A stretch of 64,000 nucleotides of DNA from an uncultured bacterium (GTDB lineage Bacteria > Patescibacteriota > Saccharimonadia > UBA4664), in contig CAVRET010000001.1 of the NCBI GenBank assembly GCA_963720265.1, forward strand, positions 325,916-389,915, given 5' to 3'. Shown here piece by piece: positions 1 to 64,000 of the stretch. Numbering within the stretch: the stretch's first letter is position 1; each line of letters starts with the position of its first letter. The notes below the pieces were generated by a model. It was not told the origin of the DNA. It saw only the letters and a list, made by a program, of their open reading frames with translations, and searched no databases. Position numbers and translations under genes: made by a program.

Positions 1-219
1 CAAGCTGGATGACACCTTTGGTACTGGTTGTGGCATCACTGGATGACGGCGGTGTGGCCCAGCTGCCGTCACCGCGCAGAAAAACGCTGTTTGTGGCTGA
101 GCCACTACCAAGTTCTGAGGTTTTAACCGTGCCGTCGCTATTGTGAGCGACGGACAAAAAGTCGTTGAGGATATTACCCCAAGTACCGTCGTCTGAGCCC
201 GGAGTTGGCAGTCTCGACA
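1..219 (-). CDS. Tail-fibre-like protein, N-terminal part only. The start codon is at 219 and the gene runs off the left edge of the window. It is a paralogue of 17654..19642.
   Basis: Reverse-strand translation from ATG at 219-217 gives MSRLPTPGSDDGTWGNILNDFLSVAHNSDGTVKTSELGSGSATNSVFLRGDGSWATPPSSSDATTSTKGVIQL. This is near-identical in pattern to the N-terminus of 17654..19642 (MSRLPTPGGDDGSWGNVLNDFL...TSSKGIIEL). The FLRGDGSWATP motif is typical of phage (notably actinophage) minor tail/tail fibre proteins. Confidence 0.6.
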
Positions 220-353
220 TAAATTAGCTCACACTCACTATCATGCTTGTGTTCAGTTTAGCATGCCGCAAGCTGGGCGATAATTGCGTTGGTCGCGAAA
301 CGGTGAGCGCCCGGGGATCGCCCGGGCGGTCTCACCATTTCGCAGGTGGCGCC

Positions 354-2075
354 TTAGCTTAGGCAGCCGACGCGCCACCTGAGGCACCGGTAGAGGTTGA
401 GGAACCCGAGGGCGTCGAAGGTAGTCTCCGAGTTAGTCGCGATTATCCCGTTGTACTCAAGTGGTGTTAGACTCGAGTGCTTGAGCTTCAGGGCAATCGC
501 TATCACGAGTCCAGGGGTGGTGGGATTCGTGAACTTGAACCCGGGTATCCACGACTCGAGGAATCCGCCGGCCTGTCCGGGCCGGGTGTAGGTTACCCCC
601 GTGTCGGCGTGGATTTTTCCGTTCGCGCCAATCTGGGTAGCGACTATCGCTGCGGCTGCGGCGCCGGCAAACTGGCGGGCCAGCGCGGCGACTTGCGGCG
701 ACAGCTGCTTGTAGTAGACGTAGCCGAGTTGGGCCTCGAGTGCACCAAATACCGAGGTCCTAATACTGCTCAGCTCACCACAATTAAACGGCTCGCATTT
801 GGGCACGCCGTAACCGGTTCGGTTGAACTGGCCCTGCAGGTGCCAGGCGATTTGAGCCGGCGTACCACCCTGCAGGAAATCGCCGATGATCGGCCAGTCC
901 TGACCGCCGGGTATCGGGTAGTTGACGTCATGGTGCTTCATGAGTACCGTTAGCGCCATCCATCCCTGCAGGAACGGATCGAGCTCTCCGGTCTCGATGT
1001 ACAGACCCTCGAACAAGCATACCTTAGAGTGGTATGCATAGGCATACTGGTTCGAGGCTGCGATGTGTTGGCAGTCCGGGTAGGCCTTGGGGTTAATCGG
1101 CATGTCGTCCGGCAGGTTGCTGACGTTGGTAACGAACAGCGGCGCCCGCAGGTCGAATCCCGGCTCGTAGTTGTTGGCGCGCATGAAGTTGGCCAACCGT
1201 GCGGCCCAGGCCGGCATCTTACCGTACCCGTTCCAGTAGAGGTAGGCCTCCTGGGTGGCGTGTCTCACCGTAAACCGCAGCGACTTCAGTAGGTATTGAC
1301 TGCTGTCGTTGAAGGTGAACGGTCCCAGGCCGGCGTTGCTTCCTGAGGCGAGTGGCTCTAGGAATTGCTTGTCGAGATAGAGCTTGGCACTTTCCTTGAC
1401 GCTGAGCGGCTGGACTTGCAACTGCCACTGGGTCTTGGTGTAGGCCCAATTGACGGTTATACGTAGGGTGACCGCATTCTGCATGGCAGGCGACGAAAAG
1501 CTGACCGTGTAGTAGTCATGCGTCGCGTCGAAGCTGTCGTCCGTGAGGCTCGAGGCCGGGTAGTCCGTGTCTGGAATTTTCTCGTCCTGGCCGAGCAGCG
1601 TCCAGGTTCCCTCCGTTACGAACATGAGTCGCAGCGGCAGGGCCGAGAACTCGCTCTGAACGGCCTGCTGGTTCGGCAGCAGTTTGAGCAGAGCCTTGGC
1701 GAACTGGTTGCCTCCCGTGATTGCATCATCGACCGCCTTGAGCGGCGGAGGTTTGAGCATCGGTGCGGCAGCGCTGTTGTTGCCCCAGTCGCGCACTACG
1801 ACTGCGCCCAAGGGTATCCCGCCGAAGATAGTTGCCAGCGGCATGATGATGGTGACAGCGTAGCGCCAGCGGCGGAAGATCCCGCCTACGGTTCGCCGGA
1901 ACCTTCTTTGCTTGCGCAGTCCTTCAATCCTGGGCAGCGTACCGGTCGCGGTGTGACCAGGTAGTTCGCGTCGAAGTCGCCTTGGCGGCTCACCCGGGCG
2001 TCGTCTCCTCGGAAACCAGCCTGTGCGCTGCCTGGGGCCTTCTCGGCGGCCTCTTCGTAGCCGTCCTCTTACCAT
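354..2075 (-). CDS. Hypothetical secreted/membrane-anchored protein. Start is uncertain; the ORF is open to 2144, with candidate starts at 2075 or 1844.
   Basis: 596-codon minus-strand ORF. The Arg-rich first ~90 aa look like out-of-frame GC noise. It is followed by a basic stretch plus hydrophobic anchor (RKQRRFRRTVGGIFRRWRYAVTIIMPLATIFGGIPLGAVVV) and then a large non-repetitive domain. No family recognised. Confidence 0.55.
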   Translation of the reverse strand: MVRGRLRRGRREGPRQRTGWFPRRRRPGEPPRRLRRELPGHTATGTLPRIEGLRKQRRFRRTVGGIFRRWRYAVTIIMPLATIFGGIPLGAVVVRDWGNNSAAAPMLKPPPLKAVDDAITGGNQFAKALLKLLPNQQAVQSEFSALPLRLMFVTEGTWTLLGQDEKIPDTDYPASSLTDDSFDATHDYYTVSFSSPAMQNAVTLRITVNWAYTKTQWQLQVQPLSVKESAKLYLDKQFLEPLASGSNAGLGPFTFNDSSQYLLKSLRFTVRHATQEAYLYWNGYGKMPAWAARLANFMRANNYEPGFDLRAPLFVTNVSNLPDDMPINPKAYPDCQHIAASNQYAYAYHSKVCLFEGLYIETGELDPFLQGWMALTVLMKHHDVNYPIPGGQDWPIIGDFLQGGTPAQIAWHLQGQFNRTGYGVPKCEPFNCGELSSIRTSVFGALEAQLGYVYYKQLSPQVAALARQFAGAAAAAIVATQIGANGKIHADTGVTYTRPGQAGGFLESWIPGFKFTNPTTPGLVIAIALKLKHSSLTPLEYNGIIATNSETTFDALGFLNLYRCLRWRVGCLS

Positions 2076-2091
2076 CGTGGCTCCTGGACTG

Positions 2092-2460
2092 TTAAGTTGC
2101 GGGTTCCTGACCGGCAGTGTCGGACGATGCTGGCGGGTCGCCATTCGGACTTTGCCCGTTGGCGCGTTTCGTTGCCCTGTGACTCCAGAGGATGGCGAAT
2201 ATTACGCCGAGGACGGCTCCCGCCCATAGGGCCACGTTGCTGAGATAGAACGCGGTGTGGGGCCCGCTGTAGGTTTGGATGCCGCCGGTCTGCGTGACAC
2301 CGATTTCGCCGGCTGCGGCAATGGCGAAACAAGCCAACGTGAGGGTCCCAGAGTGGCGGTACAACCAGCTGAGCGTGCGCCTAACACTCCGGCGCGGTGG
2401 CCTGGGCGGCCGCGCCCGATCACCCGGGGCCATTGCGGACCTCGGTGGTGTGACTGGCAT
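2092..2460 (-). CDS. Small putative membrane protein with two hydrophobic helices.
   Basis: 122-aa ORF with two hydrophobic segments (LTLACFAIAAAG ; VALWAGAVLGVIFAILW). The GC-rich context makes a spurious ORF possible. Confidence 0.3.
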   Translation of the reverse strand: MPVTPPRSAMAPGDRARPPRPPRRSVRRTLSWLYRHSGTLTLACFAIAAAGEIGVTQTGGIQTYSGPHTAFYLSNVALWAGAVLGVIFAILWSHRATKRANGQSPNGDPPASSDTAGQEPAT

Positions 2461-2564
2461 GGATTTCTCCCTCCTAGTGCCAGATGGGAACGCGCTTGTA
2501 GTTTGAAATATAATGATTTATATGTCAATACGTAACGATGCGAGCGCCAGGACTTTTGTTCGGT

Positions 2565-4016
2565 TTACTGCGGGCGGCGGGTGCGCCGCCAACGGGCGCT
2601 GAGGCGGTCGTACCACGTTTGACGGGGTTGCTCTGGTGTGCCGTGATCTGCATCCTCGGGACCGACTTGTGCCTGCGATATGAATGGTTGCGGCGCGGCT
2701 GGCTCGGGCGAAGCCGGCTGAACAAGCTTAGCCGGCCCAGCGGATGTCAAAAGATCGGTGCGCTCAGTGTCCACTCCCCTGGTCCTGGCCCCTTGCTCGG
2801 CCATAGTACTAGGCTGACCTCGTAGCGGTAACCCGGCTCCTGTAAATCCGGGAGTGGCCGGCGCCTCCGCGGCCTCTGGTGGCAGTCTGGGGGCCGGTAC
2901 TGGCGGTACTGCTTCTGCTCCTCGCGTAGTATCAGTATGTGACGCTTCCGTTGAGGCTGGGCGTCGGCCATACGTGCCGTCACGGACGCCGTTTGCGACT
3001 TGTTTCCATTCAGCTTCGCTTCTCACGCTCACGTCGTGCCGGTAGGGAGGTGCGAAATCTGCCACGTTGTCGATATCATTGAAACGTTGTCGTTGGCTGC
3101 CGGTAGTTATCGTCTGGGGATATCTTTCGGAGGGGGGTACTGGCTTTGGAGCCGGCCTGTGCTGCTCGGGCGAGGTTTCTTGCAACTCCCCTTGCGTGCT
3201 GATACCAGGGTCGTCATGGTGCACTTCATGTACTTCGGCGTCGACGGGAGCAACGATGGCGTCATACTGCTGCTTGCCTCTGACTCTGGCTTCGGCGGTT
3301 CTGGCTTCAATTTCTGCTCGATGTTGCTCATCATCCGTTTGTGTAGCTTGGCCGTCGACGTTGGCGTCATGGCTTTCGGCGAGCGCGTGGCGGGCTTGAT
3401 GATAGGCTTTGTTGTACTTCTTTTGCCACTCCGTATTGGGATTACCGAACTGGGCGGGGTGGCGATAAAGTGCGTCGCGCTTGGAGAAGCCATACTTACC
3501 GTCCATATCTGTTGGTGGCACTTCGGGAATCGGGGCGGGGGCAACGGGTTCAACATTGGCCTCGGCCTCTACTTGTACCTGTATGGCTCGATAAACAGCT
3601 TCCCGGGCGGCATCAATCGTGGTCGCATCTCCGCCCAGCTTGGCTTCTGAAAAATCGGCTTGGGCGGCGCGCACGTCATCGTTGCCCGGCATATGCAACA
3701 AATAGTCGTCGCTCTTGAGCTGTTCAATTGCCTCTCTGGCGGCTGCTAATTGGTGCTCGCCAAGCAGCCCGATCAGTGCGTCACGCGCCTCAATTTTGGC
3801 CAGTGGGTCGTCTCCGGCCTTGGCTGCTCGTAGGAGCTCCTGAGCGGCGACAATGGTTTCATCTCCTGTGGCCTCCAGTAGTACCTTGTCAACTTGCTCA
3901 AACTCTCTTTCAACATTGGAAAAGTCAAAATCTTGCCCGTCGCGCCGGTGTTTGGCAGTGTGGTGGTGGTCTGCCTCGTCCGCACTTGGGCCTGGGCCGT
4001 GAATTGTTTCAGTCAT
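2565..4016 (-). CDS. Hypothetical acidic low-complexity protein, ~483 aa. An alternative start at 4040 exists.
   Basis: Long minus-strand ORF. An SD-like AAGAGGGGA lies 6-13 nt upstream of the ATG at 4016. The protein is rich in Ala/Glu/Asp/Pro/His. No recognised domain. Confidence 0.5.
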   Translation of the reverse strand: MTETIHGPGPSADEADHHHTAKHRRDGQDFDFSNVEREFEQVDKVLLEATGDETIVAAQELLRAAKAGDDPLAKIEARDALIGLLGEHQLAAAREAIEQLKSDDYLLHMPGNDDVRAAQADFSEAKLGGDATTIDAAREAVYRAIQVQVEAEANVEPVAPAPIPEVPPTDMDGKYGFSKRDALYRHPAQFGNPNTEWQKKYNKAYHQARHALAESHDANVDGQATQTDDEQHRAEIEARTAEARVRGKQQYDAIVAPVDAEVHEVHHDDPGISTQGELQETSPEQHRPAPKPVPPSERYPQTITTGSQRQRFNDIDNVADFAPPYRHDVSVRSEAEWKQVANGVRDGTYGRRPASTEASHTDTTRGAEAVPPVPAPRLPPEAAEAPATPGFTGAGLPLRGQPSTMAEQGARTRGVDTERTDLLTSAGPAKLVQPASPEPAAPQPFISQAQVGPEDADHGTPEQPRQTWYDRLSARWRRTRRPQ

Positions 4017-4065
4017 GCCTGATCCCCTCTTGTTAAGCATAAGTATAACACTAGCGGCGTGTCAT

Positions 4066-5202
4066 CTAGAAAAGCGGCGGCCGCTCTCCCTGCCCTTGCA
4101 ATTGGTTACCGCCAGTACTCGAGTTGTCAAAAAATAATGGCGGGTTCAAATAGAGCGCTGGGTTCATAATAATGACCTCACCCGACGCGGCCGGGGGTGG
4201 GGGTGTCGGCGACGGCGATGGTGACGGCGATGGTGACGGTGTGGGGACTGGTGTCGGTGACGGTGTTGGTGCCGGCGTCGGCGAGGGTGTCGGCGGCGGT
4301 GCGACTGCCGCAAAGCTGTCAGTATTCCCGCAGCGCCGGTTGATTACGATTTGACCGGACGGGACGTTAAAAACGATGGAATGCCTAGCTTGGGCGGCTT
4401 CCTCTCGCATTTCTTCGTCGTGGTCCCAGTCGACTGAAGAAGTATTGGTATGAGTTTGAAGGGAAACTGATGCCGGTGCAGCCACGTCCCACTGAACTTC
4501 GTGATTAGCGTCAGCTTGCAGTACTTCCTGTGACCAGGTACTAAATTCATTGCGCGCATCCTCGATCCCAGCCTGTACGTTATTATATGGTCCGGTGCTG
4601 GCGTTAACTTGGCTGGCGAACAGATTGCCGACATCGTAGGTCGTGTACGGCCCGCCGACCATGGTGAGCACGATCCACGATGCCCCGAGGATTCTGCCGT
4701 CGTAATACTGGCAGGCATCATAATTTGGAATAGATTCTGATGGTTGGACGAACTCTGCATCAAAGTTGCAACCCGCTTGGGTGTAGTTCAAGTAATCGCC
4801 AATGAAATTTACGAATGCCTGGGCAGAGCCGGCTTGCCCCTCTGTGGTATCAGGAAATGCCCACTTATCTAGTCCATCCGAGCCGAGTGGATCGACGTAA
4901 TCCCATAGCCCGCACTCAGATGGTCCCGTAATGTCGGCGTCAGTATTTTGGAAAGCGGCACATTCGTTTCCGGCATTGGGGGCTCCGGCGTTGGCAAAAA
5001 CCCCGGTCGATCCGTAGCCGCCATTCGTAATACTTGCGCCAAAGTCGATTCCGGAAAAATAAGCCTGATTCAAACATCGACCGTCGAGAGATGTCGGGTA
5101 GGTTGTGCAATCTTTCGCCGCGCTAGCGCTCGGCCAACCATATCCGAGGGGCGATAGGTCGAATAAAAGAGCTAACATCATACACGCAAATATTCGTTTC
5201 AC
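4066..5202 (-). CDS. Secreted protein with a Pro/Thr/Ser-rich linker.
   Basis: N-terminal signal peptide MKRIFACMMLALLFDLSPLGYGWPSASA. Cys-containing domain. C-proximal linker PTPSPTPAPTPSPTPVPTPSPSPSPSPSPTPPPP. The start ATGA overlaps the stop of the upstream gene at 5199. Confidence 0.7.
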   Translation of the reverse strand: MKRIFACMMLALLFDLSPLGYGWPSASAAKDCTTYPTSLDGRCLNQAYFSGIDFGASITNGGYGSTGVFANAGAPNAGNECAAFQNTDADITGPSECGLWDYVDPLGSDGLDKWAFPDTTEGQAGSAQAFVNFIGDYLNYTQAGCNFDAEFVQPSESIPNYDACQYYDGRILGASWIVLTMVGGPYTTYDVGNLFASQVNASTGPYNNVQAGIEDARNEFSTWSQEVLQADANHEVQWDVAAPASVSLQTHTNTSSVDWDHDEEMREEAAQARHSIVFNVPSGQIVINRRCGNTDSFAAVAPPPTPSPTPAPTPSPTPVPTPSPSPSPSPSPTPPPPAASGEVIIMNPALYLNPPLFFDNSSTGGNQLQGQGERPPLF

Positions 5203-5726
5203 GGTTGACCTTCCAGATTTTTAATGGTGGCGTTAAGGTCATCAATGTCGCCGGACTCGGCCGGGTTCGCTTGCGCTATTTTTAAAGCGTTTTTGAAATA
5301 TTGGAGCGCCAAAGTGTTATTGCCTTCGGCGGCCTCCGTTTGGCCGATAGTCTCCGCGTCAAATTCGGTCAGGTGGCCACCGTCGTCAGCGACGGCCTGC
5401 TGGTAGTATTGAACCGCTTTAGCATTATTATGATCATCGACTGCCAGATTGCCTAGCAGTACAAGCGGTTTGTAACGGTCCTGCTTGGGAGGATTTGTAG
5501 CTAGATAATTTTTTAGCGTGCTGGCTTCGTCTGTATAGTTTAGTTCTTGGTCCAGGTAGTCAGCCTGCGACATCACCGAATTATATTGATCTGGCGCGGA
5601 AGTACTCTGGTTTATATAGTTGAATGTCAGCCATCCGCCGGCACCAATCGCTAAAATGACGCACAAGACAACGACAAATGTCCAATTTGGAATAAATCTT
5701 CTTTTGTGATCGTCATCTAGCCGCAT
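5199..5726 (-). CDS. Membrane-anchored TPR-like/helical-repeat protein.
   Basis: Start taken at MRLDDDHKRRFIPNW. Single TM segment FVVVLCVILAIGAGGW. Ala/Leu/Asn/Gln-rich helical repeats (AVQYYQQA, LALQYFKNALKIAQ) resemble TPR-like repeats. Confidence 0.55.
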   Translation of the reverse strand: MRLDDDHKRRFIPNWTFVVVLCVILAIGAGGWLTFNYINQSTSAPDQYNSVMSQADYLDQELNYTDEASTLKNYLATNPPKQDRYKPLVLLGNLAVDDHNNAKAVQYYQQAVADDGGHLTEFDAETIGQTEAAEGNNTLALQYFKNALKIAQANPAESGDIDDLNATIKNLEGQP

Positions 5727-5842
5727 TGGATAGCCTTTGGCGTTACCACACGAAGTCCTGCACTGCACCCTAATAGTATAGTGTTAATGCTTGTCGGCCG
5801 CTGCGTCGCAACTGATTGTATCTTAATCCTAGCCACGGCTCG

Positions 5843-7801
5843 TTACGATCCTAACCTATGCAAAAGGATATTTGGCGCCATGAGGAAGCCGTAGACGGTC
5901 AGTGTGTTATCGCACTGCGGCGGCATAGGCGGGGAGGCAGTGTAACAGGTATCAATGGTGTTATCGCTAAACAGCATTGCATCCACCTGTGTTGCCGGAT
6001 CATTAATGTCGATTGATCCGCCGGCGAGTATGCCTAGCGACGGCAAAGTCGACAAATCAGCGCCGCTGGCGCTACCGGAGACGTTTATGTTCCCGGAAAT
6101 CGTTACGTCGCCGTTTACGACTATCGTTAACGGGAGGTTTTGCGAGTACGTTCCTTGAAGGTTCACCGGGCCTTGAATATACGCCACGGCTTTACCGTTG
6201 ACTAACGTGACGTTTGGCGCGCTGTTGAAATCGGTGCCAAGATCGTACGTCCCGCTGGCCATCCAGCTGGCCCCTGTCGGCATATTAGTCTGGGCATAGT
6301 TATACAAATCCGGCCGGCACACCGTGGAGTAACCGCCGTTTGGCCCTGCGTTCCCCAGGTCCAGGGAGCTGTCACCGGCAATGCCGTTTGAGCCAATATT
6401 ATTGATTAAGCCTGACGCCGATACGACGTACTGACCGTATGATTCGGCGTTGGAGTTGGTATTTATATACCCCGAGGCGTCTTGCGGTCCGCCGCAGACT
6501 CCGCCCCCGGCGTGGATATCGCTGCCCATGCCAACCACTGACGGATAGCGCACCGACGAGATGGTGAATGTCACGGTGGTATGCAGAATGGTGCCGTTTT
6601 GATCTGCAGGATAGTAGTAGACGTCGAACGTGATTGTCCCGGTGGACGCTGAAGCCGGTACTAAAAAGGAAAGTTCAGTGGTACTTAACGTGCCGTTTGG
6701 AAACGGAATGGTAGCCCAGCACCAATTGGGCTTGGTTGGCTTAGGAGGGATGGCCGATGTCTGAGAAAAGTTATACTGGCCGCCTCCATACGACAATGGC
6801 TGCATATTAGGATCTGAACAGGTGGTGGCACACGGTGCAGTGACCCCTGAGGCCGGCAAATCCACTTCCAGTTCACCGGCATCAGAGGGGTCGGGCCCAT
6901 TGTTTTGCAGAGCTAGATCAATGGTGCCGTTTTGTCCGGGTGCTAGCGTGGGATTAACCGCGGTGGCAGTTAAGTTCATGCTGTAGCCGGTCGGCGCCAA
7001 CGGTTCGAACGCGCCGGCTATATTGCCGCATTGGCGGGCGATTCGAAAATAACTGCCGTCGGGATTCGAAAACACAATAGAATCAAATGTGTATAAGTGA
7101 CCATCCGAGCGCCATGCGACATCTTTTGCATCACCCGGGTCAGCTTGTCCAGGGGGGTCGGTGATGCAGGTGGTTTGCCCCGAGTAGCACACATGTGCGG
7201 TATCAGGTGAGCCCGCTGGGTAGGGTTGGGCCGCTACGTCCCAGTTGACTTTGCCCGCAGCATCATAAGCATTAACGTCCTGTTCCCATTGGGTCAGATG
7301 CTGCTGCGCGTAGGCGACCCCGGCATGCCAGTCGCAAGTCGTCGTGGTGGCGCTACCTGTGTACCACTCGCACAGTCCAGGTCCTGTCTCGCCCAGCATG
7401 GCATCAATAATGAAGCCAGCACCGACGGCACCGTAGTAGTACTGGGTGTCATTATCCGATTGGGACAGGTAAGTCGATAGCTCGTTTTCAAATGAGGCAG
7501 CGGTCGTGTTAGTGGGAAAATCACTGGTGGTGCACGTCGGACACGGCGGGAGTACCCCGTTGCCCGGCACGGCATCGGCATAGGCGCCGTAACTATAAAA
7601 ATTTTGATTCGTAAAGTAGCCGTCGCAGCCTTGTCGGCCCAGTATGGTAAATCCGCAATAAAAGCCATAGTTTGCGCCGGTGGGGGCGGGGTCGGCTTTG
7701 GCGGTTTTTGGCATCAACGCAGCAGATAGGACCGTGAGCGTTACGGTAACGATAAGTAGCCCAAGTGCGTACCAGTGGCGATGTTTAAGCTTCGACGTCA
7801 T
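5843..7801 (-). CDS. Secreted 652-aa protein, possibly adhesin-like with a beta-helical C-terminus.
   Basis: Signal peptide MTSKLKHRHWYALGLLIVTVTLTVLSAALMPKTAKA. Cys-rich N-domain weakly similar to the 4066..5202 product (VNWDVAAQPY vs VQWDVAAPAS). C-terminal Gly/Asn/Ser-rich beta-strand-like repeats (VNGDVTISGNINVSGSASG). Confidence 0.65.
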   Translation of the reverse strand: MTSKLKHRHWYALGLLIVTVTLTVLSAALMPKTAKADPAPTGANYGFYCGFTILGRQGCDGYFTNQNFYSYGAYADAVPGNGVLPPCPTCTTSDFPTNTTAASFENELSTYLSQSDNDTQYYYGAVGAGFIIDAMLGETGPGLCEWYTGSATTTTCDWHAGVAYAQQHLTQWEQDVNAYDAAGKVNWDVAAQPYPAGSPDTAHVCYSGQTTCITDPPGQADPGDAKDVAWRSDGHLYTFDSIVFSNPDGSYFRIARQCGNIAGAFEPLAPTGYSMNLTATAVNPTLAPGQNGTIDLALQNNGPDPSDAGELEVDLPASGVTAPCATTCSDPNMQPLSYGGGQYNFSQTSAIPPKPTKPNWCWATIPFPNGTLSTTELSFLVPASASTGTITFDVYYYPADQNGTILHTTVTFTISSVRYPSVVGMGSDIHAGGGVCGGPQDASGYINTNSNAESYGQYVVSASGLINNIGSNGIAGDSSLDLGNAGPNGGYSTVCRPDLYNYAQTNMPTGASWMASGTYDLGTDFNSAPNVTLVNGKAVAYIQGPVNLQGTYSQNLPLTIVVNGDVTISGNINVSGSASGADLSTLPSLGILAGGSIDINDPATQVDAMLFSDNTIDTCYTASPPMPPQCDNTLTVYGFLMAPNILLHRLGS

Positions 7802-8346
7802 AGGTCTACCGGCTCATTAGTTTGGATTGCGTGGATATACTGCTCGTATTGTTGCGGCGTTCCGCCCAGCGGATCAGCTCCTTTGGCAGATGAAATGGTT
7901 ACAAGTTGCTGCAAGAGTGGAATCAGCTGCCGGCGTTGTCCGGCGCGATATCCCGCCGAAACTTCACCTTGGAGCGCAGCTTCCTTGACGTCACTATTAT
8001 CGAGTTTGATCGATGTTTGGTAGTCCTGCATGGCCGCCGAATATTGTTTAAGGTTGACGCGCGCACTGGCCCGGTCAAGGTAAACAACGGCAAGCGTCTC
8101 ATTGTTAATCTTGTAGGTCCCGGCTTTCTGCCCATTAATCAGCTGGGTAGCGACATTCTCGGTCGTTTGGAAGTCCACACCATTTGCGTCACTCGTTAGT
8201 TGAGCTTGCAGTTGCTGCTGCTTAGTTACCCTCTGATGAGCTCGCAAGGTAACAATAAATAAGCCGATGCTGGCAATACAGAGCACAAGCAAACCCGCCA
8301 TCAGCCAGCCGGCCACATGGTGACGCCGATAGTCTACTATCGGCAT
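7798..8346 (-). CDS. Membrane-anchored hypothetical protein (N-in, single TM). First gene of the 8346->4066 operon.
   Basis: 182-aa ORF. Basic N-terminus then TM segment WLMAGLLVLCIASIGLFIV. Stop overlaps the start of 5843..7801 by 4 nt. Confidence 0.55.
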   Translation of the reverse strand: MPIVDYRRHHVAGWLMAGLLVLCIASIGLFIVTLRAHQRVTKQQQLQAQLTSDANGVDFQTTENVATQLINGQKAGTYKINNETLAVVYLDRASARVNLKQYSAAMQDYQTSIKLDNSDVKEAALQGEVSAGYRAGQRRQLIPLLQQLVTISSAKGADPLGGTPQQYEQYIHAIQTNEPVDL

Positions 8347-8715
8347 GCACGCAACTGATTACTATTGATAATTTTGTACTGCACCCGAGCTCCAGTGCCT
8401 CTTAAGCCACATTTCAAGACTTTATAACACTTATGTTTGACTATAGGGGGAACGGCTTAACTATTCAATAAAAACTGCAGATTTTAGGAGTCGGCGGGCG
8501 AATATCGCCTGTGATTTCTAATGATGAAAGAAGTACAGGCTTAGGTGTGCCGACCCAGCCTAGTAAGCATCAAAGAGCAATTAGGAACGCAGGTTTGAAG
8601 ACTTTCCGCCTTTACGCAGTCTGACACGAGCAGATTGATTACCTGCCGATCTTCTGCCCCGTGGTTGTTTCGGGAACTAATTTGTGGATTTGCTGCTCGA
8701 GTGCTTTCGCTAGCG

Positions 8716-9327
8716 CTATGTGGCTTCGCTGAAATGAATTCCGTCAGTCCCAGCCTCGGAGACAGTGCTCGCATCAAAGAAGGCGCACTTAGTTGCTTGC
8801 GCGACCCGTTGGATTGGGTCGCCGAGTTTATGGGATTTGGCGGCTGATTCGGCGTTGTAGTAGACGCCGCCGTAGAACTCGTCGAAGTCGCGGGCCTTAT
8901 CGTTTATGTAGATTGGACTGATAAGCAGAATTTCGGGGTGCTGGCCGTCTTTTGTTGCCGAATATTCGTCGATGTCCGAGACAAGACCCTTGATCGCAAC
9001 TGCAATTTCATCAGGCGTGCGGTTGAACTCGATTTTGAGGTCGTTCGTTCCGAGCATTAGCAGCATAATATCAATGGGATTGTTGCTTTGGAGACAAGGC
9101 AATAGGTATGTTTTGCCGTTACGGCCCGGTTTCTTGGTGTACTCAAGATCAGTCGTTCGGCTACTTAGACCTTCTTCGATAACGTACAATTTGTCGCCCA
9201 GAGCTCGTTGGAGCCGTCCGGTCCAGCGGATATTGACCGGATAGCGGCCGGTCTTATCTGGCTTTTGGCCCCACGTATTGGAGTCGCCGTAGCAAAGGAC
9301 AGTTAGCGCATCCGGGTTCGTTGTCAT
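8716..9327 (-). CDS. SGNH/GDSL-family hydrolase (esterase/lipase-like).
   Basis: Block I motif LCYGDSNTWG (GDS). MLGTNDL block. C-terminal DGIHFS (catalytic D-x-x-H). Lower-GC region. Confidence 0.75.
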   Translation of the reverse strand: MTTNPDALTVLCYGDSNTWGQKPDKTGRYPVNIRWTGRLQRALGDKLYVIEEGLSSRTTDLEYTKKPGRNGKTYLLPCLQSNNPIDIMLLMLGTNDLKIEFNRTPDEIAVAIKGLVSDIDEYSATKDGQHPEILLISPIYINDKARDFDEFYGGVYYNAESAAKSHKLGDPIQRVAQATKCAFFDASTVSEAGTDGIHFSEAT

Positions 9328-9734
9328 TTAAGGTAACCAAGTTTCTTGAACAATCGAATTCCGGGCGGCACGTGCTCGTAGTCACCCAAGTCCTCAATTT
9401 TGACCCATTTCAGCTCTTCATTGGGGTTGGTGGGTCTTGGTTCGCCGGAAGCTAGCTCACACATACAATCAAGGTACAGGAAACGCTTTTCCTCACCGTC
9501 GTGGTCTTGCTTTTGGTCCTCGTCCCAGGTGAGCTGCTCGTCAATTTTAACCGTCATATTCCAACGCTCTTTGAGCTCTCGGTTCATCATTTCGACCACT
9601 GACCCCTCTCCCTCCAATCTTCCACCGAATAAGCCCCAAGGCTGTTTGTAAGGGTTTTTGGCTGGATCAAATTTTCTCAGAAGAATCTTGTCATCATCTC
9701 TGATGACCGCGATTGCCATGAGTACAGTTTTCAT
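9324..9734 (-). CDS. NUDIX hydrolase.
   Basis: Nudix box GLFGGRLEGEGSVVEMMNRELKEE fits Gx5Ex7REUxEExGU. 136 aa. 4-nt overlap with the downstream GDSL gene. Confidence 0.75.
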   Translation of the reverse strand: MKTVLMAIAVIRDDDKILLRKFDPAKNPYKQPWGLFGGRLEGEGSVVEMMNRELKERWNMTVKIDEQLTWDEDQKQDHDGEEKRFLYLDCMCELASGEPRPTNPNEELKWVKIEDLGDYEHVPPGIRLFKKLGYLK

Positions 9735-9820
9735 GGGCTGATTATAGCGATTTCGCTACCCTGTAAGCAAGAAATTACATAATACTCATGCTTTGCACAG
9801 ATTAGCGGACAATTATCAAA

Positions 9821-10417
9821 TTATTCATACCCTTTTGATGCGAGCATAAGGTAGATGACATAAGGAATAATACCGCCAGCGTTTATCGAGGCAGCCATAA
9901 TAAACAAAAAGGTATAGCTGAAGTGGGTAACTATGTAAGAGCCGGCTGCCATTGTAATTACGATTAGGGACATGTTGAGCGCATCAGTAGCACCCCACTC
10001 TTGGCTGGCCTGCTCAGGTTTGATGTATTTTGCCACCAGAGCCAACTTGGCTGGATAGGCCAAAGCCCAACCTAGGCCATTTAAGCCCCACATAACAGAC
10101 AAACCTAACGTGTTGCTAACTAGATTAAAACCGATATAGCTTGCACTTATGGCCGCCATGCCGACGATAATAATTTCAATTTTGCGTTGCTCGGACAGTC
10201 TCGAACTAGTGCGGCCAAATACTAGCTCTGTGATGATCCTGACTATAAAGCCAGCAATCAATGCCGTTGTGGCGGATTCGACTGTGCCGCCGGGTATTTT
10301 GGTAGTGACATACAGGGCGAACAGGATGTTCACCACATTTAGCGATGAATAAAGGAGCGCGTCGGATATTATAAATGCTTTAATGAATGGATTTACGCGC
10401 TTTGAGAAATACCCCAC
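9821..10417 (-). CDS. Polytopic membrane protein with ~5-6 TM segments, possibly a truncated transporter.
   Basis: 198 aa, strongly hydrophobic segments throughout. Lower GC. No definitive family. Confidence 0.5.
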   Translation of the reverse strand: MGYFSKRVNPFIKAFIISDALLYSSLNVVNILFALYVTTKIPGGTVESATTALIAGFIVRIITELVFGRTSSRLSEQRKIEIIIVGMAAISASYIGFNLVSNTLGLSVMWGLNGLGWALAYPAKLALVAKYIKPEQASQEWGATDALNMSLIVITMAAGSYIVTHFSYTFLFIMAASINAGGIIPYVIYLMLASKGYE

Positions 10418-10536
10418 ATGGCTATTTTATCGTATGACAGTCTCGGTACCAAAACGCTTTCGTAATTTCTGGGAGATTGTATATATAGTAAGGCTCTGCG
10501 CAGCCGTAAGTAATACCTGTCGTTTCCTGCCACGGT

Positions 10537-10572
10537 TCCAAACAACACCCCACCTGCTTCTAGGTGGGGTGT
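10537..10572 (-). terminator. Putative intrinsic terminator hairpin downstream of 10600..11307.
   Basis: Perfect inverted repeat aacaacaccccacct-gcttct-aggtggggtgttgtt. Followed on the minus strand by TTTGG. Confidence 0.4.
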
Positions 10573-10599
10573 TGTTAAACGCTTGTTAGGACTTTTGAA

Positions 10600-11307
10600 C
10601 TAACCGCCGATGTAAATGCCGCCTGGGACCGAGAACCAGTTGGTTGAATTGTTCCCCATGGCACCAATTTCCCAAACTTGATTGCTCTTCCCAAGATCCT
10701 GGAGGCCTACGGGATATGAATTGCCATCAGCATAATAGTTATCACTCCACAATCGGCTCGCCAGGTTGGCGTCGGGAATTTGTCCACCGGCGCCGCCATA
10801 AACAAACATTGTGCCTGGGCCGCCGCCTTGACCGGTGCTCAAGTAGTTACACTGCGTGAGGATGCCGTAATAGCTGCTGTTACTGGAGGTGCCAACACAG
10901 CCGAGTACATCACCAGTCGAAGTACTGTAGCCGACTGCCTCGAGAATCGTGTCACCTTCATTGCCGCTGTTCATACCACTGCCAACTGTGAAAGGGCAGG
11001 TTGAGGATACTGCTGCGGAGCCGCCGCAGGCGTCCATAGCCTCGAGCCAGAAATACTCGTTATTGTCACCATCATTGGTATAGGTAATGATGGTGCATCC
11101 TTGACCCGTGCATCCGGCTTTACGATTTAGGGCAAGACCGTTGCCGTCCAAAATCTGGTTGGGTGCGGACGCGCTAGCGATACCTGTCAAGCCGAATGTA
11201 GTAACCCCGGCGATTAACAAGGCTAAGGCGGAAAGCCCAGTCGCCGAGGTGAGCGAGTGCCGCAGGCGACTACCCCCACCCATGAGTGATTTCAATCTAC
11301 CGTACAT
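10600..11307 (-). CDS. Secreted hypothetical protein (Gly/Ser/Cys-rich).
   Basis: Start chosen at ATG 11307, 7 nt after a strong SD GAAGGAGG. Signal peptide MYGRLKSLMGGGSRLRHSLTSATGLSALALLIAGV. The ORF is open up to 11349. Confidence 0.6.
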   Translation of the reverse strand: MYGRLKSLMGGGSRLRHSLTSATGLSALALLIAGVTTFGLTGIASASAPNQILDGNGLALNRKAGCTGQGCTIITYTNDGDNNEYFWLEAMDACGGSAAVSSTCPFTVGSGMNSGNEGDTILEAVGYSTSTGDVLGCVGTSSNSSYYGILTQCNYLSTGQGGGPGTMFVYGGAGGQIPDANLASRLWSDNYYADGNSYPVGLQDLGKSNQVWEIGAMGNNSTNWFSVPGGIYIGG

Positions 11308-11411
11308 CGAGCAGCCTCCTTCGTTGGCTATTATTAAGCGTACGAACAAGATCCTTACTTATTTGCCTATCATGGTAATGATTACATTTTTCGCGGTCAA
11401 GAACCATTGCG

Positions 11412-12041
11412 TTAATAGTGTAGCGATTCGAATATCTTTTTGGCAGTTGTAAAGTCCGGCGAATCTTTAATTTGGTTGACTGTAAAAGTGGGTAATACGC
11501 CCGTTTTTACCGGCGCATGATGAGGAGCATAACAAAATGAATTAACGGGCACTAAGGTCGGGGCAACACTTTTATTCACAAAGATATTCTTACTAATAAA
11601 GTCAAACGTTGATTTCGGCTGGGGCGACTGGGCTAGACATGCAGCCGTGGGCTCGGTCGGGTCTGTTCCGGGGAGCCCTACGGGAGCTTCAAAGACTAGA
11701 TACATGTTCTTGCCGAAAGCTGTTATTGGTACTGAGCCGAAAACTCTGGACTGCAGGGTCTTTGGACAAGCCTGGCCGGCATCCAGAGTTACCTGAGACT
11801 GCGTTGGACTGTTGAGTGTGACCAAATCTTGGCCCGGGTAGGTACAGTAGTGCAGACTTTCTGGAATTGCAACAGACTGGCTGGATCGCAGCCAGCTGTT
11901 CGGGTACTGATATGACATTTTCTCATATTGGAGCGAAGCTGACTTCCAGTTGCTGTGATGTTGATTACGATAAATTAGGAGAATCAGTCCGGTCATCAAT
12001 ATCGCACATACGGCGACGATAACAGTCCATTTAACCTTCAT
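11412..12041 (-). CDS. Membrane-anchored hypothetical protein.
   Basis: Start at MKVKWTVIVAVCAILMTGLILLIY (single N-terminal TM), then a soluble domain. No recognised family. Confidence 0.5.
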   Translation of the reverse strand: MKVKWTVIVAVCAILMTGLILLIYRNQHHSNWKSASLQYEKMSYQYPNSWLRSSQSVAIPESLHYCTYPGQDLVTLNSPTQSQVTLDAGQACPKTLQSRVFGSVPITAFGKNMYLVFEAPVGLPGTDPTEPTAACLAQSPQPKSTFDFISKNIFVNKSVAPTLVPVNSFCYAPHHAPVKTGVLPTFTVNQIKDSPDFTTAKKIFESLHY

Positions 12042-12293
12042 GTGCCCCTTCTTCGCTGTTGCTCCTAGCCTCATATTTGATAGGGGCTAGTGTACGATTA
12101 TCGAACTAGAGGTTATCGCCGGCATAGCCTGGAAACGTATGGACGTGAGAGTGCCAAACGGGCAACTATAGTCTTTGGGTTGGTGACCGTACATGACAGG
12201 GATTATAGCGCGCGAAGGTACGATTGATAAATTATTATGATGTTGTCTTGGCAGGAGCTAGTGCACGGTTATTGAACTCTGCGAGGACGTTGT

Positions 12294-13802
12294 ATGGCAC
12301 GAGATAAGTTCTTTGCTATAGTGAAATTTATGGAAAAGATTGGACTTGGTTATTTAACGGCTAGTGAGTTTGTATCTAGGCGATCAAGGACACTCACAGA
12401 TGATCCAAATGCGAGGCTGAATGAAGAGCACGAAATTGGGCAATATCTTGCCAAACTTGACCCCTCCTATAGGGACGCGATCGATTCCCTCGCCAAGACA
12501 AGAGACGAACCATTATGCAAAGAGATTGATACAGTCGTTACAATCATTGCGACCCAAGAAGGTTCAAGAATTGGGCACACATTAAATTCATATCTAAACC
12601 AAGATCTAGATCCGAAATTCTTTGAGATAATTATCTATGATGACCACTCGAGTACTATTTCTCGCGATAATACCTCAGAAGAGGTAGACAAATTTAAAAA
12701 AGCCAATCCGAACATTTCCGTCATCTATGCCTATAGAGTCAGGCAAGACGATGAATTCGCCACAGTTGGTAACGCGCGAAAGTATGGTTTTGATGTGGCG
12801 CTTGCAAGAATAGACGCTCGGGGTAAAAGCAACCACGAGACTATACTGATTAGTAACGATGCCGATACTGTTGAGCTAGACAAACACTATCTTTCAGCAA
12901 TCAGGCACGAGTTTCAGGTAAATACTGCGGCAGACGCGCTCGTAACACCAAGCACAGTGCCATTATCTGCAATGCGCAAACCCAATGTCTACGCCGCACT
13001 TGCGTTGTGGGATGCCATTGATGACTTTGTTGCCAAGCAAGAACCGCGCAATCTGGAAGGCAGAAGCAGTGCTTATAGAGCGTCAATCTATGCGGCGGTG
13101 GGCGGCTATAACCCGAAAGGGAAACTGGCCGGTGACCTGGAGACGGGATTTCTGATCGCAGATGCCAGGGGCTGGGATCCTCGCAGTGTGATTCAATTCG
13201 CAAAAACAGGGCTGTTAACTGACCCACGGAGAGTGTTGGAATCTGTGGCTAGTCGTATACCAATTAATGAGATGTACTATAAATTTGTATCGAGCCCAGA
13301 GGTGAGACACGCTAATAATGCTCAATTGCTTGATATGATTCCAGATAGTTTGGATTGGGAGCTGTTCGAGGAAGACGCCGATAGCTTTTTGGCTGGTGGC
13401 GATACCGGGATGTATAAGTGGCGAGGTGAAAGATTCAAAACTGACTTTAAGCAAGCGATGGGCAAAATCGGCGCTCAGTTTGTGACCAAGGGCAACCGGC
13501 TGTATTTAACCAACATCGACCAACTTATAGACAACTACAAGCATGATTTTGGTGATACACCACAGATCATTCATTCAACCCGACGGCCCTACGATCGGGA
13601 TAGGATAAAAAAAATTAAATTATTCTTCTCAACAGTCTCCGATAGCGCCATAGCCTGTCGAAAAAAACTTGCCGACCAGATTGCACAGGACCTCGAGCTC
13701 GCAAATCAACGAAATGATCTTAAACAAATAAGACACCTTCAAGGACAGTATGAAAGGTTTGCCGGGCATTTATACAAGCAACATAGCCGGCTAAGCAGTT
13801 AA
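12294..13802 (+). CDS. Glycosyltransferase family 2-like protein, 502 aa, in an AT-rich islet.
   Basis: VVTIIATQEGSRIGHTLNSYLNQDLDPKFFEIIIYDDHSS resembles the GT2 N-terminal signature (xIIIPtyN...FEIIvvDDgS). ILISNDADT supplies a DxD-like motif. Local GC is clearly lower than the flanks. Confidence 0.55.
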   Translation: MARDKFFAIVKFMEKIGLGYLTASEFVSRRSRTLTDDPNARLNEEHEIGQYLAKLDPSYRDAIDSLAKTRDEPLCKEIDTVVTIIATQEGSRIGHTLNSYLNQDLDPKFFEIIIYDDHSSTISRDNTSEEVDKFKKANPNISVIYAYRVRQDDEFATVGNARKYGFDVALARIDARGKSNHETILISNDADTVELDKHYLSAIRHEFQVNTAADALVTPSTVPLSAMRKPNVYAALALWDAIDDFVAKQEPRNLEGRSSAYRASIYAAVGGYNPKGKLAGDLETGFLIADARGWDPRSVIQFAKTGLLTDPRRVLESVASRIPINEMYYKFVSSPEVRHANNAQLLDMIPDSLDWELFEEDADSFLAGGDTGMYKWRGERFKTDFKQAMGKIGAQFVTKGNRLYLTNIDQLIDNYKHDFGDTPQIIHSTRRPYDRDRIKKIKLFFSTVSDSAIACRKKLADQIAQDLELANQRNDLKQIRHLQGQYERFAGHLYKQHSRLSS

Positions 13803-15265
13803 AATTTTTTCTCTCCGCCGCCGCCACGTTCCGGCCCCTGAGGTCTTTCTGATTCCAGCATTCGTTTAAGAGCCATATCTATTTCTGGTACAAAATGACG
13901 TGCCTCATCGCTCTCACGAAGCTCAACCGGCGAGGCAAGACCTTCTATCTCGTGAATTATGGGCCGGTCTTTATCGTAAAACGCCTTGTCCAGAGCTAGC
14001 TCATTGATCTTAGTTACTTGCCTGAATTCAAGGTGCCCAATCTCGTTGCCGGCTGCGTTGCCAATGTACAACTTATCTGCCTCGAGCCCCTCGATAAATA
14101 GTCCTCCTATGCGCGCCTTATTGATAAGCGCTCTTTGCATAATTGATTCTCCAAAATGAAATTCCTGCATAACCCCTTCGTGCAAGTTTAGTAAACCTAG
14201 CCTGGCTTGCTCACAGTACATTTTCTCTACGCCCTCACCCCTTGAAAAATACATTTCGCCGATGTGCGACTCGCCCATGCGAAGTTCGTGTGCCCTGATT
14301 TCGCCTGCATTAAATTGACGACAGCTCAGACGGTCTAAGTACACTGCCTGCGCAGCCCCTCTTTCACCGAATATGTTCTCTATACTGGCACTGCCAAAGC
14401 GGATATCCCGAAAGTTTCCGTCAGCCAAAAAGCAGTCGCGAAATTGAGCTCCCTGAAACTCCATCTCATCGAATCTGCTTTCTGAGAAATCTACCAACTC
14501 AGCTTTGCTCTCCCCGAGATATACTCTCAATGCAGAAAAGTCGCCCCTACCAAAATTGAGCGTCTCAAGTTCAACCTCTATATGAAGTTCGCCCCGAGTA
14601 TCTTCACCGGTTTCTGGAACCACCCTGTAAGCTCCGAGTCTCGAAAGATCTGGATCTTCGGCTAAATAGTGGAGAAACTCGTTTGGCGTGATGACAAGTG
14701 CCTCTCTTTCGAGATCGCTATCTTTTTCTGCTCGCGAGTCACTTCCCTCCCCAGCGATTCCCGGCTCTTCTGAATCAATGAGCCGATGTGTATTTGCAGC
14801 TAAACTCTCCGGGTTGAATCCCGAGGAATTTAGCCGTTCGAGATATACAATACCGGCTCTTAAGCGGCCACCCTCGATGGTCCCTATTGCCGCATCGTCG
14901 AAGAATACTTCTGGCGCTGTAAACTCATCAAAGTGGCACTCCGCTAGTTTTGCTTGATCAAAGTAGAGCCGGCTTGCACGAGCGGCAGAAAATAACAACT
15001 GCTCAGCTTCCAAATCATCAAAATACAAATCGGTAAATCTAGAAGTTCCAAAGTCTACAGATTCGGCTTTTGTTTTCGACAAAGCTACAAAGCCATCAGT
15101 AAAATCACCATTACCAAAATGTACACTCCGGCCTTCAAAATCGATATCGATAGGGAAAATCGTTTGACCCTCCCTGGGCACAACCCTATATTCTCCCAGT
15201 CTCCTTAGATCAGGATCTTGAATCAATTCGGTCCATAATTCCTTAGTTGTAAGTTCTCGAATCAT
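13799..15265 (-). CDS. Pentapeptide-repeat protein with an internal tandem duplication.
   Basis: Start set at MIRELTTKELW; the ORF's upstream extension overlaps tRNA-Trp. Two homologous halves begin DPDLRRLGEYRVVP and DPDLSRLGAYRVVP. Runs of 5-residue repeats with F/L at position 5 (ESVDF GTSRF TDLYF DDLEA EQLLF ...). Confidence 0.65.
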   Translation of the reverse strand: MIRELTTKELWTELIQDPDLRRLGEYRVVPREGQTIFPIDIDFEGRSVHFGNGDFTDGFVALSKTKAESVDFGTSRFTDLYFDDLEAEQLLFSAARASRLYFDQAKLAECHFDEFTAPEVFFDDAAIGTIEGGRLRAGIVYLERLNSSGFNPESLAANTHRLIDSEEPGIAGEGSDSRAEKDSDLEREALVITPNEFLHYLAEDPDLSRLGAYRVVPETGEDTRGELHIEVELETLNFGRGDFSALRVYLGESKAELVDFSESRFDEMEFQGAQFRDCFLADGNFRDIRFGSASIENIFGERGAAQAVYLDRLSCRQFNAGEIRAHELRMGESHIGEMYFSRGEGVEKMYCEQARLGLLNLHEGVMQEFHFGESIMQRALINKARIGGLFIEGLEADKLYIGNAAGNEIGHLEFRQVTKINELALDKAFYDKDRPIIHEIEGLASPVELRESDEARHFVPEIDMALKRMLESERPQGPERGGGGEKKF

Positions 15266-15300
15266 TTTCCGCTGATATCTCCAAACATTATGAATATTTC

Positions 15301-15376
15301 TGGCAGGGGTGGCAGGGCTCGAACCCGCGACAACCGGTTTTGGAGACCGGTGCTCTACCAACTGAGCTACACCCCT
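15301..15376 (-). tRNA. tRNA-Trp (anticodon CCA), 3' CCA encoded.
   Basis: Reverse complement AGGGGTGTAGCTCAGTTGGTAGAGCACCGGTCTCCAAAACCGGTTGTCGCGGGTTCGAGCCCTGCCACCCCTGCCA. Cloverleaf with 7-bp acceptor, anticodon loop CTCCAAA, T-loop TTCGAGC. Confidence 0.85.
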
Positions 15377-15480
15377 ATGAAAGCTTGTATGTGGGACGGA
15401 ATTATTTTACTGCAATAGCTGGGTGTACGCCAGGCGCATTACGCTTTAGTATCTTAAGGGTAGGTTATGAGGAGGAGCAT

Positions 15481-16395
15481 ATGCTCGAACTTTCAGATGA
15501 ACGTATGCGGACAGCAGCGGCGCTTGTGCCCAAGATCGAGAACTCACGGGTGGCGATTGCGGCGCCCGGAGACGGCCCCGGGTTTTGGACTGGAGCGCCG
15601 AGCGCTGTCGAGGCTGACGGAATGATCTATCTGGCATATCGCCTGCGGCGGCCGGTGGCCCAGGGCCGCGGGCAGGGCGTGGTGATTGCGAAGTCGCGCG
15701 ATGGGGTGAAATTCGACAGTTTGGTGATGATCCGTAAGGATGATATGGATGCGGAGTCGTTAGAACGACCGGCACTTGTACGGACGGGCGATGGGAAATG
15801 GCGGCTATACGTGAGCTGCGCTACGACTGGCACTAAGCACTGGCGGGTGGAGGTGCTTGAGGCAGATGATCCGGCTAAGTTTGATGCGACTACGCGCCGC
15901 GTGGTGTTGCCGGGTGATGAGCGTTGGGCAGTGAAAGATCCCGTGATTCGGATTGCCGGCGGAGTGTGGCATTTGTGGGCATCGTGCCATCCGCTTGATA
16001 TACGAGGCCAGGAGGATCGGATGGTAACCAATTATGCCACGAGTACGGACGGTATCAATTGGAAGTGGCGGGGGACGGCACTTGATGTACGTCCGGGTCA
16101 GTGGGACGCGCGCGGCGTGCGCGTAACTGCGGTGATGATCGAGCCGTGGCAAATAACGGCATTTTACGACGGGCGGGCGACGGCCGAGGAAAACTTTGAT
16201 GAGCGGACAGGCGTGGCGGTTGGCGCCGCGCCGGGCAACCTCTCAGCAGCCGGTGACGCGCCGATTGCCGAGTCGGCCGAAGTTAAGGCGCTGCGGTATC
16301 TAGACATTGTGCCATTAATGAACGGTGGGCATAGGCTATACTACGAGCTGGCCCGGCCCAATGGTTCGCACGAGCTCAGAACTGAGCTGCGTTAG
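15481..16395 (+). CDS. Beta-propeller glycoside-hydrolase-like protein (GH43/GH32/GH130-type fold).
   Basis: Start at ATG 15481, preceded by AGGAGG. Recurring blade-like motifs: SRDGVKF, RPALVRTGDGKWRLYVS, DPVIRIAGGVWHLW, YATSTDGINWKW, FYDGRA. Confidence 0.55.
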   Translation: MLELSDERMRTAAALVPKIENSRVAIAAPGDGPGFWTGAPSAVEADGMIYLAYRLRRPVAQGRGQGVVIAKSRDGVKFDSLVMIRKDDMDAESLERPALVRTGDGKWRLYVSCATTGTKHWRVEVLEADDPAKFDATTRRVVLPGDERWAVKDPVIRIAGGVWHLWASCHPLDIRGQEDRMVTNYATSTDGINWKWRGTALDVRPGQWDARGVRVTAVMIEPWQITAFYDGRATAEENFDERTGVAVGAAPGNLSAAGDAPIAESAEVKALRYLDIVPLMNGGHRLYYELARPNGSHELRTELR

Positions 16396-16409
16396 CCGAA
16401 AGATAATCG

Positions 16410-16450
16410 CATTCTTTCTGGGGGCGCCGGTCAACGCAACCGACGCCCCC
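16410..16450. terminator. Bidirectional intrinsic terminator between convergent genes.
   Basis: ctgggggcg-ccggtcaacgcaaccga-cgcccccag hairpin followed by aattttta. Confidence 0.55.
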
Positions 16451-16457
16451 AGAATTT

Positions 16458-16973
16458 TTAGCCGTCTACTCCCTGCTCGTCCCAACTGATGTATCCAGCC
16501 ATCGTGGCAGCGGCAAGCAGCAGGATGTAGGGGTCCATGACCTCTTCGTCCGAGATGTTCAGCCGCGCCATGAGCTCGGTCCCGAGCGGTGGGCGCTTCG
16601 TATCGGATCGCCAGGATAGGTGTGTACGATCGGGGTAGCCGGTGATTTGCTCTTTGAGGAAGCCCGACTCCTCAGCTGTTAGCCTGATCGTTTTAGCAAT
16701 GCGATGCAGGCGGGCCAGGCCCGCGTCGTCGGGATACCTGTCTGCCAGTAGCTTCCAGCTGATGAACCTCCTGCTGAGGGCGATAACGAGCGCGGTGGCG
16801 ATGTTGTCGGTTTCGAACCTGACGACAATTCTCCTGCGATCTTCGCGTATGCGCTTCACTGAGCGATGCGTCATGTCAGCTATCTGGCCAATGGTGTACC
16901 CGCAGGACAGAAGTCCGAGGATGTCATTGGCGTTTATCGCCGGTATCGCGGCGACGTCGGCTTGCGGCGGCAT
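16458..16973 (-). CDS. Hypothetical protein with an N-terminal HTH-like segment (LuxR/sigma-region-4-like).
   Basis: NDILGLLSCGYTIGQIADMTHRSVKRIREDRRRI resembles a HTH DNA-binding motif. The remainder is unassigned. Confidence 0.4.
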   Translation of the reverse strand: MPPQADVAAIPAINANDILGLLSCGYTIGQIADMTHRSVKRIREDRRRIVVRFETDNIATALVIALSRRFISWKLLADRYPDDAGLARLHRIAKTIRLTAEESGFLKEQITGYPDRTHLSWRSDTKRPPLGTELMARLNISDEEVMDPYILLLAAATMAGYISWDEQGVDG

Positions 16974-17062
16974 GTCGCTACACCTCCCGGGGTGTGACGG
17001 ATTTGAGAGTCGCGTTCAGTAGGACGGGGAGCTATTTTACCCCTAGCGCGGCGAAATGTCGA

Positions 17063-17224
17063 CTATTTGGCTTCTTTGAATAAGACTTTTTTGCGCTTGA
17101 GTTTGGAATACTTGAGGGCGGTGATGCGCTCAGTGGTATTCTTGGGGTTTTTGGTAGTTGAGTAGACCATGGTGGGGTCTTCTTCCGCGCGCAGTGTGAT
17201 GACGGGGCGGTTGCGCTTAGGCAT
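17063..17224 (-). CDS. rpmG: 50S ribosomal protein L33 (Cys-less type).
   Basis: MPKRNRPVITLRAEEDPTMVYSTTKNPKNTTERITALKYSKLKRKKVLFKEAK. The core YSTTKNPKNTTERI..LKKY matches bL33 (YITTKNKRNTPDKLELKKY). SD GAAGGAG lies upstream. Confidence 0.75.
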   Translation of the reverse strand: MPKRNRPVITLRAEEDPTMVYSTTKNPKNTTERITALKYSKLKRKKVLFKEAK

Positions 17225-17420
17225 TGGGAATTTCTCCTTCTTTCGGGGTGATGCTTGAGGCAATAAAGTAAGCGAGTACGGTTGGGAACAGCCAAGTGGT
17301 GAGTGCAAGCACGATTACGATCAGGCGCACGACGGTGACGTCGATGTCGAAATAATCGGCGATACCGGCGCAGAGCCCGGTTATTTTCTTGTCCTTTTGC
17401 TTGAGCACGAGGCGCTTCAT
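17217..17420 (-). CDS. PspC-domain membrane protein.
   Basis: KKITGLCAGIADYFDIDVTVVRLIVIVLALTTW matches the PspC family signature (I.GVC.GLAeYfgiDptlVR), followed by a TM helix. Confidence 0.7.
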   Translation of the reverse strand: MKRLVLKQKDKKITGLCAGIADYFDIDVTVVRLIVIVLALTTWLFPTVLAYFIASSITPKEGEIPNA

Positions 17421-17451
17421 GGCGGCTTACGACTCCCTTAGACTAATTCTC

Positions 17452-17526
17452 TGGAGCCCAAGGTGGGGATTGAACCCACGACCCCTTCCTTACCATGGAA
17501 GTGCTCTGCCACTGAGCTACTTGGGC
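17452..17526 (-). tRNA. tRNA-Thr (anticodon GGT), CCA encoded.
   Basis: GCCCAAGTAGCTCAGTGGCAGAGCACTTCCATGGTAAGGAAGGGGTCGTGGGTTCAATCCCCACCTTGGGCTCCA. Anticodon loop ATGGTAA. Confidence 0.85.
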
Positions 17527-17597
17527 TTAGCGTACCCCGCAAACGATAGCATAAAAGGGTTACTACGGCAAGGTCTACGTTGGTGCAAAATGTTACA

Positions 17598-17625
17598 TTG
17601 CTCTTCATTGCGGTTATGCTAAAAT
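17598..17625 (+). promoter_or_regulatory. Putative sigma70-type promoter for the tail-fibre-like gene.
   Basis: TTGCTC - 16 nt - TAAAAT, about 30 nt upstream of the 17654 start. Confidence 0.35.
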
Positions 17626-17653
17626 TTAGCTGTACATGAGATGTGGAGTATAA

Positions 17654-19642
17654 ATGTCGCGACTGCCGACTCCGGGTGGAGATGACGGGTCCTGGGGCAA
17701 TGTACTTAATGACTTTCTGGGCGTTGAGCTCAATACCGACGGCACACTAAAACGGGCGTCTGAGATTGATAGTGCCTATCAGAAGCCGTCTGGTGGTATT
17801 CCAAAAAGTGATCTGGCGGCGGCGGTTCAGACGTCGCTCACAACCGCTGATGCTCAGAATGCGCTCGAACTGCAGAGTGTGCCGGTGGCCAATACGGCGC
17901 CGACGGACGGGCAGATTTTGACGTATAGCCAGGCCGGTACGACGTGGCTGCCAGCCAGTGTATCGGCATCGGCGCCTGATGCCACGACCTCAAGCAAGGG
18001 TATTATTGAGCTGGCCGGCGATTTGGGGGGCACCGCGGGAATGCCTACCGTGCCGAGCCTTACGAGTAAGGCCAATGATTCAGCTGTCGTGCACAATACC
18101 GGCAACGAAACGATCGCCGGTATTAAGACGTTCTCCAGCAGCCCGACCATACCGGCACCGAGCAATCCGACGGATGCTGCCACCAAGCAATACGTGGATT
18201 CGGCGACCGGTTCGGCGACTGCCCTCACGTGGGTGAATGTTAAGTCACTTGGTGCAGTGGGCGATTTCAACAACGACGACACGTCGGCGTTTTCGACGGC
18301 CCTTAGCACCTATGATGTTGTATATGTGCCGGCGGGCCACTACAAGCTGACCTCGGCTCTTACTCTGTCCGATAACACCATTATCGGCGACGGCGCGGAA
18401 GTTACGATAGTAGAGCAGACCAACACCTCGGCCGACGGCCTCGACGGCGTCAACCGGGCGTACGTGCGGATATCGGGCATTGAGTTTAAGGGACCGGCCA
18501 GCGGTACTGGCATTGGTATGAACCTGGACGGCTCGTCGGTCAGCTGGTATGTGTCGCTGGAAGATGTGCGTTTTGATTCCTGGGGTGCGCATGGCATTTA
18601 CGGGTTTAACGTGGTTTCGAGTTTTAAGAATGTGCTGTGCCTCAATAACGGTCTGCACGGGTTTACGTTTGACGGCTTAAGTGCAGGTGCGGCCGGTACG
18701 TCGGTGTCGCTGGTAACATGTTATGCGCGCAATAACGGTAAGGCCGGCTACTACATCTTCAACATGACTTATTGCTCGCTGACCGGTTGCGCGTCGGATC
18801 TGAACGGTATCGGTTACTCGCTTGATACGTGTGCGAGTATCACACTTACCGGCTGTGGTGCGGAGACGCCGCAGAACAACGGCCAGGCCAACTACCCCGG
18901 AATCGGTTATAAGGTGTCGGGCAGTAGCGCGGTGGTGTTGACCGGCTGTTACCTGGCGGCTAACCTAGGTGTCGGCTACTGGATTACGGGCGGCAGCGTG
19001 GACGTAACACTTATTGATCCCCACGAGGTGCTGCCAACAGGTACGGCCACATCATCGATCACGGTTGATTCGGGCTGCCGCGCGCAGATCATCGGTGAGT
19101 CGCTCAGTACAGCCAAGAGCTTGAGCGCCGGTACGACAACCCAGATTGGTGCAACTGATAAATCATCGACCTTTAGCGGCAATGTGACTGTGGACGGCAA
19201 CTTGTCGGTATTGGGGGTGGGCCAAGGCCAGTTTGCGAGTAAGGCGGCCGACCAATCAAACAGCACGACATCGATGACCGGCGACACCGATCTAACGGTG
19301 CCGCTGGCGGCTGGTTGCACGTACACCGTTGAATTGCGCGGGATTTTCACGGCTGCATCCGGCGGTGATATTAAGCTGTCGTGGGAGGCGTTGCCGGCGG
19401 GTTCGACGTTCACGTGGTCGGGAGCATCGAGCGTAAGTGGGACCGGATCGGTGTTTAGCGGTACTGCGACCGACATTTGGACCGGCTCAGGTTCGACGGA
19501 GAAAGCGTTTTGGTATAGCGGATTATTGGTGAACCCAACGAATGCCGGGACGCTGCAATTTGAATTTGCTCAAAACACTTCAAACGCGACGGCGACGGTC
19601 ATGAAAGCCGGCTCGTGGATGAGCGTCGTACGCGTGGCTTAG
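17654..19642 (+). CDS. Phage tail-fibre / tailspike-like protein with a pectate-lyase-superfamily beta-helix domain.
   Basis: N-terminus MSRLPTPGGDDGSWGNVLNDFL plus ATKQYVD collar-like motif. LGAVGDFNNDDTSAFSTAL....VYVPAGHYKL matches the Pectate_lyase_3 / GH55-type signature. Repeated GC-x-L/G beta-helix rungs (LTGCASDLNGIGYSLDTCASITLTGCGAE). Confidence 0.7.
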   Translation: MSRLPTPGGDDGSWGNVLNDFLGVELNTDGTLKRASEIDSAYQKPSGGIPKSDLAAAVQTSLTTADAQNALELQSVPVANTAPTDGQILTYSQAGTTWLPASVSASAPDATTSSKGIIELAGDLGGTAGMPTVPSLTSKANDSAVVHNTGNETIAGIKTFSSSPTIPAPSNPTDAATKQYVDSATGSATALTWVNVKSLGAVGDFNNDDTSAFSTALSTYDVVYVPAGHYKLTSALTLSDNTIIGDGAEVTIVEQTNTSADGLDGVNRAYVRISGIEFKGPASGTGIGMNLDGSSVSWYVSLEDVRFDSWGAHGIYGFNVVSSFKNVLCLNNGLHGFTFDGLSAGAAGTSVSLVTCYARNNGKAGYYIFNMTYCSLTGCASDLNGIGYSLDTCASITLTGCGAETPQNNGQANYPGIGYKVSGSSAVVLTGCYLAANLGVGYWITGGSVDVTLIDPHEVLPTGTATSSITVDSGCRAQIIGESLSTAKSLSAGTTTQIGATDKSSTFSGNVTVDGNLSVLGVGQGQFASKAADQSNSTTSMTGDTDLTVPLAAGCTYTVELRGIFTAASGGDIKLSWEALPAGSTFTWSGASSVSGTGSVFSGTATDIWTGSGSTEKAFWYSGLLVNPTNAGTLQFEFAQNTSNATATVMKAGSWMSVVRVA

Positions 19643-19723
19643 TGCGGCCAGATTAATAGCGGTTGTGCTCCAAGTATAAATACGATAGAATTTTAAGCGT
19701 TAGCTCTATAGTGTAGCGGGGTT

Positions 19724-22700
19724 GTGATTTATCGATCTGGGATCAGACGCATAAATAAATCAGTTTTACCTCGTATGCGCCTGACTCTGATTGGAGTGGG
19801 GCTGCTTTTGGGTAGTTTGGCAATGCTTGTGCCAAGTACGTCTAAGGCTTCGAGCAGCAGCGTCAATGGAACCATTAATTTCCAGGGGCGGCTGCTGACG
19901 GCGGCCGGGGCGGTAGTGCCAGATGGCAGCTACAACATTGAGTTCAAGCTCTACAAGAACGGTAATGGGCAGTCGGCCGGCGATAGTGGGGGGAGTCCAG
20001 CTGGCAGCCTCTTGTGGACTGAAGACTGGGTCTACGGTACTGGTTCGCCGGACAACCGGGTGGTGGTGAAGAACGGGTACTTCTCGGTCCAGCTTGGAAG
20101 TATTACTGCGCTGCCGAGCAACCTGTCGCTCGATGAAAGCAACTTGTGGCTCAGTATGAACATTGAGAACCCAACCGGCGCGACGTTGCAGTGTACTGGT
20201 TTTTCAAGCAACTCCCCAACCGGCTGTTCCGGCGGCGATGGTGAAATGACGCCGATGAAGCAACTGGGTGCGGCGCCGTATGCGATTAACGCGGCCAACG
20301 CCAACCAAGTTAACAGCTACGGTTTGAGCAACAACTTTTTGGATCTGGCGGCACCCTCAGGCATTAGCGCTGCTAACGGCAGCGCCGGTTCAGTGCCGGG
20401 TACAGTGTGTTACACGGTGACGGCGACCAACGCCAACGGCGAAACCGTTGCCACTAATAATTCCGGTACCGTGACTCCGGGCGGCACGCATGTAGTGAAC
20501 GTAACCTGGTCGCAAGTGACCGGTGCTACAGGATACAAGATTTACCGTAATACGAGCTGTTCGTTTACCAGTGGCTCGCTGTTTTTGACTACTATTACGA
20601 GTGGTTCCATTACGACCTACCAGGATACGGCAACTTCGACCAGCGCCGGCTTACCGCCAACCACGGTGACCGGCGGTACGGTTGATATCCAGGCCTGGAG
20701 CTCACAGACGTCCAACCTGTTGCAGCTGCAAAACTCGTCCGGTACTAATGTGTTGAGCGTGGACCCATCTGGAGACACAACTGTGGCAGGTGTTATTACG
20801 GTGGCCGGCGGCGCGGCGCAAGACATTACAACAGCCGGCGCTGCGACTGCTACAGCTATTACTATCCAACCCGGTACCTCGAGTACCGCCAGCACCGGTG
20901 CGACTCTCAACTTGCAAGGCGGTAATGATTCTGGAACTTCGGGCGTAACGGCCGGCACGGTGGCGATTCAGGGCGGCAATGCAACTGGAGCCAGCGGCAC
21001 TCGAAATGGCGGCAACGTCACTATTGACGCCGGTACGGGCGCTAACGCAAACGGTAGTATCACTATCGGTGGCACAGCATCCGGCACCAATACAACTGGA
21101 GTTACGGTGAATGTGGCCACTGATGCCACCGCTTCGGGCAAGACCGACACGATTAATATTGGAACGGGCAACGGAGCCGGTGGTTCGGGTACCGCCAAGG
21201 CAGTCAATATCGCGAGTGGTACACCCGGAGGGACCGAGATAAATACCGTATTAATCGGGTCGCTTGCAAATGCCAGTACTACTACCCTTCAAGGCGGCAC
21301 CTCTGGCACGGGCATCGCGCTCACCACCGGCAGTGGCGGCACAATAGCGCTAACTGCGGCTGGGGCCGGCAATGTGACGGTGACAGCAACCAACGCGTCG
21401 CTCAACTCAAGCGGCGTGCTGAATGTGGTGGGCGGTTCAGCCGGTTTTAATATCGGTGGATCGACTACGACCGGGAATTATCTGCGTAATAATGGTACGA
21501 ATTTTGTGTCGAGCGCCATCCAATACGGCGACATCCCGACCTGTGGCGGCACCTGCAACTACATTGGCAACCAGATTACGACGCAATCCAACGCTAACTT
21601 TAATATCAAAAGCGCGGCCTCAAGCTCCGTCGGCGGTGCCATTCAGGGCGCCACTAGCCAGACGGCAGATCTGTTTGATCTGCGAGATTCGACTGGCGCT
21701 AATCTTTTGAGCGTTAGTGCGGCCGGGAACCAAGAACTTGGTGGCTACGAAGACGTGTCCGGCATGGGTGGGTTTGGCTCGTTTGGGAATTTGCTGCTGC
21801 AATCTGAGGCCCTGGATCAGACGGGCGACTGGACGGCTTCCAACATTACGGTGACAGCGAATAACACGGTTGCACCGGACGGCACAACCACGGCCGAGAA
21901 ACTGGCCGCTACCGTCTCGGGTACACACAGCATGACGCAGATTTGTACTACGGGATGCACAACCAACTCGGTTACGTACACTTACAGCATCTGGGTCAGG
22001 GCCGACGCTGCCAATAATCCGACTAACGTTCAATTACGTATTGACTGGAACAATGGTTCAGGCCAAACGGGTACTGCGGCTACGTTCTCCGCTACCACCA
22101 CGTGGCAGCGCTTTAGCGTAACACAAGCGGTAAGCGCTTCGGGCATGGTTTCGGTAACGCCGACCTTGCTAGTAAGCACAAATAGCGTGACTGTTTATGC
22201 GTGGGGCGCACAGTTGAATTTGGGCTCGACTCCCGGCGTGTACGAGCAGACCGTTCTCAGCCAGATCATCGCCGGGGAAGGAGAGGCCCTTAACGGTTAT
22301 CTCACGATTGTGTCGCCGAGCAACGGCGGTATCACGAGGATTGATGGCTACGGCAACATGAGTTTAGCCGGGCAGCTTACTACCGGTGATATGGCTACGT
22401 TGAATACGTATACTACCAGTGACAGCGCACTTCAGGCAGTGCAAGTAGGTTCCGGCTTTACCGTGCCAACGGCCATTATCGACGGCGGCACGTCGCCGGG
22501 GGCAGGGGCGGACTTGCTCCAGCTACAAAGTAATGGAACGCCGGTGGCGCGGTTTAATAACGCGGGCAATTTATTTGTGGCTAGTGCTATTAACACGCAA
22601 ACAGGTGGTGGGACGTTATCGGTTCAGACAACTGGCAACGGTGCGATAACGACCGGCTCCGGACTTCTTACCGACGGGGGCAACCTGACGGTCCAGGGTA

Positions 22701-25700
22701 CGACTACCACATTGGGAGCGACGGGTTCCGCTAATACTTTGGGATTCGCCAACACCACGGCGGCCACGGGTGCAACCATTGATTTTGCCAGCACCTCGGT
22801 CGGCATTGGTAATAGTTTGACCGTCCAGGGACAAACGGGGGCAGCAACAGATGCCGGTGGCGCCGTCAATGTCTACGGCGGTACGGGTGGTACGACTGGT
22901 GGTGGCGGACTCGTGACCATCCAGGGAGGCGCCGCCTCGGCCACGTCGGGTTCGGCCGGCGGCGGCGTTGACATTTATGGCGCCAATGGCACGGGCACAA
23001 GTACTGGCGGCGCCGGTGGCTCGGTTGCGATTCAGGCTGGCAACGGTACGTCAAGCGGCAACAACAGCGGTGGTAATGTCACGCTGCAGGCCGGTAGCGC
23101 CAGCGGGAGCGGAGCGACAGGCAGCGTGGTGGTAAAGAATGCGGCTAACTCGAGCACGGCACTCCAGCTGCAGGACACCGCTGGGGTGGACGTATTGGAC
23201 GGTTCAACCAGCACGACTAATCTAGTATCACAACCGGATATAACCGGCAGCACAGCTTCGAGCTGGGCGGTCAAGAATGGATCCTCAGCACCTGTTGGCG
23301 ATACGTCAAACCCATATGAGACGACCTCATCGATTAAGACGGTTGCTAGTGGTTCTACCGCCTATTCCGGTATGCAGACCTCCACATTTACTTCCGCACT
23401 GGTTCCAAATGACTACTATCAGCTTACTTTTTGGGCCAAGTGTTCGGGTACTATTGGAACGTTTACCTTCGGACGTCAGGACGTGTCGGGCACTGACATT
23501 AACTACACGACGACCACCTGCAACACCACTTGGCAACAGTACTGGGCAACGTGGCAGGCCGGCGGCACGCTGACTTCGCCCAACATTTACATCGACGCCG
23601 GTACTCCGGCCAATGCTACCACGATTTGGGTCGACGGCGTCACGCTCAATCAGGTAGGGGGGCTGGCTACCGGCCCATCCAACTACCAGCCCGGAACGGT
23701 TTATATACCTGGCGTGATCGGCTCGCCGGTGACGTTTGAAAATTCTGCCAACTCAGCCGGCGCGTTCCAGGTACAAAATTCGGCCGGTGCAAACATTTTA
23801 AACGTTAATACCAGCACATCGACCGTCACTGTTGGATCTAGCGGCAACGACAATGTGAGTCTGGCAGTTGATAACACTGACGGGACGGCGGCGATTGAAG
23901 TACGCAGCGGCGGTAGCGCCAGCTACGATACGTTTGTTGGCGTAAATTCCGGTGCCAACAACGCGCTTAACGTCGGTTCGACGCAGGGCTACCAAAATAC
24001 AGGGTTTGGTAATGGAGCGCTTCAGTCTAATTCGACTGGTTCATATAATACTGGCCTGGGGGTTTACGCGCTTAACGCCAACCACAGCGGCTCGGACAAT
24101 ACGGCGGTTGGTAATGGTGCGTTGAACGTAATGAATGGCGGCTCCGATGACGATGCTTTGGGCTTCCAATCGCAATATGATAACTCGAGTGGTAGTTACA
24201 ACGTGTCCATCGGCAGCTACTCGCAGTACTACATCGGTGGCAGCGACAATACTTCATTGGGTTACCATAGCCTTACGAATTCATCTGATACGACCGGCGC
24301 TGATAATACGGCTCTTGGGTACAATGCGGCTAGTACTGACTCGGCTAGCGGATTTGTCAGCGATCTTAATTTGCAGAATGCGACTGCTATCGGATACGAC
24401 TCCGAGGTGCAAGCGAACAACAGTTTTATTCTGGGTGGCCAGGGTTCAAACGCTGTGAACGTGGGCATTGGCACCACGATTCCGCTCAACACTCTGAGTG
24501 TAAGCCCGGCTAATTACAGCACTGGAACGGCCGAAATTGCGAGCACGGGCACTACGGTTACAGGCAGCGGTACCACCTGGACAAACGCCATGGTGGGCAT
24601 GCAATTTATCTTTATGAATGGTGAGACGGGTACGATTACGGCCGTGGCGAGTACAACGAGTCTAACGATTAGCGCATCCCAGGCGGCCACCGGTGGGTTC
24701 ATAAATTACCGCATCCAAACCCCGGGATTTAATGTTACGAGCAATGGCGCTGCGTTCATACAGGCTACTAATTCTTCGGCCTTTGCAGTTCAGAACGCGC
24801 AAGGCGAGAGTGATCTTGTGGCAAATACCACAGACTCAACCAATTTCATTCTCGATTCCGATATGGTGCTAAATAGCGGCACCAGCCTAGTCGATTGGTC
24901 GGCGGTGAGCTCCGCTACAGTGACGCAAAATACAACGCCAACCGATAGTTACCTTGGCAATACCTCAATGAACCTTACTACGACTAACGCGTCTTCGGGC
25001 CAAGGCGCTACCACTACGGCGTTTACGCCCAGTCTGCCAACTGGCAGCGGTACGGTTTATACGGTGTCGTTTGAAGCCATGATGAGCACCGGTACGTATG
25101 CAGCTAGCAACCTAAAGATGATCGCGACCGGCGGCGGTACGCCTTCGTGCACTGGTTCCGCCAGCGAGACGATTAATGCCAACGGTTTCCAGCAAGTTTC
25201 CTGCACCTGGGCGGCTGATTCCGGCACTATTTCAGGCCTTTCCATTCTTGACCAAACCGCCAACGCTATGACCATGTACATCGACGACGTGCAGCTGCAG
25301 ACGGGAACGGCGGCTACAGCTTTTAACCTTGGCACCTTGCAGCTCAAGGGTGTTATAACGAGCCCGGTGGCGGTGCAGAATGTCGTTAACTCCACCACGG
25401 CGCTCCAGGTCCAAAATGCCTCCGGCTTCAATGTGCTCACGGTTGATACTCTCGACAACTCGGGCCAGGGTCAGGTTATTCTGGGGGCTGCCAGTCACAA
25501 TAACGGTGCGCTTGTGTTCGATAACAGTACGAACTCAAACACGGTGTCGCTTGTGAGCGGCGCAACAAGCGGCAGTGGCTACAGTCTGACGTTGCCGACC
25601 TCCGGGCCAACGTATAACCAGTGTCTACAAACCGGCAATTCAAGTACTACGCAGCTACAGTTCGGTCCCTGTGCGACTGCCAACGCCAATTTGACCAAGG

Positions 25701-28700
25701 TAGCTGAATCGGATGAGCACTCCGGAAATGCATTGACCTTTACTCCGTCCAAGATCGGGGACGAGATTGTGCTGTTCTATAGCTCGACAACGGCCAGCGT
25801 TACTGTGTCCGCCATGAATACCACGTCGGGGACGGGCGTTACTACGTGGACAAAAGTCACCAGTGCAACTGGCACCAAAGGTGACGTTGACATGTGGATG
25901 GGCCAGGTGACCGGAACCGGTTCAACGACGGTCACGGCGACTGTAACCGGATCACCATCCACGTTTGAACTGACGCAGATCGAGTATACGACCTCCGGTG
26001 TCAGCTCAGGTACGGTGTGGCAGATGACAAATTCCAACACCAACTACATTACGGTCGCGACCACGACGGTGACCTGGCCAAGCTTTGTGGCCCCAGCCAG
26101 CCAGGAGGCCTACGTTGGGTACGATTCAAACGTTGGTGGGACACCTAGCACATCTGGAACGGGTCCGTTTACGTACACCCTTACCGGCGCCAACAACATG
26201 TGGGTGTATGATTCGTCGACCGTATACGGGTCAACGTATGCGCCGACGACAACTGTGGCCTCATCGTTCCCGGAGACCATAGGCGGACTACTTATCGCGT
26301 ACAATCCTTCGTCCATCTCCAATTCCACTGCTACACAGGTAGCTAATTTCAATGTCCAGGCGGCGACGAGTGGATCGGTGGCGGGCTTGCTGCAGGCGAA
26401 TGCAGCCGGTAGTGGTGACATACTGGATCTGGAAAATGGCAGCGGCAACCTGGTCGATAACGTCACGAGCAATGGTGTGCTCCAGGTGCAAAGCGCCAGC
26501 GGCGTGAATGTGCTAACGGCTGATAATACGATTGACGCCGTGACGCTTGGGGGCGCTGCCGCGCCGAGCTATGTGAATGAGTGGGAGGCCAACTCCACCA
26601 GTGGCTACCCGACGATTTCGGCATTCTCCCCTACCACCATTGGTGACGTTATGGTTGTAGCAATTAAGACCGTGCCGGGGAACAAGGTTACGTCGGTGAC
26701 GGATACAGATGTGAGCGCCTGGCACTACGTGACGTATAACAACGGAAACGTGCATGAAGAGTTGTGGTACGGCACGATTACCTCAACGGCGTCAACTACC
26801 ATGACGTTTAACAGCATCTCCGGAACGCCTTGTACGGCCGGCGTGAGCTGCGAAATTGTGGCCGAGGAATTCACGGCCGGTTTGGGCGCTAATACTAACT
26901 GGTTTGCCACCACGAGCAATACGACAACAACCGGTTCGCCCTCCTCGACCATTTCTTTCCCGTCTCTTAAGGCCACCGTTACCAACGGCTTGTACTGGGG
27001 CTTCGCATATTCGGGCGGTACGGCTGGCAGCTGTATAACCGGCGGCTTTACTTGTCTCACTACCCCCAAGGGTAACGACGTGATTTATGACCCGACAATG
27101 GTGAATGGCACTACGTATTCTCCAACCGCCAACAATACTAGCAACGTTTACGACACGCTTGGCATGATTTTGGTGGCCTCTACCTCGAACCTTAACGTGG
27201 TTGGCACGACCCAGTTGAACGGTGCCGTGACATCACCGGTGGTATTCGCCAATTCTGTTAATTCCGCGACTGCATTCCAGATCCAAAATGCTTCTGGTGC
27301 GGATGCGTTCTTGGTCGACAATACCAACAGCGGCCTGGTCCAGAGCGATGACACCCTGCAGATTGGCCCGGGATCTCCTGGTACTACGACGCCGAAATTC
27401 CTCTACCTGTCGGATGTGACCTCAAATGGAGCCGGTAACCCACTCATTATTGGCCAGTGGAATAGTCCCGGTAACTGGGGCATTGGGCCAAATAGCAACG
27501 CTAATGACAATACTCTTAGGCTTGGTGTGACGACCGCCAATGGTGTGAACACTTGGAGTACAACGCAGAACGTCAGCCTGCTCGTGGCCGGTACGCTGGC
27601 GGTTCAGCCCACGTCTGGCAATGATTCGACTTCTGCCTTCCAGGTGGCGAGCTCAGCTGGTACTAACCTTGTTAACGTTGACACTGCAAATGGCAACGTT
27701 AATCTGGGCATTAGCAGCTCAACGCCGGCGCTTGGCGATACTGCCGGATCCGGGACTGCTGATACGGTATATGCGAACACGATACACGCGGGCAGGTTCC
27801 AGGCTAGCTATACCGGTCCAATCACTTCTATTTCGGCATACGTCGGTCAAGGCGGTCTTGATGGCACCAACAAGTTGTACCAGGTTGCACTTTATACGGA
27901 TACCACCTGTTTCGGTCATCAATGCCCGGGGACCTACATTGCCTCAAGTGCGCAGGGCACCTTATCGGGTTCAGCCACGTGGGATACGGCAGCTGTCTCG
28001 GCCACGGTTACGGCCGGCACATATTATTGGCTGGCATATACGTCAAATTCAACGATTACCAATGACAACACATTGTCATATAACACGGCTGCAGCCGGCT
28101 CTCTAGATGAAGAAACGGGTTTCACATTTGGGAGCGGCCCCTCGAATGGTTTTCCAACAACATTCGTATATCAGCCGCCTCAAGCGGGGTACTCGTACAG
28201 TATTTATGCAACGTACGGTTCCGGTTATGCGACTACGATAAATAGCAGCGGAACCTTGACTCAAAACGCCGCCGCGGTGTTTAAGGATGAGACGAGCTCG
28301 GCCACCGCACTCCAGGTGCAAAACACCGATGGTGAATCGGTATTCCAGACCGGGACCACTCAAGCGGTTGATGGTATTACAAATTACGTCGCCGATTCTG
28401 AATTCGCGCTTGGCAGTGGTGCTTGTCCGCTCACCGACTGGTCTGTCGTGGGCTCACCAACTACTTGTGCCCAAAATACGACTGCGGCGAATAGCTATGA
28501 GGCCGACACGTCCTTGCAGCTCGTAACCACGGCGTCGGCTGGGCAAGGCGCATCTACCAGCACCTTTACCGCCACCCCAACCACTACTTCTAGTGGCCAG
28601 GGTTCAATCTGGACAGTGTCATTTTATGCTGAGCAGACGAGTGGTACTACTCCGATTACAGGTGCCAACCTGACCGCGGCGACGACGGGTGTCGTGAGCT

Positions 28701-31700
28701 CAAATACGTGTACGATTAATGGTTCCACTTCTACCCCCTTGTCTGCCACGGGATTCGCGCAAGTCGTGTGTACTCTGACGTATAGCTCAGGTGGTAACAT
28801 TACGGGGCTGACAATCGAGACCTCCGGAACTGTCACAGCGGACACGATTTATTTGAGCAATGTGCAATATCAGGTTGGTACGGCAACTACCGGCTTCGTG
28901 ACGGCGCCTCAGATTGGCCAGCTGTCATTGCGAGGCGTGATCAACACACCAATCGAGATGCAAAACAATGCTAATTCGTCGACCGCCTTCCAAATTCAAA
29001 ATGCCGGCGGTAATGCACTTGTAGACGTCAACTCCAATAACGTCAACATTAATACGACGTCGGTAAACGGCACGGGTCTTAGCACGGTCAACTCGGCGAA
29101 GGAGTGGTCTGTGCTGGAATCAACCACTGTTGTCGCCAACCCGGCCACTAATTCCTACACCTGGACGAACGGGGTGTCGCCGCATACTGTCGGCAACGTC
29201 ATGGTTATGGGCATCGGTATAGCTTCAACAACCTTTAGCGTCAGCAGTATCACGGGCGGCGGGGTCACGAACTGGCATAAGATTACGGCTAACGCGCCAG
29301 GTACTACCGACCATACCGAGCTGTGGTATGGCACCGTTACGTCAGCTGGAACCACCAATGTTGTCATAAACTTCTCTGGTACCGTGAACGTTCCCACTGA
29401 ACTAATTAACCAAGAGTTTACTGCTGGCTTGGGTGCAGGTACCAATTGGTCGGTTACAACATCGGGTCAGCAAAGTAATGGGTCTTCGACCAGCATGACA
29501 TTTCCCAGTCTCACCTCGGGCGCCAATGGCGGAATATATGTTGGCTATGGGAATGAGGCAGCCAACAATGCGACTGTCGGCACTAGCCCTGGATTTACCT
29601 TTGAACCTACGCCCACTAATTTGGACATGTATTTGTACAATCCCAGTCTGGCGGCGAACACCGTTTACCAGCCGATCGCTGGTATTACGGGTGCCGCAGT
29701 ATCGAATGTTACGGGGGCTATCCTGACCGCTTCGGCCGATAACACTTTTAGTACTAACGGCTCTACAGTTGTGGGTGGTGCGGCTTCACAAACAGCCTTC
29801 CAGGTACAAAATGCTTCAGGTGGATCGGTGTTTAACGTCGATAGCTCGAACAACATCATTAGCCTGGAATCGGGCTACTCCGGCACGATCGGGAGTTGGC
29901 AGCCCGACACCAACTCGCTTCCGGCTATAATGGGCACCGGCGCGGCCGTGGCGGCCAATGGGTACGTGTACGAGGAAAGCGGCAGTAATAACGGTACTGT
30001 TAATGGTGATCTCTACTCCGCTAAGTTGAACCCTGACGGCACTGTTGGCACATGGTCTGCGGCTCTTACCGTCCCGAGTACGCCAGTAAAATTTGAGGCG
30101 ACGGTGGCGACCAACGGCTATATCTATGAATTGGGCGGCACGAATAACGGTGGCACTGATCAAAGCACTGTACAATACGCCCAAATTCTACCAAATGGCA
30201 CGTTGGGGGCCTGGAGTACCACCACAGTTCTACCGGCATTAACCTCGCGAGCGGCGGCCGTGGCGGCCAATGGTTACATTTATGTGATTGGCGGTGATAC
30301 CGCCGGCGGCACTACCGGCAGTACCATCGTCTACTACGGCAAGGTTAACGCTGATGGCACGATATCCAATTGGACCACTGGCGGGGCCCTTACTGCGGCT
30401 AGCCGTGATATTCAAGCCGTTTACGCGAATGGCTACATCATCGCGGCCGGCGGTGGCGACGGCACGAACGCGCAGACCACGGTGCAAACCTCTGCCGTAC
30501 CGGCGGCCGGCGGTGCCAACGGCGCCTTCTCAACCACCGGAGACACGGCGCTGACGGGCGGTCGGGCTCAGGCCACCATGGGCGTGGCAAATGGTTACGT
30601 GTACGTAGTGGGCGGCCGCAATACCGACAGTACCAACGCGCCGCAAACTAGTACCTATTACGGCCAGCTCAACTCGGCCGGCCAAATTGGCAGCTGGAGC
30701 AGCGTAAGCACGGCCGATGCCCTTCCTATACCCGTGTTCGGTCATTCAATGGTGACCGTGAACGGCTACATGATCATTATGGGTGGCTTCAACTCGAGCG
30801 GCACATTGGTAAGCGGCGTGTACACTGCTACTACTGCCAGGATAGCGGTCGACGCCTCGCTCGATCTCGTGGGTTCGAGTTCGGGGACTTTGGCTGACGG
30901 CGGCGATCAAAGCACCGGCAGTTCGGGGGGGTCGCTGACGGCGGGTAATACCAACATCGTTGGCAGCCTGCAGGTGGCTGACCAGGCTGACTTTAATTCG
31001 AACATTTCTGTTGACGGCAACCTTGTTCAAGACGGCGACAGTTACGAAAACAGTTCCCAAACGACCGGTACTGCCTTTACGCTAACAGATAGCAGCCTTA
31101 CGACCGGTACGCTTGCCACCTTCACGACCGGCACGAGTACGACTAACCTGACATCGGGCAACCTCGTTAACGTTGCTACGGTGTCGGCGGTGCAAAGTGC
31201 CGGCAGTCTGGTAAACGTGAGCAATACCGCTAACCTTGTGACGAGCGCAGGCAGTGACGCTGCCAACCTGGTGAATGTCAGCCGTTCCCTTACGGCCACA
31301 ATTTCCGGAGGCACTTCGAACGTGCCGACGGTTGACCCAGCCGGTACGGGTACCGGGCCGGAGAGCTTGAACAATACTACGGGAACGAACAGTTGGAGCA
31401 ACAACTTCACGGTTGCGTCACATAGCAATGAGATACTGTTGGTTCAGGTCGGCTATATTGCTACTAGCTGTGCGAACTATCACCTTACGTCGGTGACGTA
31501 CAACGGCACGGCTATGACTTTGTTGAGCTACAATCAAATGACTAACGACTGCGTTGGCTTCTACTACTTGCTGGCTCCAACAACTGGTAGTGCTAAAGCG
31601 CTCATCGTGAACTCTACGGCCAGCGATAACTTCACGGAAAACATCTCAGCTTGGTACAACGTTAACCAAACCACTCCGTTTACAACGGTAGGCGGAGGTG

Positions 31701-33103
31701 CATACAGCTCAAATAATGGGACCTCTAGTACCTCATCTTTATCGGCTTCTTCAGCACCTGGGCAGGTTGTGTTCGATTATCTGGTTGTTTCAGCAACAGC
31801 CTCCACTACGCCCGCGACGACTCAATCGGGCCAGACGATGCTAAGTAGTGTCACCGACGCTGCTACGAATCTTATCCAGTTTGCCGACAGTGATAGGGCT
31901 GCGTCTTTGTCGAGTGGTAACACCACAATGGGTTGGAATAGTATGGCCAATGCGGGTGCAAACGGTTGGGTTGAGTCGTCTATTGGTCTTAATTCAACCA
32001 ATACGAACGTATCTGAAAACGTGACCTCCGCGGTCGCAAGTATAACCAACAACTGTACGGCTACGGGTAGTGGAGACAGCATCTGTGCGGATGCCTCGAA
32101 TGTGCTTAAGTTGAACCAGCAGTACTCGAATGCAACGGGTGCGGAGTTGCTGCTGCAGAGTGCAGGCACCGGTGACATGCTCGATACAGAAAATGCTGGC
32201 GGTACGATTCTTGACAAGATTATGGCTAATGGGAGTATCGTGATTGGGCCTTCCGGTGGAGGGTATACGCCGGCCACATTAACACTCGGTACTGGAACCG
32301 GCGCTGATCCAGCAGGCGTGGCCGGGGCCATGTATTACAATACAGCGCTTGATGAGTACCGGTGCTACGGCGACAATGGCGAGTGGTCACCATGCGGAAC
32401 GCTGCCGATTGATGCTAGTTATGATTTAAATGAAGACTTTTTGGGCGGGTCGGCGGTCGCTACAACAGCCACTACCGGCATCGGCAGTAATAACTGGACT
32501 GTGACAACGATTGGTACCGCCTGCACTTCGCTCGGCTATGGTGGCAGTGGCGGGCAGTACTTGGTTAGTGCTGCCAGGCCCGGGATATTGACTACGGCAA
32601 CATCCGCCACGAGCGGTGCCGGATGTACGGTGGCACTGGGTGGTGCTGCCGACATGAAAGTGGGGGCCGGGGAAGACATAAAGGCGTCGGTGGGGGTCAG
32701 TAGTGCTTCCGCCCATATTTACCGTGTGGGACTTCTGACTGAAACTAATTCGGCCACTGCGCCCAATTTCGGTGTGTGGTGGGAAGCCGACTCCGGTTCC
32801 GGCCACGCTGGCGCCACCGACTGGCAGTATTGCTACGGGACCGGGTCAGCTGTTACCTGCGGGGATAGTGGTATTGCTATTGGTACGCTGATATGGTATA
32901 GACTTGAGATTCAGATCGTAAGTGCCACGGCTATTAACTACTACATTAATGGCACACTGAAGCCGGTAACAGGCATTACTCTCGGGACGAGTACTGCAGT
33001 TGGTCCTGATATCGTTTGTGCCAATGACACCGGTACGGCTACGGCATTTAGCTGTAATACCGACTACTACCAGTTACGTGCGGATGATGGGGCGCTCAGG
33101 TAA
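19724..33103 (+). CDS. Giant secreted modular surface protein, 4459 aa from the GTG start (alternative ATG at 19775).
   Basis: Uninterrupted 13.4-kb ORF. N-terminal signal peptide (MRLTLIGVGLLLGSLAMLVPSTSKA). N-domain is paralogous to that of 34911..49142 (NFQGRLLTAAGAVVPDGSYNIEFKLYKNG ... KNGYFSVQLGSITALPS ... PMKQLGAAPYAINAANAN). Ten or more TAFQVQNASG-type punctuation motifs. Jelly-roll/CBM-like modules (YTYSIWVRAD...WQRFSVT...YAWGAQL). A Kelch-like propeller at 29.9-30.8 kb. A lectin-like C-terminal domain. Confidence 0.85.
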   Translation: MIYRSGIRRINKSVLPRMRLTLIGVGLLLGSLAMLVPSTSKASSSSVNGTINFQGRLLTAAGAVVPDGSYNIEFKLYKNGNGQSAGDSGGSPAGSLLWTEDWVYGTGSPDNRVVVKNGYFSVQLGSITALPSNLSLDESNLWLSMNIENPTGATLQCTGFSSNSPTGCSGGDGEMTPMKQLGAAPYAINAANANQVNSYGLSNNFLDLAAPSGISAANGSAGSVPGTVCYTVTATNANGETVATNNSGTVTPGGTHVVNVTWSQVTGATGYKIYRNTSCSFTSGSLFLTTITSGSITTYQDTATSTSAGLPPTTVTGGTVDIQAWSSQTSNLLQLQNSSGTNVLSVDPSGDTTVAGVITVAGGAAQDITTAGAATATAITIQPGTSSTASTGATLNLQGGNDSGTSGVTAGTVAIQGGNATGASGTRNGGNVTIDAGTGANANGSITIGGTASGTNTTGVTVNVATDATASGKTDTINIGTGNGAGGSGTAKAVNIASGTPGGTEINTVLIGSLANASTTTLQGGTSGTGIALTTGSGGTIALTAAGAGNVTVTATNASLNSSGVLNVVGGSAGFNIGGSTTTGNYLRNNGTNFVSSAIQYGDIPTCGGTCNYIGNQITTQSNANFNIKSAASSSVGGAIQGATSQTADLFDLRDSTGANLLSVSAAGNQELGGYEDVSGMGGFGSFGNLLLQSEALDQTGDWTASNITVTANNTVAPDGTTTAEKLAATVSGTHSMTQICTTGCTTNSVTYTYSIWVRADAANNPTNVQLRIDWNNGSGQTGTAATFSATTTWQRFSVTQAVSASGMVSVTPTLLVSTNSVTVYAWGAQLNLGSTPGVYEQTVLSQIIAGEGEALNGYLTIVSPSNGGITRIDGYGNMSLAGQLTTGDMATLNTYTTSDSALQAVQVGSGFTVPTAIIDGGTSPGAGADLLQLQSNGTPVARFNNAGNLFVASAINTQTGGGTLSVQTTGNGAITTGSGLLTDGGNLTVQGTTTTLGATGSANTLGFANTTAATGATIDFASTSVGIGNSLTVQGQTGAATDAGGAVNVYGGTGGTTGGGGLVTIQGGAASATSGSAGGGVDIYGANGTGTSTGGAGGSVAIQAGNGTSSGNNSGGNVTLQAGSASGSGATGSVVVKNAANSSTALQLQDTAGVDVLDGSTSTTNLVSQPDITGSTASSWAVKNGSSAPVGDTSNPYETTSSIKTVASGSTAYSGMQTSTFTSALVPNDYYQLTFWAKCSGTIGTFTFGRQDVSGTDINYTTTTCNTTWQQYWATWQAGGTLTSPNIYIDAGTPANATTIWVDGVTLNQVGGLATGPSNYQPGTVYIPGVIGSPVTFENSANSAGAFQVQNSAGANILNVNTSTSTVTVGSSGNDNVSLAVDNTDGTAAIEVRSGGSASYDTFVGVNSGANNALNVGSTQGYQNTGFGNGALQSNSTGSYNTGLGVYALNANHSGSDNTAVGNGALNVMNGGSDDDALGFQSQYDNSSGSYNVSIGSYSQYYIGGSDNTSLGYHSLTNSSDTTGADNTALGYNAASTDSASGFVSDLNLQNATAIGYDSEVQANNSFILGGQGSNAVNVGIGTTIPLNTLSVSPANYSTGTAEIASTGTTVTGSGTTWTNAMVGMQFIFMNGETGTITAVASTTSLTISASQAATGGFINYRIQTPGFNVTSNGAAFIQATNSSAFAVQNAQGESDLVANTTDSTNFILDSDMVLNSGTSLVDWSAVSSATVTQNTTPTDSYLGNTSMNLTTTNASSGQGATTTAFTPSLPTGSGTVYTVSFEAMMSTGTYAASNLKMIATGGGTPSCTGSASETINANGFQQVSCTWAADSGTISGLSILDQTANAMTMYIDDVQLQTGTAATAFNLGTLQLKGVITSPVAVQNVVNSTTALQVQNASGFNVLTVDTLDNSGQGQVILGAASHNNGALVFDNSTNSNTVSLVSGATSGSGYSLTLPTSGPTYNQCLQTGNSSTTQLQFGPCATANANLTKVAESDEHSGNALTFTPSKIGDEIVLFYSSTTASVTVSAMNTTSGTGVTTWTKVTSATGTKGDVDMWMGQVTGTGSTTVTATVTGSPSTFELTQIEYTTSGVSSGTVWQMTNSNTNYITVATTTVTWPSFVAPASQEAYVGYDSNVGGTPSTSGTGPFTYTLTGANNMWVYDSSTVYGSTYAPTTTVASSFPETIGGLLIAYNPSSISNSTATQVANFNVQAATSGSVAGLLQANAAGSGDILDLENGSGNLVDNVTSNGVLQVQSASGVNVLTADNTIDAVTLGGAAAPSYVNEWEANSTSGYPTISAFSPTTIGDVMVVAIKTVPGNKVTSVTDTDVSAWHYVTYNNGNVHEELWYGTITSTASTTMTFNSISGTPCTAGVSCEIVAEEFTAGLGANTNWFATTSNTTTTGSPSSTISFPSLKATVTNGLYWGFAYSGGTAGSCITGGFTCLTTPKGNDVIYDPTMVNGTTYSPTANNTSNVYDTLGMILVASTSNLNVVGTTQLNGAVTSPVVFANSVNSATAFQIQNASGADAFLVDNTNSGLVQSDDTLQIGPGSPGTTTPKFLYLSDVTSNGAGNPLIIGQWNSPGNWGIGPNSNANDNTLRLGVTTANGVNTWSTTQNVSLLVAGTLAVQPTSGNDSTSAFQVASSAGTNLVNVDTANGNVNLGISSSTPALGDTAGSGTADTVYANTIHAGRFQASYTGPITSISAYVGQGGLDGTNKLYQVALYTDTTCFGHQCPGTYIASSAQGTLSGSATWDTAAVSATVTAGTYYWLAYTSNSTITNDNTLSYNTAAAGSLDEETGFTFGSGPSNGFPTTFVYQPPQAGYSYSIYATYGSGYATTINSSGTLTQNAAAVFKDETSSATALQVQNTDGESVFQTGTTQAVDGITNYVADSEFALGSGACPLTDWSVVGSPTTCAQNTTAANSYEADTSLQLVTTASAGQGASTSTFTATPTTTSSGQGSIWTVSFYAEQTSGTTPITGANLTAATTGVVSSNTCTINGSTSTPLSATGFAQVVCTLTYSSGGNITGLTIETSGTVTADTIYLSNVQYQVGTATTGFVTAPQIGQLSLRGVINTPIEMQNNANSSTAFQIQNAGGNALVDVNSNNVNINTTSVNGTGLSTVNSAKEWSVLESTTVVANPATNSYTWTNGVSPHTVGNVMVMGIGIASTTFSVSSITGGGVTNWHKITANAPGTTDHTELWYGTVTSAGTTNVVINFSGTVNVPTELINQEFTAGLGAGTNWSVTTSGQQSNGSSTSMTFPSLTSGANGGIYVGYGNEAANNATVGTSPGFTFEPTPTNLDMYLYNPSLAANTVYQPIAGITGAAVSNVTGAILTASADNTFSTNGSTVVGGAASQTAFQVQNASGGSVFNVDSSNNIISLESGYSGTIGSWQPDTNSLPAIMGTGAAVAANGYVYEESGSNNGTVNGDLYSAKLNPDGTVGTWSAALTVPSTPVKFEATVATNGYIYELGGTNNGGTDQSTVQYAQILPNGTLGAWSTTTVLPALTSRAAAVAANGYIYVIGGDTAGGTTGSTIVYYGKVNADGTISNWTTGGALTAASRDIQAVYANGYIIAAGGGDGTNAQTTVQTSAVPAAGGANGAFSTTGDTALTGGRAQATMGVANGYVYVVGGRNTDSTNAPQTSTYYGQLNSAGQIGSWSSVSTADALPIPVFGHSMVTVNGYMIIMGGFNSSGTLVSGVYTATTARIAVDASLDLVGSSSGTLADGGDQSTGSSGGSLTAGNTNIVGSLQVADQADFNSNISVDGNLVQDGDSYENSSQTTGTAFTLTDSSLTTGTLATFTTGTSTTNLTSGNLVNVATVSAVQSAGSLVNVSNTANLVTSAGSDAANLVNVSRSLTATISGGTSNVPTVDPAGTGTGPESLNNTTGTNSWSNNFTVASHSNEILLVQVGYIATSCANYHLTSVTYNGTAMTLLSYNQMTNDCVGFYYLLAPTTGSAKALIVNSTASDNFTENISAWYNVNQTTPFTTVGGGAYSSNNGTSSTSSLSASSAPGQVVFDYLVVSATASTTPATTQSGQTMLSSVTDAATNLIQFADSDRAASLSSGNTTMGWNSMANAGANGWVESSIGLNSTNTNVSENVTSAVASITNNCTATGSGDSICADASNVLKLNQQYSNATGAELLLQSAGTGDMLDTENAGGTILDKIMANGSIVIGPSGGGYTPATLTLGTGTGADPAGVAGAMYYNTALDEYRCYGDNGEWSPCGTLPIDASYDLNEDFLGGSAVATTATTGIGSNNWTVTTIGTACTSLGYGGSGGQYLVSAARPGILTTATSATSGAGCTVALGGAADMKVGAGEDIKASVGVSSASAHIYRVGLLTETNSATAPNFGVWWEADSGSGHAGATDWQYCYGTGSAVTCGDSGIAIGTLIWYRLEIQIVSATAINYYINGTLKPVTGITLGTSTAVGPDIVCANDTGTATAFSCNTDYYQLRADDGALR

Positions 33104-33113
33104 TTAGGGTATG

Positions 33114-33719
33114 CTAGTTTTTATCCGGGGCCAGGTTATCAACAATTGACCGCATCGCATCCGCACCGATTGGCTTTGGAGCATTGATGAGGATCCAGGT
33201 ACCATCATTGGTAAACAGCGCTCCGGTGGTACGGTCAACAAGATCCGAAATGTAGGCGTGGCCGTACTCGTTATTGTAGACGGCATCTGCCTTTAGTGTG
33301 CTGGTGTCGAAACCTGGCGGGATCGCTTCCTCGGTAAACGCTAGCGTGTTACCGGCTGAATCCTCCATGCCGAATTCGAGTACGTTGTCTTGATAGTCGA
33401 CGGTACCGGCTTCGAGATTGAAATTGGAGGTAAAGTTTGGTTTAAAGTAGTAGAGTGTGAAGCCGGAAGCTTGGTTGACGGCGGATTGCGGAAGGGCGTC
33501 GGGTGGTTGTTTGGGCGACTGGGCAGGGATGAGAGCAAAGGCTGAGCCGACAGCTGCCAGCGCTATCACGATGGATCCGGCAACTATGAGAGATTTTCTC
33601 GAGGGCACACTGATGTGCGGCAAGGTGAAACGGCGAGCTGCATTTCTCCCCCGTTTTAGCATTTTGAGCCTTTGCTCTAGTTCTTCTGGTGCTCGTTCGG
33701 GTATAAAACGCTTGATCAT
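33114..33719 (-). CDS. Small membrane-anchored partner protein convergent with giant gene 1 (N-in, single TM, extracytoplasmic domain).
   Basis: Start set at MIKRFIPERAPEELEQRLKMLKRGR; the longer ORF extension is GC noise. TM segment LIVAGSIVIALAAVGSAFALI. The N-terminal 25 aa are near-identical to those of 49156..49770. Confidence 0.65.
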   Translation of the reverse strand: MIKRFIPERAPEELEQRLKMLKRGRNAARRFTLPHISVPSRKSLIVAGSIVIALAAVGSAFALIPAQSPKQPPDALPQSAVNQASGFTLYYFKPNFTSNFNLEAGTVDYQDNVLEFGMEDSAGNTLAFTEEAIPPGFDTSTLKADAVYNNEYGHAYISDLVDRTTGALFTNDGTWILINAPKPIGADAMRSIVDNLAPDKN

Positions 33720-33818
33720 GCTTACTAGATTACACGAAATGGCGGGCGCGGCCAGTGGCGGAGTTTGGACGGCTTTAAGCGTAAGGAGTATATTCAGAAT
33801 ACTAATGTGAGGTGAGGC

Positions 33819-34547
33819 GTGGTTAATATGGGCAAGTTTGTGCCGCGTAAGAGCGGGTATGTGATCGGTTTGGTCGTGGCGTCGCTTGTGGGTGGGTTGG
33901 TGTCTGCTGCTGCTTTGGCAGCGATTCCGGATGCAAGTGGGTTGATCCATGGATGCTATAACACGAAAAGTGGTGCCATGAAGGTTATTGATGGCTCGAC
34001 GGGATCGTGCACCAATAAGCAGACTGCGCTCAATTGGTACCAGGGCGGCACACCGGTTGTGCAAGATGCTAACGGGCAGGCGCTTGGAACATTGATGATG
34101 TCTGGACTTAATGCCTCTGGCTTTGCTCCTAGCCCTACTGCGGTGTTCAATTCGCAGCTCAGCCGAGTAGTATATATAGGCATAAGCGCAGCAGATAATA
34201 CTAGCCTGCTCGTTGGCTATCCGGACGGTAGTTCTGTGGGCGGTTCTACCTATGACATATACTTTCAAAGTTCTGATTGCACGGGGCAAGCTTATGTCGT
34301 TAGCCAGGGCCCTGCTCTGAAAACCTTGCTTTTGAGCTGGCAAACAAGCTCCGGTACCCAAAGTTACGACGTTGTTGCTGATAATGCGCAACCACAAAGT
34401 TTCACTGCTAATAGTCAGGATTACGCTGGAACGTGTCAGAACGGTGCACAGCTTGGCTTGCCACATACTGTTTCGGGGGCATACCAGGCGACTGAGGTGA
34501 GCTTGCCATTCAGCGTGCCGGTGGCTACTCCCTTACAGTTTAACTAA
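33819..34547 (+). CDS. Secreted hypothetical protein (242 aa).
   Basis: SD-like gaggtgagg upstream. Signal peptide KSGYVIGLVVASLVGGLVSAAALAA. Cys pairs present. No family recognised. Confidence 0.55.
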   Translation: MVNMGKFVPRKSGYVIGLVVASLVGGLVSAAALAAIPDASGLIHGCYNTKSGAMKVIDGSTGSCTNKQTALNWYQGGTPVVQDANGQALGTLMMSGLNASGFAPSPTAVFNSQLSRVVYIGISAADNTSLLVGYPDGSSVGGSTYDIYFQSSDCTGQAYVVSQGPALKTLLLSWQTSSGTQSYDVVADNAQPQSFTANSQDYAGTCQNGAQLGLPHTVSGAYQATEVSLPFSVPVATPLQFN

Positions 34548-34682
34548 GCCTTGTGGCGTTGAGCGCTTGCAGCGACTTAAAGCTCTGTGGCAGTGCCTCG
34601 GCTTGTTTCTTGGTGAAGCTTGAAATGTTGGGTATGTGCATTGGTCACCTGACTCCATAGCGGCATAGGTAAAAACTGCGGC

Positions 34683-34712
34683 AACAGCCCGCCTGAACCG
34701 GCGGGTCTTTGC
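34683..34712 (+). terminator. Intrinsic terminator after 33819..34547.
   Basis: cccgcc-tgaa-ccggcggg hairpin followed by tctttgcttttg. Confidence 0.55.
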
Positions 34713-34833
34713 TTTTGAAAAGTGTGTTGTGTATTTTGCTAGTTGATTTGTGTGAATTTCTAAAAACCAGATATGGGCGTGATTGTGCAACATGACAATT
34801 ATTCACACAGTTTTCGATGTGATGAAAATGCCT

Positions 34834-34861
34834 TTGCGATGGTAAAATTTATTACTATAAT
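34834..34861 (+). promoter_or_regulatory. Strong sigma70-type promoter candidate for giant gene 2.
   Basis: TTGCGA - 16 nt - TATAAT inside an AT-rich 200-bp leader (34700-34910) in an otherwise GC-rich region. Confidence 0.45.
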
Positions 34862-34910
34862 GCTTGCGCTTTGTGAGGCTGGCATGTAAAATTAACAACG
34901 TATGTAGTTT

Positions 34911-37900
34911 GTGAGGAATTGGTCTCTGTACGGCGCTAGAACAAGTCGCCACGTTGTCCAAAACATGCTACGCATCTCCCTGGCTTTCGTTGCTGTAGGG
35001 CTTGTTTCGGTCTCGCTTTTGACAGCGGGCACAGCTCGCGCTACCTCAGGCACGATTAATGATACAATGAATTTCCAAGGGCGACTGCTGACGGCGGCCG
35101 GGGCAGTGGTGCCGGATGGAAATTACAACATTGAATTCAAGATTTACAAGAATGGTGACGGGCAGTCGACTGGGGACACAACCGGGAGCCCGTCCGGGAC
35201 GCTTTTGTGGACCGAGGATTGGCTTAATAACAACTCCGTAACGGCTAATACCATTCCTGTGGTGATCAAGAACGGCTACTTTTCGGTACAGCTGGGCTCG
35301 ATTACGACACTACCGAGTACCGTTACCTTGGACGAGAGCGTGCTGTGGCTGTCGATGACGGTGGCCGGTAGTGCGGGCGCGACCTCGACGAGCTGTACGA
35401 CGTTTTCGGCCTGTAACTCATCAGGTGAGCCGGAAATGCTGCCAATGAAATCGCTGTCGGCGGCGCCGTATGCGATTAACGCAGCTAACGCCAATACGCT
35501 GGGCGGGCTCACGAGCAGCCAGTTTATCCAAAACACCACCTCGCCGCAGTCGAGCGCGAACATCGACATTGCGTCCGGGAATGCGGCGGATCCGGCGGCC
35601 AAGCTTCAGCAGGCCTCGTCGGCCACGGCGCCGGTGCTCACACTGGAACTTGGCGGTTCACCGGGCGTTGGCGGCGATTTGCTCGATTTGCAGGACTCGA
35701 GCACTGCTGTGCTGGATAAGTTTGATTCGAGTGGGAATCTGACGCTTGGTAATAATTCCAATAAAACGATTTCGGTGGCGCCGGCAGCTTCTGGGGGCGG
35801 CAGCAGTCTGACACTCATGGCCGGTAATGGTGCGAGTGGTACAAATGCCGGCGGTAACCTGATACTTGAGGCGGGCGCCTCCACGGGCGGTGCGGCCGGC
35901 GGCAGCATTATTGTGAAGCCGCAGACTGATTCCACGACTGCTTTCCAGGTGGAGAATGCCTCAGGAGCTGCTCTCCTTACCGCTGACGCTGCTAACACTG
36001 CCATTGTTTTAGGCCAAGACACGACACCAACCAACCTAACGGTACGTGGTGGTATCGCATCCGGATCGAACGTCGGTGGCGGTAACATCACCTTCCAAGC
36101 TTCCAATGGTACGGGTGCTGCCGGTTCAGGGTCATTTGTCTTCCAGACCGCAGCTCCGGGCGGAGGTATTACGCTTGATAATACATCGTACACGGGTGGC
36201 AGCGGCAATATCACACTTAGCTTCACGACCGGCAGCGGTAGCAATCGATTGCTCATGGTACAAGCCGAGACCAATGCTAGCCGGTCCTTCAGTGGCATAA
36301 CCTACAACGGTGTGTCGATGACGCAAGTTGCCACTGAGAATTCTCTGACCAATGACGATGGCGTTGGGGCTCATGTGGAACTCTGGTATCTCGTGAATCC
36401 TGCCAGCGGTACCCATAACATCGTTGCTACCATGGTCGGTTCAGGTGCCGGTTCATTGGCTGCCGCCAGTTTTACTAACGTCAATCAGACGACACCGCTC
36501 GGCACAGCCGCGACCGGGAATGGTACGGCTTCGGGGACGCAGCAGAGCAGCCTGTCAGTGGCGACCTCGGCCGGACAATTGGTGATTGATGGGATTGGCA
36601 CTGACGTGCCGAGTTCAGGCGTGGGTGTTGATAGCCCGCCGGCCAGTGGCCAGACGCAATTATGGTATTCGGCCAATTCCCCCAGCCTTTATGGCGCCGC
36701 TGGATCGACGGCGCCGGGTACTGGTTCGACGGTATTCATGAAGTGGAACGTCACGAACGCTGACTGGGCCGATATCGCGGTTCCCATTAACCCGGCCTCG
36801 AATTCAACGGCCGATACTCTGAACAATGACCTGGTGATCGCAAACAGCGGGAACGTCGGGATCGACAACTCTAGCCCCCAGAATACGCTCGATGTGAGCG
36901 GCACGGCGAGGGTGCAGTCAACCACAAACTCGGCGACGGCTTTCCAAGTGCAGGATGCGAGTGGTTCAAGTTTGCTTGATGTCGATACGGCCAATACGGT
37001 GGTAAATGTTGGTACCGCCGGAAGTACCGCCGTCAATGTGGGCGGCACAGCGGGTTCGATTGGGCGAACTTCGATTGGGTCGGTACAGGATGTGGGTGCG
37101 AATAATCTGATCGTCGGTTATCAATATACTGCTCCTTCGACCGGAAGTATTGGCTCAATGTCGGCATATATTGGCGCAAACGTTCAGTCATCACCATACA
37201 ACCAATATCAATTTGCTTTGTATTCAGACAATGGCAGTAACGCGCCAAACGCGTATTTGGCTTCGTCGGCGGTCGGGACGGAGGCCGCGAATACCTGGAA
37301 CACCTTGCCAATCTCGTACAGTGTCACTTCAGGAACCAAATACTGGCTGGTTATGTGGACGAATACTACCAACTCAGCGGACAACGCGCCAAACGGAGAC
37401 ACTAATGTAGCGAGTTCATATGTTGCTTATACCACTGGCCAGACTTTTGGCAGTGGACCCGATAACGGTTTCCCCGCCACATTCCCTACGCCAACGTACG
37501 ACGCCAGCCAATACCCCGATAGCGTATATGCGAGCTACAATAGTACTTCCGGTCCGGCGGTGACCGTGAGCTCGACAGGTACTCTTGGTGTATATGGTTC
37601 GGCCATATTTGAGAGCGGCAGCGATTCAACCACCGCATTCCAGATCCAAAACGCCAGTGCCGCGAGCCTGTTTAATGTGGACACTTCAAACGATGTAGTC
37701 GACGTTGGCGCTACCGGAACCACAGGTCCGTCCACGACCGTCAATATTGGGACATCGTCGAATGCTGCTCAAACGGTAAACCTTGGGTCGACGGACGGCG
37801 CCAGCGCTACTACCATTCAGGGCGGTACTGGCAACGTGTCCATTAACACCGGAGCGGGTTCTGGCAGTACCGGCTCGATAACCGTCGAAAGCGGCAATTC

Positions 37901-40900
37901 ATCGGGCGGTGATTCGGGCAACATTACTGTCGATACCGGCACTAATTCGCCGGGCGGAACAGTGGTTGAGGACGACACGTTTGAGGGCAGCGGGACGGGT
38001 AGTGTTGACGGCTACACGAACAACGATTCGAGCGTAACGCCGACGGCCAGCAACACGACCGCTCACGGCGGCAGTTACAGCTTGAAGCTGACTGAGGCCG
38101 GGAGCTACTGGTACGCATTCAACGCTGGAACTCAGTCTGTCACCCCGGGCCATGTGTACGCGTTCTCGGCGTGGGTCAAGGCCGCTAGCACCAGCGAGAC
38201 AATGTCTGGCTATCTTTACTGGGCTTGTGGCGATGATACGTATCACGCTTGGGGATTCGCGACGGCCGTGTCGTCGGGTTGGACGCAAATGACCGGGACG
38301 CTCACGGCGCCGGCTGTGAATTCCGGCTGCAGCCCAGGCACTGAGACGGTGTCGATGGGTATTACGGACAATACCTTTGGTGGTTCGAGCGGCGAGATTC
38401 AGTACCTGGACGACGTGACCGTGACAGATGAAAGCTTGATTACTGAGCCATCGGTTGATATCGGTACTTCGAATGCGCAGGCTGTTAATATTGGCGGCAA
38501 CAACGCTGGCCAGTACGGCCCCACAACAGTTGAAGGCGGCGGGGGCATTAGTTTACTGGCAGGAACCGGCGCTTCGGTAAACATTGGCACTTCCAACTCG
38601 AATAATGTGACGGTTGGCGACGCCTCAGATATAGACTCGACGACGCTGCAGGGTGGAACGCTGGGAGTGTCCATTAACACGGGAGCGCAGTCTGGCACCA
38701 CCGGCGCGATTACCCTTGAATCGGGCAACTCGAGCGGCGGCGATTCCGGCAACGTCAATATTGACACCGGCACCAACTCGCCCGGCGGCACGCAGGTCCA
38801 GGACGACACGTTTGAGGGAAGTGGGTCAGGTAGTATGGACGGCTACGATAACAATGACGACGGCTTGAGTGCTATTTCGGCAAGTAATACCACTGCCCAC
38901 AGCGGCAGCTATAGCTTGAAGGTGACCGAGAGCTCGGCGTACTGGTTTGCAAATACCAGTGAGGACACAACCGTAACATCGGGGCACGTGTATGCCTTCT
39001 CAGCTTGGGTGAAAGCTGCCAGCACGGGGGAGTCAATAGATGCCAATGTGTACTGGGGCTGCAGTATAGGTGGCATTGTCCAATGGGGGTCAGCCACTTC
39101 CACTTCGTCCGGCTGGACGCAGATCACCGGTACCGCGACGGCGCCGGCTTTGTATCCCGGCTGCATCCCCGGTGACGAATTCGCGCAGCTTACTTTTGGT
39201 GGCATCGCCGGCACCAGCGGGCAGATCGAGTACATAGATGATGCGACGATAACAGATGAGAGCTCAATTACTGAGCCGTCGGTAAATATCGGGACATTGA
39301 ATGCGCAGGCCGTGAACATAGGCGGCAACAACGCTGGCCAGTACGGCCCCACAACAGTTGAAGGCGGCGGGGGCATTAGTTTACTAGCCGGGTCCGGCGC
39401 CCCGATAACCATTGGTACAGGCAACAGCAACAACGTGACAGTCGGCGACGCCTATGATGAAGACGCGACCACGCTGCAAGGCGGCAGCAACGGAGTGAGT
39501 ATCAATACCGGCGACAATTACGATGGTACCGGCTCGATCTCGATCACGACCGGAAATTCTACCAGCGACACGGCTGGCAACATTACCATTGATACCGGAA
39601 CGAGTACGTTCAGTGGGTCGCAGGTGGAGGACGACGACTTTGAGACTGGGACGGATACCTTTGGCTGTTGGTTTGGCTGCGTATCAGCCACCCAATCGGC
39701 GGCGGAGGCCCACGGCGGTTCCGACAGCTTGGCGGTGGCCGAAGATGGCAGCGGTTCGTGGGGTGTGATCGAGGGCTACCCTGGCGTGGCTGCCACCCCG
39801 GGACATGAATACGCCTTTACCGCCTGGGTGCGGGGCACGGCGGCGGAGACGGTTAGCGCCGACGCTTTTTTCCCAGGTTCCGTTGGCCCCGGTGACACCT
39901 ACGACACTGTGACCGATAGCACGAGCGGCTGGACTGAACTTACCGGCGATATGACTGCTCCGGTAGGAGCAACTAACGTATATCTTGGCTTCACCGGTGG
40001 CACCGCCGGCGGTGGGGCGACGGATTACATTGATGACATAACGATCACTGACCTTGGCACAGTTTCGGCGCCAAACATCGCAATTGGTGGGACTAATGCC
40101 CAGCAAGTCACCATCGGCAACGAGAACGAAGGCGGCTACACGAGTATATATGGCGGCGGCGACGGCATTTCGCTTCAAACGTCAAACGGCGGGACCGTTG
40201 CGCTCGGTACGGTAAACCAGTCCAATATTAGCATCGGCGCCGTTGGCAGCAGTACTGAAGATGACGTGGTGCAAATCGACGACACGTCGGGTGGCGGTAC
40301 GAGTATCGTGGACATTGGCGGCACCGCGACTAATGACGGCTCGGATACCGCCAGTACGGTTAACATTCAAGGTGGCCAAACCGGTCTCGTGGTAGCCAAT
40401 GCCGGTGCCACCCTTCAGACCTACACCGATTCCACTACCGCCTTACAGGTGCAAAACTCAAGCGGCGGCGATGTTCTAAACGTCGATACAACCGATGGCC
40501 AAGTCACAGCCGGTAACACCAATACTGCTCGAGCGGAACAGGAATGGGACTCGCACGGTACAAACCAAGCGACACTATCCGACGCGCCTCAGGCTGATGG
40601 CGATTTGCTGATGCTGGCCGTATCGATACCTTCGACCTCAGTTACTGTCTCGTCGGTGTCCGGTGGCGGCGTGAGCAGCTGGAGCAATGCGACTTCGTAC
40701 ACCGACAGCACGGTTGGTTACCGCACCGAGATTTGGGAAGGCACGGTGACCGGCGCCGGCGCCGGTACTATTACGGTCAACTATTCTTCAACGCCGGGGG
40801 GTGGTTGTGAGCTGGCCGCGCAAGAGTTTAGTGCCGGTGTGGGTGCTGGTTGGTCAGTTGTAGCCACTGGACATGCCGTTAATTCTTCGTCGACGACCGT

Positions 40901-43900
40901 CACATTCCCGTCGTTAACTGCTACTCAGACCGGCCAAATGTACTGGGGATACATGGGTGCCGAGCGTGTTGGGGCGGCCGGCAGTTACCCCGGTTTCTCG
41001 TACGTTCCTACCGGCTACCAGAATGTCATTGGCTACGATACAGATTTAGCTGAGGGTACGGTGTACACTCCGACAGCGTCCCAGTCGCCGGCCGGCACTT
41101 CGCTTGGCTCGGCGGTCATAATTTCGGTCACAGACGGTAACGCCCTGACGGTGAATGGGGCGGAGACCATTACCAACACAAACTCCATCAACGCCTTGCA
41201 GGTGCAAAACTCCGCCGGCACCAGCCTGCTGGGCATTGACACGGTTAACAGCCAGGAAACCATCGGCACCTCCGACACCACCACCTTCGGCAACACCTAC
41301 GATGCGGCTACCGCTCCCGAGGGCGGATTTGGCGCCGGCTACTACTGGGATGGCGTAAGCCAACAGGAACTCGTAGCGCAATCGTTTACGACTGCCGGAG
41401 GCGGGCCCTTATCTTCACTTTCGACTTATGTTGGCACCAACGGCATATCGAGTACCAACAAGCTTTACCAGATGGCAGTGTACTCTGACAACGCCGGCCA
41501 GCCGGGAACGTACATTGCGTCAACTGCCGTGGGCAATCTTGGTTCGTCAGCCGGTTGGAAAACCCTGCCCATTACGGCTACCTTGGCGTCGGACACGACC
41601 TATTGGCTCGTCTATTGGACGAACGTGAATGACAACAACAACAACGGTCAGGATATTATCAACACCTTGCGCGGTACATCCAATACCCAAATGTGGGGCA
41701 CTTATGAAAACTGGCAATGCTCGAGTGGTTGCGGGTCTAGTACCAATGGTATGCCAAATACCTATCCCACCAGCGGCAACAATACTACCAATGGCACCAT
41801 CGCCAGCATATATGCCACGTTCGCGAACAACTTGCCGGCATTGCAGATTGATTCCGCTGGCAATAGCATCCAGGATGGCACCGCTTTGTTCCAATCCCAA
41901 ACTGACTCTGACACCGCCTTGGTCGTCAATAACGCCGACGACCAGCCGGTACTGCAGGTGGCCACCACATTCAACGGCGTGGGCGTAGACTGCTCGCCGG
42001 ACGGGAACTACAACTTGACGGTGTGCGCCGGCGGCAATGGTAACGGCGGTGGTTTGTCTGACCTCGGCTATTCGTACCAGCTGCTGAACGTCCAGAACGA
42101 TGGCAACACATATTTGGGCGTCGACAGTATTAACGCCGATGTTCAATCGGGTGATTTGTCAGTAGGCAACTCGGTGAATAATCTCAACGGCCCCGGACTG
42201 TTGGTAAGCGACAACTTCGAGAGTGGGAACTTCAGCCTGTGGAGTGGCGGCTCATCCGGCGGTGAGTCCGTAACTACGTCTGAGGCTCACAGCGGCCGAT
42301 ACTCGGCCGAGACCAACGTGTCGAGCTCCACCGGCTATGCGCGTACCAGTTTCTCTTCTACCTCCACGACGTTTACTCTCAATGCCTGGGTCTGGGCACA
42401 CGTACTGCCAACGTCGGGTGAACTGCCATTGTTTACCTTGTACCAGGCGTCCACCCCAACCAACAAAGTCCAGCTGTACACGGATCAGAATGGATGCCTT
42501 GGCGTTATAAATGGTACGACCGACCTTGGCACAGACTCGTGCGGAACCTTTATTGGCGATGATGATTGGAACAACATCGCCATATCCATAAATCGCACTA
42601 CCGGTGAGATTGCACTCTACGCCGGCCTCGGTTATATGTACTACGGAGCTCAGGGATCAGACTATACCGGCCTCACTATCGGCTCGGGCTGGGACACGCT
42701 GGATATGGGTGTCACAAGCAGTAACACGGGGCAGTACTGGGTTGACGACCTGGCGTTTGGCACCGGCATTACGCCTTCTCTGGCCAACGGCCTCACCGTG
42801 CAAGATTCGCTTCACGCCAGTGGTAGCGCTACGTTCGGCGGCCAGGTTTTGGTGCAGCCGGCGTCGAACTCTGCCACCGCCTTCCAGGTCCAGAATGCCA
42901 GCGGCTACAGCGTATTGAGTGCCGACACTTCCAGCAACTCGGGGCAGGGCCAGGTGGTCTTGGGCAGTTCCAGCAATAATAATGGGACGCTGTTGTTTGA
43001 TAATTCGGCCGGTTCGAGCCAGGTGGGACTAGCTGTAACGTCGTCGAATACCAACACCTACACACTCGACCTGCCGATTGCCGTGCCTAGCACAAACCAG
43101 TGCCTGTTGTCCGGCTCAAGCACGCCGACACAGTTGACGTTCGGGTCGTGCGCTAGCGGGAGCGCGGGCATCAACAACCAAACCACGACCCAATCGAACG
43201 CCAACTTTAACATTCAATCGGCCGGGGCAGCGGACGTGGGCGGTGTTATTCAAGGTGCCAGCTCACAGACGGCCGACTTGCTTGACCTGCGCGATTCGGC
43301 TTCCGGCAACCTGGCAGTGGTGAGCGCGGCCGGCAACGAGGAGAGTTTGGGCTACATCGACAACGCCGGCATTGGCGGGATTGGCCAGTATGGAAACCTA
43401 CTGCTTGACAGCGAACAATTGGACCAAGGCGGCGTGTCGACGCCGCCTTGGTCGACCAACAGTGCGTCGTTGGTAGTAACTGCCAACAATACGACGGCAC
43501 CGGACGGCAATACCACAGCCGAGAAGCTCGCCGGTACTGGAAACGTGAACATTTCGCAATCTGAATCAACCTCCGCTGTCGCAACCACGTACACGTTTAG
43601 CGTGTGGTTGAAGCAGTCGAGTGGGGCGGGCACTAGCGGCTTGTGTATTTACAGCACCGCCGGCACTCCGTCGAGCTGTACGGCTACCGCGGTAACGCCC
43701 AATTCCACCGACTGGCAGCGGTTTAGCGTAACGCAAGCTGTAACCGGCAGCCCAACGGCGATTACGGCGGAGATTTTGCCGGGCAACGGCTCAACGGCCA
43801 CGATTTACGCCTGGGGCGCGCAGCTGGTGGTAGGCACGACTCCGGAAGTGTACACCCGCACTACGGCGGCGGCTGTTGCGGCTTCAAGCGGTGTGGTGAC

Positions 43901-46900
43901 GAACGGCGGTGTACTCATTAATAGCCTTAGCTCGAGCGACACCCCGGTTACCGTTAATAGCAGTACCGGCGTGAGTACGCTCAAGATTGCGGACAGCGGT
44001 GCGACAACGTTTAAATCGTCGACCAATTCCACCACCGCCTTCCAGATACAGAATGCATCAGGTGAGGCTTTGCTTACGGCCGACACTACCAATACGGCAC
44101 TAGTTCTGGGTCAGGACAATACGCCCACCGATCTCACCGTCCGCGGTGGCGCCGCCAGCGGGCCAAATGTGGATGGCGGCGACATTACCTTCCAAGCTTC
44201 TAACGGCACTGGTGCTGCCGGCTCTGGTTCGCTCATCTTCCAAACTGCTCCGCCGGCCGGCGGGGGTGTTACCGAAGACAATTCCGGGACCTCAACCGCC
44301 AGTGCGTGTTCAACAGCCACCCTTAGCTTCACTACCGGATCCGGCTCAAACCGCTTGCTGCTCGTCGGAGCCGAAACCGGCGCCGGCGAGACCTACACTG
44401 CCGTGACCTACAATGGTACCAGCATGACGCAGCTGTCAACGCAGGACAGCGGGACCACGCACATTGAGCTGTGGTATCTGCTAAACCCTGCGTCAGGGGC
44501 GCATAACATTGTTGGCACCCTATCATCGACCCTGCATGGCTGCACGCTCGACGCAGTCTCATATGCCAACGTCAACCAAGTAACGCCGTTTGGTACGGCT
44601 GCCACTAATAGCGGCACAACTACGGGTTTGCAATCCACGAGCAATACCGTCAGCACCACCAGCGCTGCTCAAGTGGTGTTTGATGTTTTGGGGGCAGACG
44701 TCAGTGAGTCGATTGCACCCGGATCGGGCCAGACACAATTAGTAAACTTCCCGGGCACCGGGGGCTTCTACCCGCTGGGGGAGTCCAGCGCTCCGGGCAC
44801 GGGCGCCGCCGTTAACATGAATTGGGCCGTTAACTCGGCCGATTGGGCCGACATTGGCGTACCCATCAACCCGGTTGCCAATTCCACCGCCGACACCCTG
44901 CAAACCGTTCTGGATCTGGCCAACACGGGTAATGTCGGCATCGACAATTCCAACCCTCAGGAAACGCTCGATGTCGCCGGTACCGCCAATTTCCAGAACA
45001 CCACCAACTCCACCACCGCTTTCCAAGTGCAGAATGCGAGTGGCGCCAACCTCTTGACCGCCGATACGACTAACAACCAGATCCTGCTCGGCTCCGATAC
45101 CAACCTGATCCTCTCGGGGACCACCGCCTACATATCCAACCCTCAGGGCTATGGCGACAGTGAGGCTTTCGGAGCTGGTGCGTCGGTCACCTCGAGTAAT
45201 GCCACCGCCGTCGGCTACAATGCTAGCTCCTATTATGATGGGGCAGCAGTCGGGGATAATGCGGCCGCGGGCGGCTATGGCGTTGCACTTGGATACGATG
45301 CTGCCGCCACCTATGTAGGCACAGCCGTCGGCTCGGAATCGGATGCATCTGGGAACTACAGTACGGCGGTCGGTGGTGGAGCAGTCGCAGGGTCAAATTA
45401 CGCGACTGCGTTAGGCTACCTGGCAGCCGCTAACTCGGCTGACAGTATTGCGCTGGGCGCCGGATCTGTTACTAGCAGCGCGAACCAACTGGTTATTGGC
45501 AGTTCCACTGCCAATGGCGCCTATATTCAAGATGCCTACATCGGTTCGGGTATATCGGACATTGCGCCGCAGAGCATTACCGTGCACGCCACCGGCGGCA
45601 GTGGCAGCAACGTGGCCGGTGCCAACCTTAGCCTGGCCGGGGGTATCGGCACCGGTAATGCCAACGGCGGCAATATTAATCTCCAAGTTGCCAAGCCGGG
45701 GGTCAGCGGCTCGAGCGCTAATACGCTTGCAACCGTTGCATCCATCAGCGGCCTCAATGGCTCAGCGTTATTCCAAAATTCCACCGACTCCACCGCGGCT
45801 TTCCAAGTGCAGAACGCGAGTGGCACAAACCTGTTGGGCGTCGATACGTTCGACAGCACCGTGAGTCTAGGAGAAGCCGGTTCGGTCGGCGGTTCCGTGT
45901 ACGGTAAGACGGACATCGGCGGAACGGCGGGCTTCGGCTACTACGATGGCACCAGCGATGTACTTGCCGCCCAGCAGTTTAAGGCCACTGGAGGCGGTAC
46001 CATCTCGTCGCTGTCAACCTACATTGGTATGGTCAAATCTTCGCCGAACAACCAGGGCCAGATGGCAATCTACGCGGATAACGGCAGTAACGCGCCGGGC
46101 AGCTACATTGCATCCACAGGCGTCCACACGCTCACGGCCAACAGCTGGAACACCTGGTCAATAACCGACGGCACCGCCTCGTTGACAACAGGTAGTGAGT
46201 ACTGGCTGGTATATTGGACAAATGACGATGCCATTGATGGGGACAATGCACAGTACCTTGATACAGGCCAAGCCGGCCAGTTAGGGTACCTTTCCGACTA
46301 TGGGTCAGGCGTTAGCTTCGGCACCGGGCCCAATAACGGCATGCCGGCGACGATCCCTGGCGGAACTGTGCTCTCGGGTGCCTACTTCAGCATCTATGCG
46401 ACCTATGGCGGCTCGACTGCCGTACCAGTTACTATTGGTGCTGACGGCAGTGTGACGGCGCTTGGGGCGGCCACGTTCGGAGATTACCTAGATTCCACCA
46501 CCGCCTTCCAGGTGCAGAATGCGGCTGGGGCCAATCTGCTCGGTATCGACACCTCAGGCGACAATGTTAACGTCGGCTCTACGGGATCCACGGCGCTGGC
46601 CGGTACTATCAACGTCGGCACCTCCACCGGTGCGGCCCAGACCGTCAACGTCGGCTCAAACGACGGGGCATCGGCGACCACAATTCAGGGCGGCACCGGC
46701 AACGTCAACGTACTTTCAACTGCGAACATTACTCTGGGGCAGACCAGTACCAATGCCGGCGGAACGCTGGGCTATACCGGTATTGGTTCCAACGGGAACG
46801 GTTGTAGCGGAGGTTGTAATATTACAGCGTCGATGTTTACAACCACTAGTGGCGGTACCGTTGGGACAATGTCGGTGTACGTTAGCTCCCCGGCCTCGGG

Positions 46901-49142
46901 CGATCATTACCAATTTGCCATCTATAGTGACAATGCCGGGTCGCCGAATACCTACATTGCGTCATCCGCTGTGGGTACCCTCACTTCGGTCGCGGGTTGG
47001 TACACGCTGCCCATTACAGCGACACTCGCACCCAGCACCACCTACTGGATAACGTACGCTGATAATAGTGGAAATGACGGCATTAATTACAATAGCGGCC
47101 CGGCCGGTTATTATGTTTGCAATACCACGTTCACTTTCCAGAGCGGCCCGGATAACGGTTTTCCGGCCTCCTACCCAGGGGGTGGCAGCTGTTATCCAAC
47201 CACCCAGGCCAGCATTTATGCAACTTTCAGTGGTGGTACGCAGTCGGCAGTAACGATTAACAGTCTCGGCAACCTCACCGATACCGGTACGGCCAACTTT
47301 GAGGATACAAACGATTCCACCACCGCTTTCCAGGTGCAAAACTCTTCGAACGCGGCGGTGCTGAATGTGGATACGACGAATCAGGCGCTTAGTGTGGAGG
47401 CGTCGAACTCCTCAAGCACCACGCCGACGCTTAATGTAATTCAATCGGGTACCGGCGACGCCACGCTTTCGATACAGGATGCGGGGGCGAATTTCTACCA
47501 AGGCGTAAATGCCAACAATGGCAATGCCTTCACGATTAACTCCCAGTACGCTGCCACGCACAACTCGGATCTGGGTGAAGATTTCGAGTCCAGCGTGCCA
47601 AACGGCGATGACCAAAACTCCAGCTGGGCTGAGGCAACCGAGTTTACCGCCAGTTCTACCGGGACAATGTCGTCAATCAATGTGGCCTTTGATAGTCGAA
47701 TTAACTCCAGCAGTGTATTTTCGGTCGCTGTTTACTCAAATAACGCCGGCGCACCGGGTACGCTGTTGGGTTCATACAGCGGCACCCAGGTGATTCAGGT
47801 TCCGAACCCGGGGACGCTAAACATCAACTGGAATAACATTACACTGAATTCACCGGTGAGCGTCACGAGCGGTACGATCTATTGGCTCGCCTTCCAGGTG
47901 AACGACTCTTCAACGTTTGATGGCATTACTACTGGCGGTTTAAGCGCGTATCGGAGCGGCATCACCCCCGGGACCTGGGCTAACTGGAGCAGTATGGGCA
48001 CGAGCCAAGGCAATAGTACGGTTATAAACGGCGTGTATGCGGTGATTGATTCCAGTACATTGAGCGATACGTACGCAAACGGGCTGTTTTCGCTATCAAC
48101 GGCGGGTGCCGCGACGTTCCAGGGTGTTGCCGACTCGACCTCGGCTCTGACAGTGAAGAATGCGTCGGGCATACAGGTACTTAATGTCGATACGGCCAAC
48201 AGCAGCATTACGGTTAATAGCGCGGTAAACTCACCGGTGGCGTTCCAGGTCCAGAATCAATCAAATAACGACATTTTGACGGTTGACACAACCGATTCAC
48301 GAGTGGAAGTGGGTCCGAGCGGCGGAGGCACAACCGCTACATTATTGGTGCTGGGCATAAAGACCAGTTCCGGCGACCCAGCCGGTGTGACAGGGGCGAT
48401 GTATTATAACTCGAATACGGGTACATTCCGGTGCTACCAGAACAGTGCGTGGGTGAACTGTATTGCCACCGGACTTGGATCGTACCAGGTGCTCACCAGT
48501 ACCTCTGCCAACAGCACCTATACCACACCGGCCAATACCAAAGCGATTATGGTTGAGATGTGGGGTAGCGGTTCGGCGGGTGGTGGTGGCGGAGGCACTA
48601 CGGGTGATGGAGCTGCCGGTGCAGGGGGTGGGGCCGGTGGATACGCCCGCAAGGTTATCGTGGGTCCGGCCTCAACCTATAAGTACACGATCGCGGCCGG
48701 CGGTACTGCAGGTACAGCGGGTAACAACGCCGGTAACGCTCCGGGTTCCGCGAACTGTTTCGGTACCAACTCGACCGCTTGCAGCTCGCCGATTATTAGC
48801 TGCGCCGCCTCCACAGGCGGCGCCGGCATGGCCGCCGGTACAACCAATGCGGGGAGTACCGGCGGAGCCGGAGGCGCATGCACTGGAGGCGATCTCAACA
48901 CTACCGGGGCAGCGGGGCGAAACGGCTCGAGATGGTCTCAGACCGTGGCCCTATCGGGAGGTGGCGGAGGTACCCTCTTTGGTGACGGCGGATCTGGTAT
49001 TGGGCTGCAAGGGACCGGTATTACCGCTGGTAGTACCGTCTACGGCGCGGGCGGCGGCGGGGGCGTAGTGATCAACAGCGCTACTGCTACGGCCGGAGGT
49101 GCTGGGGCACAGGGCGTGATTATCGTTTGGGAATTTAAGTAA
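34911..49142 (+). CDS. Giant secreted modular surface protein, 4743 aa (alternative ATG start at 34965).
   Basis: Uninterrupted 14.2-kb ORF. Signal peptide MLRISLAFVAVGLVSVSLLTAGTARA. N-domain paralogous to giant 1. Three tandem ~276-aa CBM4_9-like modules (DDTFEGSG...AHGGSYSL...GHVYAFSAWVKA...SGWTQMTG...YLDDVTVTDE) carry a 66-bp perfect DNA repeat. Ancient internal duplication of an ~330-aa segment. 14 or more punctuation motifs. Gly-rich C-terminal tail. Confidence 0.85.
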   Translation: MRNWSLYGARTSRHVVQNMLRISLAFVAVGLVSVSLLTAGTARATSGTINDTMNFQGRLLTAAGAVVPDGNYNIEFKIYKNGDGQSTGDTTGSPSGTLLWTEDWLNNNSVTANTIPVVIKNGYFSVQLGSITTLPSTVTLDESVLWLSMTVAGSAGATSTSCTTFSACNSSGEPEMLPMKSLSAAPYAINAANANTLGGLTSSQFIQNTTSPQSSANIDIASGNAADPAAKLQQASSATAPVLTLELGGSPGVGGDLLDLQDSSTAVLDKFDSSGNLTLGNNSNKTISVAPAASGGGSSLTLMAGNGASGTNAGGNLILEAGASTGGAAGGSIIVKPQTDSTTAFQVENASGAALLTADAANTAIVLGQDTTPTNLTVRGGIASGSNVGGGNITFQASNGTGAAGSGSFVFQTAAPGGGITLDNTSYTGGSGNITLSFTTGSGSNRLLMVQAETNASRSFSGITYNGVSMTQVATENSLTNDDGVGAHVELWYLVNPASGTHNIVATMVGSGAGSLAAASFTNVNQTTPLGTAATGNGTASGTQQSSLSVATSAGQLVIDGIGTDVPSSGVGVDSPPASGQTQLWYSANSPSLYGAAGSTAPGTGSTVFMKWNVTNADWADIAVPINPASNSTADTLNNDLVIANSGNVGIDNSSPQNTLDVSGTARVQSTTNSATAFQVQDASGSSLLDVDTANTVVNVGTAGSTAVNVGGTAGSIGRTSIGSVQDVGANNLIVGYQYTAPSTGSIGSMSAYIGANVQSSPYNQYQFALYSDNGSNAPNAYLASSAVGTEAANTWNTLPISYSVTSGTKYWLVMWTNTTNSADNAPNGDTNVASSYVAYTTGQTFGSGPDNGFPATFPTPTYDASQYPDSVYASYNSTSGPAVTVSSTGTLGVYGSAIFESGSDSTTAFQIQNASAASLFNVDTSNDVVDVGATGTTGPSTTVNIGTSSNAAQTVNLGSTDGASATTIQGGTGNVSINTGAGSGSTGSITVESGNSSGGDSGNITVDTGTNSPGGTVVEDDTFEGSGTGSVDGYTNNDSSVTPTASNTTAHGGSYSLKLTEAGSYWYAFNAGTQSVTPGHVYAFSAWVKAASTSETMSGYLYWACGDDTYHAWGFATAVSSGWTQMTGTLTAPAVNSGCSPGTETVSMGITDNTFGGSSGEIQYLDDVTVTDESLITEPSVDIGTSNAQAVNIGGNNAGQYGPTTVEGGGGISLLAGTGASVNIGTSNSNNVTVGDASDIDSTTLQGGTLGVSINTGAQSGTTGAITLESGNSSGGDSGNVNIDTGTNSPGGTQVQDDTFEGSGSGSMDGYDNNDDGLSAISASNTTAHSGSYSLKVTESSAYWFANTSEDTTVTSGHVYAFSAWVKAASTGESIDANVYWGCSIGGIVQWGSATSTSSGWTQITGTATAPALYPGCIPGDEFAQLTFGGIAGTSGQIEYIDDATITDESSITEPSVNIGTLNAQAVNIGGNNAGQYGPTTVEGGGGISLLAGSGAPITIGTGNSNNVTVGDAYDEDATTLQGGSNGVSINTGDNYDGTGSISITTGNSTSDTAGNITIDTGTSTFSGSQVEDDDFETGTDTFGCWFGCVSATQSAAEAHGGSDSLAVAEDGSGSWGVIEGYPGVAATPGHEYAFTAWVRGTAAETVSADAFFPGSVGPGDTYDTVTDSTSGWTELTGDMTAPVGATNVYLGFTGGTAGGGATDYIDDITITDLGTVSAPNIAIGGTNAQQVTIGNENEGGYTSIYGGGDGISLQTSNGGTVALGTVNQSNISIGAVGSSTEDDVVQIDDTSGGGTSIVDIGGTATNDGSDTASTVNIQGGQTGLVVANAGATLQTYTDSTTALQVQNSSGGDVLNVDTTDGQVTAGNTNTARAEQEWDSHGTNQATLSDAPQADGDLLMLAVSIPSTSVTVSSVSGGGVSSWSNATSYTDSTVGYRTEIWEGTVTGAGAGTITVNYSSTPGGGCELAAQEFSAGVGAGWSVVATGHAVNSSSTTVTFPSLTATQTGQMYWGYMGAERVGAAGSYPGFSYVPTGYQNVIGYDTDLAEGTVYTPTASQSPAGTSLGSAVIISVTDGNALTVNGAETITNTNSINALQVQNSAGTSLLGIDTVNSQETIGTSDTTTFGNTYDAATAPEGGFGAGYYWDGVSQQELVAQSFTTAGGGPLSSLSTYVGTNGISSTNKLYQMAVYSDNAGQPGTYIASTAVGNLGSSAGWKTLPITATLASDTTYWLVYWTNVNDNNNNGQDIINTLRGTSNTQMWGTYENWQCSSGCGSSTNGMPNTYPTSGNNTTNGTIASIYATFANNLPALQIDSAGNSIQDGTALFQSQTDSDTALVVNNADDQPVLQVATTFNGVGVDCSPDGNYNLTVCAGGNGNGGGLSDLGYSYQLLNVQNDGNTYLGVDSINADVQSGDLSVGNSVNNLNGPGLLVSDNFESGNFSLWSGGSSGGESVTTSEAHSGRYSAETNVSSSTGYARTSFSSTSTTFTLNAWVWAHVLPTSGELPLFTLYQASTPTNKVQLYTDQNGCLGVINGTTDLGTDSCGTFIGDDDWNNIAISINRTTGEIALYAGLGYMYYGAQGSDYTGLTIGSGWDTLDMGVTSSNTGQYWVDDLAFGTGITPSLANGLTVQDSLHASGSATFGGQVLVQPASNSATAFQVQNASGYSVLSADTSSNSGQGQVVLGSSSNNNGTLLFDNSAGSSQVGLAVTSSNTNTYTLDLPIAVPSTNQCLLSGSSTPTQLTFGSCASGSAGINNQTTTQSNANFNIQSAGAADVGGVIQGASSQTADLLDLRDSASGNLAVVSAAGNEESLGYIDNAGIGGIGQYGNLLLDSEQLDQGGVSTPPWSTNSASLVVTANNTTAPDGNTTAEKLAGTGNVNISQSESTSAVATTYTFSVWLKQSSGAGTSGLCIYSTAGTPSSCTATAVTPNSTDWQRFSVTQAVTGSPTAITAEILPGNGSTATIYAWGAQLVVGTTPEVYTRTTAAAVAASSGVVTNGGVLINSLSSSDTPVTVNSSTGVSTLKIADSGATTFKSSTNSTTAFQIQNASGEALLTADTTNTALVLGQDNTPTDLTVRGGAASGPNVDGGDITFQASNGTGAAGSGSLIFQTAPPAGGGVTEDNSGTSTASACSTATLSFTTGSGSNRLLLVGAETGAGETYTAVTYNGTSMTQLSTQDSGTTHIELWYLLNPASGAHNIVGTLSSTLHGCTLDAVSYANVNQVTPFGTAATNSGTTTGLQSTSNTVSTTSAAQVVFDVLGADVSESIAPGSGQTQLVNFPGTGGFYPLGESSAPGTGAAVNMNWAVNSADWADIGVPINPVANSTADTLQTVLDLANTGNVGIDNSNPQETLDVAGTANFQNTTNSTTAFQVQNASGANLLTADTTNNQILLGSDTNLILSGTTAYISNPQGYGDSEAFGAGASVTSSNATAVGYNASSYYDGAAVGDNAAAGGYGVALGYDAAATYVGTAVGSESDASGNYSTAVGGGAVAGSNYATALGYLAAANSADSIALGAGSVTSSANQLVIGSSTANGAYIQDAYIGSGISDIAPQSITVHATGGSGSNVAGANLSLAGGIGTGNANGGNINLQVAKPGVSGSSANTLATVASISGLNGSALFQNSTDSTAAFQVQNASGTNLLGVDTFDSTVSLGEAGSVGGSVYGKTDIGGTAGFGYYDGTSDVLAAQQFKATGGGTISSLSTYIGMVKSSPNNQGQMAIYADNGSNAPGSYIASTGVHTLTANSWNTWSITDGTASLTTGSEYWLVYWTNDDAIDGDNAQYLDTGQAGQLGYLSDYGSGVSFGTGPNNGMPATIPGGTVLSGAYFSIYATYGGSTAVPVTIGADGSVTALGAATFGDYLDSTTAFQVQNAAGANLLGIDTSGDNVNVGSTGSTALAGTINVGTSTGAAQTVNVGSNDGASATTIQGGTGNVNVLSTANITLGQTSTNAGGTLGYTGIGSNGNGCSGGCNITASMFTTTSGGTVGTMSVYVSSPASGDHYQFAIYSDNAGSPNTYIASSAVGTLTSVAGWYTLPITATLAPSTTYWITYADNSGNDGINYNSGPAGYYVCNTTFTFQSGPDNGFPASYPGGGSCYPTTQASIYATFSGGTQSAVTINSLGNLTDTGTANFEDTNDSTTAFQVQNSSNAAVLNVDTTNQALSVEASNSSSTTPTLNVIQSGTGDATLSIQDAGANFYQGVNANNGNAFTINSQYAATHNSDLGEDFESSVPNGDDQNSSWAEATEFTASSTGTMSSINVAFDSRINSSSVFSVAVYSNNAGAPGTLLGSYSGTQVIQVPNPGTLNINWNNITLNSPVSVTSGTIYWLAFQVNDSSTFDGITTGGLSAYRSGITPGTWANWSSMGTSQGNSTVINGVYAVIDSSTLSDTYANGLFSLSTAGAATFQGVADSTSALTVKNASGIQVLNVDTANSSITVNSAVNSPVAFQVQNQSNNDILTVDTTDSRVEVGPSGGGTTATLLVLGIKTSSGDPAGVTGAMYYNSNTGTFRCYQNSAWVNCIATGLGSYQVLTSTSANSTYTTPANTKAIMVEMWGSGSAGGGGGGTTGDGAAGAGGGAGGYARKVIVGPASTYKYTIAAGGTAGTAGNNAGNAPGSANCFGTNSTACSSPIISCAASTGGAGMAAGTTNAGSTGGAGGACTGGDLNTTGAAGRNGSRWSQTVALSGGGGGTLFGDGGSGIGLQGTGITAGSTVYGAGGGGGVVINSATATAGGAGAQGVIIVWEFK

Positions 49143-49155
49143 GGCAGGCCGCCGT

Positions 49156-49770
49156 CTATTTGCTGAGCGACTGGATGATCGCACTTAAGCTGGGGCTTGA
49201 CGAGCTGGTTGTTGCGCTGAGATTTATCAGCGTGGTGCTCGTTAATACCATTGCCAGGGGAAGATTTGATGGGCCGGTTCCCTGTACGGCTTGACCAACT
49301 GGTGTGGTGACGGTGTGAAAATTGGCGGGTAGCGTCAGCGAACCGCCAGCTGAAATTCCCGCTGGTACTTGGACCTGTTGGGGTTGGGTGAGGGCCGAAA
49401 GATTCGGCGGGTTGGCCGGCTTTGTTTGCTCAGATATCTCGATCGTGGCGTTGGCCGAGCGGAGTGAGAAGAACACCACGCCATTTTGCAATGTCGGCGA
49501 AGCGGTGTCGAAGTGCCAGCCGGCCGGCAGCGGGCGCGGGTAGTAGATCGGGCAGTCGGCGAGCTTTACGATGGCCGACGGCGGGCCAGGCAGGTTGCTT
49601 ATGGCATACCAGCCGATTAGTGCTATGGCGCCGCTGGCAGCTGTAATGCCGGCTGCAAATAATATATGGCGTATTGAGGGCAAGAATCGTTTGCTAGGCC
49701 GGCGTCGAAGGACGCGCAGGCGCTGTTCAAGCTCGTCGGGGCCGCGCTCGGGAATAAAACGTTCAATCAT
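49156..49770 (-). CDS. Small membrane-anchored partner protein convergent with giant gene 2.
   Basis: Start set at MIERFIPERGPDELEQRLRVLRRRP; the longer ORF extension overlaps two tRNAs. TM segment ILFAAGITAASGAIALIGWYAI. Ser/Thr-rich extracytoplasmic domain. Confidence 0.65.
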   Translation of the reverse strand: MIERFIPERGPDELEQRLRVLRRRPSKRFLPSIRHILFAAGITAASGAIALIGWYAISNLPGPPSAIVKLADCPIYYPRPLPAGWHFDTASPTLQNGVVFFSLRSANATIEISEQTKPANPPNLSALTQPQQVQVPAGISAGGSLTLPANFHTVTTPVGQAVQGTGPSNLPLAMVLTSTTLINLSATTSSSSPSLSAIIQSLSK

Positions 49771-49948
49771 CGGTGGTTTTATTTTAGCATTGTGATCGAT
49801 GTCTGGTTGTTGTTTGGTATCATGAGATCGATATGATGCCGTACATTGGCGAATGAAGGATTTGCTCGATGAGCAGTGTGGGGACGCTTGAGTACCACAA
49901 GCGCCGAATCCGGCGGCTGGAGAAAATCCGAACGTGGTAAATAATTCC

Positions 49949-50034
49949 TGGTGCCGGGTGAGAGATTCGAACTCCCGAAGACTAATGTCAGCTGATTTAC
50001 AGTCAGCCCTCGTTGGCCACTTGAGTAACCCGGC
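49949..50034 (-). tRNA. tRNA-Tyr (anticodon GTA), type II with long variable arm, CCA encoded.
   Basis: GCCGGGTTACTCAAGTGGCCAACGAGGGCTGACTGTAAATCAGCTGACATTAGTCTTCGGGAGTTCGAATCTCTCACCCGGCACCA. Confidence 0.8.
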
Positions 50035-50110
50035 ATAATATTTGACTAGAAAATTGTACCCCGATTCTGTGCCTGCAACAAGGACACGACGCGGAGCTGC
50101 ATATAAAACA

Positions 50111-50186
50111 ATGGAGCCACCTGTCGGATTCGAACCGACGACCTTCACTTTACAAAAGTGCTGCTCTAGCCGCTGAGCTAAGGTGG
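50111..50186 (-). tRNA. tRNA-Thr (anticodon TGT), CCA encoded.
   Basis: GCCACCTTAGCTCAGCGGCTAGAGCAGCACTTTTGTAAAGTGAAGGTCGTCGGTTCGAATCCGACAGGTGGCTCCA. One G.A mismatch at 27:43. Confidence 0.75.
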
Positions 50187-50192
50187 CGTGTA

Positions 50193-50611
50193 TTATGTGT
50201 TCTTGACGTGCTTAAGCCGTCTCCAGGCGCGACCTATCCCCTTGTTTAGGTTTCTGTAGCTAGAAGTCAGAGCGTGGCAATTTGGGCAGATTAGACGGAG
50301 ATTATTTTCAGAATTGTTGTCTGCATTACCGTCTATGTGGTCTACTTCGAGCGGAACGACCCCCGTAGCAGGATTCGTTTGGCTCCAGTTGCAAGTGAGC
50401 ACGCATTTTGGTACTTCTCTAGCAGGTATCGACGGACGTGTCTCGAAATATCTTTGGCGTTAATACCTCGTGACCCTGATTCGAGGCCCACCTCCCAGCG
50501 CTGGATATAGGATAGGTATTAGTATTCGATTTGACAGCGATTGGAGCAGTAAACTCGGTTACGGCTAGCTGGCTTTTTCCCACAAAGTCTGCGAGCTGTC
50601 ATACATGGCAT
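50193..50611 (-). pseudogene. HNH endonuclease, disrupted by one in-frame stop and one frameshift.
   Basis: Three pieces lie in different frames. First, MPCMTARRLCGKKPASRNRVYCSNRCQIEY, ending in TAA. Second, YLSYIQRWEVGLESGSRGINAKDISRHVRRYLLEKYQNAC. Third, after a frameshift, LTCNWSQTNPATGVVPLEVDHIDGNADNNSENNLRLICPNCHALTSSY. Together they form a canonical HNH nuclease with an EVDHIDGN...NL.LLCPNCH core. Confidence 0.65.
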
Positions 50612-50657
50612 TTTAACCTATCTAAGGCACTTTTTTCCAGTTCCTGCGGTTCGAACG

Positions 50658-51380
50658 TCATTTTGAGGGCTTGGAGCGACCTGTGTCGCCGGCGGCTCTA
50701 GCCTCTTTATGTTGGTCGTGCGGCTTATCAAGGCCAAGGCGGCGCAGCGCGGCTGCATTGGTGGGGTCAACTTCGCGTAACTTGCGCCAAGCCTTGGCTG
50801 CCGCCACTGGGCGTTCGGCTTCATCGCAGGTTTCGGCCAGCATTTGCAGGGTGCGCTTGTTCGGCTCAAGCTCAACGGCAGCCTCCAGCGACGTGATGGC
50901 GTCTTGCAGGTTGCCGAGTTTGGCCTGGGCCCGACTTAAGCCTACGTAGCGGGCAGCGGTGGGCTCAAACATGATAGCTTTTTGAAAGGCAGCGATGGCT
51001 TTCATGAGATTACGGTTATCGAGATACGCGAGGGCGAGATTCTGTAGCGTGGTACCGGACGGGTGCAAACGGGCTGCAATGCCGAAGCATTCGATGGCGT
51101 CAGGCAGATTTTTTTGAGTGGAATAAATAATACCAAGGTGACTATAGGCTGTGACATTTTTGTGGTCGAGCTTGAGTACACTGAGATAGGCTTTTTCGGC
51201 CGCCAGCCATTTTTTTTCAGCAAACAGCCGATCCGCGTATGACACGAGCTGGGTTAATTTAGTGGTCTGGGGCGGGGCGGGTGTAAGCGGAGCCGCTGAA
51301 GCTGCAGGCGCGACTTCGAGACGACTTAGATTGTGCCATAAAATAATAATCGCCGCTAGGATAACAAGCGCCGGACTCAT
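50658..51380 (-). CDS. Membrane-anchored TPR-repeat protein.
   Basis: N-terminal TM ALVILAAIIILW. At least four TPR-like repeats (WLAAEKAYLSVLKLDHKNVTAYSHLGIIY..., AIAAFQKAIMFEP...). Start overlaps the holB stop. Confidence 0.7.
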   Translation of the reverse strand: MSPALVILAAIIILWHNLSRLEVAPAASAAPLTPAPPQTTKLTQLVSYADRLFAEKKWLAAEKAYLSVLKLDHKNVTAYSHLGIIYSTQKNLPDAIECFGIAARLHPSGTTLQNLALAYLDNRNLMKAIAAFQKAIMFEPTAARYVGLSRAQAKLGNLQDAITSLEAAVELEPNKRTLQMLAETCDEAERPVAAAKAWRKLREVDPTNAAALRRLGLDKPHDQHKEARAAGDTGRSKPSK

Positions 51381-52282
51381 CCCGTGAGCTCCAGCATGAG
51401 TGTTTCGATGGCAACCCTAGATGTAACGCCGGCGGCGAGGCGTTTTCGAAATCGAACAAGTGCGGCAAAGCCGGGTGCTGCCGCGGCCGGAGCAGCACCA
51501 GTGGTAATGCGCGTGCTCAGCAGGGCCTGGAGGTAGCGGGCGAATTGTAGCAGATCGGCTTGATTACCGGCGGCGAGCCGGGCGCCAAGCAGTAAACGCT
51601 CAAACAGAGATTGGCCCAAGACGGCTACAGCCGCGGCGTGAAGCTCGCGGTCCGCGGCCATGAGTTCAGGGCTGGCTGCTAGCGCCAGTGCCCGGCCGGG
51701 AAGGTTCTCTGCCCTGGCGACAAGTTGTTCAATCGCCGCGGACGTTAGCTCGGGATAACGCTCGGCTACGAGCTTTATTACTGCGGTTTGTGATGGTGCC
51801 GGGAAGTAAACCGCAATGCAGCGTGAGCGGATAGTGGCCAGCAATCCCTGTGGTTCGCTGGTAACAAGCACTATGAGGGCTCCGGCAGGCGGCTCCTCGA
51901 TGAGTTTTAACAAAGCGTTTTGGGCGTCGACCGTTAAGGCCTGGGCGTCATCAATGAGCACCGACCTGACTGATCTGGGCCGATACGCCCGGTCGGCTAG
52001 TGCGGTTGTCAGCCGGCGTACTTGTTCAATCGCGATCGTAGGGCGATCGGTTGGCGCAAGGTAGTGAAAATCCGGGTAGGCATCAGCCGTAAAAGCCCGG
52101 CAGACCGGGCAAGCTGCCACGCTGTCGGCGTGATGATCCGGGCAGGCTAACTGTCTGGCCAGATCACGGGCGGCCGCGGCTTTGCCGACCTGCGGCGGGC
52201 CGAAAAATATATAGCTACCGAGGCGACCAGCGGTGAGGCGGGCGAGCATTGCCTTGGGCCGGTCATGCAAAAGCACACTCAT
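51377..52282 (-). CDS. holB: DNA polymerase III subunit delta-prime.
   Basis: Walker-A-like FFGPPQVGK. Zn-module CPDHHADSVAACPVC. NALLKLIEEPP box. Sensor SRC. Confidence 0.8.
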   Translation of the reverse strand: MSVLLHDRPKAMLARLTAGRLGSYIFFGPPQVGKAAAARDLARQLACPDHHADSVAACPVCRAFTADAYPDFHYLAPTDRPTIAIEQVRRLTTALADRAYRPRSVRSVLIDDAQALTVDAQNALLKLIEEPPAGALIVLVTSEPQGLLATIRSRCIAVYFPAPSQTAVIKLVAERYPELTSAAIEQLVARAENLPGRALALAASPELMAADRELHAAAVAVLGQSLFERLLLGARLAAGNQADLLQFARYLQALLSTRITTGAAPAAAAPGFAALVRFRKRLAAGVTSRVAIETLMLELTG

Positions 52283-52293
52283 GATAATGAGTA

Positions 52294-53190
52294 TTATACC
52301 TGGTTTTGGAGTCTGGCGAGGACTGTGGCAAGGTCGGACGGTAACTGGCTCACCAGGTGCAGTTGCTTGCCATTTGGGGCTGTAAATTCGAGCTCGGCGG
52401 CGTGGAGAAACTGGCGTTTCAGCCCAAGCGGCCGAGTTTTGGGTCCATACACGATATCTCCGGCAACGGGGTGACCGAGTGCGGCCAAATGCACTCGAAT
52501 TTGGTGTGTCCGGCCAGTTTGCGGTTTAACCTCGATCTGACTATACCCGGGATACGTCTCGAGTGTGCGGTAGGTTGTTATAGCCGGCTTGCCGGTGGAA
52601 GTAACCAGACGCCGCAGGGGACGGGCCGGGTCGCGGCTGAGCGGCAGGTCAATGGCGGCGGCGGGGGGCTTGAGGGTGCCGATTGCAAGTGCCCGGTAGG
52701 TTTTATGAACGGTGCGCTTGCGGAATTGTTGTTGCAGTACCGCTTTGGCCGCAGTGGTTTTGGCAATGACGAGGAGGCCGGAAGTGTCGCGGTCGAGCCG
52801 GTGTACAATGCCGGGACGCTCCGGGTCCGGGTCGGTAGTGCGCTGCCTGGCGAAGTCGGCCACGGTCGAACTACCGCCGAGCCTGGCTGGGTGTACCGTA
52901 AGGCCGGCCGGTTTATCAACGACCAGCAAATCGGCATCTTCGTAGATGACTGTAAGCACAGGTGCGGCGCTGGGTAGCGGCGCTTTGGGAAGTTCTAGGT
53001 CAATCTCATCTCCCGGTTGGACTGCATAGCTCGCCCGTTCCGGCTGGTTGTTTACGCTTACCGAACCGTTTTTCAATAGTCGTCCGACAAAGCTGCGGGT
53101 TTGGCCGGTGGCAGATGCCAAGAAAACATCAAGCCGCCCAGGCCCAGCGTCTGCAGGAACGGTCAAGTGGGTTGGTGAATTTTCGGTCAC
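52294..53190 (-). CDS. rluD: RluA-family 23S rRNA pseudouridine synthase (RluD-like), with an N-terminal S4 domain.
   Basis: HRLDRDTSGLLVIAKT catalytic motif. N-terminal S4-like segment. 298 aa. Confidence 0.8.
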   Translation of the reverse strand: MTENSPTHLTVPADAGPGRLDVFLASATGQTRSFVGRLLKNGSVSVNNQPERASYAVQPGDEIDLELPKAPLPSAAPVLTVIYEDADLLVVDKPAGLTVHPARLGGSSTVADFARQRTTDPDPERPGIVHRLDRDTSGLLVIAKTTAAKAVLQQQFRKRTVHKTYRALAIGTLKPPAAAIDLPLSRDPARPLRRLVTSTGKPAITTYRTLETYPGYSQIEVKPQTGRTHQIRVHLAALGHPVAGDIVYGPKTRPLGLKRQFLHAAELEFTAPNGKQLHLVSQLPSDLATVLARLQNQV

Positions 53191-54182
53191 CGGATGAGTG
53201 CGGAGGCAGATGTGAGTTCGCGTTTGGGTCCGAGAATAATCAGCCGGTCGCCTGGATAAATGATTTCTTGACCGGTTGGGCGGACGCGACTCACGCCGTC
53301 GGCGCCGTTAATGGCAATTACGGTGGCACCGATTTGACCTTCGGCCAGTGATTTGCCAAGCCGATGCCCGGCCAGTTTGGAGTGCTCTCCTACTACCATC
53401 TCTTCGACTTCGAGATCAGCGTGGTCGGCTTTACTGGAGATAATATCCATATAATCGACCACGTTGGGTCTGAGCGCCATGGATGCCATATGGTAGCCGC
53501 CGATCTGATACGGCATGGCGACGCGGTTGGCGCCGGCCCGTTTGAGTTTGATTTCGTTTTCCGGCCGGTTGGCGCGGGCCACAATGTAAAGGTTTGGATT
53601 AAGCGAGCGAGCGGCGAGCGTGACGAACAGGTTAAGCGAATCCTCGCCTAAACAGGCCACGAGTCCGGCGGCCCGGCTGACGCCAACTTGCTGGAGCGTC
53701 TCCTCGGCCGTTGAGTCGAGCGGCAACGCATTGTAGCCCTTCGTTAGCGCGTCGGTGACCTTGGCTTGATCACGGTCAAGTCCAACAAACGGCACACCCT
53801 CGTGCTCCATTTCGGCTGCCACTTGGGCGCCGACTCGTCCGAGGCCGCAAATTATGTAATGATCCTTTAGCTTGTCGACTTTGGCCTTCACCCGAAACTT
53901 CCGCACGTTATCGCTTAAGCCCATCATATATTCGGCCAGCCATTTGAGCAAATAGGCGATAAGGGCGAGGCTTGATAGGGTAAGGAAGATAACTAGGGCC
54001 CGCGATACCGGGTCCGTTAGTTGGAGACTGTCGGAGCGATCGAGCAGGATAATGAGGGTTTCATAAAAAGCATTGCCCGGCGATACGTGGCCGGACCAAA
54101 CAAACCCCACCGTGCCAATTACAACTACGACACCCGTAATTATGGACAGCCGCCAGACTGTGCGAGCGTTGTGTTCTTGCAT
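53187..54182 (-). CDS. RCK/TrkA-N domain ion-channel-like membrane protein.
   Basis: Two N-terminal TM helices, then Rossmann IICGLGRVGAQVA (TrkA-N) and a TrkA-C-like C-terminus. A canonical TVGYG filter is not obvious. Confidence 0.7.
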   Translation of the reverse strand: MQEHNARTVWRLSIITGVVVVIGTVGFVWSGHVSPGNAFYETLIILLDRSDSLQLTDPVSRALVIFLTLSSLALIAYLLKWLAEYMMGLSDNVRKFRVKAKVDKLKDHYIICGLGRVGAQVAAEMEHEGVPFVGLDRDQAKVTDALTKGYNALPLDSTAEETLQQVGVSRAAGLVACLGEDSLNLFVTLAARSLNPNLYIVARANRPENEIKLKRAGANRVAMPYQIGGYHMASMALRPNVVDYMDIISSKADHADLEVEEMVVGEHSKLAGHRLGKSLAEGQIGATVIAINGADGVSRVRPTGQEIIYPGDRLIILGPKRELTSASALIR

Positions 54183-54287
54183 GTACTTGTATTATACCGC
54201 TTGAGGTTTGGTTGGTGCCAGAATGCGCACGACGTAGGGTGATGTAGACCGACCATTTCCGGTAGTAGCACCCGAGAAATGGTCGGT

Positions 54288-54806
54288 CTAGGCAACAGGT
54301 TGGATGAGCTGGTAAGCGTTGGGGCGTGTGCCGATTCCACGCTCAACTTGCAGCAACCCTTGCTCAACCATGGCCATTCTCACGGCATACATGAGATCGC
54401 GGCGAAACGGCAATTCGTGCTCATCCGCCAGTACGTTCAGCTCGATGTCACTGCCTTCCCAGCATCCCTGTTCGTTGCAGATGATGCGCAGAAGCTTGAG
54501 CGCGGCGTCGGCAAGGCGTGCGATAACGAGAGGCCCACCTGTGGGGTACTTTCGCCAAACCCGCAAGATCGCTTCTCGCCCATCGGAGGTTGGCAGAAGG
54601 TTGGCAAACTGAACTCGTTCGGCGGGTTGCATGCCGCCCCACATGTCATCTGGAATGTTGTGTTCAAGGGCGTGGTCGAGACATTTGGATAGTACCGGGC
54701 AAGACCAGCAAATGCTTCTTGCGTATGTCTGTTGACCTAGAGCGTGAAAATGTATTTTGCCAGTGACCGCACAGGCGGCGCGGCTATACCATTCGGGTTC
54801 AGACAT
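54288..54806 (-). CDS. WhiB-like (Wbl) Fe-S transcription factor with a ~90-aa C-terminal extension.
   Basis: Four Cys in the WhiB arrangement (AAC at 12; ICWSCPVLSKC) plus DMWGGM turn motif. 172 aa. Confidence 0.7.
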   Translation of the reverse strand: MSEPEWYSRAACAVTGKIHFHALGQQTYARSICWSCPVLSKCLDHALEHNIPDDMWGGMQPAERVQFANLLPTSDGREAILRVWRKYPTGGPLVIARLADAALKLLRIICNEQGCWEGSDIELNVLADEHELPFRRDLMYAVRMAMVEQGLLQVERGIGTRPNAYQLIQPVA

Positions 54807-54847
54807 TCGTCCAGCCTCTCCTGATTGAGTGGTCGTAATAGTGATAT

Positions 54848-54907
54848 CGCTTGAGGCCCGGCTTTCGTCGCTCTTTTGCGCGTGGGTCGCGAGTTGACAA
54901 GCCGGCC
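54848..54907 (-). repeat. Direct repeat copy C: a ~60-bp duplicate of the 3' end of the rpsI coding sequence.
   Basis: On the minus strand it reads AGLSTRDPRAKERRKPGLKR, matching uS9 residues AGLLTRDPREKERQKPGLKR, then diverges into the WhiB-like start region. Aligns to 57425..57483. Confidence 0.8.
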
Positions 54908-54936
54908 GTCCCCGTCTGATCAGGGAACGGCCGGCC
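54893..54936 (-). terminator. GC-rich hairpin downstream of the 215-aa ORF (putative terminator / cassette boundary).
   Basis: Perfect inverted repeat ggccggccgttccc-tgatcagac-gggaacggccggc on the minus strand. The U-tract is weak (TTGTCAA). Confidence 0.4.
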
Positions 54937-54971
54937 TTAGTGGAGAGCAGCTCGAGTCGGATGAGTGCCCG

Positions 54972-55619
54972 CTAGGCGGCGATCTCGGAATCATCGAGAT
55001 CGAGCACCAGCTGTAGGGCGTACCACGTCTCGAGCGTGCCGGTGATGTTGAGCCAGCCGCACTGCAGTCCGTAGTCGAGTACGGCAACAGCGGCGTCGTA
55101 ATCATCGGCGAACCGGGTTTCCTTGAATGCGTCGCACACGAGACCGACCGCTATCGAACTCCTGCTGGATCCGGTCATTGTGTGGCCCGGCCGTCCCAGG
55201 AGGTAGGCCGTGACCAGTGCCCGCTGGTCAGACAGGAGGTTGCGGGGGCGACGGCGGATTTGAGCCGGCGGCCACGGCGGTTTGGGCAGCATCTCCCGAA
55301 GCACTGAGGCGAGCTCGGCCGGCGGGGCCGAAACGAGCTGGAGGTCGTAAAGGCCGGTGAGCCTGGCGATACGCCAGTGCACGAGCGTGTTGTCGAGTGT
55401 TGCTAGGAGCCTAACGTAGCCGCCTTGGAACTCGACGGCGCGGCAGAGCTCGGCGAATGCGGTCCGTCCCTGTATTCGCATCTTCGCACAGTTGAGCAAA
55501 TACCCAACTACGCGGCAGCACAGGACCGGGCCGGAGTCCAGGAACAATCGCCACTGTTCGTCGGTAACGACGTCCTTTCGCGGATCGCGAGGAGGCGCCT
55601 CCATGGTGTCTGCTGCCAT
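54972..55619 (-). CDS. Hypothetical 215-aa protein (cassette ORF).
   Basis: Intact ORF ending ...DSEIAA. Its last two codons plus stop plus 9 nt (gtgcccgctaggcggc on plus) are identical to the 3' end of the 197-aa ORF. No known domain. Confidence 0.5.
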   Translation of the reverse strand: MAADTMEAPPRDPRKDVVTDEQWRLFLDSGPVLCCRVVGYLLNCAKMRIQGRTAFAELCRAVEFQGGYVRLLATLDNTLVHWRIARLTGLYDLQLVSAPPAELASVLREMLPKPPWPPAQIRRRPRNLLSDQRALVTAYLLGRPGHTMTGSSRSSIAVGLVCDAFKETRFADDYDAAVAVLDYGLQCGWLNITGTLETWYALQLVLDLDDSEIAA

Positions 55620-55876
55620 TTTTCCCCCTTCGCGGAAATTGGCAGGGATAGGGTCGATTGGCTTGGCTTATATTTCGAGTTACAACTGCAACCGTGGCCA
55701 TTATTTCAGATACATGAAGTTCGGTCAAAAACAAGCCCTCGGCGTGCGAAGCCGCCCGTTTCTGCTCATTTAACATAGCAGAGACGGGCGGCGACGAGGA
55801 TCCGGCGGTGCCGGCCCTTGAGTGGCCGCTAGGGCCAGATTGCGGAGCGGCGATATTGTGAACGACGTTCGTCCGC

Positions 55877-56251
55877 TTAGCGCAGATGTCCGGCTCGAAG
55901 CATGGCCGTTACCGGCGCACTTTGGACGGCTTCAATGAGATCGAAGGGTACGTTCGTGACAAAATCGTCGGCGGACTGTCGTTCGTACTCCTCGCGAGCG
56001 AGTTGGAGAAGCTCGCGCCACGAGGTGACCGCAGACCTGCGTCGCAAAAGGGCTCTGCGCTCGCGCTCGGTCATGCCGCCCCAGACACCGAATTCGATGC
56101 CGTTGTCGAGCGCATCGGCCAGGCACTCGGTGCGAACCGGGCACCCGCGACAGATGAGTTTCGCGCGGTTCTGAGCCGCACCTTGGACGAACAGTTCGTT
56201 CGTATCGGTGCCTTTGCAGGCGGCGCGAGTGGTCCAGTCGGTGATCCACAT
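55877..56251 (-). CDS. whiB: WhiB-family transcription factor (classical).
   Basis: AACKG, ICRGCPVRTEC and FGVWGGMTERERRAL. Full WhiB signature, 124 aa. Confidence 0.85.
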   Translation of the reverse strand: MWITDWTTRAACKGTDTNELFVQGAAQNRAKLICRGCPVRTECLADALDNGIEFGVWGGMTERERRALLRRRSAVTSWRELLQLAREEYERQSADDFVTNVPFDLIEAVQSAPVTAMLRAGHLR

Positions 56252-56445
56252 CTTTTGCTCCTTTGTTCCTCGGGGAACGGTGCTACACGTACCCCCAAGG
56301 GACGTGCTTGTGGTGTTATTCTACAATAATTGTGCGGTTGTTTTGACATTTTTTTAGATGTTTTGGCAGGAAGAGTGTGTGGCCGTAGTTTCGCGTAGCA
56401 AAAAACGACCCCGGTAGGCCGTTTCTTTCATTTTTTGGGTTGTTC

Positions 56446-56538
56446 AGCGCTTGGAGAACCGTGACGCTTTGCGGGCGCGCTTGTGGCCCGGCTTCCGTCA
56501 CTTTTTTTGCGCGTTGGTTGCGAGTTAATAGGCCGGCC
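56446..56538 (-). repeat. Direct repeat copy B: a ~93-bp duplicate of the 3' end of rpsI.
   Basis: ~85% identical to 57393..57483. On the minus strand it encodes *RKPGHKRARKASRFSKR*, versus real uS9 ...QKPGLKRARKASQFSKR*. Confidence 0.85.
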
Positions 56539-56550
56539 ATGCAGTGCGTG

Positions 56551-56596
56551 AAAAAAGCCAGCCGGCCGCCCCCAGGTGGTACGGGGACGGCCGGGC
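56551..56596 (-). terminator. Intrinsic terminator downstream of the 197-aa ORF.
   Basis: On the minus strand: gcccggccgtcccc-gtaccacctg-ggggcggccggc hairpin followed by TTTTTT. Confidence 0.6.
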
Positions 56597-56633
56597 GTGT
56601 TGCGGTGCCACTCGACATTGACCTGCGTGCCCG

Positions 56634-57227
56634 CTAGGCGGCCGTCGCGCTGGTGGTAAGCGCTTGTGAAGCGTAGTAAAGCTCCGCTCCAGGACTGCGC
56701 AGCCAGGTGATGCGAACGCCGGCGAAATCCGTGTCACCGATCAGTTCGTGCGCTGCCATTGCACGGATCTGAGTGCGCGCGCGAGCGGTGGGTATCCCGG
56801 CCCGGCGGGCGAAGTCTACGTCGGACAGTCCAGCGAGGCTGTAGTCGGTACGCGGTCCCAGCTCGATCAGGAATGTGAGCATCACCGCGACCAGCGCAGG
56901 ATCTGGACTAATCGTCGGCTTAGGGGGCCGATAGTTGGGCGGGTCTGCCATGAGCTTGAGCACCGGCATCTGTGCGGGATCGGTATTTACAGTGATGGTA
57001 GTTTCGACCGATGCCGGCAGGGAGACCGTAAAGACGCCGACGCCGTGCGATGTGGTGACGAGGTTCTCTTTGCGTGTCTCGGCCAACGTATCGATGACCT
57101 GGCCGATGCCAGACCACCCCAGTGCGTCCCGGATCCGGCGATAGGCGGTGACCACGGTGGCGCCGGTTATTGGCCCTTGGCTGAGTAGATCGAGAAGTTG
57201 GTTTACTTGGGCGTCCACTCGTGACAC
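56634..57227 (-). CDS. Hypothetical 197-aa protein (cassette ORF).
   Basis: Intact ORF ending ...TTSATAA, sharing the 3' boundary sequence with the 215-aa ORF. No known domain. Confidence 0.5.
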   Translation of the reverse strand: MSRVDAQVNQLLDLLSQGPITGATVVTAYRRIRDALGWSGIGQVIDTLAETRKENLVTTSHGVGVFTVSLPASVETTITVNTDPAQMPVLKLMADPPNYRPPKPTISPDPALVAVMLTFLIELGPRTDYSLAGLSDVDFARRAGIPTARARTQIRAMAAHELIGDTDFAGVRITWLRSPGAELYYASQALTTSATAA

Positions 57228-57390
57228 CTCCGGTTGTCATTGGCCGAGAGCTAGTGTGCACTCGGGAACGGGTTGCGTTCTGTCGCAAGCCGAGTCAAGG
57301 CTCAACGTAATTATTACTGAATTTCGGGAATTATCCTAGTGCTTGAGATGAGCATGAAACGGATCGTGAAGGGGTGGAATTCGGACCGGA

Positions 57391-57789
57391 TTAGCGCTTG
57401 GAGAACTGTGACGCTTTGCGGGCGCGCTTGAGGCCCGGCTTTTGCCGCTCTTTTTCGCGCGGGTCACGAGTTAACAAGCCGGCCTTTCTGAGGGTTGGAT
57501 GAAGGTCGGTGCTCATGACTTGAAGGGCGCGGGCGATGGCTAGTTTGGCGGCATCGGCCTGGCCACGCTTGCCGCCGCCTTTGAGGTTTAGCGTAATGCG
57601 TAACTTTTGTTCTTGGCCGGCCAACTTAACCGGACTCTCGACCGCTGTAAGCAGGGCTGCATTGTTGAAATAATCGGCAGCAGGGCGCTCGCCTACTAGG
57701 ATTTCGCCTTTGCCGGGGTAGATTCTAACCGTGGCAATGGCGGCCTTGCGCCGGCCGCGGGCGTAGTGATAATGCTGGGCATCAGCCAT
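57391..57789 (-). CDS. rpsI: 30S ribosomal protein S9.
   Basis: YARGRRKAAIATVRIYPGKG ... C-terminal PGLKRARKASQFSKR. The last ~95 nt (57393..57483) are the master copy of repeats B and C. Confidence 0.9.
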   Translation of the reverse strand: MADAQHYHYARGRRKAAIATVRIYPGKGEILVGERPAADYFNNAALLTAVESPVKLAGQEQKLRITLNLKGGGKRGQADAAKLAIARALQVMSTDLHPTLRKAGLLTRDPREKERQKPGLKRARKASQFSKR

Positions 57790-58237
57790 TTACGGCCTCC
57801 TTGATTGGCTTAGGGTTTTGACCGGCGTGTGGATGTTCGGCTCCGGGATAGACCTTGAGGCGGCGCAGGCGGTCGTCGGTCAGCCTGTTTTTGGGTAACA
57901 TTCCACCTACGGCATGCTCAATGACACGGGCCGGATGGCGCTCGAGCACCTCGGCCAGCGTCGCGTCCTTGATGCCGCCGGGATAGCCGGAATGGCGGTA
58001 ATACTTTTTGTCGGTTAGTTTGGTACCGGTGACGCGTACTTTAGCCGCGTTGATAATTACCACATTGTCACCACAGTCGAGATGCGGTGCGTATTGAACT
58101 TTGTTTTTACCGAGCAGATGCGTGGCAGCTAAGGTACTTAAGCGCCCCAGGGTATAATCGGTTGCGTCAATGACGTACCAATCGTGTGATAGTTCTGCCG
58201 GTTTGGGTGAATAGGTTTTGGTCATAGTGCTGCTCAT
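57782..58237 (-). CDS. rplM: 50S ribosomal protein L13.
   Basis: WYVIDATDYTLGRLSTLAATHLLGKNK...HSGYPGG uL13 signature. 8-nt overlap with rpsI. Confidence 0.9.
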   Translation of the reverse strand: MSSTMTKTYSPKPAELSHDWYVIDATDYTLGRLSTLAATHLLGKNKVQYAPHLDCGDNVVIINAAKVRVTGTKLTDKKYYRHSGYPGGIKDATLAEVLERHPARVIEHAVGGMLPKNRLTDDRLRRLKVYPGAEHPHAGQNPKPIKEAVNG

Positions 58238-58716
58238 GCGGTGGCCTCCTCGGTAGCGGTCTCGGCGACTGTGGTTGATTTGGCTTCAGATACGGCCTTC
58301 TCGCTGGTCTCAGCGGACTTAGCAGTTTTAGCATCTTTGGCGGCCGGCTTGTCAGTGGCGTTTAGTACCAGTCCGAGCCGAGCCATGGGTGCGTTGTCGC
58401 CGCGGCGATTTTCGAGCTTGATGATGCGGGTGTAGCCGCCGTTGCGCTCTTTGAATGCCGGCACCAGCTCCTGGAGCATCTTCTGAGTAGCATTTTCGGT
58501 TAGGAGCTCGCGGCGCAGCGTCCTGGCGCTTGCAAGCGTACCCTTTTTGGCTGTGGTTACGAGCTGTTCGAACTGCGGCGCCACTTCCTTGGCCTTGGCT
58601 TCAGTGGTGGTAATAGCTTCGTGTAGCACGAGCGAGGTCAGTTGGCCACGCACCAGCGCCCGGCGCGGGCCGGCGGCACGTTGCAGTTTACGGCCTGTGT
58701 ACCCGTGGCGATGCAT
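58234..58716 (-). CDS. rplQ: 50S ribosomal protein L17 with an Ala/Lys/Thr/Glu-rich C-terminal extension.
   Basis: GRKLQRAAGPRRALVRGQLTSLVLHEAITTTEAKAKE...GGYTRIIKL...GDNAPMA matches bL17. 160 aa. Confidence 0.9.
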   Translation of the reverse strand: MHRHGYTGRKLQRAAGPRRALVRGQLTSLVLHEAITTTEAKAKEVAPQFEQLVTTAKKGTLASARTLRRELLTENATQKMLQELVPAFKERNGGYTRIIKLENRRGDNAPMARLGLVLNATDKPAAKDAKTAKSAETSEKAVSEAKSTTVAETATEEATA

Positions 58717-58717
58717 A

Positions 58718-59656
58718 CTAGCCTACCTTCTCCTGAGTGGCAAATCCGAGTTCGGCTATCTTGTCTTTGACTTCCTCATAGGCCTTAGTGCCAAAGCCTT
58801 TGAGCTCGCGCAGTTCGGTGTCTGATAGTTTCAGCAGATCCTTGACCGTCTTTACATCATTATTAATGAGCGCATTGGTGGTACGGGGTGAGAGGCTAAT
58901 TTCTTCAATGTTGATCTTGGCTGCGCCGGATTCAGCAGCTGACTCGCGGCTGGCGGCAGACGCGCCTGCAACAGCGTTGCCGGCCACGACCTGGAAGTGC
59001 TCAACCAGAATTTCAGCGGCTTGCTGAACGGCCTCTTGCGGTGAGATGGTTCCGTCGGTCTCCACCTCAAGTACCAGCCGGTCGAGATCGGTCATCTGGC
59101 CGACACGGGTATTTTCCACGTTGTACCGGACACGTTGGACCGGTGAATACAACGCGTCAACCGCGATCATGCCAACCTCGAGTTTTTCAGCCTCGCGGTT
59201 TTCGACCGGAACGTAACCACGGCCTTTCTCAACCTTAATTTCAAGACCAAGCTTGGCCTTGGGGCCGGACAGTGTGGCAATCAGCTGCTCGGGGTTTACG
59301 ATCTCGACATCCGAGGTGGTCTTAACTTGCGCGGCCGTCACCTCGCCTTTGCCGCCGGCGGTGAGGACGAGAAACTGCGGGTCATCTGAGAATACTCGAA
59401 AGCGCAATTTTTTGAGGTTAAGAATAATGTCGACGACATCTTCCTTAACGCCGTCAATAGTAGAGAACTCATGTGCCACCGAGTCGATTTTAACGGCTGT
59501 AACAGCCGCGCCGCCTAGGCTTGATAGCATGACACGCCGTAGGCTGTTGCCAAGTGTCATACCATAGCCGGAATACAGCGGCTCGATCGCGAAGGTGGCT
59601 TTGTGGCCGTCTTCGCTCAAGGCTTTGAGCTCCGGAAGTTGAATCGGGTGTAACAC
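58718..59656 (-). CDS. rpoA: DNA-directed RNA polymerase subunit alpha.
   Basis: 312 aa. NTD (GMTLGNSLRRVMLSSL), linker and CTD (SPRTTNALINNDVKTVKDLLKLSDTELRELKGFG). Confidence 0.9.
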   Translation of the reverse strand: MLHPIQLPELKALSEDGHKATFAIEPLYSGYGMTLGNSLRRVMLSSLGGAAVTAVKIDSVAHEFSTIDGVKEDVVDIILNLKKLRFRVFSDDPQFLVLTAGGKGEVTAAQVKTTSDVEIVNPEQLIATLSGPKAKLGLEIKVEKGRGYVPVENREAEKLEVGMIAVDALYSPVQRVRYNVENTRVGQMTDLDRLVLEVETDGTISPQEAVQQAAEILVEHFQVVAGNAVAGASAASRESAAESGAAKINIEEISLSPRTTNALINNDVKTVKDLLKLSDTELRELKGFGTKAYEEVKDKIAELGFATQEKVG

Positions 59657-59670
59657 AGATGGGTCCTTTC

Positions 59671-60291
59671 TTATCGTGAGTAAAACTCAATAACTAATTG
59701 CTCGTGCATCTCTTCAGCAACGTCTTCGCGGGCCGGCGCACCAGTCACCTTGCCGGTTGACTTCTTGGTATCAAAACTAATCCAGCGCAGACTTTCGGTA
59801 TTGGAATTTGCCAGATCGGAGCTCAGTTGCTGGAAGTAGGTGTTCTTTGCGCTCTTGGGCCGGACAACGAATTCGTCGCCGGGCCGTAATTGGATTGACG
59901 GAATGTCGACACGGCGGCCGTTGAGCATGAAATGCCCGTGCGTAACGAGTTGGCGGGCGGAGGCGCGAGTTGGTGCAAGGCCGAGGCGGTAGACTGCGTT
60001 ATCAAAGCGCCCTTCCAGGAGCTGAATCATGATGTCTCCCGAATTGCCGGTGCGGCGTTCGGCTTCATGTACCACGCGGACAAACTGCTTTTCAAGCAGA
60101 CCATACATCCGCTTGATCTTTTGCTTCTCGCGTAATTGCAATGCATACTGACTGGGCTTGTGGCGGCTTCCAGTGGGTCCGTGTTGCCCCGGTTTGTAGG
60201 GGTGCTTGGTGAGGCCCTTAATAGCCTTGGGCGCCAGCGCTACGCCTTCGCGTCGGCTGAGTTTAACAATTGGGGTAAGGTTACGGGCCAT
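59671..60291 (-). CDS. rpsD: 30S ribosomal protein S4.
   Basis: [16 protein letters not shown]...YRLGLAPTRASARQLVTHGHFMLNGRRVDIPS (S4 domain). Confidence 0.9.
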   Translation of the reverse strand: MARNLTPIVKLSRREGVALAPKAIKGLTKHPYKPGQHGPTGSRHKPSQYALQLREKQKIKRMYGLLEKQFVRVVHEAERRTGNSGDIMIQLLEGRFDNAVYRLGLAPTRASARQLVTHGHFMLNGRRVDIPSIQLRPGDEFVVRPKSAKNTYFQQLSSDLANSNTESLRWISFDTKKSTGKVTGAPAREDVAEEMHEQLVIEFYSR

Positions 60292-60692
60292 TATGCTCTC
60301 CTCGCTTTGCGCGGGCGGACGCCGCCGTGTGGGATCGGCGTCACATCCTTAATGCTTGAGACTGTAATGCCTAAGGTCGTGAGAGCGCGAATAGCTGACT
60401 CGCGACCGGCCCCGACGCCACTTACCAGTACGTCGACGCGGCCAAGCCCATATTCCTTGGCAGCTTCAGCCGCACGCTCGGCTGCGGACTGGGCGGCGTA
60501 CGGGGTGGATTTGCGCGAACCCTTAAAGCCAGCGGAACCGGCCGAGGTCCATGATAGGGCGTTACCGCGTTCGTCGGTAAACGTAATGATAGTGTTGTTG
60601 AAGCTAGCCTGGATGTGCATTTGGCCAACCGGCACCGTCCGCTTGAGTTTGCGGCGGCGAGCAGCGCTAGTTTTGGTTGCAGGAGTTGCCAT
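60291..60692 (-). CDS. rpsK: 30S ribosomal protein S11.
   Basis: [46 protein letters not shown] matches the uS11 signature. Confidence 0.9.
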
Positions 60693-60708
60693 GGGTACCT
60701 TTCGTTGC

Positions 60709-61098
60709 TTACGTCTTTGAAGCGGCCTTCTTGCGGCCGGAACCCATGGTTACCTTTTTGCCGCGCTTGGTGCGGGCATTGGTTTTGGTGCGCTGGCCGT
60801 GTACCGGGAGTCCTGCCTTGTGGCGCAAACCACGGTATGAATTAATTTCTTTCAAGCGTCGGATATTGGCAGCAACTTCACGCTGGAGGTCACCTTCGAC
60901 GCGGTAGGTTTTGTCAATCAGGTCACGGAGCTTGGTAACTTCGGCCTCAGTCAGGTCTTTTACCCTGGTGTCAGGATTTACCCCGGTGGTAGCGAGAATG
61001 TTGCGACTTGTCGTGGCGCCGACGCCATAAATATAGGTCAGCCCAACTTCGACACGCTTAGCATCCGGCAATGTTACTCCAGCGATACGTGCTGCCAT
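60709..61098 (-). CDS. rpsM: 30S ribosomal protein S13.
   Basis: [27 protein letters not shown]...[25 protein letters not shown]. Confidence 0.9.
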
Positions 61099-61100
61099 AC

Positions 61101-61217
61101 CTAGCCCTGCCTCTGCTTGTGACGAGGCTGAGCCGAGCAGATTACCCGAACTACGCCTTCGCGGCGGATGATCTTGCAGTGCTTACAAATTTTCTTGACA
61201 CTGGCTTTTACCTTCAT
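61101..61217 (-). CDS. rpmJ: 50S ribosomal protein L36.
   Basis: Reverse-strand translation [38 protein letters not shown] (38 aa, C-x2-C...C-x-H zinc ribbon). Not in the supplied ORF track because it is short. Confidence 0.85.
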
Positions 61218-61243
61218 GGCCGGGCCTCATTACAAGTGTTAAT

Positions 61244-61549
61244 TTAGCGGTGACGGTACACGATACGAGCCTTGGACAGGTCGTACGGAGTCATTTCAAG
61301 CGCGACGCGATCGCCGGGAATGATGCGGATGTAGTGCATTCGCATTTTACCAGAGATGTGAGCAAGCACAACATGCCCGTTCTCAAGCTCTACCTTGAAC
61401 AAGGCATTTGGTAGAGTCTCAAGGACGGTGCCTTCGAGCTCGATTACTTCCTTTGTCGGCTTGCCTGCCTGGGTGCCCCTTTTGTTGGCACCTTTCCCTG
61501 ACCTGCTGCCGGAAGCCCCCGGTTTGGTTACATTCTTCGCGTCTGGCAT
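61244..61549 (-). CDS. infA: Translation initiation factor IF-1 with a ~30-aa basic N-terminal extension.
   Basis: The C-terminal 70 aa [60 protein letters not shown] match the IF-1 S1-like fold. Confidence 0.85.
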
Positions 61550-61603
61550 ATATATGACTACAGCTTGTGATTATAGATAAGTTAGTTCATGTTGTAAAGG
61601 GTT

Positions 61604-62554
61604 TTAGTGCGTTTCGCGACCTAATTCAAGATCTCGCTTGATGATTTCCTTGCGCAGCCACAGACGGCCGGCCTTGGCGACGTCTCGATGAAACTCCAGC
61701 CCAAGTAGGTTGGACAGCCAAACCTGGATTTGTTGGTCGTCGGTTATCACGTAACTGCAGCGATCCTTGAGGCTGATTACGTTCATAAACCAGTTGGGCT
61801 TTTTACTTTGCAAGGTGCGCTTTATTGCCTGTTGCTGATTTAGAATAGGACCTGCATCCCATATCACGAGCTGACCGACGCTGATCGCATGCTCGAACAT
61901 TTCGAACTTTAGTACCTTTGAATCATTGAGAACGGCCGCTTCGAAATCACCCAAAATTGTCCGTTCGCACTCAGTGAAGTATTGGGCCGGCCAGTCGTCG
62001 GTAAGGGCGGTGCGTTGCCGTAGATCCTTGTAAGCAGTCCGATCGCGATCGGTAGTGACTGACGCGCCGAAGTTGAGCGTGTTATCAAGGATGCCGGCCA
62101 TAAGGAGCTTGGTGCTGGTTTCGCTCATTTGATTAAGCAGCCCGGCCCGCTGCCAGCGTTCGTAGATTTGGGTGCAAGCAGCACCAATGAATTCAACGTC
62201 AAGCTTAACGCAGGGTCGTTCTGACCAATATTTCTCAAAACCTACGTGGTGATCTATGACTTCGACAACATGGTCCAAATTGACGAACCGATCGAAATGA
62301 TCCGGGTCAGAGACATCAATGAGTGCAAACACGTCATTCGGCACGGATTGATAATCTGTCTCGAATTCAGCCTTCAAACTCCGTAGGGTTGATGGGACAC
62401 TCTCGTTGAGCGGCGACGTGCTGGCGGCAATTGCTGTGTGTCCCTGGGTGCGTAGGAGTTCTGCATAGGCTACGCAGCCGGCGTAGCCGTCGATATCGAG
62501 GTACGGTTTGCCCGATGTGACAACGATCCTAGGTTTTGGCCTAGTATTGCTCAT
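61604..62554 (-). CDS. DHH-family phosphoesterase (NrnA / nanoRNase-pAp phosphatase-like). The ORF is open to 62599.
   Basis: DIDGYAG (motif I), VIDHHV (DHH motif III), GILDNT. Occupies the secY-infA interval where adk and map usually lie. Confidence 0.65.
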   Translation of the reverse strand: MSNTRPKPRIVVTSGKPYLDIDGYAGCVAYAELLRTQGHTAIAASTSPLNESVPSTLRSLKAEFETDYQSVPNDVFALIDVSDPDHFDRFVNLDHVVEVIDHHVGFEKYWSERPCVKLDVEFIGAACTQIYERWQRAGLLNQMSETSTKLLMAGILDNTLNFGASVTTDRDRTAYKDLRQRTALTDDWPAQYFTECERTILGDFEAAVLNDSKVLKFEMFEHAISVGQLVIWDAGPILNQQQAIKRTLQSKKPNWFMNVISLKDRCSYVITDDQQIQVWLSNLLGLEFHRDVAKAGRLWLRKEIIKRDLELGRETH

Positions 62555-63855
62555 AGCTGGTGGTAATCGCCTGGGCTTCGAGCTGTTTGAGCGTCTCAAT
62601 GGCTACTGAGACCACGATCAGCAGGCCGGTGCCACCAAAGGTGAGGACCTGCGAGTTGGTGAACGATTGAGCGATAAACGGCAAGACCGCGATGATGCCG
62701 AGGCCGAGGGCGCCGGCCAGGGTGATACGGTCGCAATACGCGACCCAGGTAAGTGGCGGTTTGGTTGCCGGGCCGGATGCCGGGGATAAAGCCGCCCTGT
62801 TTTTGTAAGTTTTCGGCAATGTCTTTGGGGTTGAATACAACTGAAGTATAGAAATACGTAAAACCGACTACGAGAAGGAAGTAGCAGGCAGCGTAGATTC
62901 CACCCGAGGGATTGAACCAGGTGGTAAGGTTCTGCGCCAGGCTGGCTACCCAATGGGTCTTGGCATTGGTGAGTACTTGGCCAAGGAGTCCGGGCACACT
63001 CAGGAAGGCCAGGGCAAAGATAATCGGGATGACGCCGGCTGTAATAACGCGCAGTGGCAAATGGGTGTCGACGCCGGCATAGACGCGGTTGCCGCGGGTG
63101 CGTTTAGCGTAACTGACCGGAATATTGCGGGTGCCCTCGTTGAGCACAACCACAAAGGCAATGATCAGCAGAACTCCGATTAGAAACGCGATAAGGGTGA
63201 CGATTTTGCCGGTGTCGCCTGAAGCTAGGGTAGCAATTTGGCCGGCCGAGCCCGGGATACGCGCAATAATGCCACAGAAAATGATGAGCGAAATGCCGTT
63301 GCCAATCCCCTTTTCCGTGATGATTTCGCCCATCCACATGAGCAGCATGGTGCCGGCGGTAATGGTTGTTACCATTAGGGCCCACTGGAATAGGTCAGGA
63401 TGACCGATGAGATCGACGTTATCGATGCGCTCAGAGGTCTGCTGGATGAGGAATACCATGCCGAAGGATTGGATAAGTGCGAGCGGCAGCGTTAGCATGC
63501 GCGTGTATTGGTTGAGCTTGCGCCGGCCCTGCTCCCCTTCTTTGTTAAGTGCCTCGAGCTGTGGGATTACCTGCGTAAGGAGCTGAATAATGATGGAGGC
63601 GTTAATGTATGGCCCCACGCCCATCATAATGATGGAGAAGTTGGCCAAGGCGCCGCCTGTAAAGACGTCGGCAAACCCAAGTACACTGTTGGAAGCAAAG
63701 ACGGTTTTGAGGAAGGTGGCGAGTTGGGCGTTGTTGGGCACCGGTACAGGGATGTGGGCCAGTAGCCGGAAAATTACAAGCAAACCAAGAACAACGAGCA
63801 CCCTTCGGCGCAGATCTGGGGATCGATAGACCTGCTTAAGGGTACTGAGGTTCAT
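62541..63855 (-). CDS. secY: Preprotein translocase SecY, with an apparent +1 frameshift near 62733.
   Basis: The N-terminal 370 aa lie in frame 1: ...ENLQKQGGFIPGIRPGNQTATYLGRVL. The C-terminus lies in another frame: RITLAGALGLGIIAVLPFIAQSFTNSQVLTFGGTGLLIVVSVAIETLKQLEAQAITTSYEQY. The junction is at ttg-c-gaccgtatc. Confidence 0.8.
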
Positions 63856-63858
63856 AGT

Positions 63859-64000
63859 TTAGGCGAGCGCCTCCTTGGCGGGCCGGGTGGGCTTTTTGCT
63901 CGGAGCTTTGACGAATTCGATCAGCTCGACTGATCCGCCGGCTTTTTCAACCGCGACAGTCGCTGCGGCCGAGGCCTGGTGGACCTTGATGGTGAGCTTG
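63859..64000 (-). CDS. rplO: 50S ribosomal protein L15, C-terminal part. The 5' end lies beyond the window.
   Basis: Reverse translation KLTIKVHQASAAATVAVEKAGGSVELIEFVKAPSKKPTRPAKEALA*. Confidence 0.7.
   Translation of the reverse strand, partial: KLTIKVHQASAAATVAVEKAGGSVELIEFVKAPSKKPTRPAKEALA

Follow-up and report, generated by a model that had tools for sequence, protein, structure and literature searches.

The two fibre-like genes of the stretch of DNA analysed here (64 kb, hereafter the window) are, judged by their sequences, paralogues in a very large modular family whose members have an N-terminal adaptor in common. This family, characterised by a 33-residue N-terminal module (N-module), has not been described before. 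The reading favoured here, to which about an even chance is given, is that both genes encode phage-type receptor-binding proteins (RBPs) that have become fixed in the chromosomes of Saccharibacteria, as solitary genes present in several dispersed copies, and that probably bind or degrade the envelope of an actinobacterial host. It may be through these genes that the tiny epibionts recognise the actinobacteria on which they live and cut into the cell surface of these hosts.

The 662-aa tailspike-type protein

The window is part of a Saccharimonadia (Saccharibacteria/TM7) chromosome. It carries the housekeeping genes for SecY and RpoA as well as holB and rpmG, and its RpoA is 82-83% identical to that of Ca. 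Saccharimonadia. The relevant features are the following.

1..220, minus strand: first 73 codons of another family member, from translation of 2-220; the rest lies beyond the window edge
122-220, minus strand: N-module of this left-edge gene, from similarity to the N-terminus of the 662-aa protein
17452..17526, minus strand: tRNA-Thr(ggt) gene (ARAGORN), separated by 127 nt from the start of the 662-aa gene and divergent from it
17654..19642, plus strand: full-length family member of 662 aa, receptor-binding/depolymerase-like and of tailspike type (ORF and translation, Pfam, fold)
17654..17752, plus strand: N-module, aa 1-33 (MSRLPTPGGDDGSWGNVLNDFLGVELNTDGTLK), putative phage tail-attachment adaptor
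17753..18217, plus strand: shaft with fibre repeats, aa 34-188 (Pfam, low pLDDT, phage similarity)
17975-18055, plus strand: DUF5907 repeat, aa 108-134, within the shaft (Pfam)
18083-18148, plus strand: BppL_N-like segment, aa 144-165, within the shaft (Pfam)
18218..19216, plus strand: right-handed parallel beta-helix, aa 189-521, of pectate-lyase fold, putative depolymerase domain
19217..19639, plus strand: C-terminal beta-sandwich, aa 522-662 (AF2 strands), probable distal binding domain
19724..33103, plus strand: giant surface-protein gene (ORF), 4,459 aa, with an N-terminal membrane anchor, directly downstream of the 662-aa gene

The tail-fibre N-terminus and the ATKQYVD stretch that the initial annotation had recognised in the 17654..19642 product are both located in the 662-aa translation, where PTPGGDDGSWGNVLNDFL occupies aa 5-22, ATKQYVD aa 175-181 and GAVGDFNNDDT aa 200-210. 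On the proposed pectate-lyase-superfamily beta-helix, Pfam, the AF2 model and Foldseek agree. PF12708 (the former Pectate_lyase_3) matches aa 193-263 (3e-11; 43.9 bits; cut-off, 27) and PF13229 (Beta_helix) matches aa 290-453 (30.9 bits; cut-off, 25.9). In the AF2 monomer model, whose mean pLDDT is 80.7, values exceed 90 across the helix (aa 190-510), and the top Foldseek matches in the PDB are the depolymerase tailspikes Depo32, CBA120 TSP2 and K2-2 TSP, all with a probability of 1.00. The top fold match in BFVD is a protein of Gordonia phage Sitar. Tailspike homology, which that annotation had put forward as a check, is thus found by fold and also by sequence: an alignment of the helix with the gp76 'tailspike' of Streptomyces phage GiJojo covers 333 aa at 37% identity (E 4e-43), and the GiJojo gene is flanked by the major capsid and tail-terminator genes. 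Residues D209, D382, E404 and E458 are kept in 16 or more of 18 homologues, GiJojo gp76 included. The last three are at most suggestive of putative polysaccharide cleavage; the helix as a whole is probably a polysaccharide depolymerase. Sequence records include an exact match to the 662-aa protein, encoded on a contig of 567,794 bp.

Low pLDDT in the shaft is expected for a fibrous region in a monomer model. Residues 39-183 resemble a minor tail protein, that of Curtobacterium phage Yappy, with 35% identity. The single DUF5907 repeat passes its Pfam cut-off marginally (27.4 bits against 27), and BppL_N, the N-terminal domain of the lower baseplate protein of lactococcal phage TP901-1, matches with 28.4 bits; these matches span just 22-27 shaft residues, and the N-module lies outside both. 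The strands of the C-terminal beta-sandwich (pLDDT 73-89) form a domain with 30-33% identity to two Streptomyces phage proteins, a minor tail protein from Beuffert and another protein from Lannister, and with a fold that matches the Lannister tail fibre. Helix and beta-sandwich both have their closest counterparts in actinophages.

The protein has in common with phage tailspike depolymerases (GiJojo gp76, Klebsiella Depo32, CBA120 TSP2, phi29 gp12) a right-handed beta-helix with PF12708 and PF13229, the order of its parts (N-terminal anchor, shaft, helix, C-terminal domain) and acidic residues on adjacent rungs. Unlike them, it is encoded by a lone chromosomal Saccharibacterium gene with no virion genes nearby and is part of a multi-copy cellular family, and its activity and trimeric state are putative. 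Conceivably, the phage likeness could reflect a shared fold only, the protein being an enzyme that remodels the wall or exopolysaccharide of its own cell. Cellular pectate-lyase-fold helices (AlgE epimerases, RbmB) are among the fold matches, and some neighbours are glycan genes (the window has a GT2 gene and one GH32-like ORF; an epimerase gene adjoining the orthologue P0002). However, the likeness exceeds the fold, extending to the identity with a virion tailspike and to phage-type modules at both termini. The family, moreover, swaps distal domains as RBPs do, and the signal peptide that a cell-wall enzyme normally needs is absent, making such a self-directed role very improbable.

The left-edge gene and the N-module family

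A second, divergent copy of the gene had been reported to start at position 219. A minus-strand gene is indeed present; its ATG is the complement of 218-220, which places the start at 220, and it is a paralogue rather than a copy since its likeness to the 662-aa protein (76% identity) is confined to aa 1-33, the two proteins diverging beyond this point. The DNA upstream of the two genes is unrelated. Within the N-module, 74 of 99 nucleotides are the same, and since most of the substitutions are synonymous, purifying selection is indicated. The 73 residues encoded in the window include SATNSVFLRGDGSWATP. The left-edge N-module is 59-62% identical to N-termini in Streptomyces phages BRock, Alone3 and LuckySocke, and 50% identical to that in GiJojo. 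The view that FLRGDGTWA is an actinophage-type motif is not borne out: when the 73 aa were compared with 50,697 phages (tblastn), the FLRGDG[ST]W stretch found matches only in tail fibres of Synechococcus and Achromobacter phages (E=0.6), and it is rare in the family itself (2/77 and 3/120 members). Several other modules do have their best phage matches in actinophages.

A profile search with the N-module retrieved 6,651 clusters (50% identity), matched at residues 1-41, the module nearly always starting at residue 1; no Pfam model matches this defining module. Among 78 members, R3, L4, P5, P7, G8, D10, W14, G15, L18, N19, D20, L22 and G30 are invariant, and of 124 genome matches, 112 have Arg as residue 3. 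Saccharibacteria or Saccharimonad* is the label of 99 of 120 genome matches. The genes are multi-copy in Saccharibacteria genomes, where they are dispersed and lie beside housekeeping genes, with copy numbers per MAG reaching at least 4. Each member appears to be built of the strictly N-terminal 33-residue module, a repeat-built fibrous shaft and an exchangeable distal part. The distal domains (pectate-lyase helix, collagen, GDSL esterase, Peptidase_S74, Phage_tail_C) make up a typical RBP toolkit, and paralogues would differ in target specificity. DUF5907 occurs in 23 of the 78 members (best E 4e-19) and BppL_N in 13.

Phage counterparts of the N-module

In viral contigs, the 33-aa module heads the gene directly 3' of the tape-measure gene. 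Siphophage tail-tip 'minor tail' proteins in such contigs (e.g. L186, L187 and L157) have the full module at their N-terminus, and their genes lie inside phage structural modules. In place of the P7 of the family, these proteins mostly have V, I or A. Certain viral and Saccharibacteria members are homologous over their full length (33% identity across 593 alignment columns, E 9e-70). From gene position only, the module would be a tail-attachment adaptor in phages.

Proteins of the Borockvirus group of Streptomyces phages (GiJojo gp34, BRock gp186, Alone3/LuckySocke gp41) also have the N-module (50-62% identity). GiJojo gp34 repeats the same design, with the module followed by a 'YTKPGTGIP' repeat and then by a pectate-lyase helix; the distal part varies within the group and is collagen-like in BRock. 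The annotated starts of these proteins are probably too far upstream. Like the window gene, the Borockvirus-group genes come directly after a tRNA gene; unlike it, they are phage genes, located in a tRNA array outside the structural module.

That the module is a genuine virion part counts against the favoured reading and leaves room for explanations that involve a phage in trans. The family proteins could be RBPs that act with a phage or tail-derived particle encoded elsewhere (a resident prophage, a tailocin, a GTA-like particle or an infecting phage) and are released by lysis; as alternative fibres they might switch the host range of the particle, or else serve as a defence by poisoning its assembly or diverting it. 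The position of the module at the tail-attachment end of proteins encoded directly after tape-measure genes speaks for this scheme, as does the fact that viral N-modules fall within the diversity of the family (54-70% identity to the window protein). So does the lack of a signal peptide, as in virion proteins, and the occurrence of several paralogues with one adaptor resembles the situation in multi-tailspike phages. Phages targeted by spacers of Saccharibacteria and Actinobacteria alike are on record (PMC10746230). Against this, tail, baseplate and capsid genes were found neither near about 120 family loci nor in the 64-kb window, and the adaptor is kept throughout an entire bacterial class, an uncommon degree of conservation for an interface specific to phages. 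On balance, action in trans is rather unlikely.

Genomic context, export and possible role

The claim that capsid, terminase, portal and integrase genes are missing holds for the 64-kb window, as judged by Pfam and other searches: none of these genes, and no tail gene, was found in the window around 17654..19642, and the 8 kb adjoining the left-edge gene within the window are free of phage hallmarks. Nor are any hallmarks found in the 25 commonest Pfam/PHROG families among 272 neighbours of family genes from about 100 genomes; three apparent 'portal' matches were rejected as NUDIX hydrolases. The family loci yielded no recurring phage-like gene cluster and no family-wide conserved neighbour or docking partner. 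The description of the genes as orphans, rather than prophage cargo, is upheld by this lack of hallmarks in the window and of any that recur among family neighbours.

The genes could nevertheless be ordinary cargo or decaying remnants of prophages, with no cellular role. Every domain is of phage type. Close orthologues (71-80% identical) lie in unrelated genomic contexts, so that the family genes appear to move, as phage cargo does. tRNA genes are classic phage integration sites, and besides the window gene some 7 of 124 family genes have a tRNA gene within 200 nt upstream. However, the ORFs are intact, the N-module bears the mark of purifying selection noted above and its invariant residues hold in all 78 members, in a family of thousands of clusters. 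Housekeeping genes flank both sides, leaving no room for a prophage, and searches found no integrase or other hallmark gene. A prophage origin of this kind is accordingly improbable.

In the window, the tRNA-Thr(ggt) gene forms the left border of a block made up of the fibre gene and the giant genes. The 662-aa gene had been said to head a giant-gene locus, which is correct for the window, where 81 nt without a terminator-like site separate it from the 4,459-aa gene; the linkage is not kept in orthologues, none of those whose contexts were compared having this giant gene beside it. The giant gene is therefore a local neighbour and not a conserved partner. Its product has a hydrophobic segment in the N-terminus, Kelch as its sole Pfam match and no similarity to the fibre protein.

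TatC adjoins 14 of 120 loci and EF-Tu 10 of 120; with an enrichment no higher than that of EF-Tu, the adjacency of TatC may simply reflect synteny. A Tat substrate was rejected, the N-terminus having only one invariant Arg (R3), with LPxPG after it and no hydrophobic stretch. A type IV pilus-associated protein was also rejected: no prepilin motif was found in the window, a pilin-like ORF occurs in 1 of 120 loci and P0005 is the sole orthologue within a T4P cluster. A 'tail fibre-like protein' gene is reported to recur beside the pam pilus operon in CPR and Saccharimonadia genomes (bioRxiv 10.64898/2026.03.03.709456); compared by description only, its membership of the present family is unproven, ATP-synthase genes having been found in 0 of 120 family loci and a pilin in the one locus just mentioned.

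The N-terminus, MSRLPTPGGDDGSWGNVLNDFL, has no hydrophobic core of a Sec signal and no membrane anchor, and it is fixed, about 100 homologues being alike. A secreted pectate lyase or glycoside hydrolase was rejected for want of this N-terminal Sec signal peptide. As to the suggestion of a depolymerase-like surface enzyme acting on a partner, a role on the partner's envelope is the most economical, while the term 'surface' is unproven given the missing signal peptide. A putative folded trimer of 3 x 70 kDa with neither signal nor anchor counts against an extracellular location.

Cultured Saccharibacteria live on Actinobacteria, and surface proteins that bind or degrade glycans are essential for their epibiotic growth (PMC10633639). 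On the favoured reading of chromosomally fixed RBPs, the 662-aa protein would trimerise as tailspikes do, its N-module would hold it on a conserved extracellular partner or else serve its export, and, as the epibiont attaches, it would bind and cleave a glycan in the envelope of the actinobacterial host. A bolder proposal, speculative and unlikely as it stands, is that Saccharibacteria have co-opted phage host recognition altogether: interchangeable RBP trimers would plug through the 33-residue adaptor into a conserved surface machine, set the host range and swap distal domains with phages of the same actinobacterial hosts. Candidate machines for such docking are a T4SS pilus, the Pam pilus and the tube or 'lance' of Mycosynbacter, which in cryo-ET reportedly bears a 'barb' at its tip.

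Two paralogues and the anatomy of the complete one

Two genes in the window begin with a similar short sequence:

17654..19642, + strand: complete family member, translated as a 662-aa ORF
start codon the complement of 218-220, - strand: 5' end of a second family member, with 73 codons visible in translation

The initial annotation had presented these as two copies of one tail-fibre-like gene, the left-edge copy starting at 219. The start lies at 220, and similarity between the two proteins is confined to residues 1-33 (76% identity); beyond these they are unrelated. The first 99 nt of the genes have 74 positions in common, with differences mostly synonymous, and the upstream DNA sequences are unrelated. 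Since only residues 1-33 (the N-module, which defines the family) are alike and the upstream DNA is not, the genes are paralogues with one common module and not copies. The motifs quoted for 17654..19642 are all present in its translation, which is laid out as follows:

aa 1-33: conserved N-module
aa 34-188: shaft with DUF5907 repeat and BppL_N-like segment (Pfam)
aa 189-521: pectate-lyase-fold beta-helix (PF12708, 3e-11; Beta_helix, 2.5e-7)
aa 522-662: C-terminal beta-sandwich (AlphaFold2 model)

The AlphaFold2 model of the 662-aa protein has a mean pLDDT of 80.7, with values above 90 throughout the helix. Its top fold matches in the PDB are phage depolymerase tailspikes (Klebsiella Depo32, CBA120 TSP2, K2-2 TSP, Det7 and phi29 gp12), and its top viral match is a protein of Gordonia phage Sitar; the C-terminal domain fold matches the tail fibre of Streptomyces phage Lannister. 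In sequence searches, the helix shares 37% identity (E 4e-43) with gp76 of Streptomyces phage GiJojo, an annotated tailspike whose gene lies between the capsid and tail-terminator genes, and the C-terminal domain is 30-33% identical to a minor tail protein of Streptomyces phage Beuffert and to a Lannister protein. The tail-fibre homology initially proposed is thus borne out by both sequence and fold. No significant sequence match to any solved structure was obtained with the whole protein or with the N-module profile. Residues D209, D382, E404 and E458, along with four cysteines, are conserved across 18 homologues including gp76, a pattern that is suggestive in being compatible with an active site. 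Judged from sequence and model together, the window's complete member would be a tailspike-like depolymerase. Its N-terminus has neither a hydrophobic stretch nor a twin arginine.

The N-module in cells and in viruses

Nearly all of the 120 best homologues start M-x-R-L-P-x-P-G-x-D-x-x-x-W-G-x-x-L-N-D-F-L and then diverge. When one genome per GTDB species was scanned with a degenerate DNA pattern of this motif, at least 120 matches were returned; 99 of the 120 listed are labelled Saccharibacteria or Saccharimonad*, the others coming from other CPR, from unnamed or probably mis-binned MAGs and from a few Actinobacteria (Gordonia aichiensis, Mycolicibacterium agri, Pseudonocardiaceae). None of the 120 loci listed overlaps the window. 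The motif arginine is ORF residue 3 in 112 of 124 matches listed, and several MAGs carry from two to at least four family copies, on separate contigs or far apart. A module profile searched against 1.84 billion representatives matched 6,651 clusters (50% identity), with 5,161 reaching E<=1e-10; almost every match fell at residues 1-41. No Pfam model matched the N-module itself. Behind it, 78 complete members carry DUF5907 (23 members), BppL_N (13), a pectate-lyase helix (10), collagen (6) or a GDSL esterase (3), besides phage tail repeat, Peptidase_S74 chaperone, Phage_tail_C and K1-lyase rider domains. As far as domain assignments go, this repertoire shows the toolkit of phage receptor-binding proteins (RBPs). 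The literature search found no mention of DUF5907, and none of the few papers touching on both Saccharibacteria and tail fibres seems, judged by title and abstract, to deal with this family.

Genes with the strict module are present in cultured Actinobacteria as well: Gordonia aichiensis NBRC 108223 (L056), Mycolicibacterium agri (L053) and a third locus, L039. The Gordonia copy encodes 735 aa, matches tail-fibre PHROGs and lies in a locus of 61.5% G+C; none of its five neighbours tested has a named phage function, one matching a PHROG of unknown function.

With the strict pattern, a single IMG/VR contig was matched, as if the motif were cell-specific and nearly absent from viruses. The relaxed pattern LPxxGxDxxxWGxxLN overturned this notion, returning at least 120 matches from viral contigs. 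Among the 124 listed, 68 represent another widespread phage-fibre N-terminus (NYxxNLPxVGGD..WG..LN.NW..LDTLL), and 17 open directly with the complete module of Saccharibacteria type, in which Pro7 is usually replaced by V, I or A; the contigs of these 17 have 33-71% G+C. Certain viral proteins of the family are homologous to Saccharibacteria members over their full length (33% identity over 593 columns, E 9e-70). In the viral contigs with the full module, its gene is found in tail modules. In L186 it begins 5 nt beyond the gene of a 786-aa protein, which resembles the tape-measure proteins of lactococcal 936 phages along 90% of its length and also matches that of Gordonia phage BetterKatz (E 3e-40); the arrangement looks similar in L187, L157 and L182. 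Because the module heads genes directly following tape-measure genes, we conclude from gene position that it is a genuine phage tail-attachment adaptor, which would bind the tail.

Among cultured phages, the module was found in only six records, all of Borockvirus-group Streptomyces phages, where the gene follows tRNA-Lys in a tRNA array and its distal parts are variable. GiJojo gp34 and the window's 662-aa protein are built on one overall plan. The annotated starts of GiJojo gp34 (L006 5956-7398) and BRock gp186 (L128 3791-4738) lie 15 and about 70 codons, respectively, upstream of the module's Met, and BRock gp186 as annotated overlaps tRNA-Lys; the Met is probably the true start of both.

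Chromosomal setting and possible role

The window DNA is Saccharibacteria (TM7) chromosome. It encodes SecY, RpoA (82-83% identical to proteins named Candidatus Saccharimonadia), DNA polymerase III delta', pseudouridine synthase, TrkA, WhiB, rpmG and four tRNA genes. The 662-aa protein is recorded in identical form on a contig of 567,794 bp. The 662-aa gene is flanked by tRNA-Thr/rpmG on one side and by a giant surface-protein gene on the other. The absence of capsid, terminase, portal and integrase genes noted at the outset agrees with the finding that no window ORF from 354 to 16973 matched a phage family; when window ORFs were compared with viral contigs bearing the module, only the fibre gene matched. 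The cellular surroundings of orthologues with 71-80% identity are unrelated to one another:

P0003: adjoins tatCA and sulfate-activation genes
P0002: adjoins an epimerase gene and ABC transporters
P0005 (75% identical; L129 10001-11773): inserted, in opposite orientation, in a type IV pilus cluster that comprises PilB, PilC and five N_methyl pilin genes

For 77 members, the nearest neighbours are TatC, histidine kinases, ABC transporters and core metabolism. No recurrent phage hallmark was found among a further 150 neighbours, and clustering of all 881 neighbouring ORFs yielded no recurrent phage-like family. Three neighbours matching a "portal protein" PHROG are actually NUDIX hydrolases, recruited through the NUDIX-like part of phrog_15528; cellular NUDIX hydrolases match positions 524-628 of this profile, which can give false prophage signals. 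That the genes are plain prophage debris, left over from phages, is unlikely: the ORFs are intact, the module is under purifying selection, the neighbours are housekeeping genes and the family is very large. The initial description as orphan fibre genes holds in the window (for the left-edge gene, on its window side) and across family contexts, the 662-aa gene lying amid cellular genes, once the two "copies" are read as paralogues. The best-supported interpretation is a chromosomally fixed, multi-copy family of phage-type RBPs in Saccharibacteria. Phage RBPs as such are already known; the new element would be that they form a multigene family in cells, with the adaptor kept constant.

To our knowledge, host choice and attachment of Saccharibacteria and other CPR epibionts are largely unknown, and only pili and a few glycan-binding surface proteins have so far been implicated. 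The closest phage relatives of the window protein's helix, C-terminal domain and N-module are all found in phages of Actinobacteria, the host phylum of cultured Saccharibacteria. Epibiotic growth requires glycan-binding and glycan-degrading envelope proteins (PMC10633639). Given these actinophage-related modules and the essential nature of glycan-acting proteins, we favour a role on the host envelope, in which the RBP would recognise and cut the envelope of the actinobacterial host. Export and docking are the weak points of this reading, there being no signal peptide and no conserved partner gene. The main rival is that the fibres are used in trans by, or interfere with, a phage or tail-like particle encoded elsewhere. 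In its favour are the lack of a signal peptide and an adaptor of virion origin, together with a report of phages that are targets of spacers from Saccharibacteria as well as Actinobacteria (PMC10746230), but no tail genes lie nearby. Were such a particle to act in trans, it would amount to an unrecognised host-phage arrangement in CPR. More speculatively, family RBPs might be plugged into a surface machine of the epibiont, a candidate being the 9-nm tube or "lance" with a tip density, of unknown composition, seen by cryo-ET in Mycosynbacter. The family offers a concrete candidate set of host-specificity determinants, with thousands of members, several per genome, and actinophage-related distal domains, which can be expressed and tested on actinobacterial envelopes as phage RBPs are. 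It also raises the question of where a virion-attachment adaptor docks in a cell without tail genes nearby.

Neighbour genes and other features of the window

Several candidate links to neighbours were rejected. tatC adjoins a family gene in 14 of the 120 loci listed (e.g. L017, L032, L045, L054, L103, L122 and L116), often on the same strand and once overlapping. EF-Tu does so in 10 of the 120, an enrichment about equal to that of tatC, and there is no RR motif, which speaks against a link to Tat export; tatC adjacency may stem from shared gene order in certain orthologue groups, with no functional link behind it. A general link to type IV pili was dismissed, as the pilus cluster surrounds one orthologue only (P0005). 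A 2026 preprint on Pam pili mentions, with no detail, that a "tail fibre-like protein" is encoded next to the pam operon in CPR genomes (bioRxiv 10.64898/2026.03.03.709456). No pam operon or ATP synthase neighbourhood was seen within the 8-kb blocks of family loci, nor was any tie to that protein found there. A functional tie of the fibre gene to the adjacent giant protein was likewise discarded, the sequences being dissimilar and the adjacency not conserved in orthologues.

In about 7 of 124 matches listed (L008, L024, L049, L065, L091, L105 and L087), the family gene starts 70-180 nt past a tRNA gene, usually on the same strand, some ten times the chance expectation; the module genes of GiJojo (L006) and BRock (L128) likewise lie directly after tRNA-Lys. 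A secreted-protein family adjoins family genes in seven loci (L022, L031, L044, L066, L075, L104 and L113), its members mostly of about 620-640 aa with a signal peptide followed by a "YG..YG.C.Y...C" motif. The genes directly downstream of the family gene in L178 (7435-8670; a viral contig of 70% G+C) and L101 (2296-4524; a MAG) are homologous (29% identity, E 9e-10), a hint that some family genes belong to a two-gene cassette.

Between tRNA-Thr(ggt) (17452-17526) and a tRNA-Tyr/tRNA-Thr(tgt) pair (49949-50187), next to rpmG, lies a block of about 32 kb made up of the fibre gene, the two giant genes and the gene convergent with each. The block has the appearance of an insert in a conserved cluster of tRNA genes. 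The two giant proteins (19724-33103 and 34911-49142) are 58.5% identical over their first ~190 residues and have an internal block of ~240 aa in common. A convergent gene lies after each of them (33114-34466 after the first, 49156-50148 after the second), and these two convergent genes are paralogues (34% identity). Given its overlap with tRNA-Tyr and tRNA-Thr, ORF 49156-50148 must in truth be shorter at its start. Similarly, tRNA-Trp (15301-15376) overlaps the ends of ORFs 13799-15361 (-) and 15340-16395 (+), whose listed boundaries are thus not real gene boundaries.

Upstream of the left-edge gene, on the window side, lie genes for TPR membrane proteins, secreted Cys-rich proteins and low-complexity proteins. 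The interval 4066-8346 (-) is a tandem duplicated module of a TPR membrane protein followed by a secreted Cys-rich protein, the second pair being 27-29% identical:

7798-8346 and 5199-5768, - strand: TPR membrane proteins
5843-7801 and 4066-5202, - strand: secreted Cys-rich proteins, neither with a Pfam or PHROG match

For ORFs 5843-7801 and 7798-8346, no identical protein is on record.

Region 1-4040 has a G+C of 0.60 and an AT skew down to -0.26. There, ORF 2565-4040 encodes an acidic, Pro-rich, low-complexity protein, whose exact matches, like those of orthologue P0001, lie only on short Logan contigs, and ORF 354-2144, with no exact product on record, opens with an Arg-rich stretch followed by a membrane segment, its listed start probably being too far upstream. 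At 54288-54806 (-) lies a gene for a WhiB-family transcription factor (PF02467, 9e-15). WhiB is typical of Actinobacteria and their phages, and this gene may be a further sign of exchange with the phylum of the hosts.

Follow-up and report, generated by a model that had tools for sequence, protein, structure and literature searches.

Two neighbouring genes, A and B, probably encode giant members of a Saccharibacteria family that has no annotation as yet: chimeric, Sec-exported fibre adhesins resembling MATs (mosaic adhesive trimers). The window (the whole stretch of 64,000 nucleotides that was analysed) is, to judge from its genes, chromosomal DNA of a Saccharimonadia (Saccharibacteria/CPR) bacterium, and the two open reading frames take up 43.1% of it, close to the ~43% given in a preliminary description of this DNA, which had also reported both giant, intact plus-strand ORFs at exactly the coordinates confirmed here. 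Of the 568-kb contig the two genes make up ~4.9%, which is a large share for a reduced genome to devote to them.

19724..33103, plus strand: giant fibre gene A; longest ORF 4459 aa from GTG, public gene call from ATG 19775, 4442 aa (P0091)
34911..49142, plus strand: giant fibre gene B; longest ORF 4743 aa from GTG, public gene call from ATG 34965, 4725 aa (P0177)
19775..19855, plus strand: Sec-type signal peptide of A (MRLTLIGVGLLLGSLAMLVPSTSKA/SS, the slash marking the cleavage-type site)
34965..35045, plus strand: Sec-type signal peptide of B (MLRISLAFVAVGLVSVSLLTAGTARA/TS)
19856..20311, plus strand: MAT_N-like N-terminal beta-sandwich of A (aa 45-196; Bdello_MAT_N E=1.2e-4)
35049..35501, plus strand: MAT_N-like N-terminal domain of B (aa 47-197; Bdello_MAT_N E=1.5e-4)

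Both proteins begin with one hydrophobic segment followed by a cleavage-type site (SKA/S in A, ARA/T in B), in agreement with the signal peptides proposed earlier; these were judged by eye and from hydropathy, not with SignalP. This segment is the sole TM-like stretch of protein A, and no further one was found in either A or B. The lone N-terminal signal segment, together with cysteines that are closely paired in both proteins, suggests that A and B are extracellular.

Directly after the signal peptide comes the ~150-aa beta-sandwich that defines the family, carried within the window by A and B only. Residues 8-196 of A and 13-197 of B share 58.5% protein identity, which bears out the shared N-terminal domain of the preliminary description, while its figure of ~80% DNA identity holds for two short stretches (77% over 165 nt and 81% over 62 nt) and not for the remainder, which cannot be aligned as DNA. 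The suggestion that the duplication is old needs some nuance, as over the 156-aa domain core A and B are 64% identical, barely more than the values (up to 61%) reached with the N-domains of other genomes. An AF2 monomer model of the domain is a beta-sandwich; for the two structure models made in this work the pLDDT was 67.8 and 55.6, which means modest or low confidence. No structural homologue of the N-domain was found in the PDB, and its profile returned nothing useful against PDB sequences.

The N-domain does resemble the base of a described class of fibres, the MATs of Bdellovibrio bacteriovorus, which according to Caulton et al. (2024, PMC10769870) consist of a signal peptide, a conserved ~130-aa beta-rich domain, a fibre and a variable tip. 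Residues 51-209 of B align with positions 15-161 of the 162-position Bdello_MAT_N profile (NF053851), and 15 of 17 family N-domains matched that profile independently, with a best E-value of 1.6e-8. The scores, 21.6 and 22 bits, are far under the NCBIfam cut-off of 60 bits, and by that measure both A and B are outside the Bdellovibrio subfamily as NCBI defines it. At the superfamily level, these weak but consistent matches suggest that the N-domain is a distant homologue of the MAT base domain. Since large protein searches intended as a bridge to Bdellovibrio failed, the matches listed all being close Saccharibacteria relatives, the NCBIfam model is the one source of this link. The literature search returned no paper connecting the Saccharibacteria family with Bdellovibrio prey-recognition fibres.

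A profile of the N-domain found 369 stretches in GTDB species genomes and matched 27,917, 9,635 and 1,489 representatives of 50%-identity clusters at E <= 1e-3, 1e-10 and 1e-30, respectively. Every named match is annotated as 'hypothetical' or 'exported protein of unknown function', and of the best 79 loci with the domain, those whose record is named all come from Saccharibacteria MAGs. Judged by these profile searches, A and B belong to a very large, entirely unannotated Saccharibacteria family with several paralogues per genome. The family members listed have a median length of ~1080 aa, making A and B size outliers.

Between base and tip, both proteins are a patchwork of modules:

21770..22153, plus strand: A, CBM4_9-like module 1 (aa 683-810)
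23201-23602, plus strand: A, CBM4_9-like copy (Pfam CBM_4_9, E=1.4e-7)
23981..24523, plus strand: A, YadA-head-like 14-residue repeats (aa 1420-1600), paralogous to B 3397-3557
24815-25330 and 28250-28906, plus strand: A, CBM4_9-like copies
25739..27190, plus strand: A, two copies of beta-rich module class Y (aa 2006-2197, 2301-2489)
27794..28273, plus strand: A, class-X beta-sandwich (aa 2691-2850), of which B has five paralogous copies
29174-29743, plus strand: A, third class-Y copy
29891..30823, plus strand: A, Kelch-type beta-propeller (aa ~3390-3700)
31406-31843, plus strand: A, Z module, related to class Y
37122-37601 and 41382-41882, plus strand: B, two further class-X copies
37938..39995, plus strand: B, three tandem CBM4_9 units (aa 1010-1141, 1287-1419, 1563-1695)
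43377-43778, plus strand: B, further CBM-like unit
45099..45581, plus strand: B, YadA-like head repeats (aa 3397-3557), matching the EibD, BpaA, YadA and BpaC heads
45975..48104, plus strand: B, three consecutive class-X beta-sandwiches with junction motifs between them (aa 3689-4398)

The CBM4_9-like and Kelch-like modules recognized in the preliminary description score above Pfam gathering cut-offs: CBM_4_9 (PF02018) reaches 76.6 bits over four stretches of B and 32.4 bits (cut-off 25.9) at residues ~1166-1293 of A, and Kelch_1 (PF01344) reaches 36.1 bits (cut-off 20.1) over three stretches of A. The Kelch propeller, which occurs in A and not in B, is also matched by the PDB Kelch domains 6n3h and 3ii7. 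Residues ~3415-3535 of B align with YadA-like heads (2xqh, EibD, 3.6e-6; 3s6l, 1.9e-3; 1p9h, 3e-3; 7o23, 0.012), and the paralogous region of A had no direct PDB match. A ~40-aa junction motif (DSTTAFQVQNASGxxLLxVDTxN) occurs 12-14 times, alternating with the body modules, and modules have been shuffled between as well as within the two proteins. The predicted model of module X resembles CBM and lectin-like sandwiches with low confidence, its sequence gave nothing useful against the PDB, and when whole A and B were searched against the PDB only the Kelch and YadA-head matches were useful. Over about 80% of the length of each protein, Pfam matched nothing. Pfam and NCBIfam scans found no RHS/YD, RTX, cadherin or NRPS/PKS signature and no LPXTG at the C-terminus, as had been stated from the sequence; LPxxG-like strings are internal only (A 1957, B 2499). 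The CBM_4_9 and Kelch domains suggest that A and B bind glycans, and the earlier picture of secreted, beta-rich mosaic proteins stands with that glycan-binding character included.

The C-terminal ends combine a conserved element with divergent tips:

32207..32395, plus strand: A, conserved pre-tip element (aa 4162-4224) that includes GAMYYNTALDEYRCYGDNGEW and shares 47% identity with B 4455-4517
32396..33100, plus strand: A, Cys-rich C-terminal tip domain, common to family members in L006 and L069 and to the protein P0176
48273..48461, plus strand: B, pre-tip element containing GAMYYNSNTGTFRCYQNSAW (aa 4455-4517)
48504..49139, plus strand: B, C-terminal tip, Pfam Gly_rich_2 (PF21722), E=3.8e-9

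The pre-tip elements of A and B share the pattern GAMYYN..RCY...W. The tips had been called lectin-like, a description that did not hold: the B tip is Gly_rich_2 (37.3 bits against a cut-off of 24.3, profile positions 3-223 of 226), and a PDB sequence search detected no relative of known fold for the A tip, which had one database homologue in a word-indexed search. Among 53 complete family members sharing the N-domain there are 12 unrelated tip classes; the B tip is unique in this set, and the A tip recurs in L006 and L069. By sequence comparison, then, the family pairs a conserved base with freely swapped C-terminal tips, as MATs do. Pfam found no Peptidase_S74 chaperone-protease (SDxxxK) in the whole proteins or their C-terminal segments, and A and B would be MATs of the 'NS74' type.

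How the chains are assembled is the point on which an alternative has most to offer. The match of the B repeats to four solved heads of obligate trimers points to trimeric assembly, and such repeats are known only from trimers. Carbohydrate-binding modules and a Kelch propeller are typical of monomeric proteins, and A and B might instead be extended strings of beta-sandwich, CBM and Kelch modules that each fold on their own, comparable to giant Bap/SiiE-type adhesins or to the giant surface proteins of Vampirococcus, forming a fibrous glycan-binding coat or a polysaccharide-scavenging scaffold rather than a trimeric MAT-type fibre. The many tandem globular modules (CBM4_9, X, Y, Z and Kelch), the pairing of cysteines inside modules, the self-contained sandwich predicted for module X and the lack of any sequence match between A or B and the solved MAT shaft fragments in the PDB would all suit such a string, and giant surface proteins have already been proposed as the fibrous coat of a CPR predator (PMC8080830). 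We nevertheless consider this arrangement rather unlikely. Besides the trimer-specific head repeats, the kinship of the N-domain to the MAT base, the recurring junction motif and pre-tip element, which are typical of fibre connectors, and the conserved-base, swapped-tip pattern of the family all argue against it, and Pfam detected no catalytic glycoside-hydrolase domain in A or B.

Genes A and B lie in a tRNA-bounded island of an otherwise conserved chromosomal region:

17452..17526, minus strand: tRNA-Thr(GGT), bounding the variable island on the left; it likewise flanks the one family gene of locus L029
17654..19642, plus strand: 662-aa tailspike-like protein (DUF5907, BppL_N, pectate-lyase beta-helix), inside the island upstream of A
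33114..33719, minus strand: midS, small partner gene, 201 aa, convergent with A and 11 nt past its stop
33819..34547, plus strand: ORF that was also called as a gene in the Logan contig and is perhaps part of the system; its 242-aa product has several Cys and a hydrophobic segment at the N-terminus
34834..34861, plus strand: promoter-like site TTGCGA-16-TATAAT upstream of gene B, a consensus match only
49156..49770, minus strand: dnS, small partner gene, 204 aa, convergent with B and 14 nt past its stop
49949..50187, minus strand: tRNA-Tyr and tRNA-Thr(TGT), right island boundary, syntenic with L029

The window as a whole contains core chromosomal genes (SecY, S4, RpoA, L17, L13, holB-like, rluD-like and four tRNAs). 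The genes flanking the island are syntenic with L029, a locus of a Ca. Saccharimonadia MAG, and the proteins they encode are 43-80% identical. In L029 the same slot is occupied by one family gene of 2043 aa. This synteny and the Saccharibacteria MAGs among the N-domain relatives identify the organism as a member of the Saccharimonadia, consistent with the episymbiont that had been suspected. For secreted beta-rich mosaic proteins from such an episymbiont-type organism, host attachment or a place at the cell surface, also suggested in the preliminary description, is therefore the most reasonable reading. Because the base domain is distantly related to that of Bdellovibrio prey-recognition fibres, A and B are probably host-grabbing adhesins.

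Each giant gene is followed by a small gene on the opposite strand, and the products of the two are paralogous (34% identity, E=2e-15). midS is predicted to have a cytoplasmic MIKRFIPERAPEELEQRL motif, one TM helix and an outer domain of ~130 aa. Homologues lie directly downstream of a family gene, in either orientation, in 17 of 49 loci, which suggests that the pairing of a fibre gene with a gene for a small single-pass membrane protein is conserved in many Saccharibacteria. Pfam and NCBIfam searches with the small partner gave nothing significant beyond a faint hint of DUF4245, and its profile gave nothing useful against the PDB. From gene adjacency the small protein may be an anchor, a role to be set beside the 32 of 49 loci that have no partner directly downstream.

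After export, the signal peptide would be cleaved and three chains would form one fibre, its base kept at the epibiont surface by the N-domain, for which the small membrane protein from the gene just downstream may be the docking site. The carbohydrate-binding modules and the tip would bind glycans of the host envelope, the host being typically an actinobacterium for cultured Saccharibacteria. The long tail fibres of phage T4 extend ~0.055 nm per residue; by this rough scaling a fibre of A or B might be ~200-250 nm long, roughly as long as the epibiont cell is wide. The hypervariable island may have started from a single gene of ~2000 aa, like that of the relative, and grown by module accretion and gene duplication.

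The surroundings of the genes invite comparison with phage. A and B could belong to, or have been domesticated from, a Saccharibacteria phage that integrated near tRNAs, and be its tail fibres or receptor-binding proteins: tRNA genes bound the island, the fibre-like mosaicism of the family recalls the evolution of phage receptor-binding proteins, and the upstream gene, which the preliminary description had rightly called tail-fibre-like, has weak PHROG pre-neck-appendage and BppL_N matches (its product has no signal peptide and no homologue in 79 related loci). Such an origin, also raised at the outset, is very improbable and was rejected. Neither A nor B has a PHROG match; neither 2.9 million IMG/VR contigs nor 50,697 phage genomes (INPHARED) contained the N-domain, both tips had no match in any INPHARED genome, and the N-domain model found no viral structure in BFVD at E <= 1e-3. 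Sec signal peptides are unlike virion fibres, the window holds no capsid, terminase or integrase gene, and a related genome carries a family gene in the same slot. Of the earlier interpretation as a whole, the secreted mosaic, episymbiont and attachment parts remain; the phage-derived alternative falls, as does the implied absence of any described adhesin kin, given the distant relation of the N-domain to the MAT base and the YadA-head-type repeats of B.

It is scarcely credible that the length of the genes is an artefact of chimeric or collapsed contigs or of fused shorter genes. Family genes do often break short-read assemblies (the first 27 matches were all fragments, and many family loci terminate within the gene), and a Logan assembly of run ERR11523669 breaks within gene B. 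That second assembly nonetheless reproduces 21,043 nt (window 17480-38522), including all of gene A, with 0 mismatches, and DNA self-comparison found no internal repeats in gene A, so collapse was rejected for this gene and the ORF is uninterrupted, as first described. Coverage of gene B by the Logan contig ends at 38522, in the first copy of a 65-nt exact repeat (38493/39321) within the tandem CBM4_9 region, short enough for ordinary reads to span; other internal repeats of B are at most 72% identical over 842 nt or 83% over 78 nt. For gene B, the copy number of its 828-nt CBM unit is the one point that collapse might still affect. Open frames of this length cannot be chance products. Domain or paralogue matches run the full length of both proteins, and each gene opens with the family N-domain and closes with the family pre-tip and tip architecture.

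Diversity-generating retroelements (DGRs) are common in CPR genomes. The idea that A and B are DGR targets, like hypermutated Mtd-like CPR surface proteins, might draw on the resemblance of one MAT tip to the DGR target Mtd reported by Caulton et al. (2024, PMC10769870), and it was rejected for this window as the least credible reading, with no reverse transcriptase among the ORFs scanned against Pfam, no template/variable repeat pair in a window-wide self-comparison, and mismatches in the only sizeable repeat that are not adenine-biased.

Apart from type IV pili and a few adhesins, little is known of the means by which ultrasmall CPR epibionts locate their hosts and keep hold of them. The locus described here points to a very large unannotated Saccharibacteria fibre family, with tens of thousands of sequence clusters, whose members are concrete candidates for host-range determinants. 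We tentatively propose, as a possibility still short of likely, that Saccharibacteria, and perhaps CPR epibionts widely, use prey-recognition fibres of the Bdellovibrio kind, with the small membrane protein as surface dock and the giants as cell-length, multivalent versions evolved in a tRNA-bounded hypervariable island for distant host capture. If so, MAT-type fibres would be general equipment for a bacterial life on other bacteria. The adjoining small membrane protein offers itself for testing as a candidate surface anchor of such fibres, and the family offers a natural length series (~650 to ~4700 aa) for studying growth by module accretion.

Several known systems resemble A and B in part. 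In the Pam pili of Ca. Mycosynbacter amalyticus, pilins of 38-55 kDa are polymerized through donor-strand exchange (Troman et al. 2026, bioRxiv 10.64898/2026.03.03.709456). As is proposed for A and B, these are extracellular host-contact filaments, specific to CPR/Saccharimonadia, of Sec-exported Ig-like beta-sandwich proteins. A and B are single chains of 450-480 kDa, set apart from PamA/PamB by description, and identity with this different, polymeric system was set aside. Phage tail fibres and tailspikes share the segmented beta-rich fibre, distal module exchange, carbohydrate-binding modules and, in the 662-aa neighbour, a tailspike-like protein, whereas A and B have Sec signal peptides, a syntenic chromosomal locus and no PHROG, phage-genome or viral-contig homology. 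The giant surface proteins of Vampirococcus lugosii, up to 4163 aa, have been proposed to form a fibrous surface and to act in host recognition (Moreira et al. 2021, PMC8080830). They too are secreted or membrane proteins of several thousand residues, similar in size and encoded by a tiny reduced genome, but they belong to a different phylum (Absconditabacteria) and carry WD40, PKD, DUF11, integrin and fibronectin domains, with neither a MAT_N-like base nor a conserved-base, swapped-tip architecture reported there.

Trimeric autotransporter adhesins (YadA, EibD, BpaA, BpaC) are likewise long, modular adhesive fibres, and it is their heads, left-handed beta-rolls of 14-residue repeats, with which residues ~3415-3535 of B align and to which the paralogous region of A corresponds. 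In contrast to these adhesins, A and B have no C-terminal 12-stranded beta-barrel anchor of the YadA type (YadA_anchor) and no coiled-coil stalk domains in Pfam searches; an outer membrane is unlikely in their organism, and the polarity is reversed, the conserved and presumably cell-proximal end being N-terminal.

The MATs of Bdellovibrio are the closest parallel. They are intertwined homotrimeric beta-prism fibres, and A and B are known from sequence and monomer models. A and B are about four times longer than the ~600-1200 aa given for MATs in the accessible text of Caulton et al. (2024, PMC10769870), which makes no mention of a pairing with a small TM-protein gene. They score ~22 bits against a subfamily cut-off of 60, lack the S74 chaperone-protease and any sequence similarity to the solved MAT shafts or tips in the PDB, have a body rich in CBM4_9, Kelch and other globular modules, and come from a monoderm-type CPR epibiont rather than a Gram-negative predator. 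What they share with MATs is a signal peptide leading directly into a conserved beta-rich N-domain, with a weak match over the full length of Bdello_MAT_N and no structural homologue in the PDB in either case (for MATs, as stated in that text); a long fibre-like body on a conserved base with freely swapped C-terminal tips; several paralogues per genome; and a carrier bacterium that lives by attaching to other bacteria.

The two giant plus-strand genes of the window, A and B, belong to a huge, unannotated protein family of Saccharibacteria, a placement added here, which is defined by a conserved beta-sandwich directly after the signal peptide (the N-domain). Their open reading frames have exactly the positions and lengths given in the preliminary description, and its estimate of about 43% of the window agrees with the 43.1% that they occupy:

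19724..33103, plus strand: gene A, 4459 aa from a GTG start codon
34911..49142, plus strand: gene B, 4743 aa from a GTG start codon

Public gene calls start at internal ATG codons, giving 4442 aa for A from 19775 (P0091) and 4725 aa for B from 34965 (P0177); both calls lie on one 567,794-nt contig in NCBI/ENA, and each is an unnamed singleton at 90% identity. Threonine, glycine, serine, alanine and asparagine make up ~60% of residues in both proteins. Each has a single N-terminal hydrophobic segment followed by a plausible signal-peptidase site, bearing out the signal peptides proposed earlier, and neither contains a further transmembrane-like segment or a C-terminal sortase signal. Their cysteines are closely paired, the pattern expected of extracellular modules. 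The common N-terminal domain is real, with A residues 8-196 and B residues 13-197 being 58.5% identical as protein. The ~80% DNA identity first reported for this domain holds for its conserved core (77% over 165 nt and 81% over 62 nt) and not for the remainder, which is unalignable at the DNA level.

A word-indexed search with the N-domain of A returned no intact relative, only 27 fragments ending at contig edges, mostly labelled Saccharimonadales or Patescibacteria. The alignment built from those N-domains, used as query, matched 369 stretches across GTDB species genomes; among the best 79 loci, every record that has a name is a Saccharibacteria MAG, and two or three copies of the N-domain occur in several genomes. 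At E <= 1e-3 an exhaustive profile search detected it in 27,917 cluster representatives, of which 9,635 also pass E <= 1e-10 and 1,489 pass E <= 1e-30. Every relative with a name is annotated 'hypothetical protein' or 'exported protein of unknown function'. In the loci, complete genes of the family span 646-2816 aa; the 150 best representatives have a median of 1078 aa, just two of them exceed 3000 aa, and protein A alone is longer than 4000 aa. This makes A and B the giants of a family whose ordinary members have ~1000-1400 aa. A few N-domain proteins are also attributed to bins of Verrucomicrobiae (P0004, P0255), Candidatus Nitrosopolaris (P0180) and Candidatus Nomurabacteria (P0122), all on short contigs that are probably mis-binned.

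Behind the N-domain, both proteins are mosaics of modules that are common to A and B and repeated inside each at 30-65% identity, in differing order. An irregularly spaced junction motif of ~40 aa, DSTTAFQVQNASGxxLLxVDTxN, has 12 copies in A and 14 in B, and the following lie between junctions:

CBM4_9-like units: about four in A; four to five in B, including three in tandem
class X beta-sandwiches: one in A, five in B
class Y/Z modules: four in A, three in B
YadA-head-like repeat region: one in A, one in B

A Kelch propeller is present in A alone. Pfam assigns CBM_4_9 to A and B alike and Kelch to A, in line with the module types named in the preliminary description, which was also right that RTX, RHS, cadherin, NRPS/PKS and LPXTG features are absent from A and B. 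About 80% of each protein has no Pfam match. The variable C-terminal tip of B is a Pfam Gly_rich_2 domain, and no relative with a known fold was detected for the Cys-rich tip of A. A weak structural model of module X (pLDDT 55.6, core ~75) resembles a cyanophage capsid decoration domain, a Cwp84 lectin-like domain and several CBMs, and is read here as no more than a beta-sandwich that may bind carbohydrate.

The YadA-like region of B matches solved heads of trimeric autotransporters (EibD, E = 3.6e-6; BpaA, 1.9e-3; YadA, 3e-3; BpaC, 0.012), while the paralogous region of A has no direct PDB match. The YadA-head fold is known from obligate trimers alone, which makes this region of B the best indirect evidence of a trimeric fibre. 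The serious rival is that A and B are monomeric beads-on-a-string surface proteins, like those suggested to make up the Vampirococcus fibrous coat; the ten longest proteins of Vampirococcus have 1392-4163 aa (Moreira et al. 2021, PMC8080830). Under the trimeric reading, A and B would assemble into fibres, which may bind host glycans. The earlier view that they serve an episymbiont at the cell surface or in host attachment is reasonable.

An assembly artefact, in which collapse or chimerism had produced the long reading frames, is very unlikely. The Logan assembly of run ERR11523669 matches window positions 17480-38522, including the whole of gene A, with 0 mismatches; a DNA self-comparison found no internal repeats in gene A, and in gene B repeats other than one exact copy reach at most 72% identity over 842 nt and 83% over 78 nt. 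The exception, the sole long exact repeat of the region, is 65 nt in the tandem CBM units of B (38493-38557 and 39321-39385), its copies 828 nt or one CBM unit apart. K-mer assemblies break in gene B because of this repeat, the Logan contig stopping at 38522 within the first copy, and the copy number of the CBM unit in B is the one provisional point.

The genes sit in core chromosome, the window also encoding SecY, S4, RpoA, L17, L13, a holB-like clamp-loader subunit, an RluD-like synthase, TrkA, a WhiB-like regulator and four tRNAs. A Ca. Saccharimonadia MAG (locus L029) has the same flanks at 43-80% protein identity (TPR 73%, holB 43%, rluD 59%, TrkA 78%, S9 80%), and between its tRNA-Thr and a tRNA-Tyr/Thr pair it carries one family gene of 2043 aa. 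This tRNA-bounded slot measures ~6.4 kb in L029 versus ~32.4 kb in the window, where it holds a tailspike-like gene, A, two small genes, B and one more small gene. Growth and changed content of the slot thus mark the locus as a hypervariable island of the Saccharimonadia chromosome, and the status of A and B as size outliers lying in this expanding island is added here. Other features in and around it are:

17654-19642, plus strand: tailspike-like protein, 662 aa, with DUF5907, BppL_N and a pectate-lyase beta-helix, and a weak PHROG pre-neck appendage match
33819-34547, plus strand: 242-aa ORF between A and B, with an N-terminal hydrophobic segment and several Cys; also a gene call in the Logan contig
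54288-54806, minus strand: WhiB-family transcription factor (Pfam Whib, E = 9.3e-15)
54848-54907, 56446-56538, 57393-57484: three-copy repeat of 60-93 nt, 85-90% identity, close to both the WhiB-like gene and the S9-like gene's 3' end

The tailspike-like protein has a phage-fibre-like N-terminus (GSWGNVLNDFL), lacks a signal peptide and is without a homologue in any of the 79 related loci. The 242-aa ORF has no family match, and a terminator-like hairpin lies downstream of it at 34687-34706. WhiB proteins are known chiefly from Actinobacteria, on which the Saccharibacteria in culture usually live. Genes for a GT2 glycosyltransferase, a pentapeptide-repeat protein and a GH32-like protein cluster at 12294-16395, adjoining the left side of the island, and no homologue of the GT2 or the pentapeptide ORF was found in the syntenic part of L029. 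Targeting of A or B by a DGR is unsupported within the window. The alternative that A and B are phage-derived fibres was rejected, as six tests were negative, against PHROGs, IMG/VR, phage genomes (searched with the N-domain and both tips) and BFVD (no significant match to the N-domain model), and the Sec signal peptides and syntenic chromosomal position also speak against it.

Each giant gene is followed by a small convergent gene, which the preliminary description does not mention:

33114..33719, minus strand: midS, 201 aa, 11 nt from the stop codon of A
49156..49770, minus strand: dnS, 204 aa, 14 nt from the stop codon of B

The two are paralogues (34% identical, E = 2e-15). Longest-ORF calls at 33114-34466 (minus strand, 450 aa) and 49156-50148 (minus strand, 330 aa) are over-extended, the true genes being their ~200-aa 3' parts; the 330-aa call overlaps tRNA-Tyr (49949-50034) and tRNA-Thr (50112-50187). 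Both products begin with MI[KE]RFIPERxPxELEQRL, followed by one transmembrane helix and a conserved outer domain of ~130 aa with a [VI]S[EQ]Q..P motif, and searches of Pfam and PDB returned nothing significant. With an iterated HMM, 17 of the 49 loci that have a complete family gene and enough downstream sequence were found to carry a homologue directly downstream of that gene:

convergent (7): L006, L010, L027, L056, L059, L068, L069
same strand (10): L011, L034, L036, L037, L040, L050, L058, L061, L073, L075

Adjacency in both orientations over many genomes argues for a functional link between partner and fibre gene. Weaker HMM matches (E 1e-6 to 1e-25) occur at ~18.8-20.4 kb in L013, L016, L023, L024, L038, L048, L064, L065, L070 and L074. 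Such matches, in at least 10 loci, lie on the same strand ~9 kb downstream of the N-domain, with fibre genes of only ~1100-1300 aa, which is suggestive of another conserved layout, one in which further genes intervene. The small single-pass protein is a candidate membrane dock, anchor or assembly factor that would hold or assemble the fibre base at the membrane, and surface anchoring may run through it or through the N-domain.

The N-domain also points to a known type of fibre, the mosaic adhesive trimer (MAT) fibres of Bdellovibrio. The NCBIfam model Bdello_MAT_N (NF053851, 'mosaic adhesive trimer family chimeric fiber protein') matches B residues 51-209 with E = 1.5e-4 over profile positions 15-161 of 162, and the N-domain of A with E = 1.2e-4. 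Scanned singly, 15 of 17 aligned N-domains match it (best E = 1.6e-8), and no other model recurs meaningfully among the 17. Every score falls far short of the curated cut-off of 60 bits, which indicates distant homology rather than membership of the Bdellovibrio subfamily. Judged from sequence, the relation of the family to MAT fibres thus appears distant but consistent, and the link is new here; no paper joining MAT fibres with Patescibacteria was found in the literature searched, and Saccharibacteria are unmentioned in the text and accessible supplements of Caulton et al. 2024 (PMC10769870). According to that paper, the MAT N-domain has no PDB structural homologue and is presumed to bind an unidentified predator surface element, and MAT proteins are defined by a signal peptide, a beta-rich, conserved ~130-aa domain directly behind it, a trimeric fibre with intertwined chains, and tips that have diversified. 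The family of A and B has a conserved base and swapped tips, a pattern newly recognised here, and resembles MAT fibres in architecture, with a signal peptide, N-domain, fibre body and variable tip.

Follow-up and report, generated by a model that had tools for sequence, protein, structure and literature searches.

The recurring motif TAFQVQNASG..LL.VDT of p1 and p2, two giant surface proteins of a Saccharibacteria (TM7) bacterium encoded in the window (the whole 64,000-nucleotide stretch of DNA analyzed), is probably a structural joint of a mosaic adhesin fiber that is akin to the mosaic adhesive trimer (MAT) fibers of Bdellovibrio and to the S74-type fibers of phages and would be trimeric. 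A profile search of all six frames of the window (domain E ≤ 0.01) detected 11 copies in p1 and 14 in p2 and none outside these two open reading frames, in agreement with a previous sequence-only reading, which had counted at least 10 and 14 copies, respectively. Seven of the 25 copies (five in p1 and two in p2) were absent from the 18 used to seed the profile, and an earlier self-HMM of both proteins, a check which that reading had proposed, had returned the identical set. The six-residue core A[FL]Q[VIL]Q[NDS] has 7 occurrences in p1 and 11 in p2, versus means of 0.001 and 0.006, respectively, in 2,000 composition-preserving shuffles, and a chance origin of the repeats is excluded. The repeat, which had been described as about 18 amino acids long, is real, but the conserved element proved longer. 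A logo of 1,193 copies from 152 proteins delimited some 45 amino acids, starting 20 residues before the Phe (−20) and ending 24 after it (+24), with the consensus L.V.G.A.F[QK]N..[ND]STTAFQ[VI]QNA.G..LL.VDT.N..V.IG, while the flanks beyond these limits held no information.

Both proteins begin with a signal peptide or transmembrane helix followed by a MAT-like N-terminal domain (Table 1). In p1 there follow the 11 motif copies, together with modules of CBM-like, jelly-roll, and Kelch type, and the protein ends in a C-terminal tip; p2, whose modules comprise five CBM_4_9 modules, one LamG-like module, and jelly-roll modules, carries its 14 copies and then a Gly_rich_2 tip. The two genes are chromosomal, lying between tRNA and housekeeping genes. 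A glycosyltransferase gene is located at positions 12294 to 13802. The tailspike-like neighbor gene, included in Table 1 as context only, encodes a second surface protein resembling phage receptor-binding proteins.

Table 1. Coordinates in the window of the giant genes, their domains, and the motif copies (all motif copies from the self-HMM and the six-frame profile search)
Feature	Positions	Strand	Remarks
p1, giant protein 1, longest ORF	19724-33103	+	4,459 aa from GTG 19724
p1, called start in public assembly	19775..33103	+	ATG 19775, 4,442 aa
p2, giant protein 2, longest ORF	34911-49142	+	GTG start 34911, 4,743 aa
p2, called start	34965..49142	+	ATG 34965
Tailspike-like neighbor gene (BppL_N, DUF5907, pectate-lyase beta-helix)	17654..19642	+	Also adjoins in public contig
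p1 N-terminal beta-rich domain	19856..20368	+	NCBIfam Bdello_MAT_N, E 5.3e-5, 23.1 bits, cutoff 60
p2 N-terminal beta-rich domain (aa 46-216)	35046..35558	+	NCBIfam Bdello_MAT_N, E 2e-9, 37.4 bits, cutoff 60
p2 C-terminal tip, Gly_rich_2 domain	48504..49127	+	Pfam PF21722, E 1.5e-9
Modeled unit motif - CBM4/22-like jelly roll - motif	28238..29068	+	p1 aa 2839-3115, AlphaFold2
MAT/S74-type capping loop VGIGTTIPLNTL	24461..24496	+	p1 aa 1580-1591, regex + register
MAT/S74-type capping loop VGIDNSSPQNTL	36855..36890	+	p2 aa 649-660, regex + register
MAT/S74-type capping loop VGIDNSNPQETL	44934..44969	+	p2 aa 3342-3353, regex + register
Motif copy p1-1, weak (LLQLQNSSGTNVLSVDPSG)	20660..20794	+	
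Motif copy p1-2 (TALQLQDTAGVDVLD)	23102..23236	+	
Motif copy p1-3	23705..23839	+	
Motif copy p1-4, weak (SAFAVQNAQGESDLVANT)	24722..24856	+	
Motif copy p1-5	25343..25477	+	
Motif copy p1-6	26420..26554	+	
Motif copy p1-7	27215..27349	+	
Motif copy p1-8	27578..27712	+	
Motif copy p1-9	28250..28384	+	N-terminal hairpin of AlphaFold2 model
Motif copy p1-10	28928..29062	+	C-terminal hairpin of AlphaFold2 model
Motif copy p1-11	29738..29872	+	
Motif copy p2-1	35883..36017	+	
Motif copy p2-2	36882..37016	+	Capping loop directly before
Motif copy p2-3	37578..37712	+	
Motif copy p2-4	40383..40517	+	
Motif copy p2-5	41136..41270	+	
Motif copy p2-6, weak (DTALVVNNADDQPVLQVATT)	41859..41993	+	
Motif copy p2-7	42822..42956	+	
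Motif copy p2-8	43980..44114	+	
Motif copy p2-9	44961..45095	+	Capping loop directly before
Motif copy p2-10	45741..45875	+	
Motif copy p2-11	46446..46580	+	
Motif copy p2-12	47268..47402	+	
Motif copy p2-13	48087..48221	+	
Motif copy p2-14	48183..48317	+	Tandem, 32 aa after p2-13; final copy before tip

Every copy lies at a module boundary, as had been proposed. The converse does not hold, since the tandem CBM_4_9 modules of p2 (approximately amino acids 976 to 1700) are joined by G/S/T/N-rich linkers devoid of the motif. The spacing of 250 to 450 amino acids given in the sequence-only reading was roughly right, but the observed gaps ranged from 32 to 935 amino acids (814, 201, 339, 207, 359, 265, 121, 224, 226, and 270 in p1; 333, 232, 935, 251, 241, 321, 386, 327, 260, 235, 274, 273, and 32 in p2). 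Each of the paralogous module families A to D begins with the motif, and unrelated module types have it at both start and end. When 927 inter-motif segments from 150 proteins were grouped at ≥70% reciprocal coverage, 75 multimember families were obtained, including CBM_4_9-like segments (110 in 54 proteins), Kelch segments (94 in 59 proteins), and LVIVD and LamG families. The order of the modules varied from protein to protein, and the same types (CBM4/9-like, Kelch, LVIVD, LamG, and jelly-roll) were reused. Profiles of the family A module and of the commonest inter-motif unit (113 amino acids) gave no match to PDB sequences, and a word-indexed homologue search rendered a single match for the family A module and only short fragments for a motif-plus-loop profile.

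Structure prediction of the motif with its flanks, also suggested in the earlier reading, was carried out on a unit of p1 containing one module and the motif copies on either side. A first AlphaFold2 run with a seven-sequence alignment was poor (pLDDT, 47.5), and Foldseek analysis of it only hinted at a jelly roll. The single-chain model of the motif-CBM-motif unit reached a pLDDT of 80.5 and a pTM of 0.73. Both motif cores were predicted as beta-hairpins (residues 25 to 28/34 to 39 and 251 to 254/260 to 264; pLDDT, 74 to 80) outside the jelly roll. In Foldseek, the module matched 1k42, 2y64, and 4xuo, the last with an E value of 2e-5 and a TM to target of 0.65; the center of the model resembles CBM22 and CBM4-2 as well as the CBM domains of phage tail fibers. 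Similarly, it matched 96 phage proteins of BFVD (E ≤ 0.001), many of them annotated as tail fiber, tip attachment protein J, or CenC-like, and Pfam CBM_4_9 matched the representative of its cluster just under the cutoff (E, 1.8e-4). The module between copies p1-9 and p1-10 is thus modeled with a CBM4/CBM22-like jelly-roll fold, with putative sugar binding. For its part, the motif is predicted to form a beta-hairpin joint of about 45 residues, with a core made up of a strand (AFQ[VI]Q), an Asn-x-x-Gly turn, and a second strand (LL.VD). The information-free flanks, the differing modules, and the position of the hairpin outside the CBM fold all bear out the idea of a conserved inter-module joint in a variable chain. 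A mean-field DCA of 1,180 copies was discarded because i,i+3 pairs prevailed in it, an artifact of copies being shifted by one residue in the ungapped alignment.

Sequence comparisons suggest that these fibers are distantly related to MAT and to the stalks of S74-type phage tail fibers. The N-terminal domains of p1 and p2 are 58% identical, and 17 of 23 N-terminal domains of the family matched Bdello_MAT_N with scores that were significant yet under the curated 60-bit cutoff, hence indicating remote homology to the MAT N-terminal domain rather than membership of the Bdellovibrio subfamily. Neither the p2 N terminus nor the profile of the domain matched PDB sequences. The capping loop of the MAT family was also present in p1 and p2. 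This loop is an already described feature, V-G-G/N-pi-x-x-P-x-x-x-L, located on the edges of beta-helix segments; the fibers that bear it, of MAT and S74 type, are intertwined trimers in crystal structures, and T5 pb1 (4UW8) and K1F endosialidase (3GW6) are related through it (PMC10769870). Across the motif family, 164 of 290 capping-loop sites lay exactly 20 or 21 residues after the motif Phe and 23 at −29, about 15% of the motif copies ran straight into a loop, and four copies were capped on both sides. The role of strand swap or collar that had been suggested for the joint may be regarded as plausible, given that the motif runs into the capping loop of trimeric fibers. Among crystal structures of MAT, a motif-plus-loop profile matched 8OND (E, 8.8e-10; including "SGSERMRIDTSG-NLGLGTAAPTSALHV"), 8OJN (E, 4e-8), and 8OML (E, 2.3e-4), and it also matched MyRF 7DC3 with an E value of 0.024, whereas a motif-only profile found nothing in PDB beyond chance ankyrin matches. 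Relatives among phages point in the same direction: the motif-bearing protein P0016 is a phage tail fiber (phrog_9942; E, 1e-35), and a cyanophage open reading frame adjoining a tail-fiber gene carries hairpin and loop. Single copies from the window matched PHROG tail and tail-fiber families weakly (E, 3.5e-4 to 0.1), and in a collection of cultured phages only four records matched motif plus loop, also weakly.

Against a trimeric fiber of this kinship count the presence of only three capping loops in p1 and p2 together, the fact that the PDB matches were carried mainly by the loop, the subcutoff scores of the N-terminal domain, and the results of Pfam scans, in which no Peptidase_S74 (the C-terminal intramolecular chaperone with the motif SDxxxK, which is the classical aid to trimerization) was found in p1, p2, or nine tip types. 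The phage-like tips speak for the kinship, as do the N-terminal domain and the capping loop. At least eight tip types occur in the family, including Phage Tail Collar and Gly_rich_2; as p2 ends in the latter and p1 in a domain without an assigned family, and S74 is lacking, both proteins are considered NS74-like.

Among the closest known systems is the MAT of Bdellovibrio bacteriovorus (Caulton et al. 2024, PMC10769870; 8OND, 8OJN/8ONB/8ONC, and 8OML; NF053851), whose fibers are homotrimers; their chains meander through an intertwined beta-helix, and their end domains fold on their own and can be exchanged. In MAT, a signal peptide is followed directly by a conserved beta-rich N-terminal domain of about 130 amino acids, of which the N-terminal domains of p1 and p2 are remote homologues. 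In common are the loop VG(I/G)xxxPxxxL, the strand of type "RMRIDTSG" or "LL.VDT.N" that immediately precedes it, the variable and swappable non-S74 end domains, and the mosaic build. However, MAT proteins are far smaller, with constructs that end at about residue 922 to 1151, and their variable domain is described only at the tip (PMC10769870), whereas the giant proteins reach 4,400 to 6,400 amino acids with up to 24 internal modules flanked by joints. Furthermore, none of the matching MAT sequences showed NSTTAFQ[VI]QN, which makes up half of the motif (the first), and the hosts are Patescibacteria in one case and Bdellovibrionota in the other. The stalks of S74-type phage tail fibers and endosialidases, and MyRF, share the capping loop; nevertheless, p1 and p2 lack Peptidase_S74 in Pfam, as do the tips scanned, and are encoded by bacterial chromosomal genes. 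CBM-decorated phage tail fibers (CenC-like CBM4/9) have the same module fold but are not known to carry the AFQ[VI]QN joint.

In the mechanism that we propose, the joint would link modules that fold on their own and are mostly of lectin type, along giant N-terminally anchored fibers on the surface of Saccharibacteria. Three identical chains would run in parallel, and at each joint their hairpins would meet on the fiber axis to form a short intertwined beta-helix segment, which in many members of the family may be bounded by the capping loop VGIGxxxPxxxL. Between joints, each chain would leave the axis and fold its own module (CBM4/9-like, jelly-roll, LamG, Kelch, or LVIVD propeller). Because both ends of every module would carry the identical joint, any module would fit beside any other, and the mosaic order of the modules would thus stem from the structural compatibility of the joints and not from DNA homology. 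An epibiotic bacterium would probably use these fibers for the multivalent binding of glycans on its host cell. Trimerization, adhesin function, and the coming together of the hairpins at the fiber axis are inferred.

The main competing explanation is that of monomeric beads on a string, in which the hairpin would be a rigid intramolecular linker or a cap docking on the neighboring module; the conserved interdomain linkers of Ig-like repeat adhesins provide a model. We regard it as unlikely, though well ahead of the other alternatives. Even without partners, the hairpins have fair confidence in the single-chain model, so they are not demonstrably in need of them, and the CBM, Kelch, LVIVD, and LamG folds are normally monomeric. 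Three propellers of 380 to 500 amino acids at one level of a fiber would be sterically demanding, and the failure to find an S74 chaperone also suits single chains. On the other hand, the capping loop, which belongs to intertwined trimers in solved structures, follows the motif in a fixed register, the N-terminal domain is akin to that of a trimeric fiber family, and the relatives include phage tail fibers. In addition, the hairpin is conserved on both of its faces, one with F and V and the opposite one with two Q residues, a pattern suggestive of two buried interfaces.

The sequence-only reading had also seen in the motif a convenient recombination junction. Were the motif kept mainly as DNA homology for the swapping, duplication, and deletion of modules, mosaic module orders and duplicated module pairs would be in accordance with it, and such pairs do occur inside p2 as well as across the two proteins. 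Likewise, BLAST blocks between proteins, which also speak for the position of the joint at module boundaries, started at motif positions −25 to −5 in 34% of cases (5.8% for random positions) and ended at +15 to +40 in 32.5% (7.2% for random positions). Nonetheless, such ends are expected anyway, as the motif is the only sequence common to unlike neighbors, and the copies in the window showed a median DNA identity of only 53% over the 78-nucleotide core (77% for the best pair). Identical residues used the same codon in 0.39 of the pairs, versus 0.355 expected from codon usage, and the longest exact run common to the copies was 20 nucleotides (median, 7). The conservation of the motif is therefore attributed to selection on the protein, and a role mainly as DNA homology is improbable; recent gene conversion among the copies was rejected on the same near-random synonymous sites and short runs. 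Much less probable still is that the N-S-T and N-A-S sequons, present in most copies of the window, are glycosylation sites as in HMW1-type adhesins, in spite of the glycosyltransferase gene mentioned above. Among the 1,193 copies, Asp replaced the first Asn in 37% and the second Asn in 11%, and Ala took the place of the N-A-S Ser in 39%, exchanges that denote turn-forming Asx residues rather than a sequon; the whole protein being rich in S, T, and N, sequons arise by composition. Finally, it is hardly credible that the motif is part of one described repeat domain, Ig-like or beta-helix, the outcome that would have overturned the idea of a joint. The nearest described element found was the capping loop (PMC10769870). 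No family of Pfam or NCBIfam (E ≤ 1) or PHROGs (E ≤ 0.01) covered the motif in p1 or p2, differing folds follow it, its conservation stops at −20/+24, and it lies outside the CBM fold in the AlphaFold2 model.

A probably trimeric fiber with recurrent joints would have a parallel in design. In the trimeric autotransporter adhesins YadA and BadA, a short conserved neck connector recurs between unlike modules and makes them interchangeable. The analogy with the AFQ[VI]QN joint is one of design only, with no sequence relation; neither coiled-coil stalks nor a C-terminal membrane anchor were noticed in p1 and p2, which would be anchored N terminally on monoderm-like CPR cells.

An exhaustive search extended the motif family to at least 2,453 protein clusters at 50% identity, most top matches having 1,000 to 6,400 amino acids and 4 to 24 motif copies. 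As the earlier reading had guessed in proposing a search of giant CPR proteins, the matches with named genomes belonged almost entirely to Saccharibacteria or other Patescibacteria, and the SecY protein of the source bacterium was 82 to 92% identical to that of Saccharimonadia. Literature searches found no papers with the motif strings and, on giant Saccharibacteria fibers, no description of the motif family. As to how CPR bacteria recognize and hold host cells, published studies (PMC10633639, PMC12206443) point to type IV pili together with a small number of essential surface proteins that bear glycan-binding domains.

The giant modular surface proteins that share the motif make up a very large family without annotation, nearly exclusive to Patescibacteria among named genomes and tied by sequence to the prey recognition fibers of a bacterial predator and to those of phages. 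It offers a sequence handle with which to find the genes, to divide the proteins into modules that can be expressed or submitted to structure prediction, and to compare module repertoires with host range. More tentatively, and with the balance somewhat against it, Saccharibacteria and other Patescibacteria may build giant homotrimeric fibers (up to approximately 6,400 amino acids per chain, with up to 24 lectin-type modules) of common ancestry with the fibers of phages and Bdellovibrio, in which the hairpin would act as a universal retrimerization clamp and which would be the main host recognition device alongside type IV pili. Such a clamp, if real, would make the modules plug-and-play, and the joint could be reused in engineered chimeric fibers. 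The family may bear on how ultrasmall epibiotic CPR bacteria recognize and hold their hosts.

A search of the window with a self-built HMM, together with a 63-column profile made from 18 copies and run across all six reading frames, located 11 copies of the element TAFQ[VI]QNA.G..LL.VDT in p1 and 14 in p2 (the two giant surface proteins) and none elsewhere in the window, in agreement with the at least 10 and 14 copies reported by the sequence-only reading. Seven weaker copies in p1 and p2 were recovered though absent from the profile seed. The 6-residue core A[FL]Q[VIL]Q[NDS] occurred 7 times in p1 and 11 times in p2, versus means of 0.001 and 0.006, respectively, in composition-preserving shuffles. 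The claimed spacing of 250 to 450 aa was roughly right: neighbouring copies were mostly 200 to 390 aa apart, with outliers at 32, 121, 814 and 935 aa. The proposed length of about 18 aa was too short. In a logo of 1193 copies from 152 proteins, anchored on the Phe from which positions are numbered, high information content was restricted to positions -20 to +24, with background level beyond. Thus, the unit spans about 45 aa and is conserved independently of its surroundings, with the consensus L.V.G.A.F[QK]N..[ND]STTAFQ[VI]QNA.G..[LV][LF].VDT.N..V.[IV]G.

The motif profile was run exhaustively with HMMER against 1.84 billion cluster representatives; matches numbered 2453 proteins at E<=1e-3, of which 1030 reached <=1e-10 and 218 reached <=1e-30. 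Most of the best 150 were 1000 to 6400 aa long, with 4 to 24 copies apiece. A one-genome-per-species scan rendered 374 confirmed motif stretches, and the best 80 came nearly all from Saccharibacteria or other Patescibacteria. We found no paper mentioning the motif and none describing the family. A variant, GGIRP.ADSTTALQLQN..GTS.L.VDTTN.RVGIGT, was repeated many times in the homologue P0016, a protein of 2925 aa encoded on a 144-kb contig. A second, related hairpin-like element, SGDILDL.N.SG..V, preceded some copies and forms the end of the 113-aa unit that is the family's commonest inter-motif segment.

The stretches between copies in the window sorted into paralogous families, each of which opens with the motif and is otherwise unrelated to the rest. 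Grouping of 927 inter-motif segments across the family (at least 70% reciprocal coverage) yielded 75 multi-member families plus 228 singletons. Among the largest were an unassigned unit of 113 aa, a CBM_4_9-like module of ~159 aa (110 segments from 54 proteins; p1 contributes two segments), two propellers, Kelch (~377 aa) and LVIVD (~504 aa), and a LamG module. Module order varied between proteins. Of the BLAST blocks shared by different proteins, 34% started at -25 to -5 of a motif (5.8% for random positions) and 32.5% ended at +15 to +40 (7.2%). The position of the copies at module boundaries stands, but some boundaries lack the motif: the tandem CBM_4_9 modules of p2 are connected by other linkers, rich in G/S/T/N. 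These tandem modules (period ~277 aa, linker type VNIGT..VTVG..ISINTG, DNA copies 74 to 78% identical) are the youngest duplications within the two genes. In p1, a DNA repeat upstream of the Pfam Kelch matches has a spacing that fits Kelch blades.

The motif had also been proposed as a recombination junction, and the DNA does not bear this out. The 78-nt cores showed a median identity of 53% (best pair, 77%), and copies from the repeat finder were 60 to 83% identical to their reference copy. Identical residues used the same codon in 0.39 of pairs, against a codon-usage expectation of 0.355, and exact shared runs had a median of 7 nt and a maximum of 20 nt. Thus, conservation reflects selection at the protein level; the copies showed no trace of recent gene conversion and offer homologous recombination little substrate. 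The mosaicism is real, and structural compatibility between modules accounts for it better than DNA homology does.

A first structure model, from a 7-sequence alignment, was poor (pLDDT 47.5). A second, of p1 aa 2839-3115 (motif-CBM-motif) with 37 aligned sequences sharing that architecture, reached a pLDDT of 80.5 and a pTM of 0.73. Both motif cores were predicted as beta-hairpins (LQVQ/SVFQTG at 25-28/34-39, and again at 251-254/260-264; pLDDT 74-80) lying outside a central jelly roll. The latter matched CBM22 and CBM4-2 structures (4xuo, E 2e-5; 1k42; 2y64), as well as CBM domains of phage tail fibres and tailspikes. In the 1193-copy logo, the first strand is conserved on both faces, with F and V on one side and Q and Q on the other.

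The capping loop VGIGxxxPxxxL is described for both the mosaic adhesive trimer (MAT) fibres of Bdellovibrio and S74-type phage tail-fibre stalks (PMC10769870). A regex detected 290 such sites in the 152 family proteins; relative to the motif Phe, 164 lay at precisely +20/+21 and 23 at -29, and four copies had a loop on both sides. The window has three loops, two of them at -29, ahead of p2 copies 2 and 9. A motif-plus-loop profile matched crystal structures of three MAT proteins, 8OND (Bd2133, E 8.8e-10), 8OJN (Bd3182, 4e-8) and 8OML (Bd1334, 2.3e-4), and also MyRF (0.024); in the first 8OND stretch, SGSERMRIDTSG-NLGLGTAAPTSALHV aligned to the latter half of the motif together with the loop. 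The N-terminal domain that follows the signal peptide was found in 62 of the 152 proteins, and its p1 and p2 versions are 58% identical. It matched NCBIfam Bdello_MAT_N (p2, 2e-9; p1, 5e-5; 17 of 23 members), with no score reaching the curated cut-off. On the phage side, P0016 was a tail fibre by PHROGs (phrog_9942, 1e-35; phrog_18345, 2e-28), and its source may be a phage of CPR bacteria. Window copies matched PHROG tail and tail-fibre families weakly. In Synechococcus phage S-H38, a 190-aa ORF (L082:5968-6537) two genes downstream of the tail-fibre gene carries a shorter hairpin with a capping loop, NSTGTFSFDSGTLFVDSTNNRVGINITNPAYTIDVNG.

The C-terminal tips were of at least 8 types, one being Phage Tail Collar; Pfam detected no S74 domain among the types tested and no family for the p1 tip. 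Several tip types shared a conserved element just ahead of them, LLVLG.K..SGDP.G..GAMYYN.....FRCY.N..W..C, which may mark the shaft-to-tip transition. Many family members, among them the homologues P0005, P0006, P0008, P0020 and P0022-P0024 but not p1 or p2, have a cytoplasmic zinc-ribbon-like N-terminus (K.C..C...F.GR.DAKTCS.RCRKRLQ) ahead of the TM helix, which implies that they are anchored in the membrane at the N-terminus and have a domain in the cytoplasm.

An independent public assembly calls an identical p1 gene from ATG 19775, with the same neighbours, and starts p2 at 34965. The tailspike-like gene immediately upstream of p1, also beside it in the public contig, combines BppL_N, DUF5907 and a pectate-lyase-type beta-helix and matches PHROG pre-neck appendages. 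BppL_N is the N-domain of the lactococcal phage baseplate receptor-binding protein. SecY was 82 to 92% identical to Saccharimonadia proteins. An ORF overlapping two tRNA genes, without a family match, is probably not a gene.

Coordinates of features in p1, p2 and their surroundings
Feature	Window position	Strand	Protein position	Detail
Four large ORFs	354-7801	-		378-652 aa; no Pfam match at E<=1e-5
Tailspike-like gene	17654-19642	+		662 aa
p1 ORF	19724-33103	+		4459 aa
SGDILDL.N.SG..V element, p1			aa ~320-350, ~2215-2250	
DNA repeat, p1	29942-30282			three copies, spacing 156 nt (52 aa)
Pfam Kelch matches, p1			aa 3450-3700	
Pre-tip element, p1	~32320		aa ~4200	
p2 ORF	34911-49142	+		4743 aa
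SGDILDL.N.SG..V element, p2			aa ~255-290	
Tandem CBM_4_9, p2	~37836-40010		aa ~976-1700	
Pre-tip element, p2	~48333-48455		aa ~4475-4515	
p2 tip	48504-49127			Pfam Gly_rich_2, E 1.5e-9
ORF overlapping tRNA genes	49156-50148	-		330 aa; probably not a gene
tRNA genes	49952-50034, 50115-50187			

Scans of Pfam, NCBIfam and PHROG excluded a known repeat domain, and a role as glycosylation sequon is unlikely, Asp replacing the first Asn in 37% of copies and the second in 11%. A monomeric, beads-on-a-string linker would agree with the already fairly confident single-chain model, the typically monomeric folds of the modules and the lack of an S74 domain; we consider it possible, though fairly improbable.

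The inter-module structural joint of the sequence-only reading is retained; in the best-supported reading it belongs to a putative adhesin fibre of mosaic build. Bdellovibrio MAT, the closest known system, has in common with it a remotely homologous N-domain, the capping loop, non-S74 tips and the mosaic build. The proteins here differ in size, in having internal lectin-type modules that are each flanked by the joint, and in the first half of the motif, which is typical of Patescibacteria; their N-domain scores are also sub-threshold. Along the chain of the proposed fibre, conserved hairpin joints would take turns with binding modules that fold independently. Judging from the homology to MAT and S74-type fibres, three chains would associate at the joints, in contact along the axis, as short intertwined beta-helix segments, bounded by capping loops where these are present. 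Such an association would explain the conservation of both hairpin faces, the occurrence of the same joint beside unrelated folds and the free module order. Three copies of each module would splay out between the joints of this putative adhesin.
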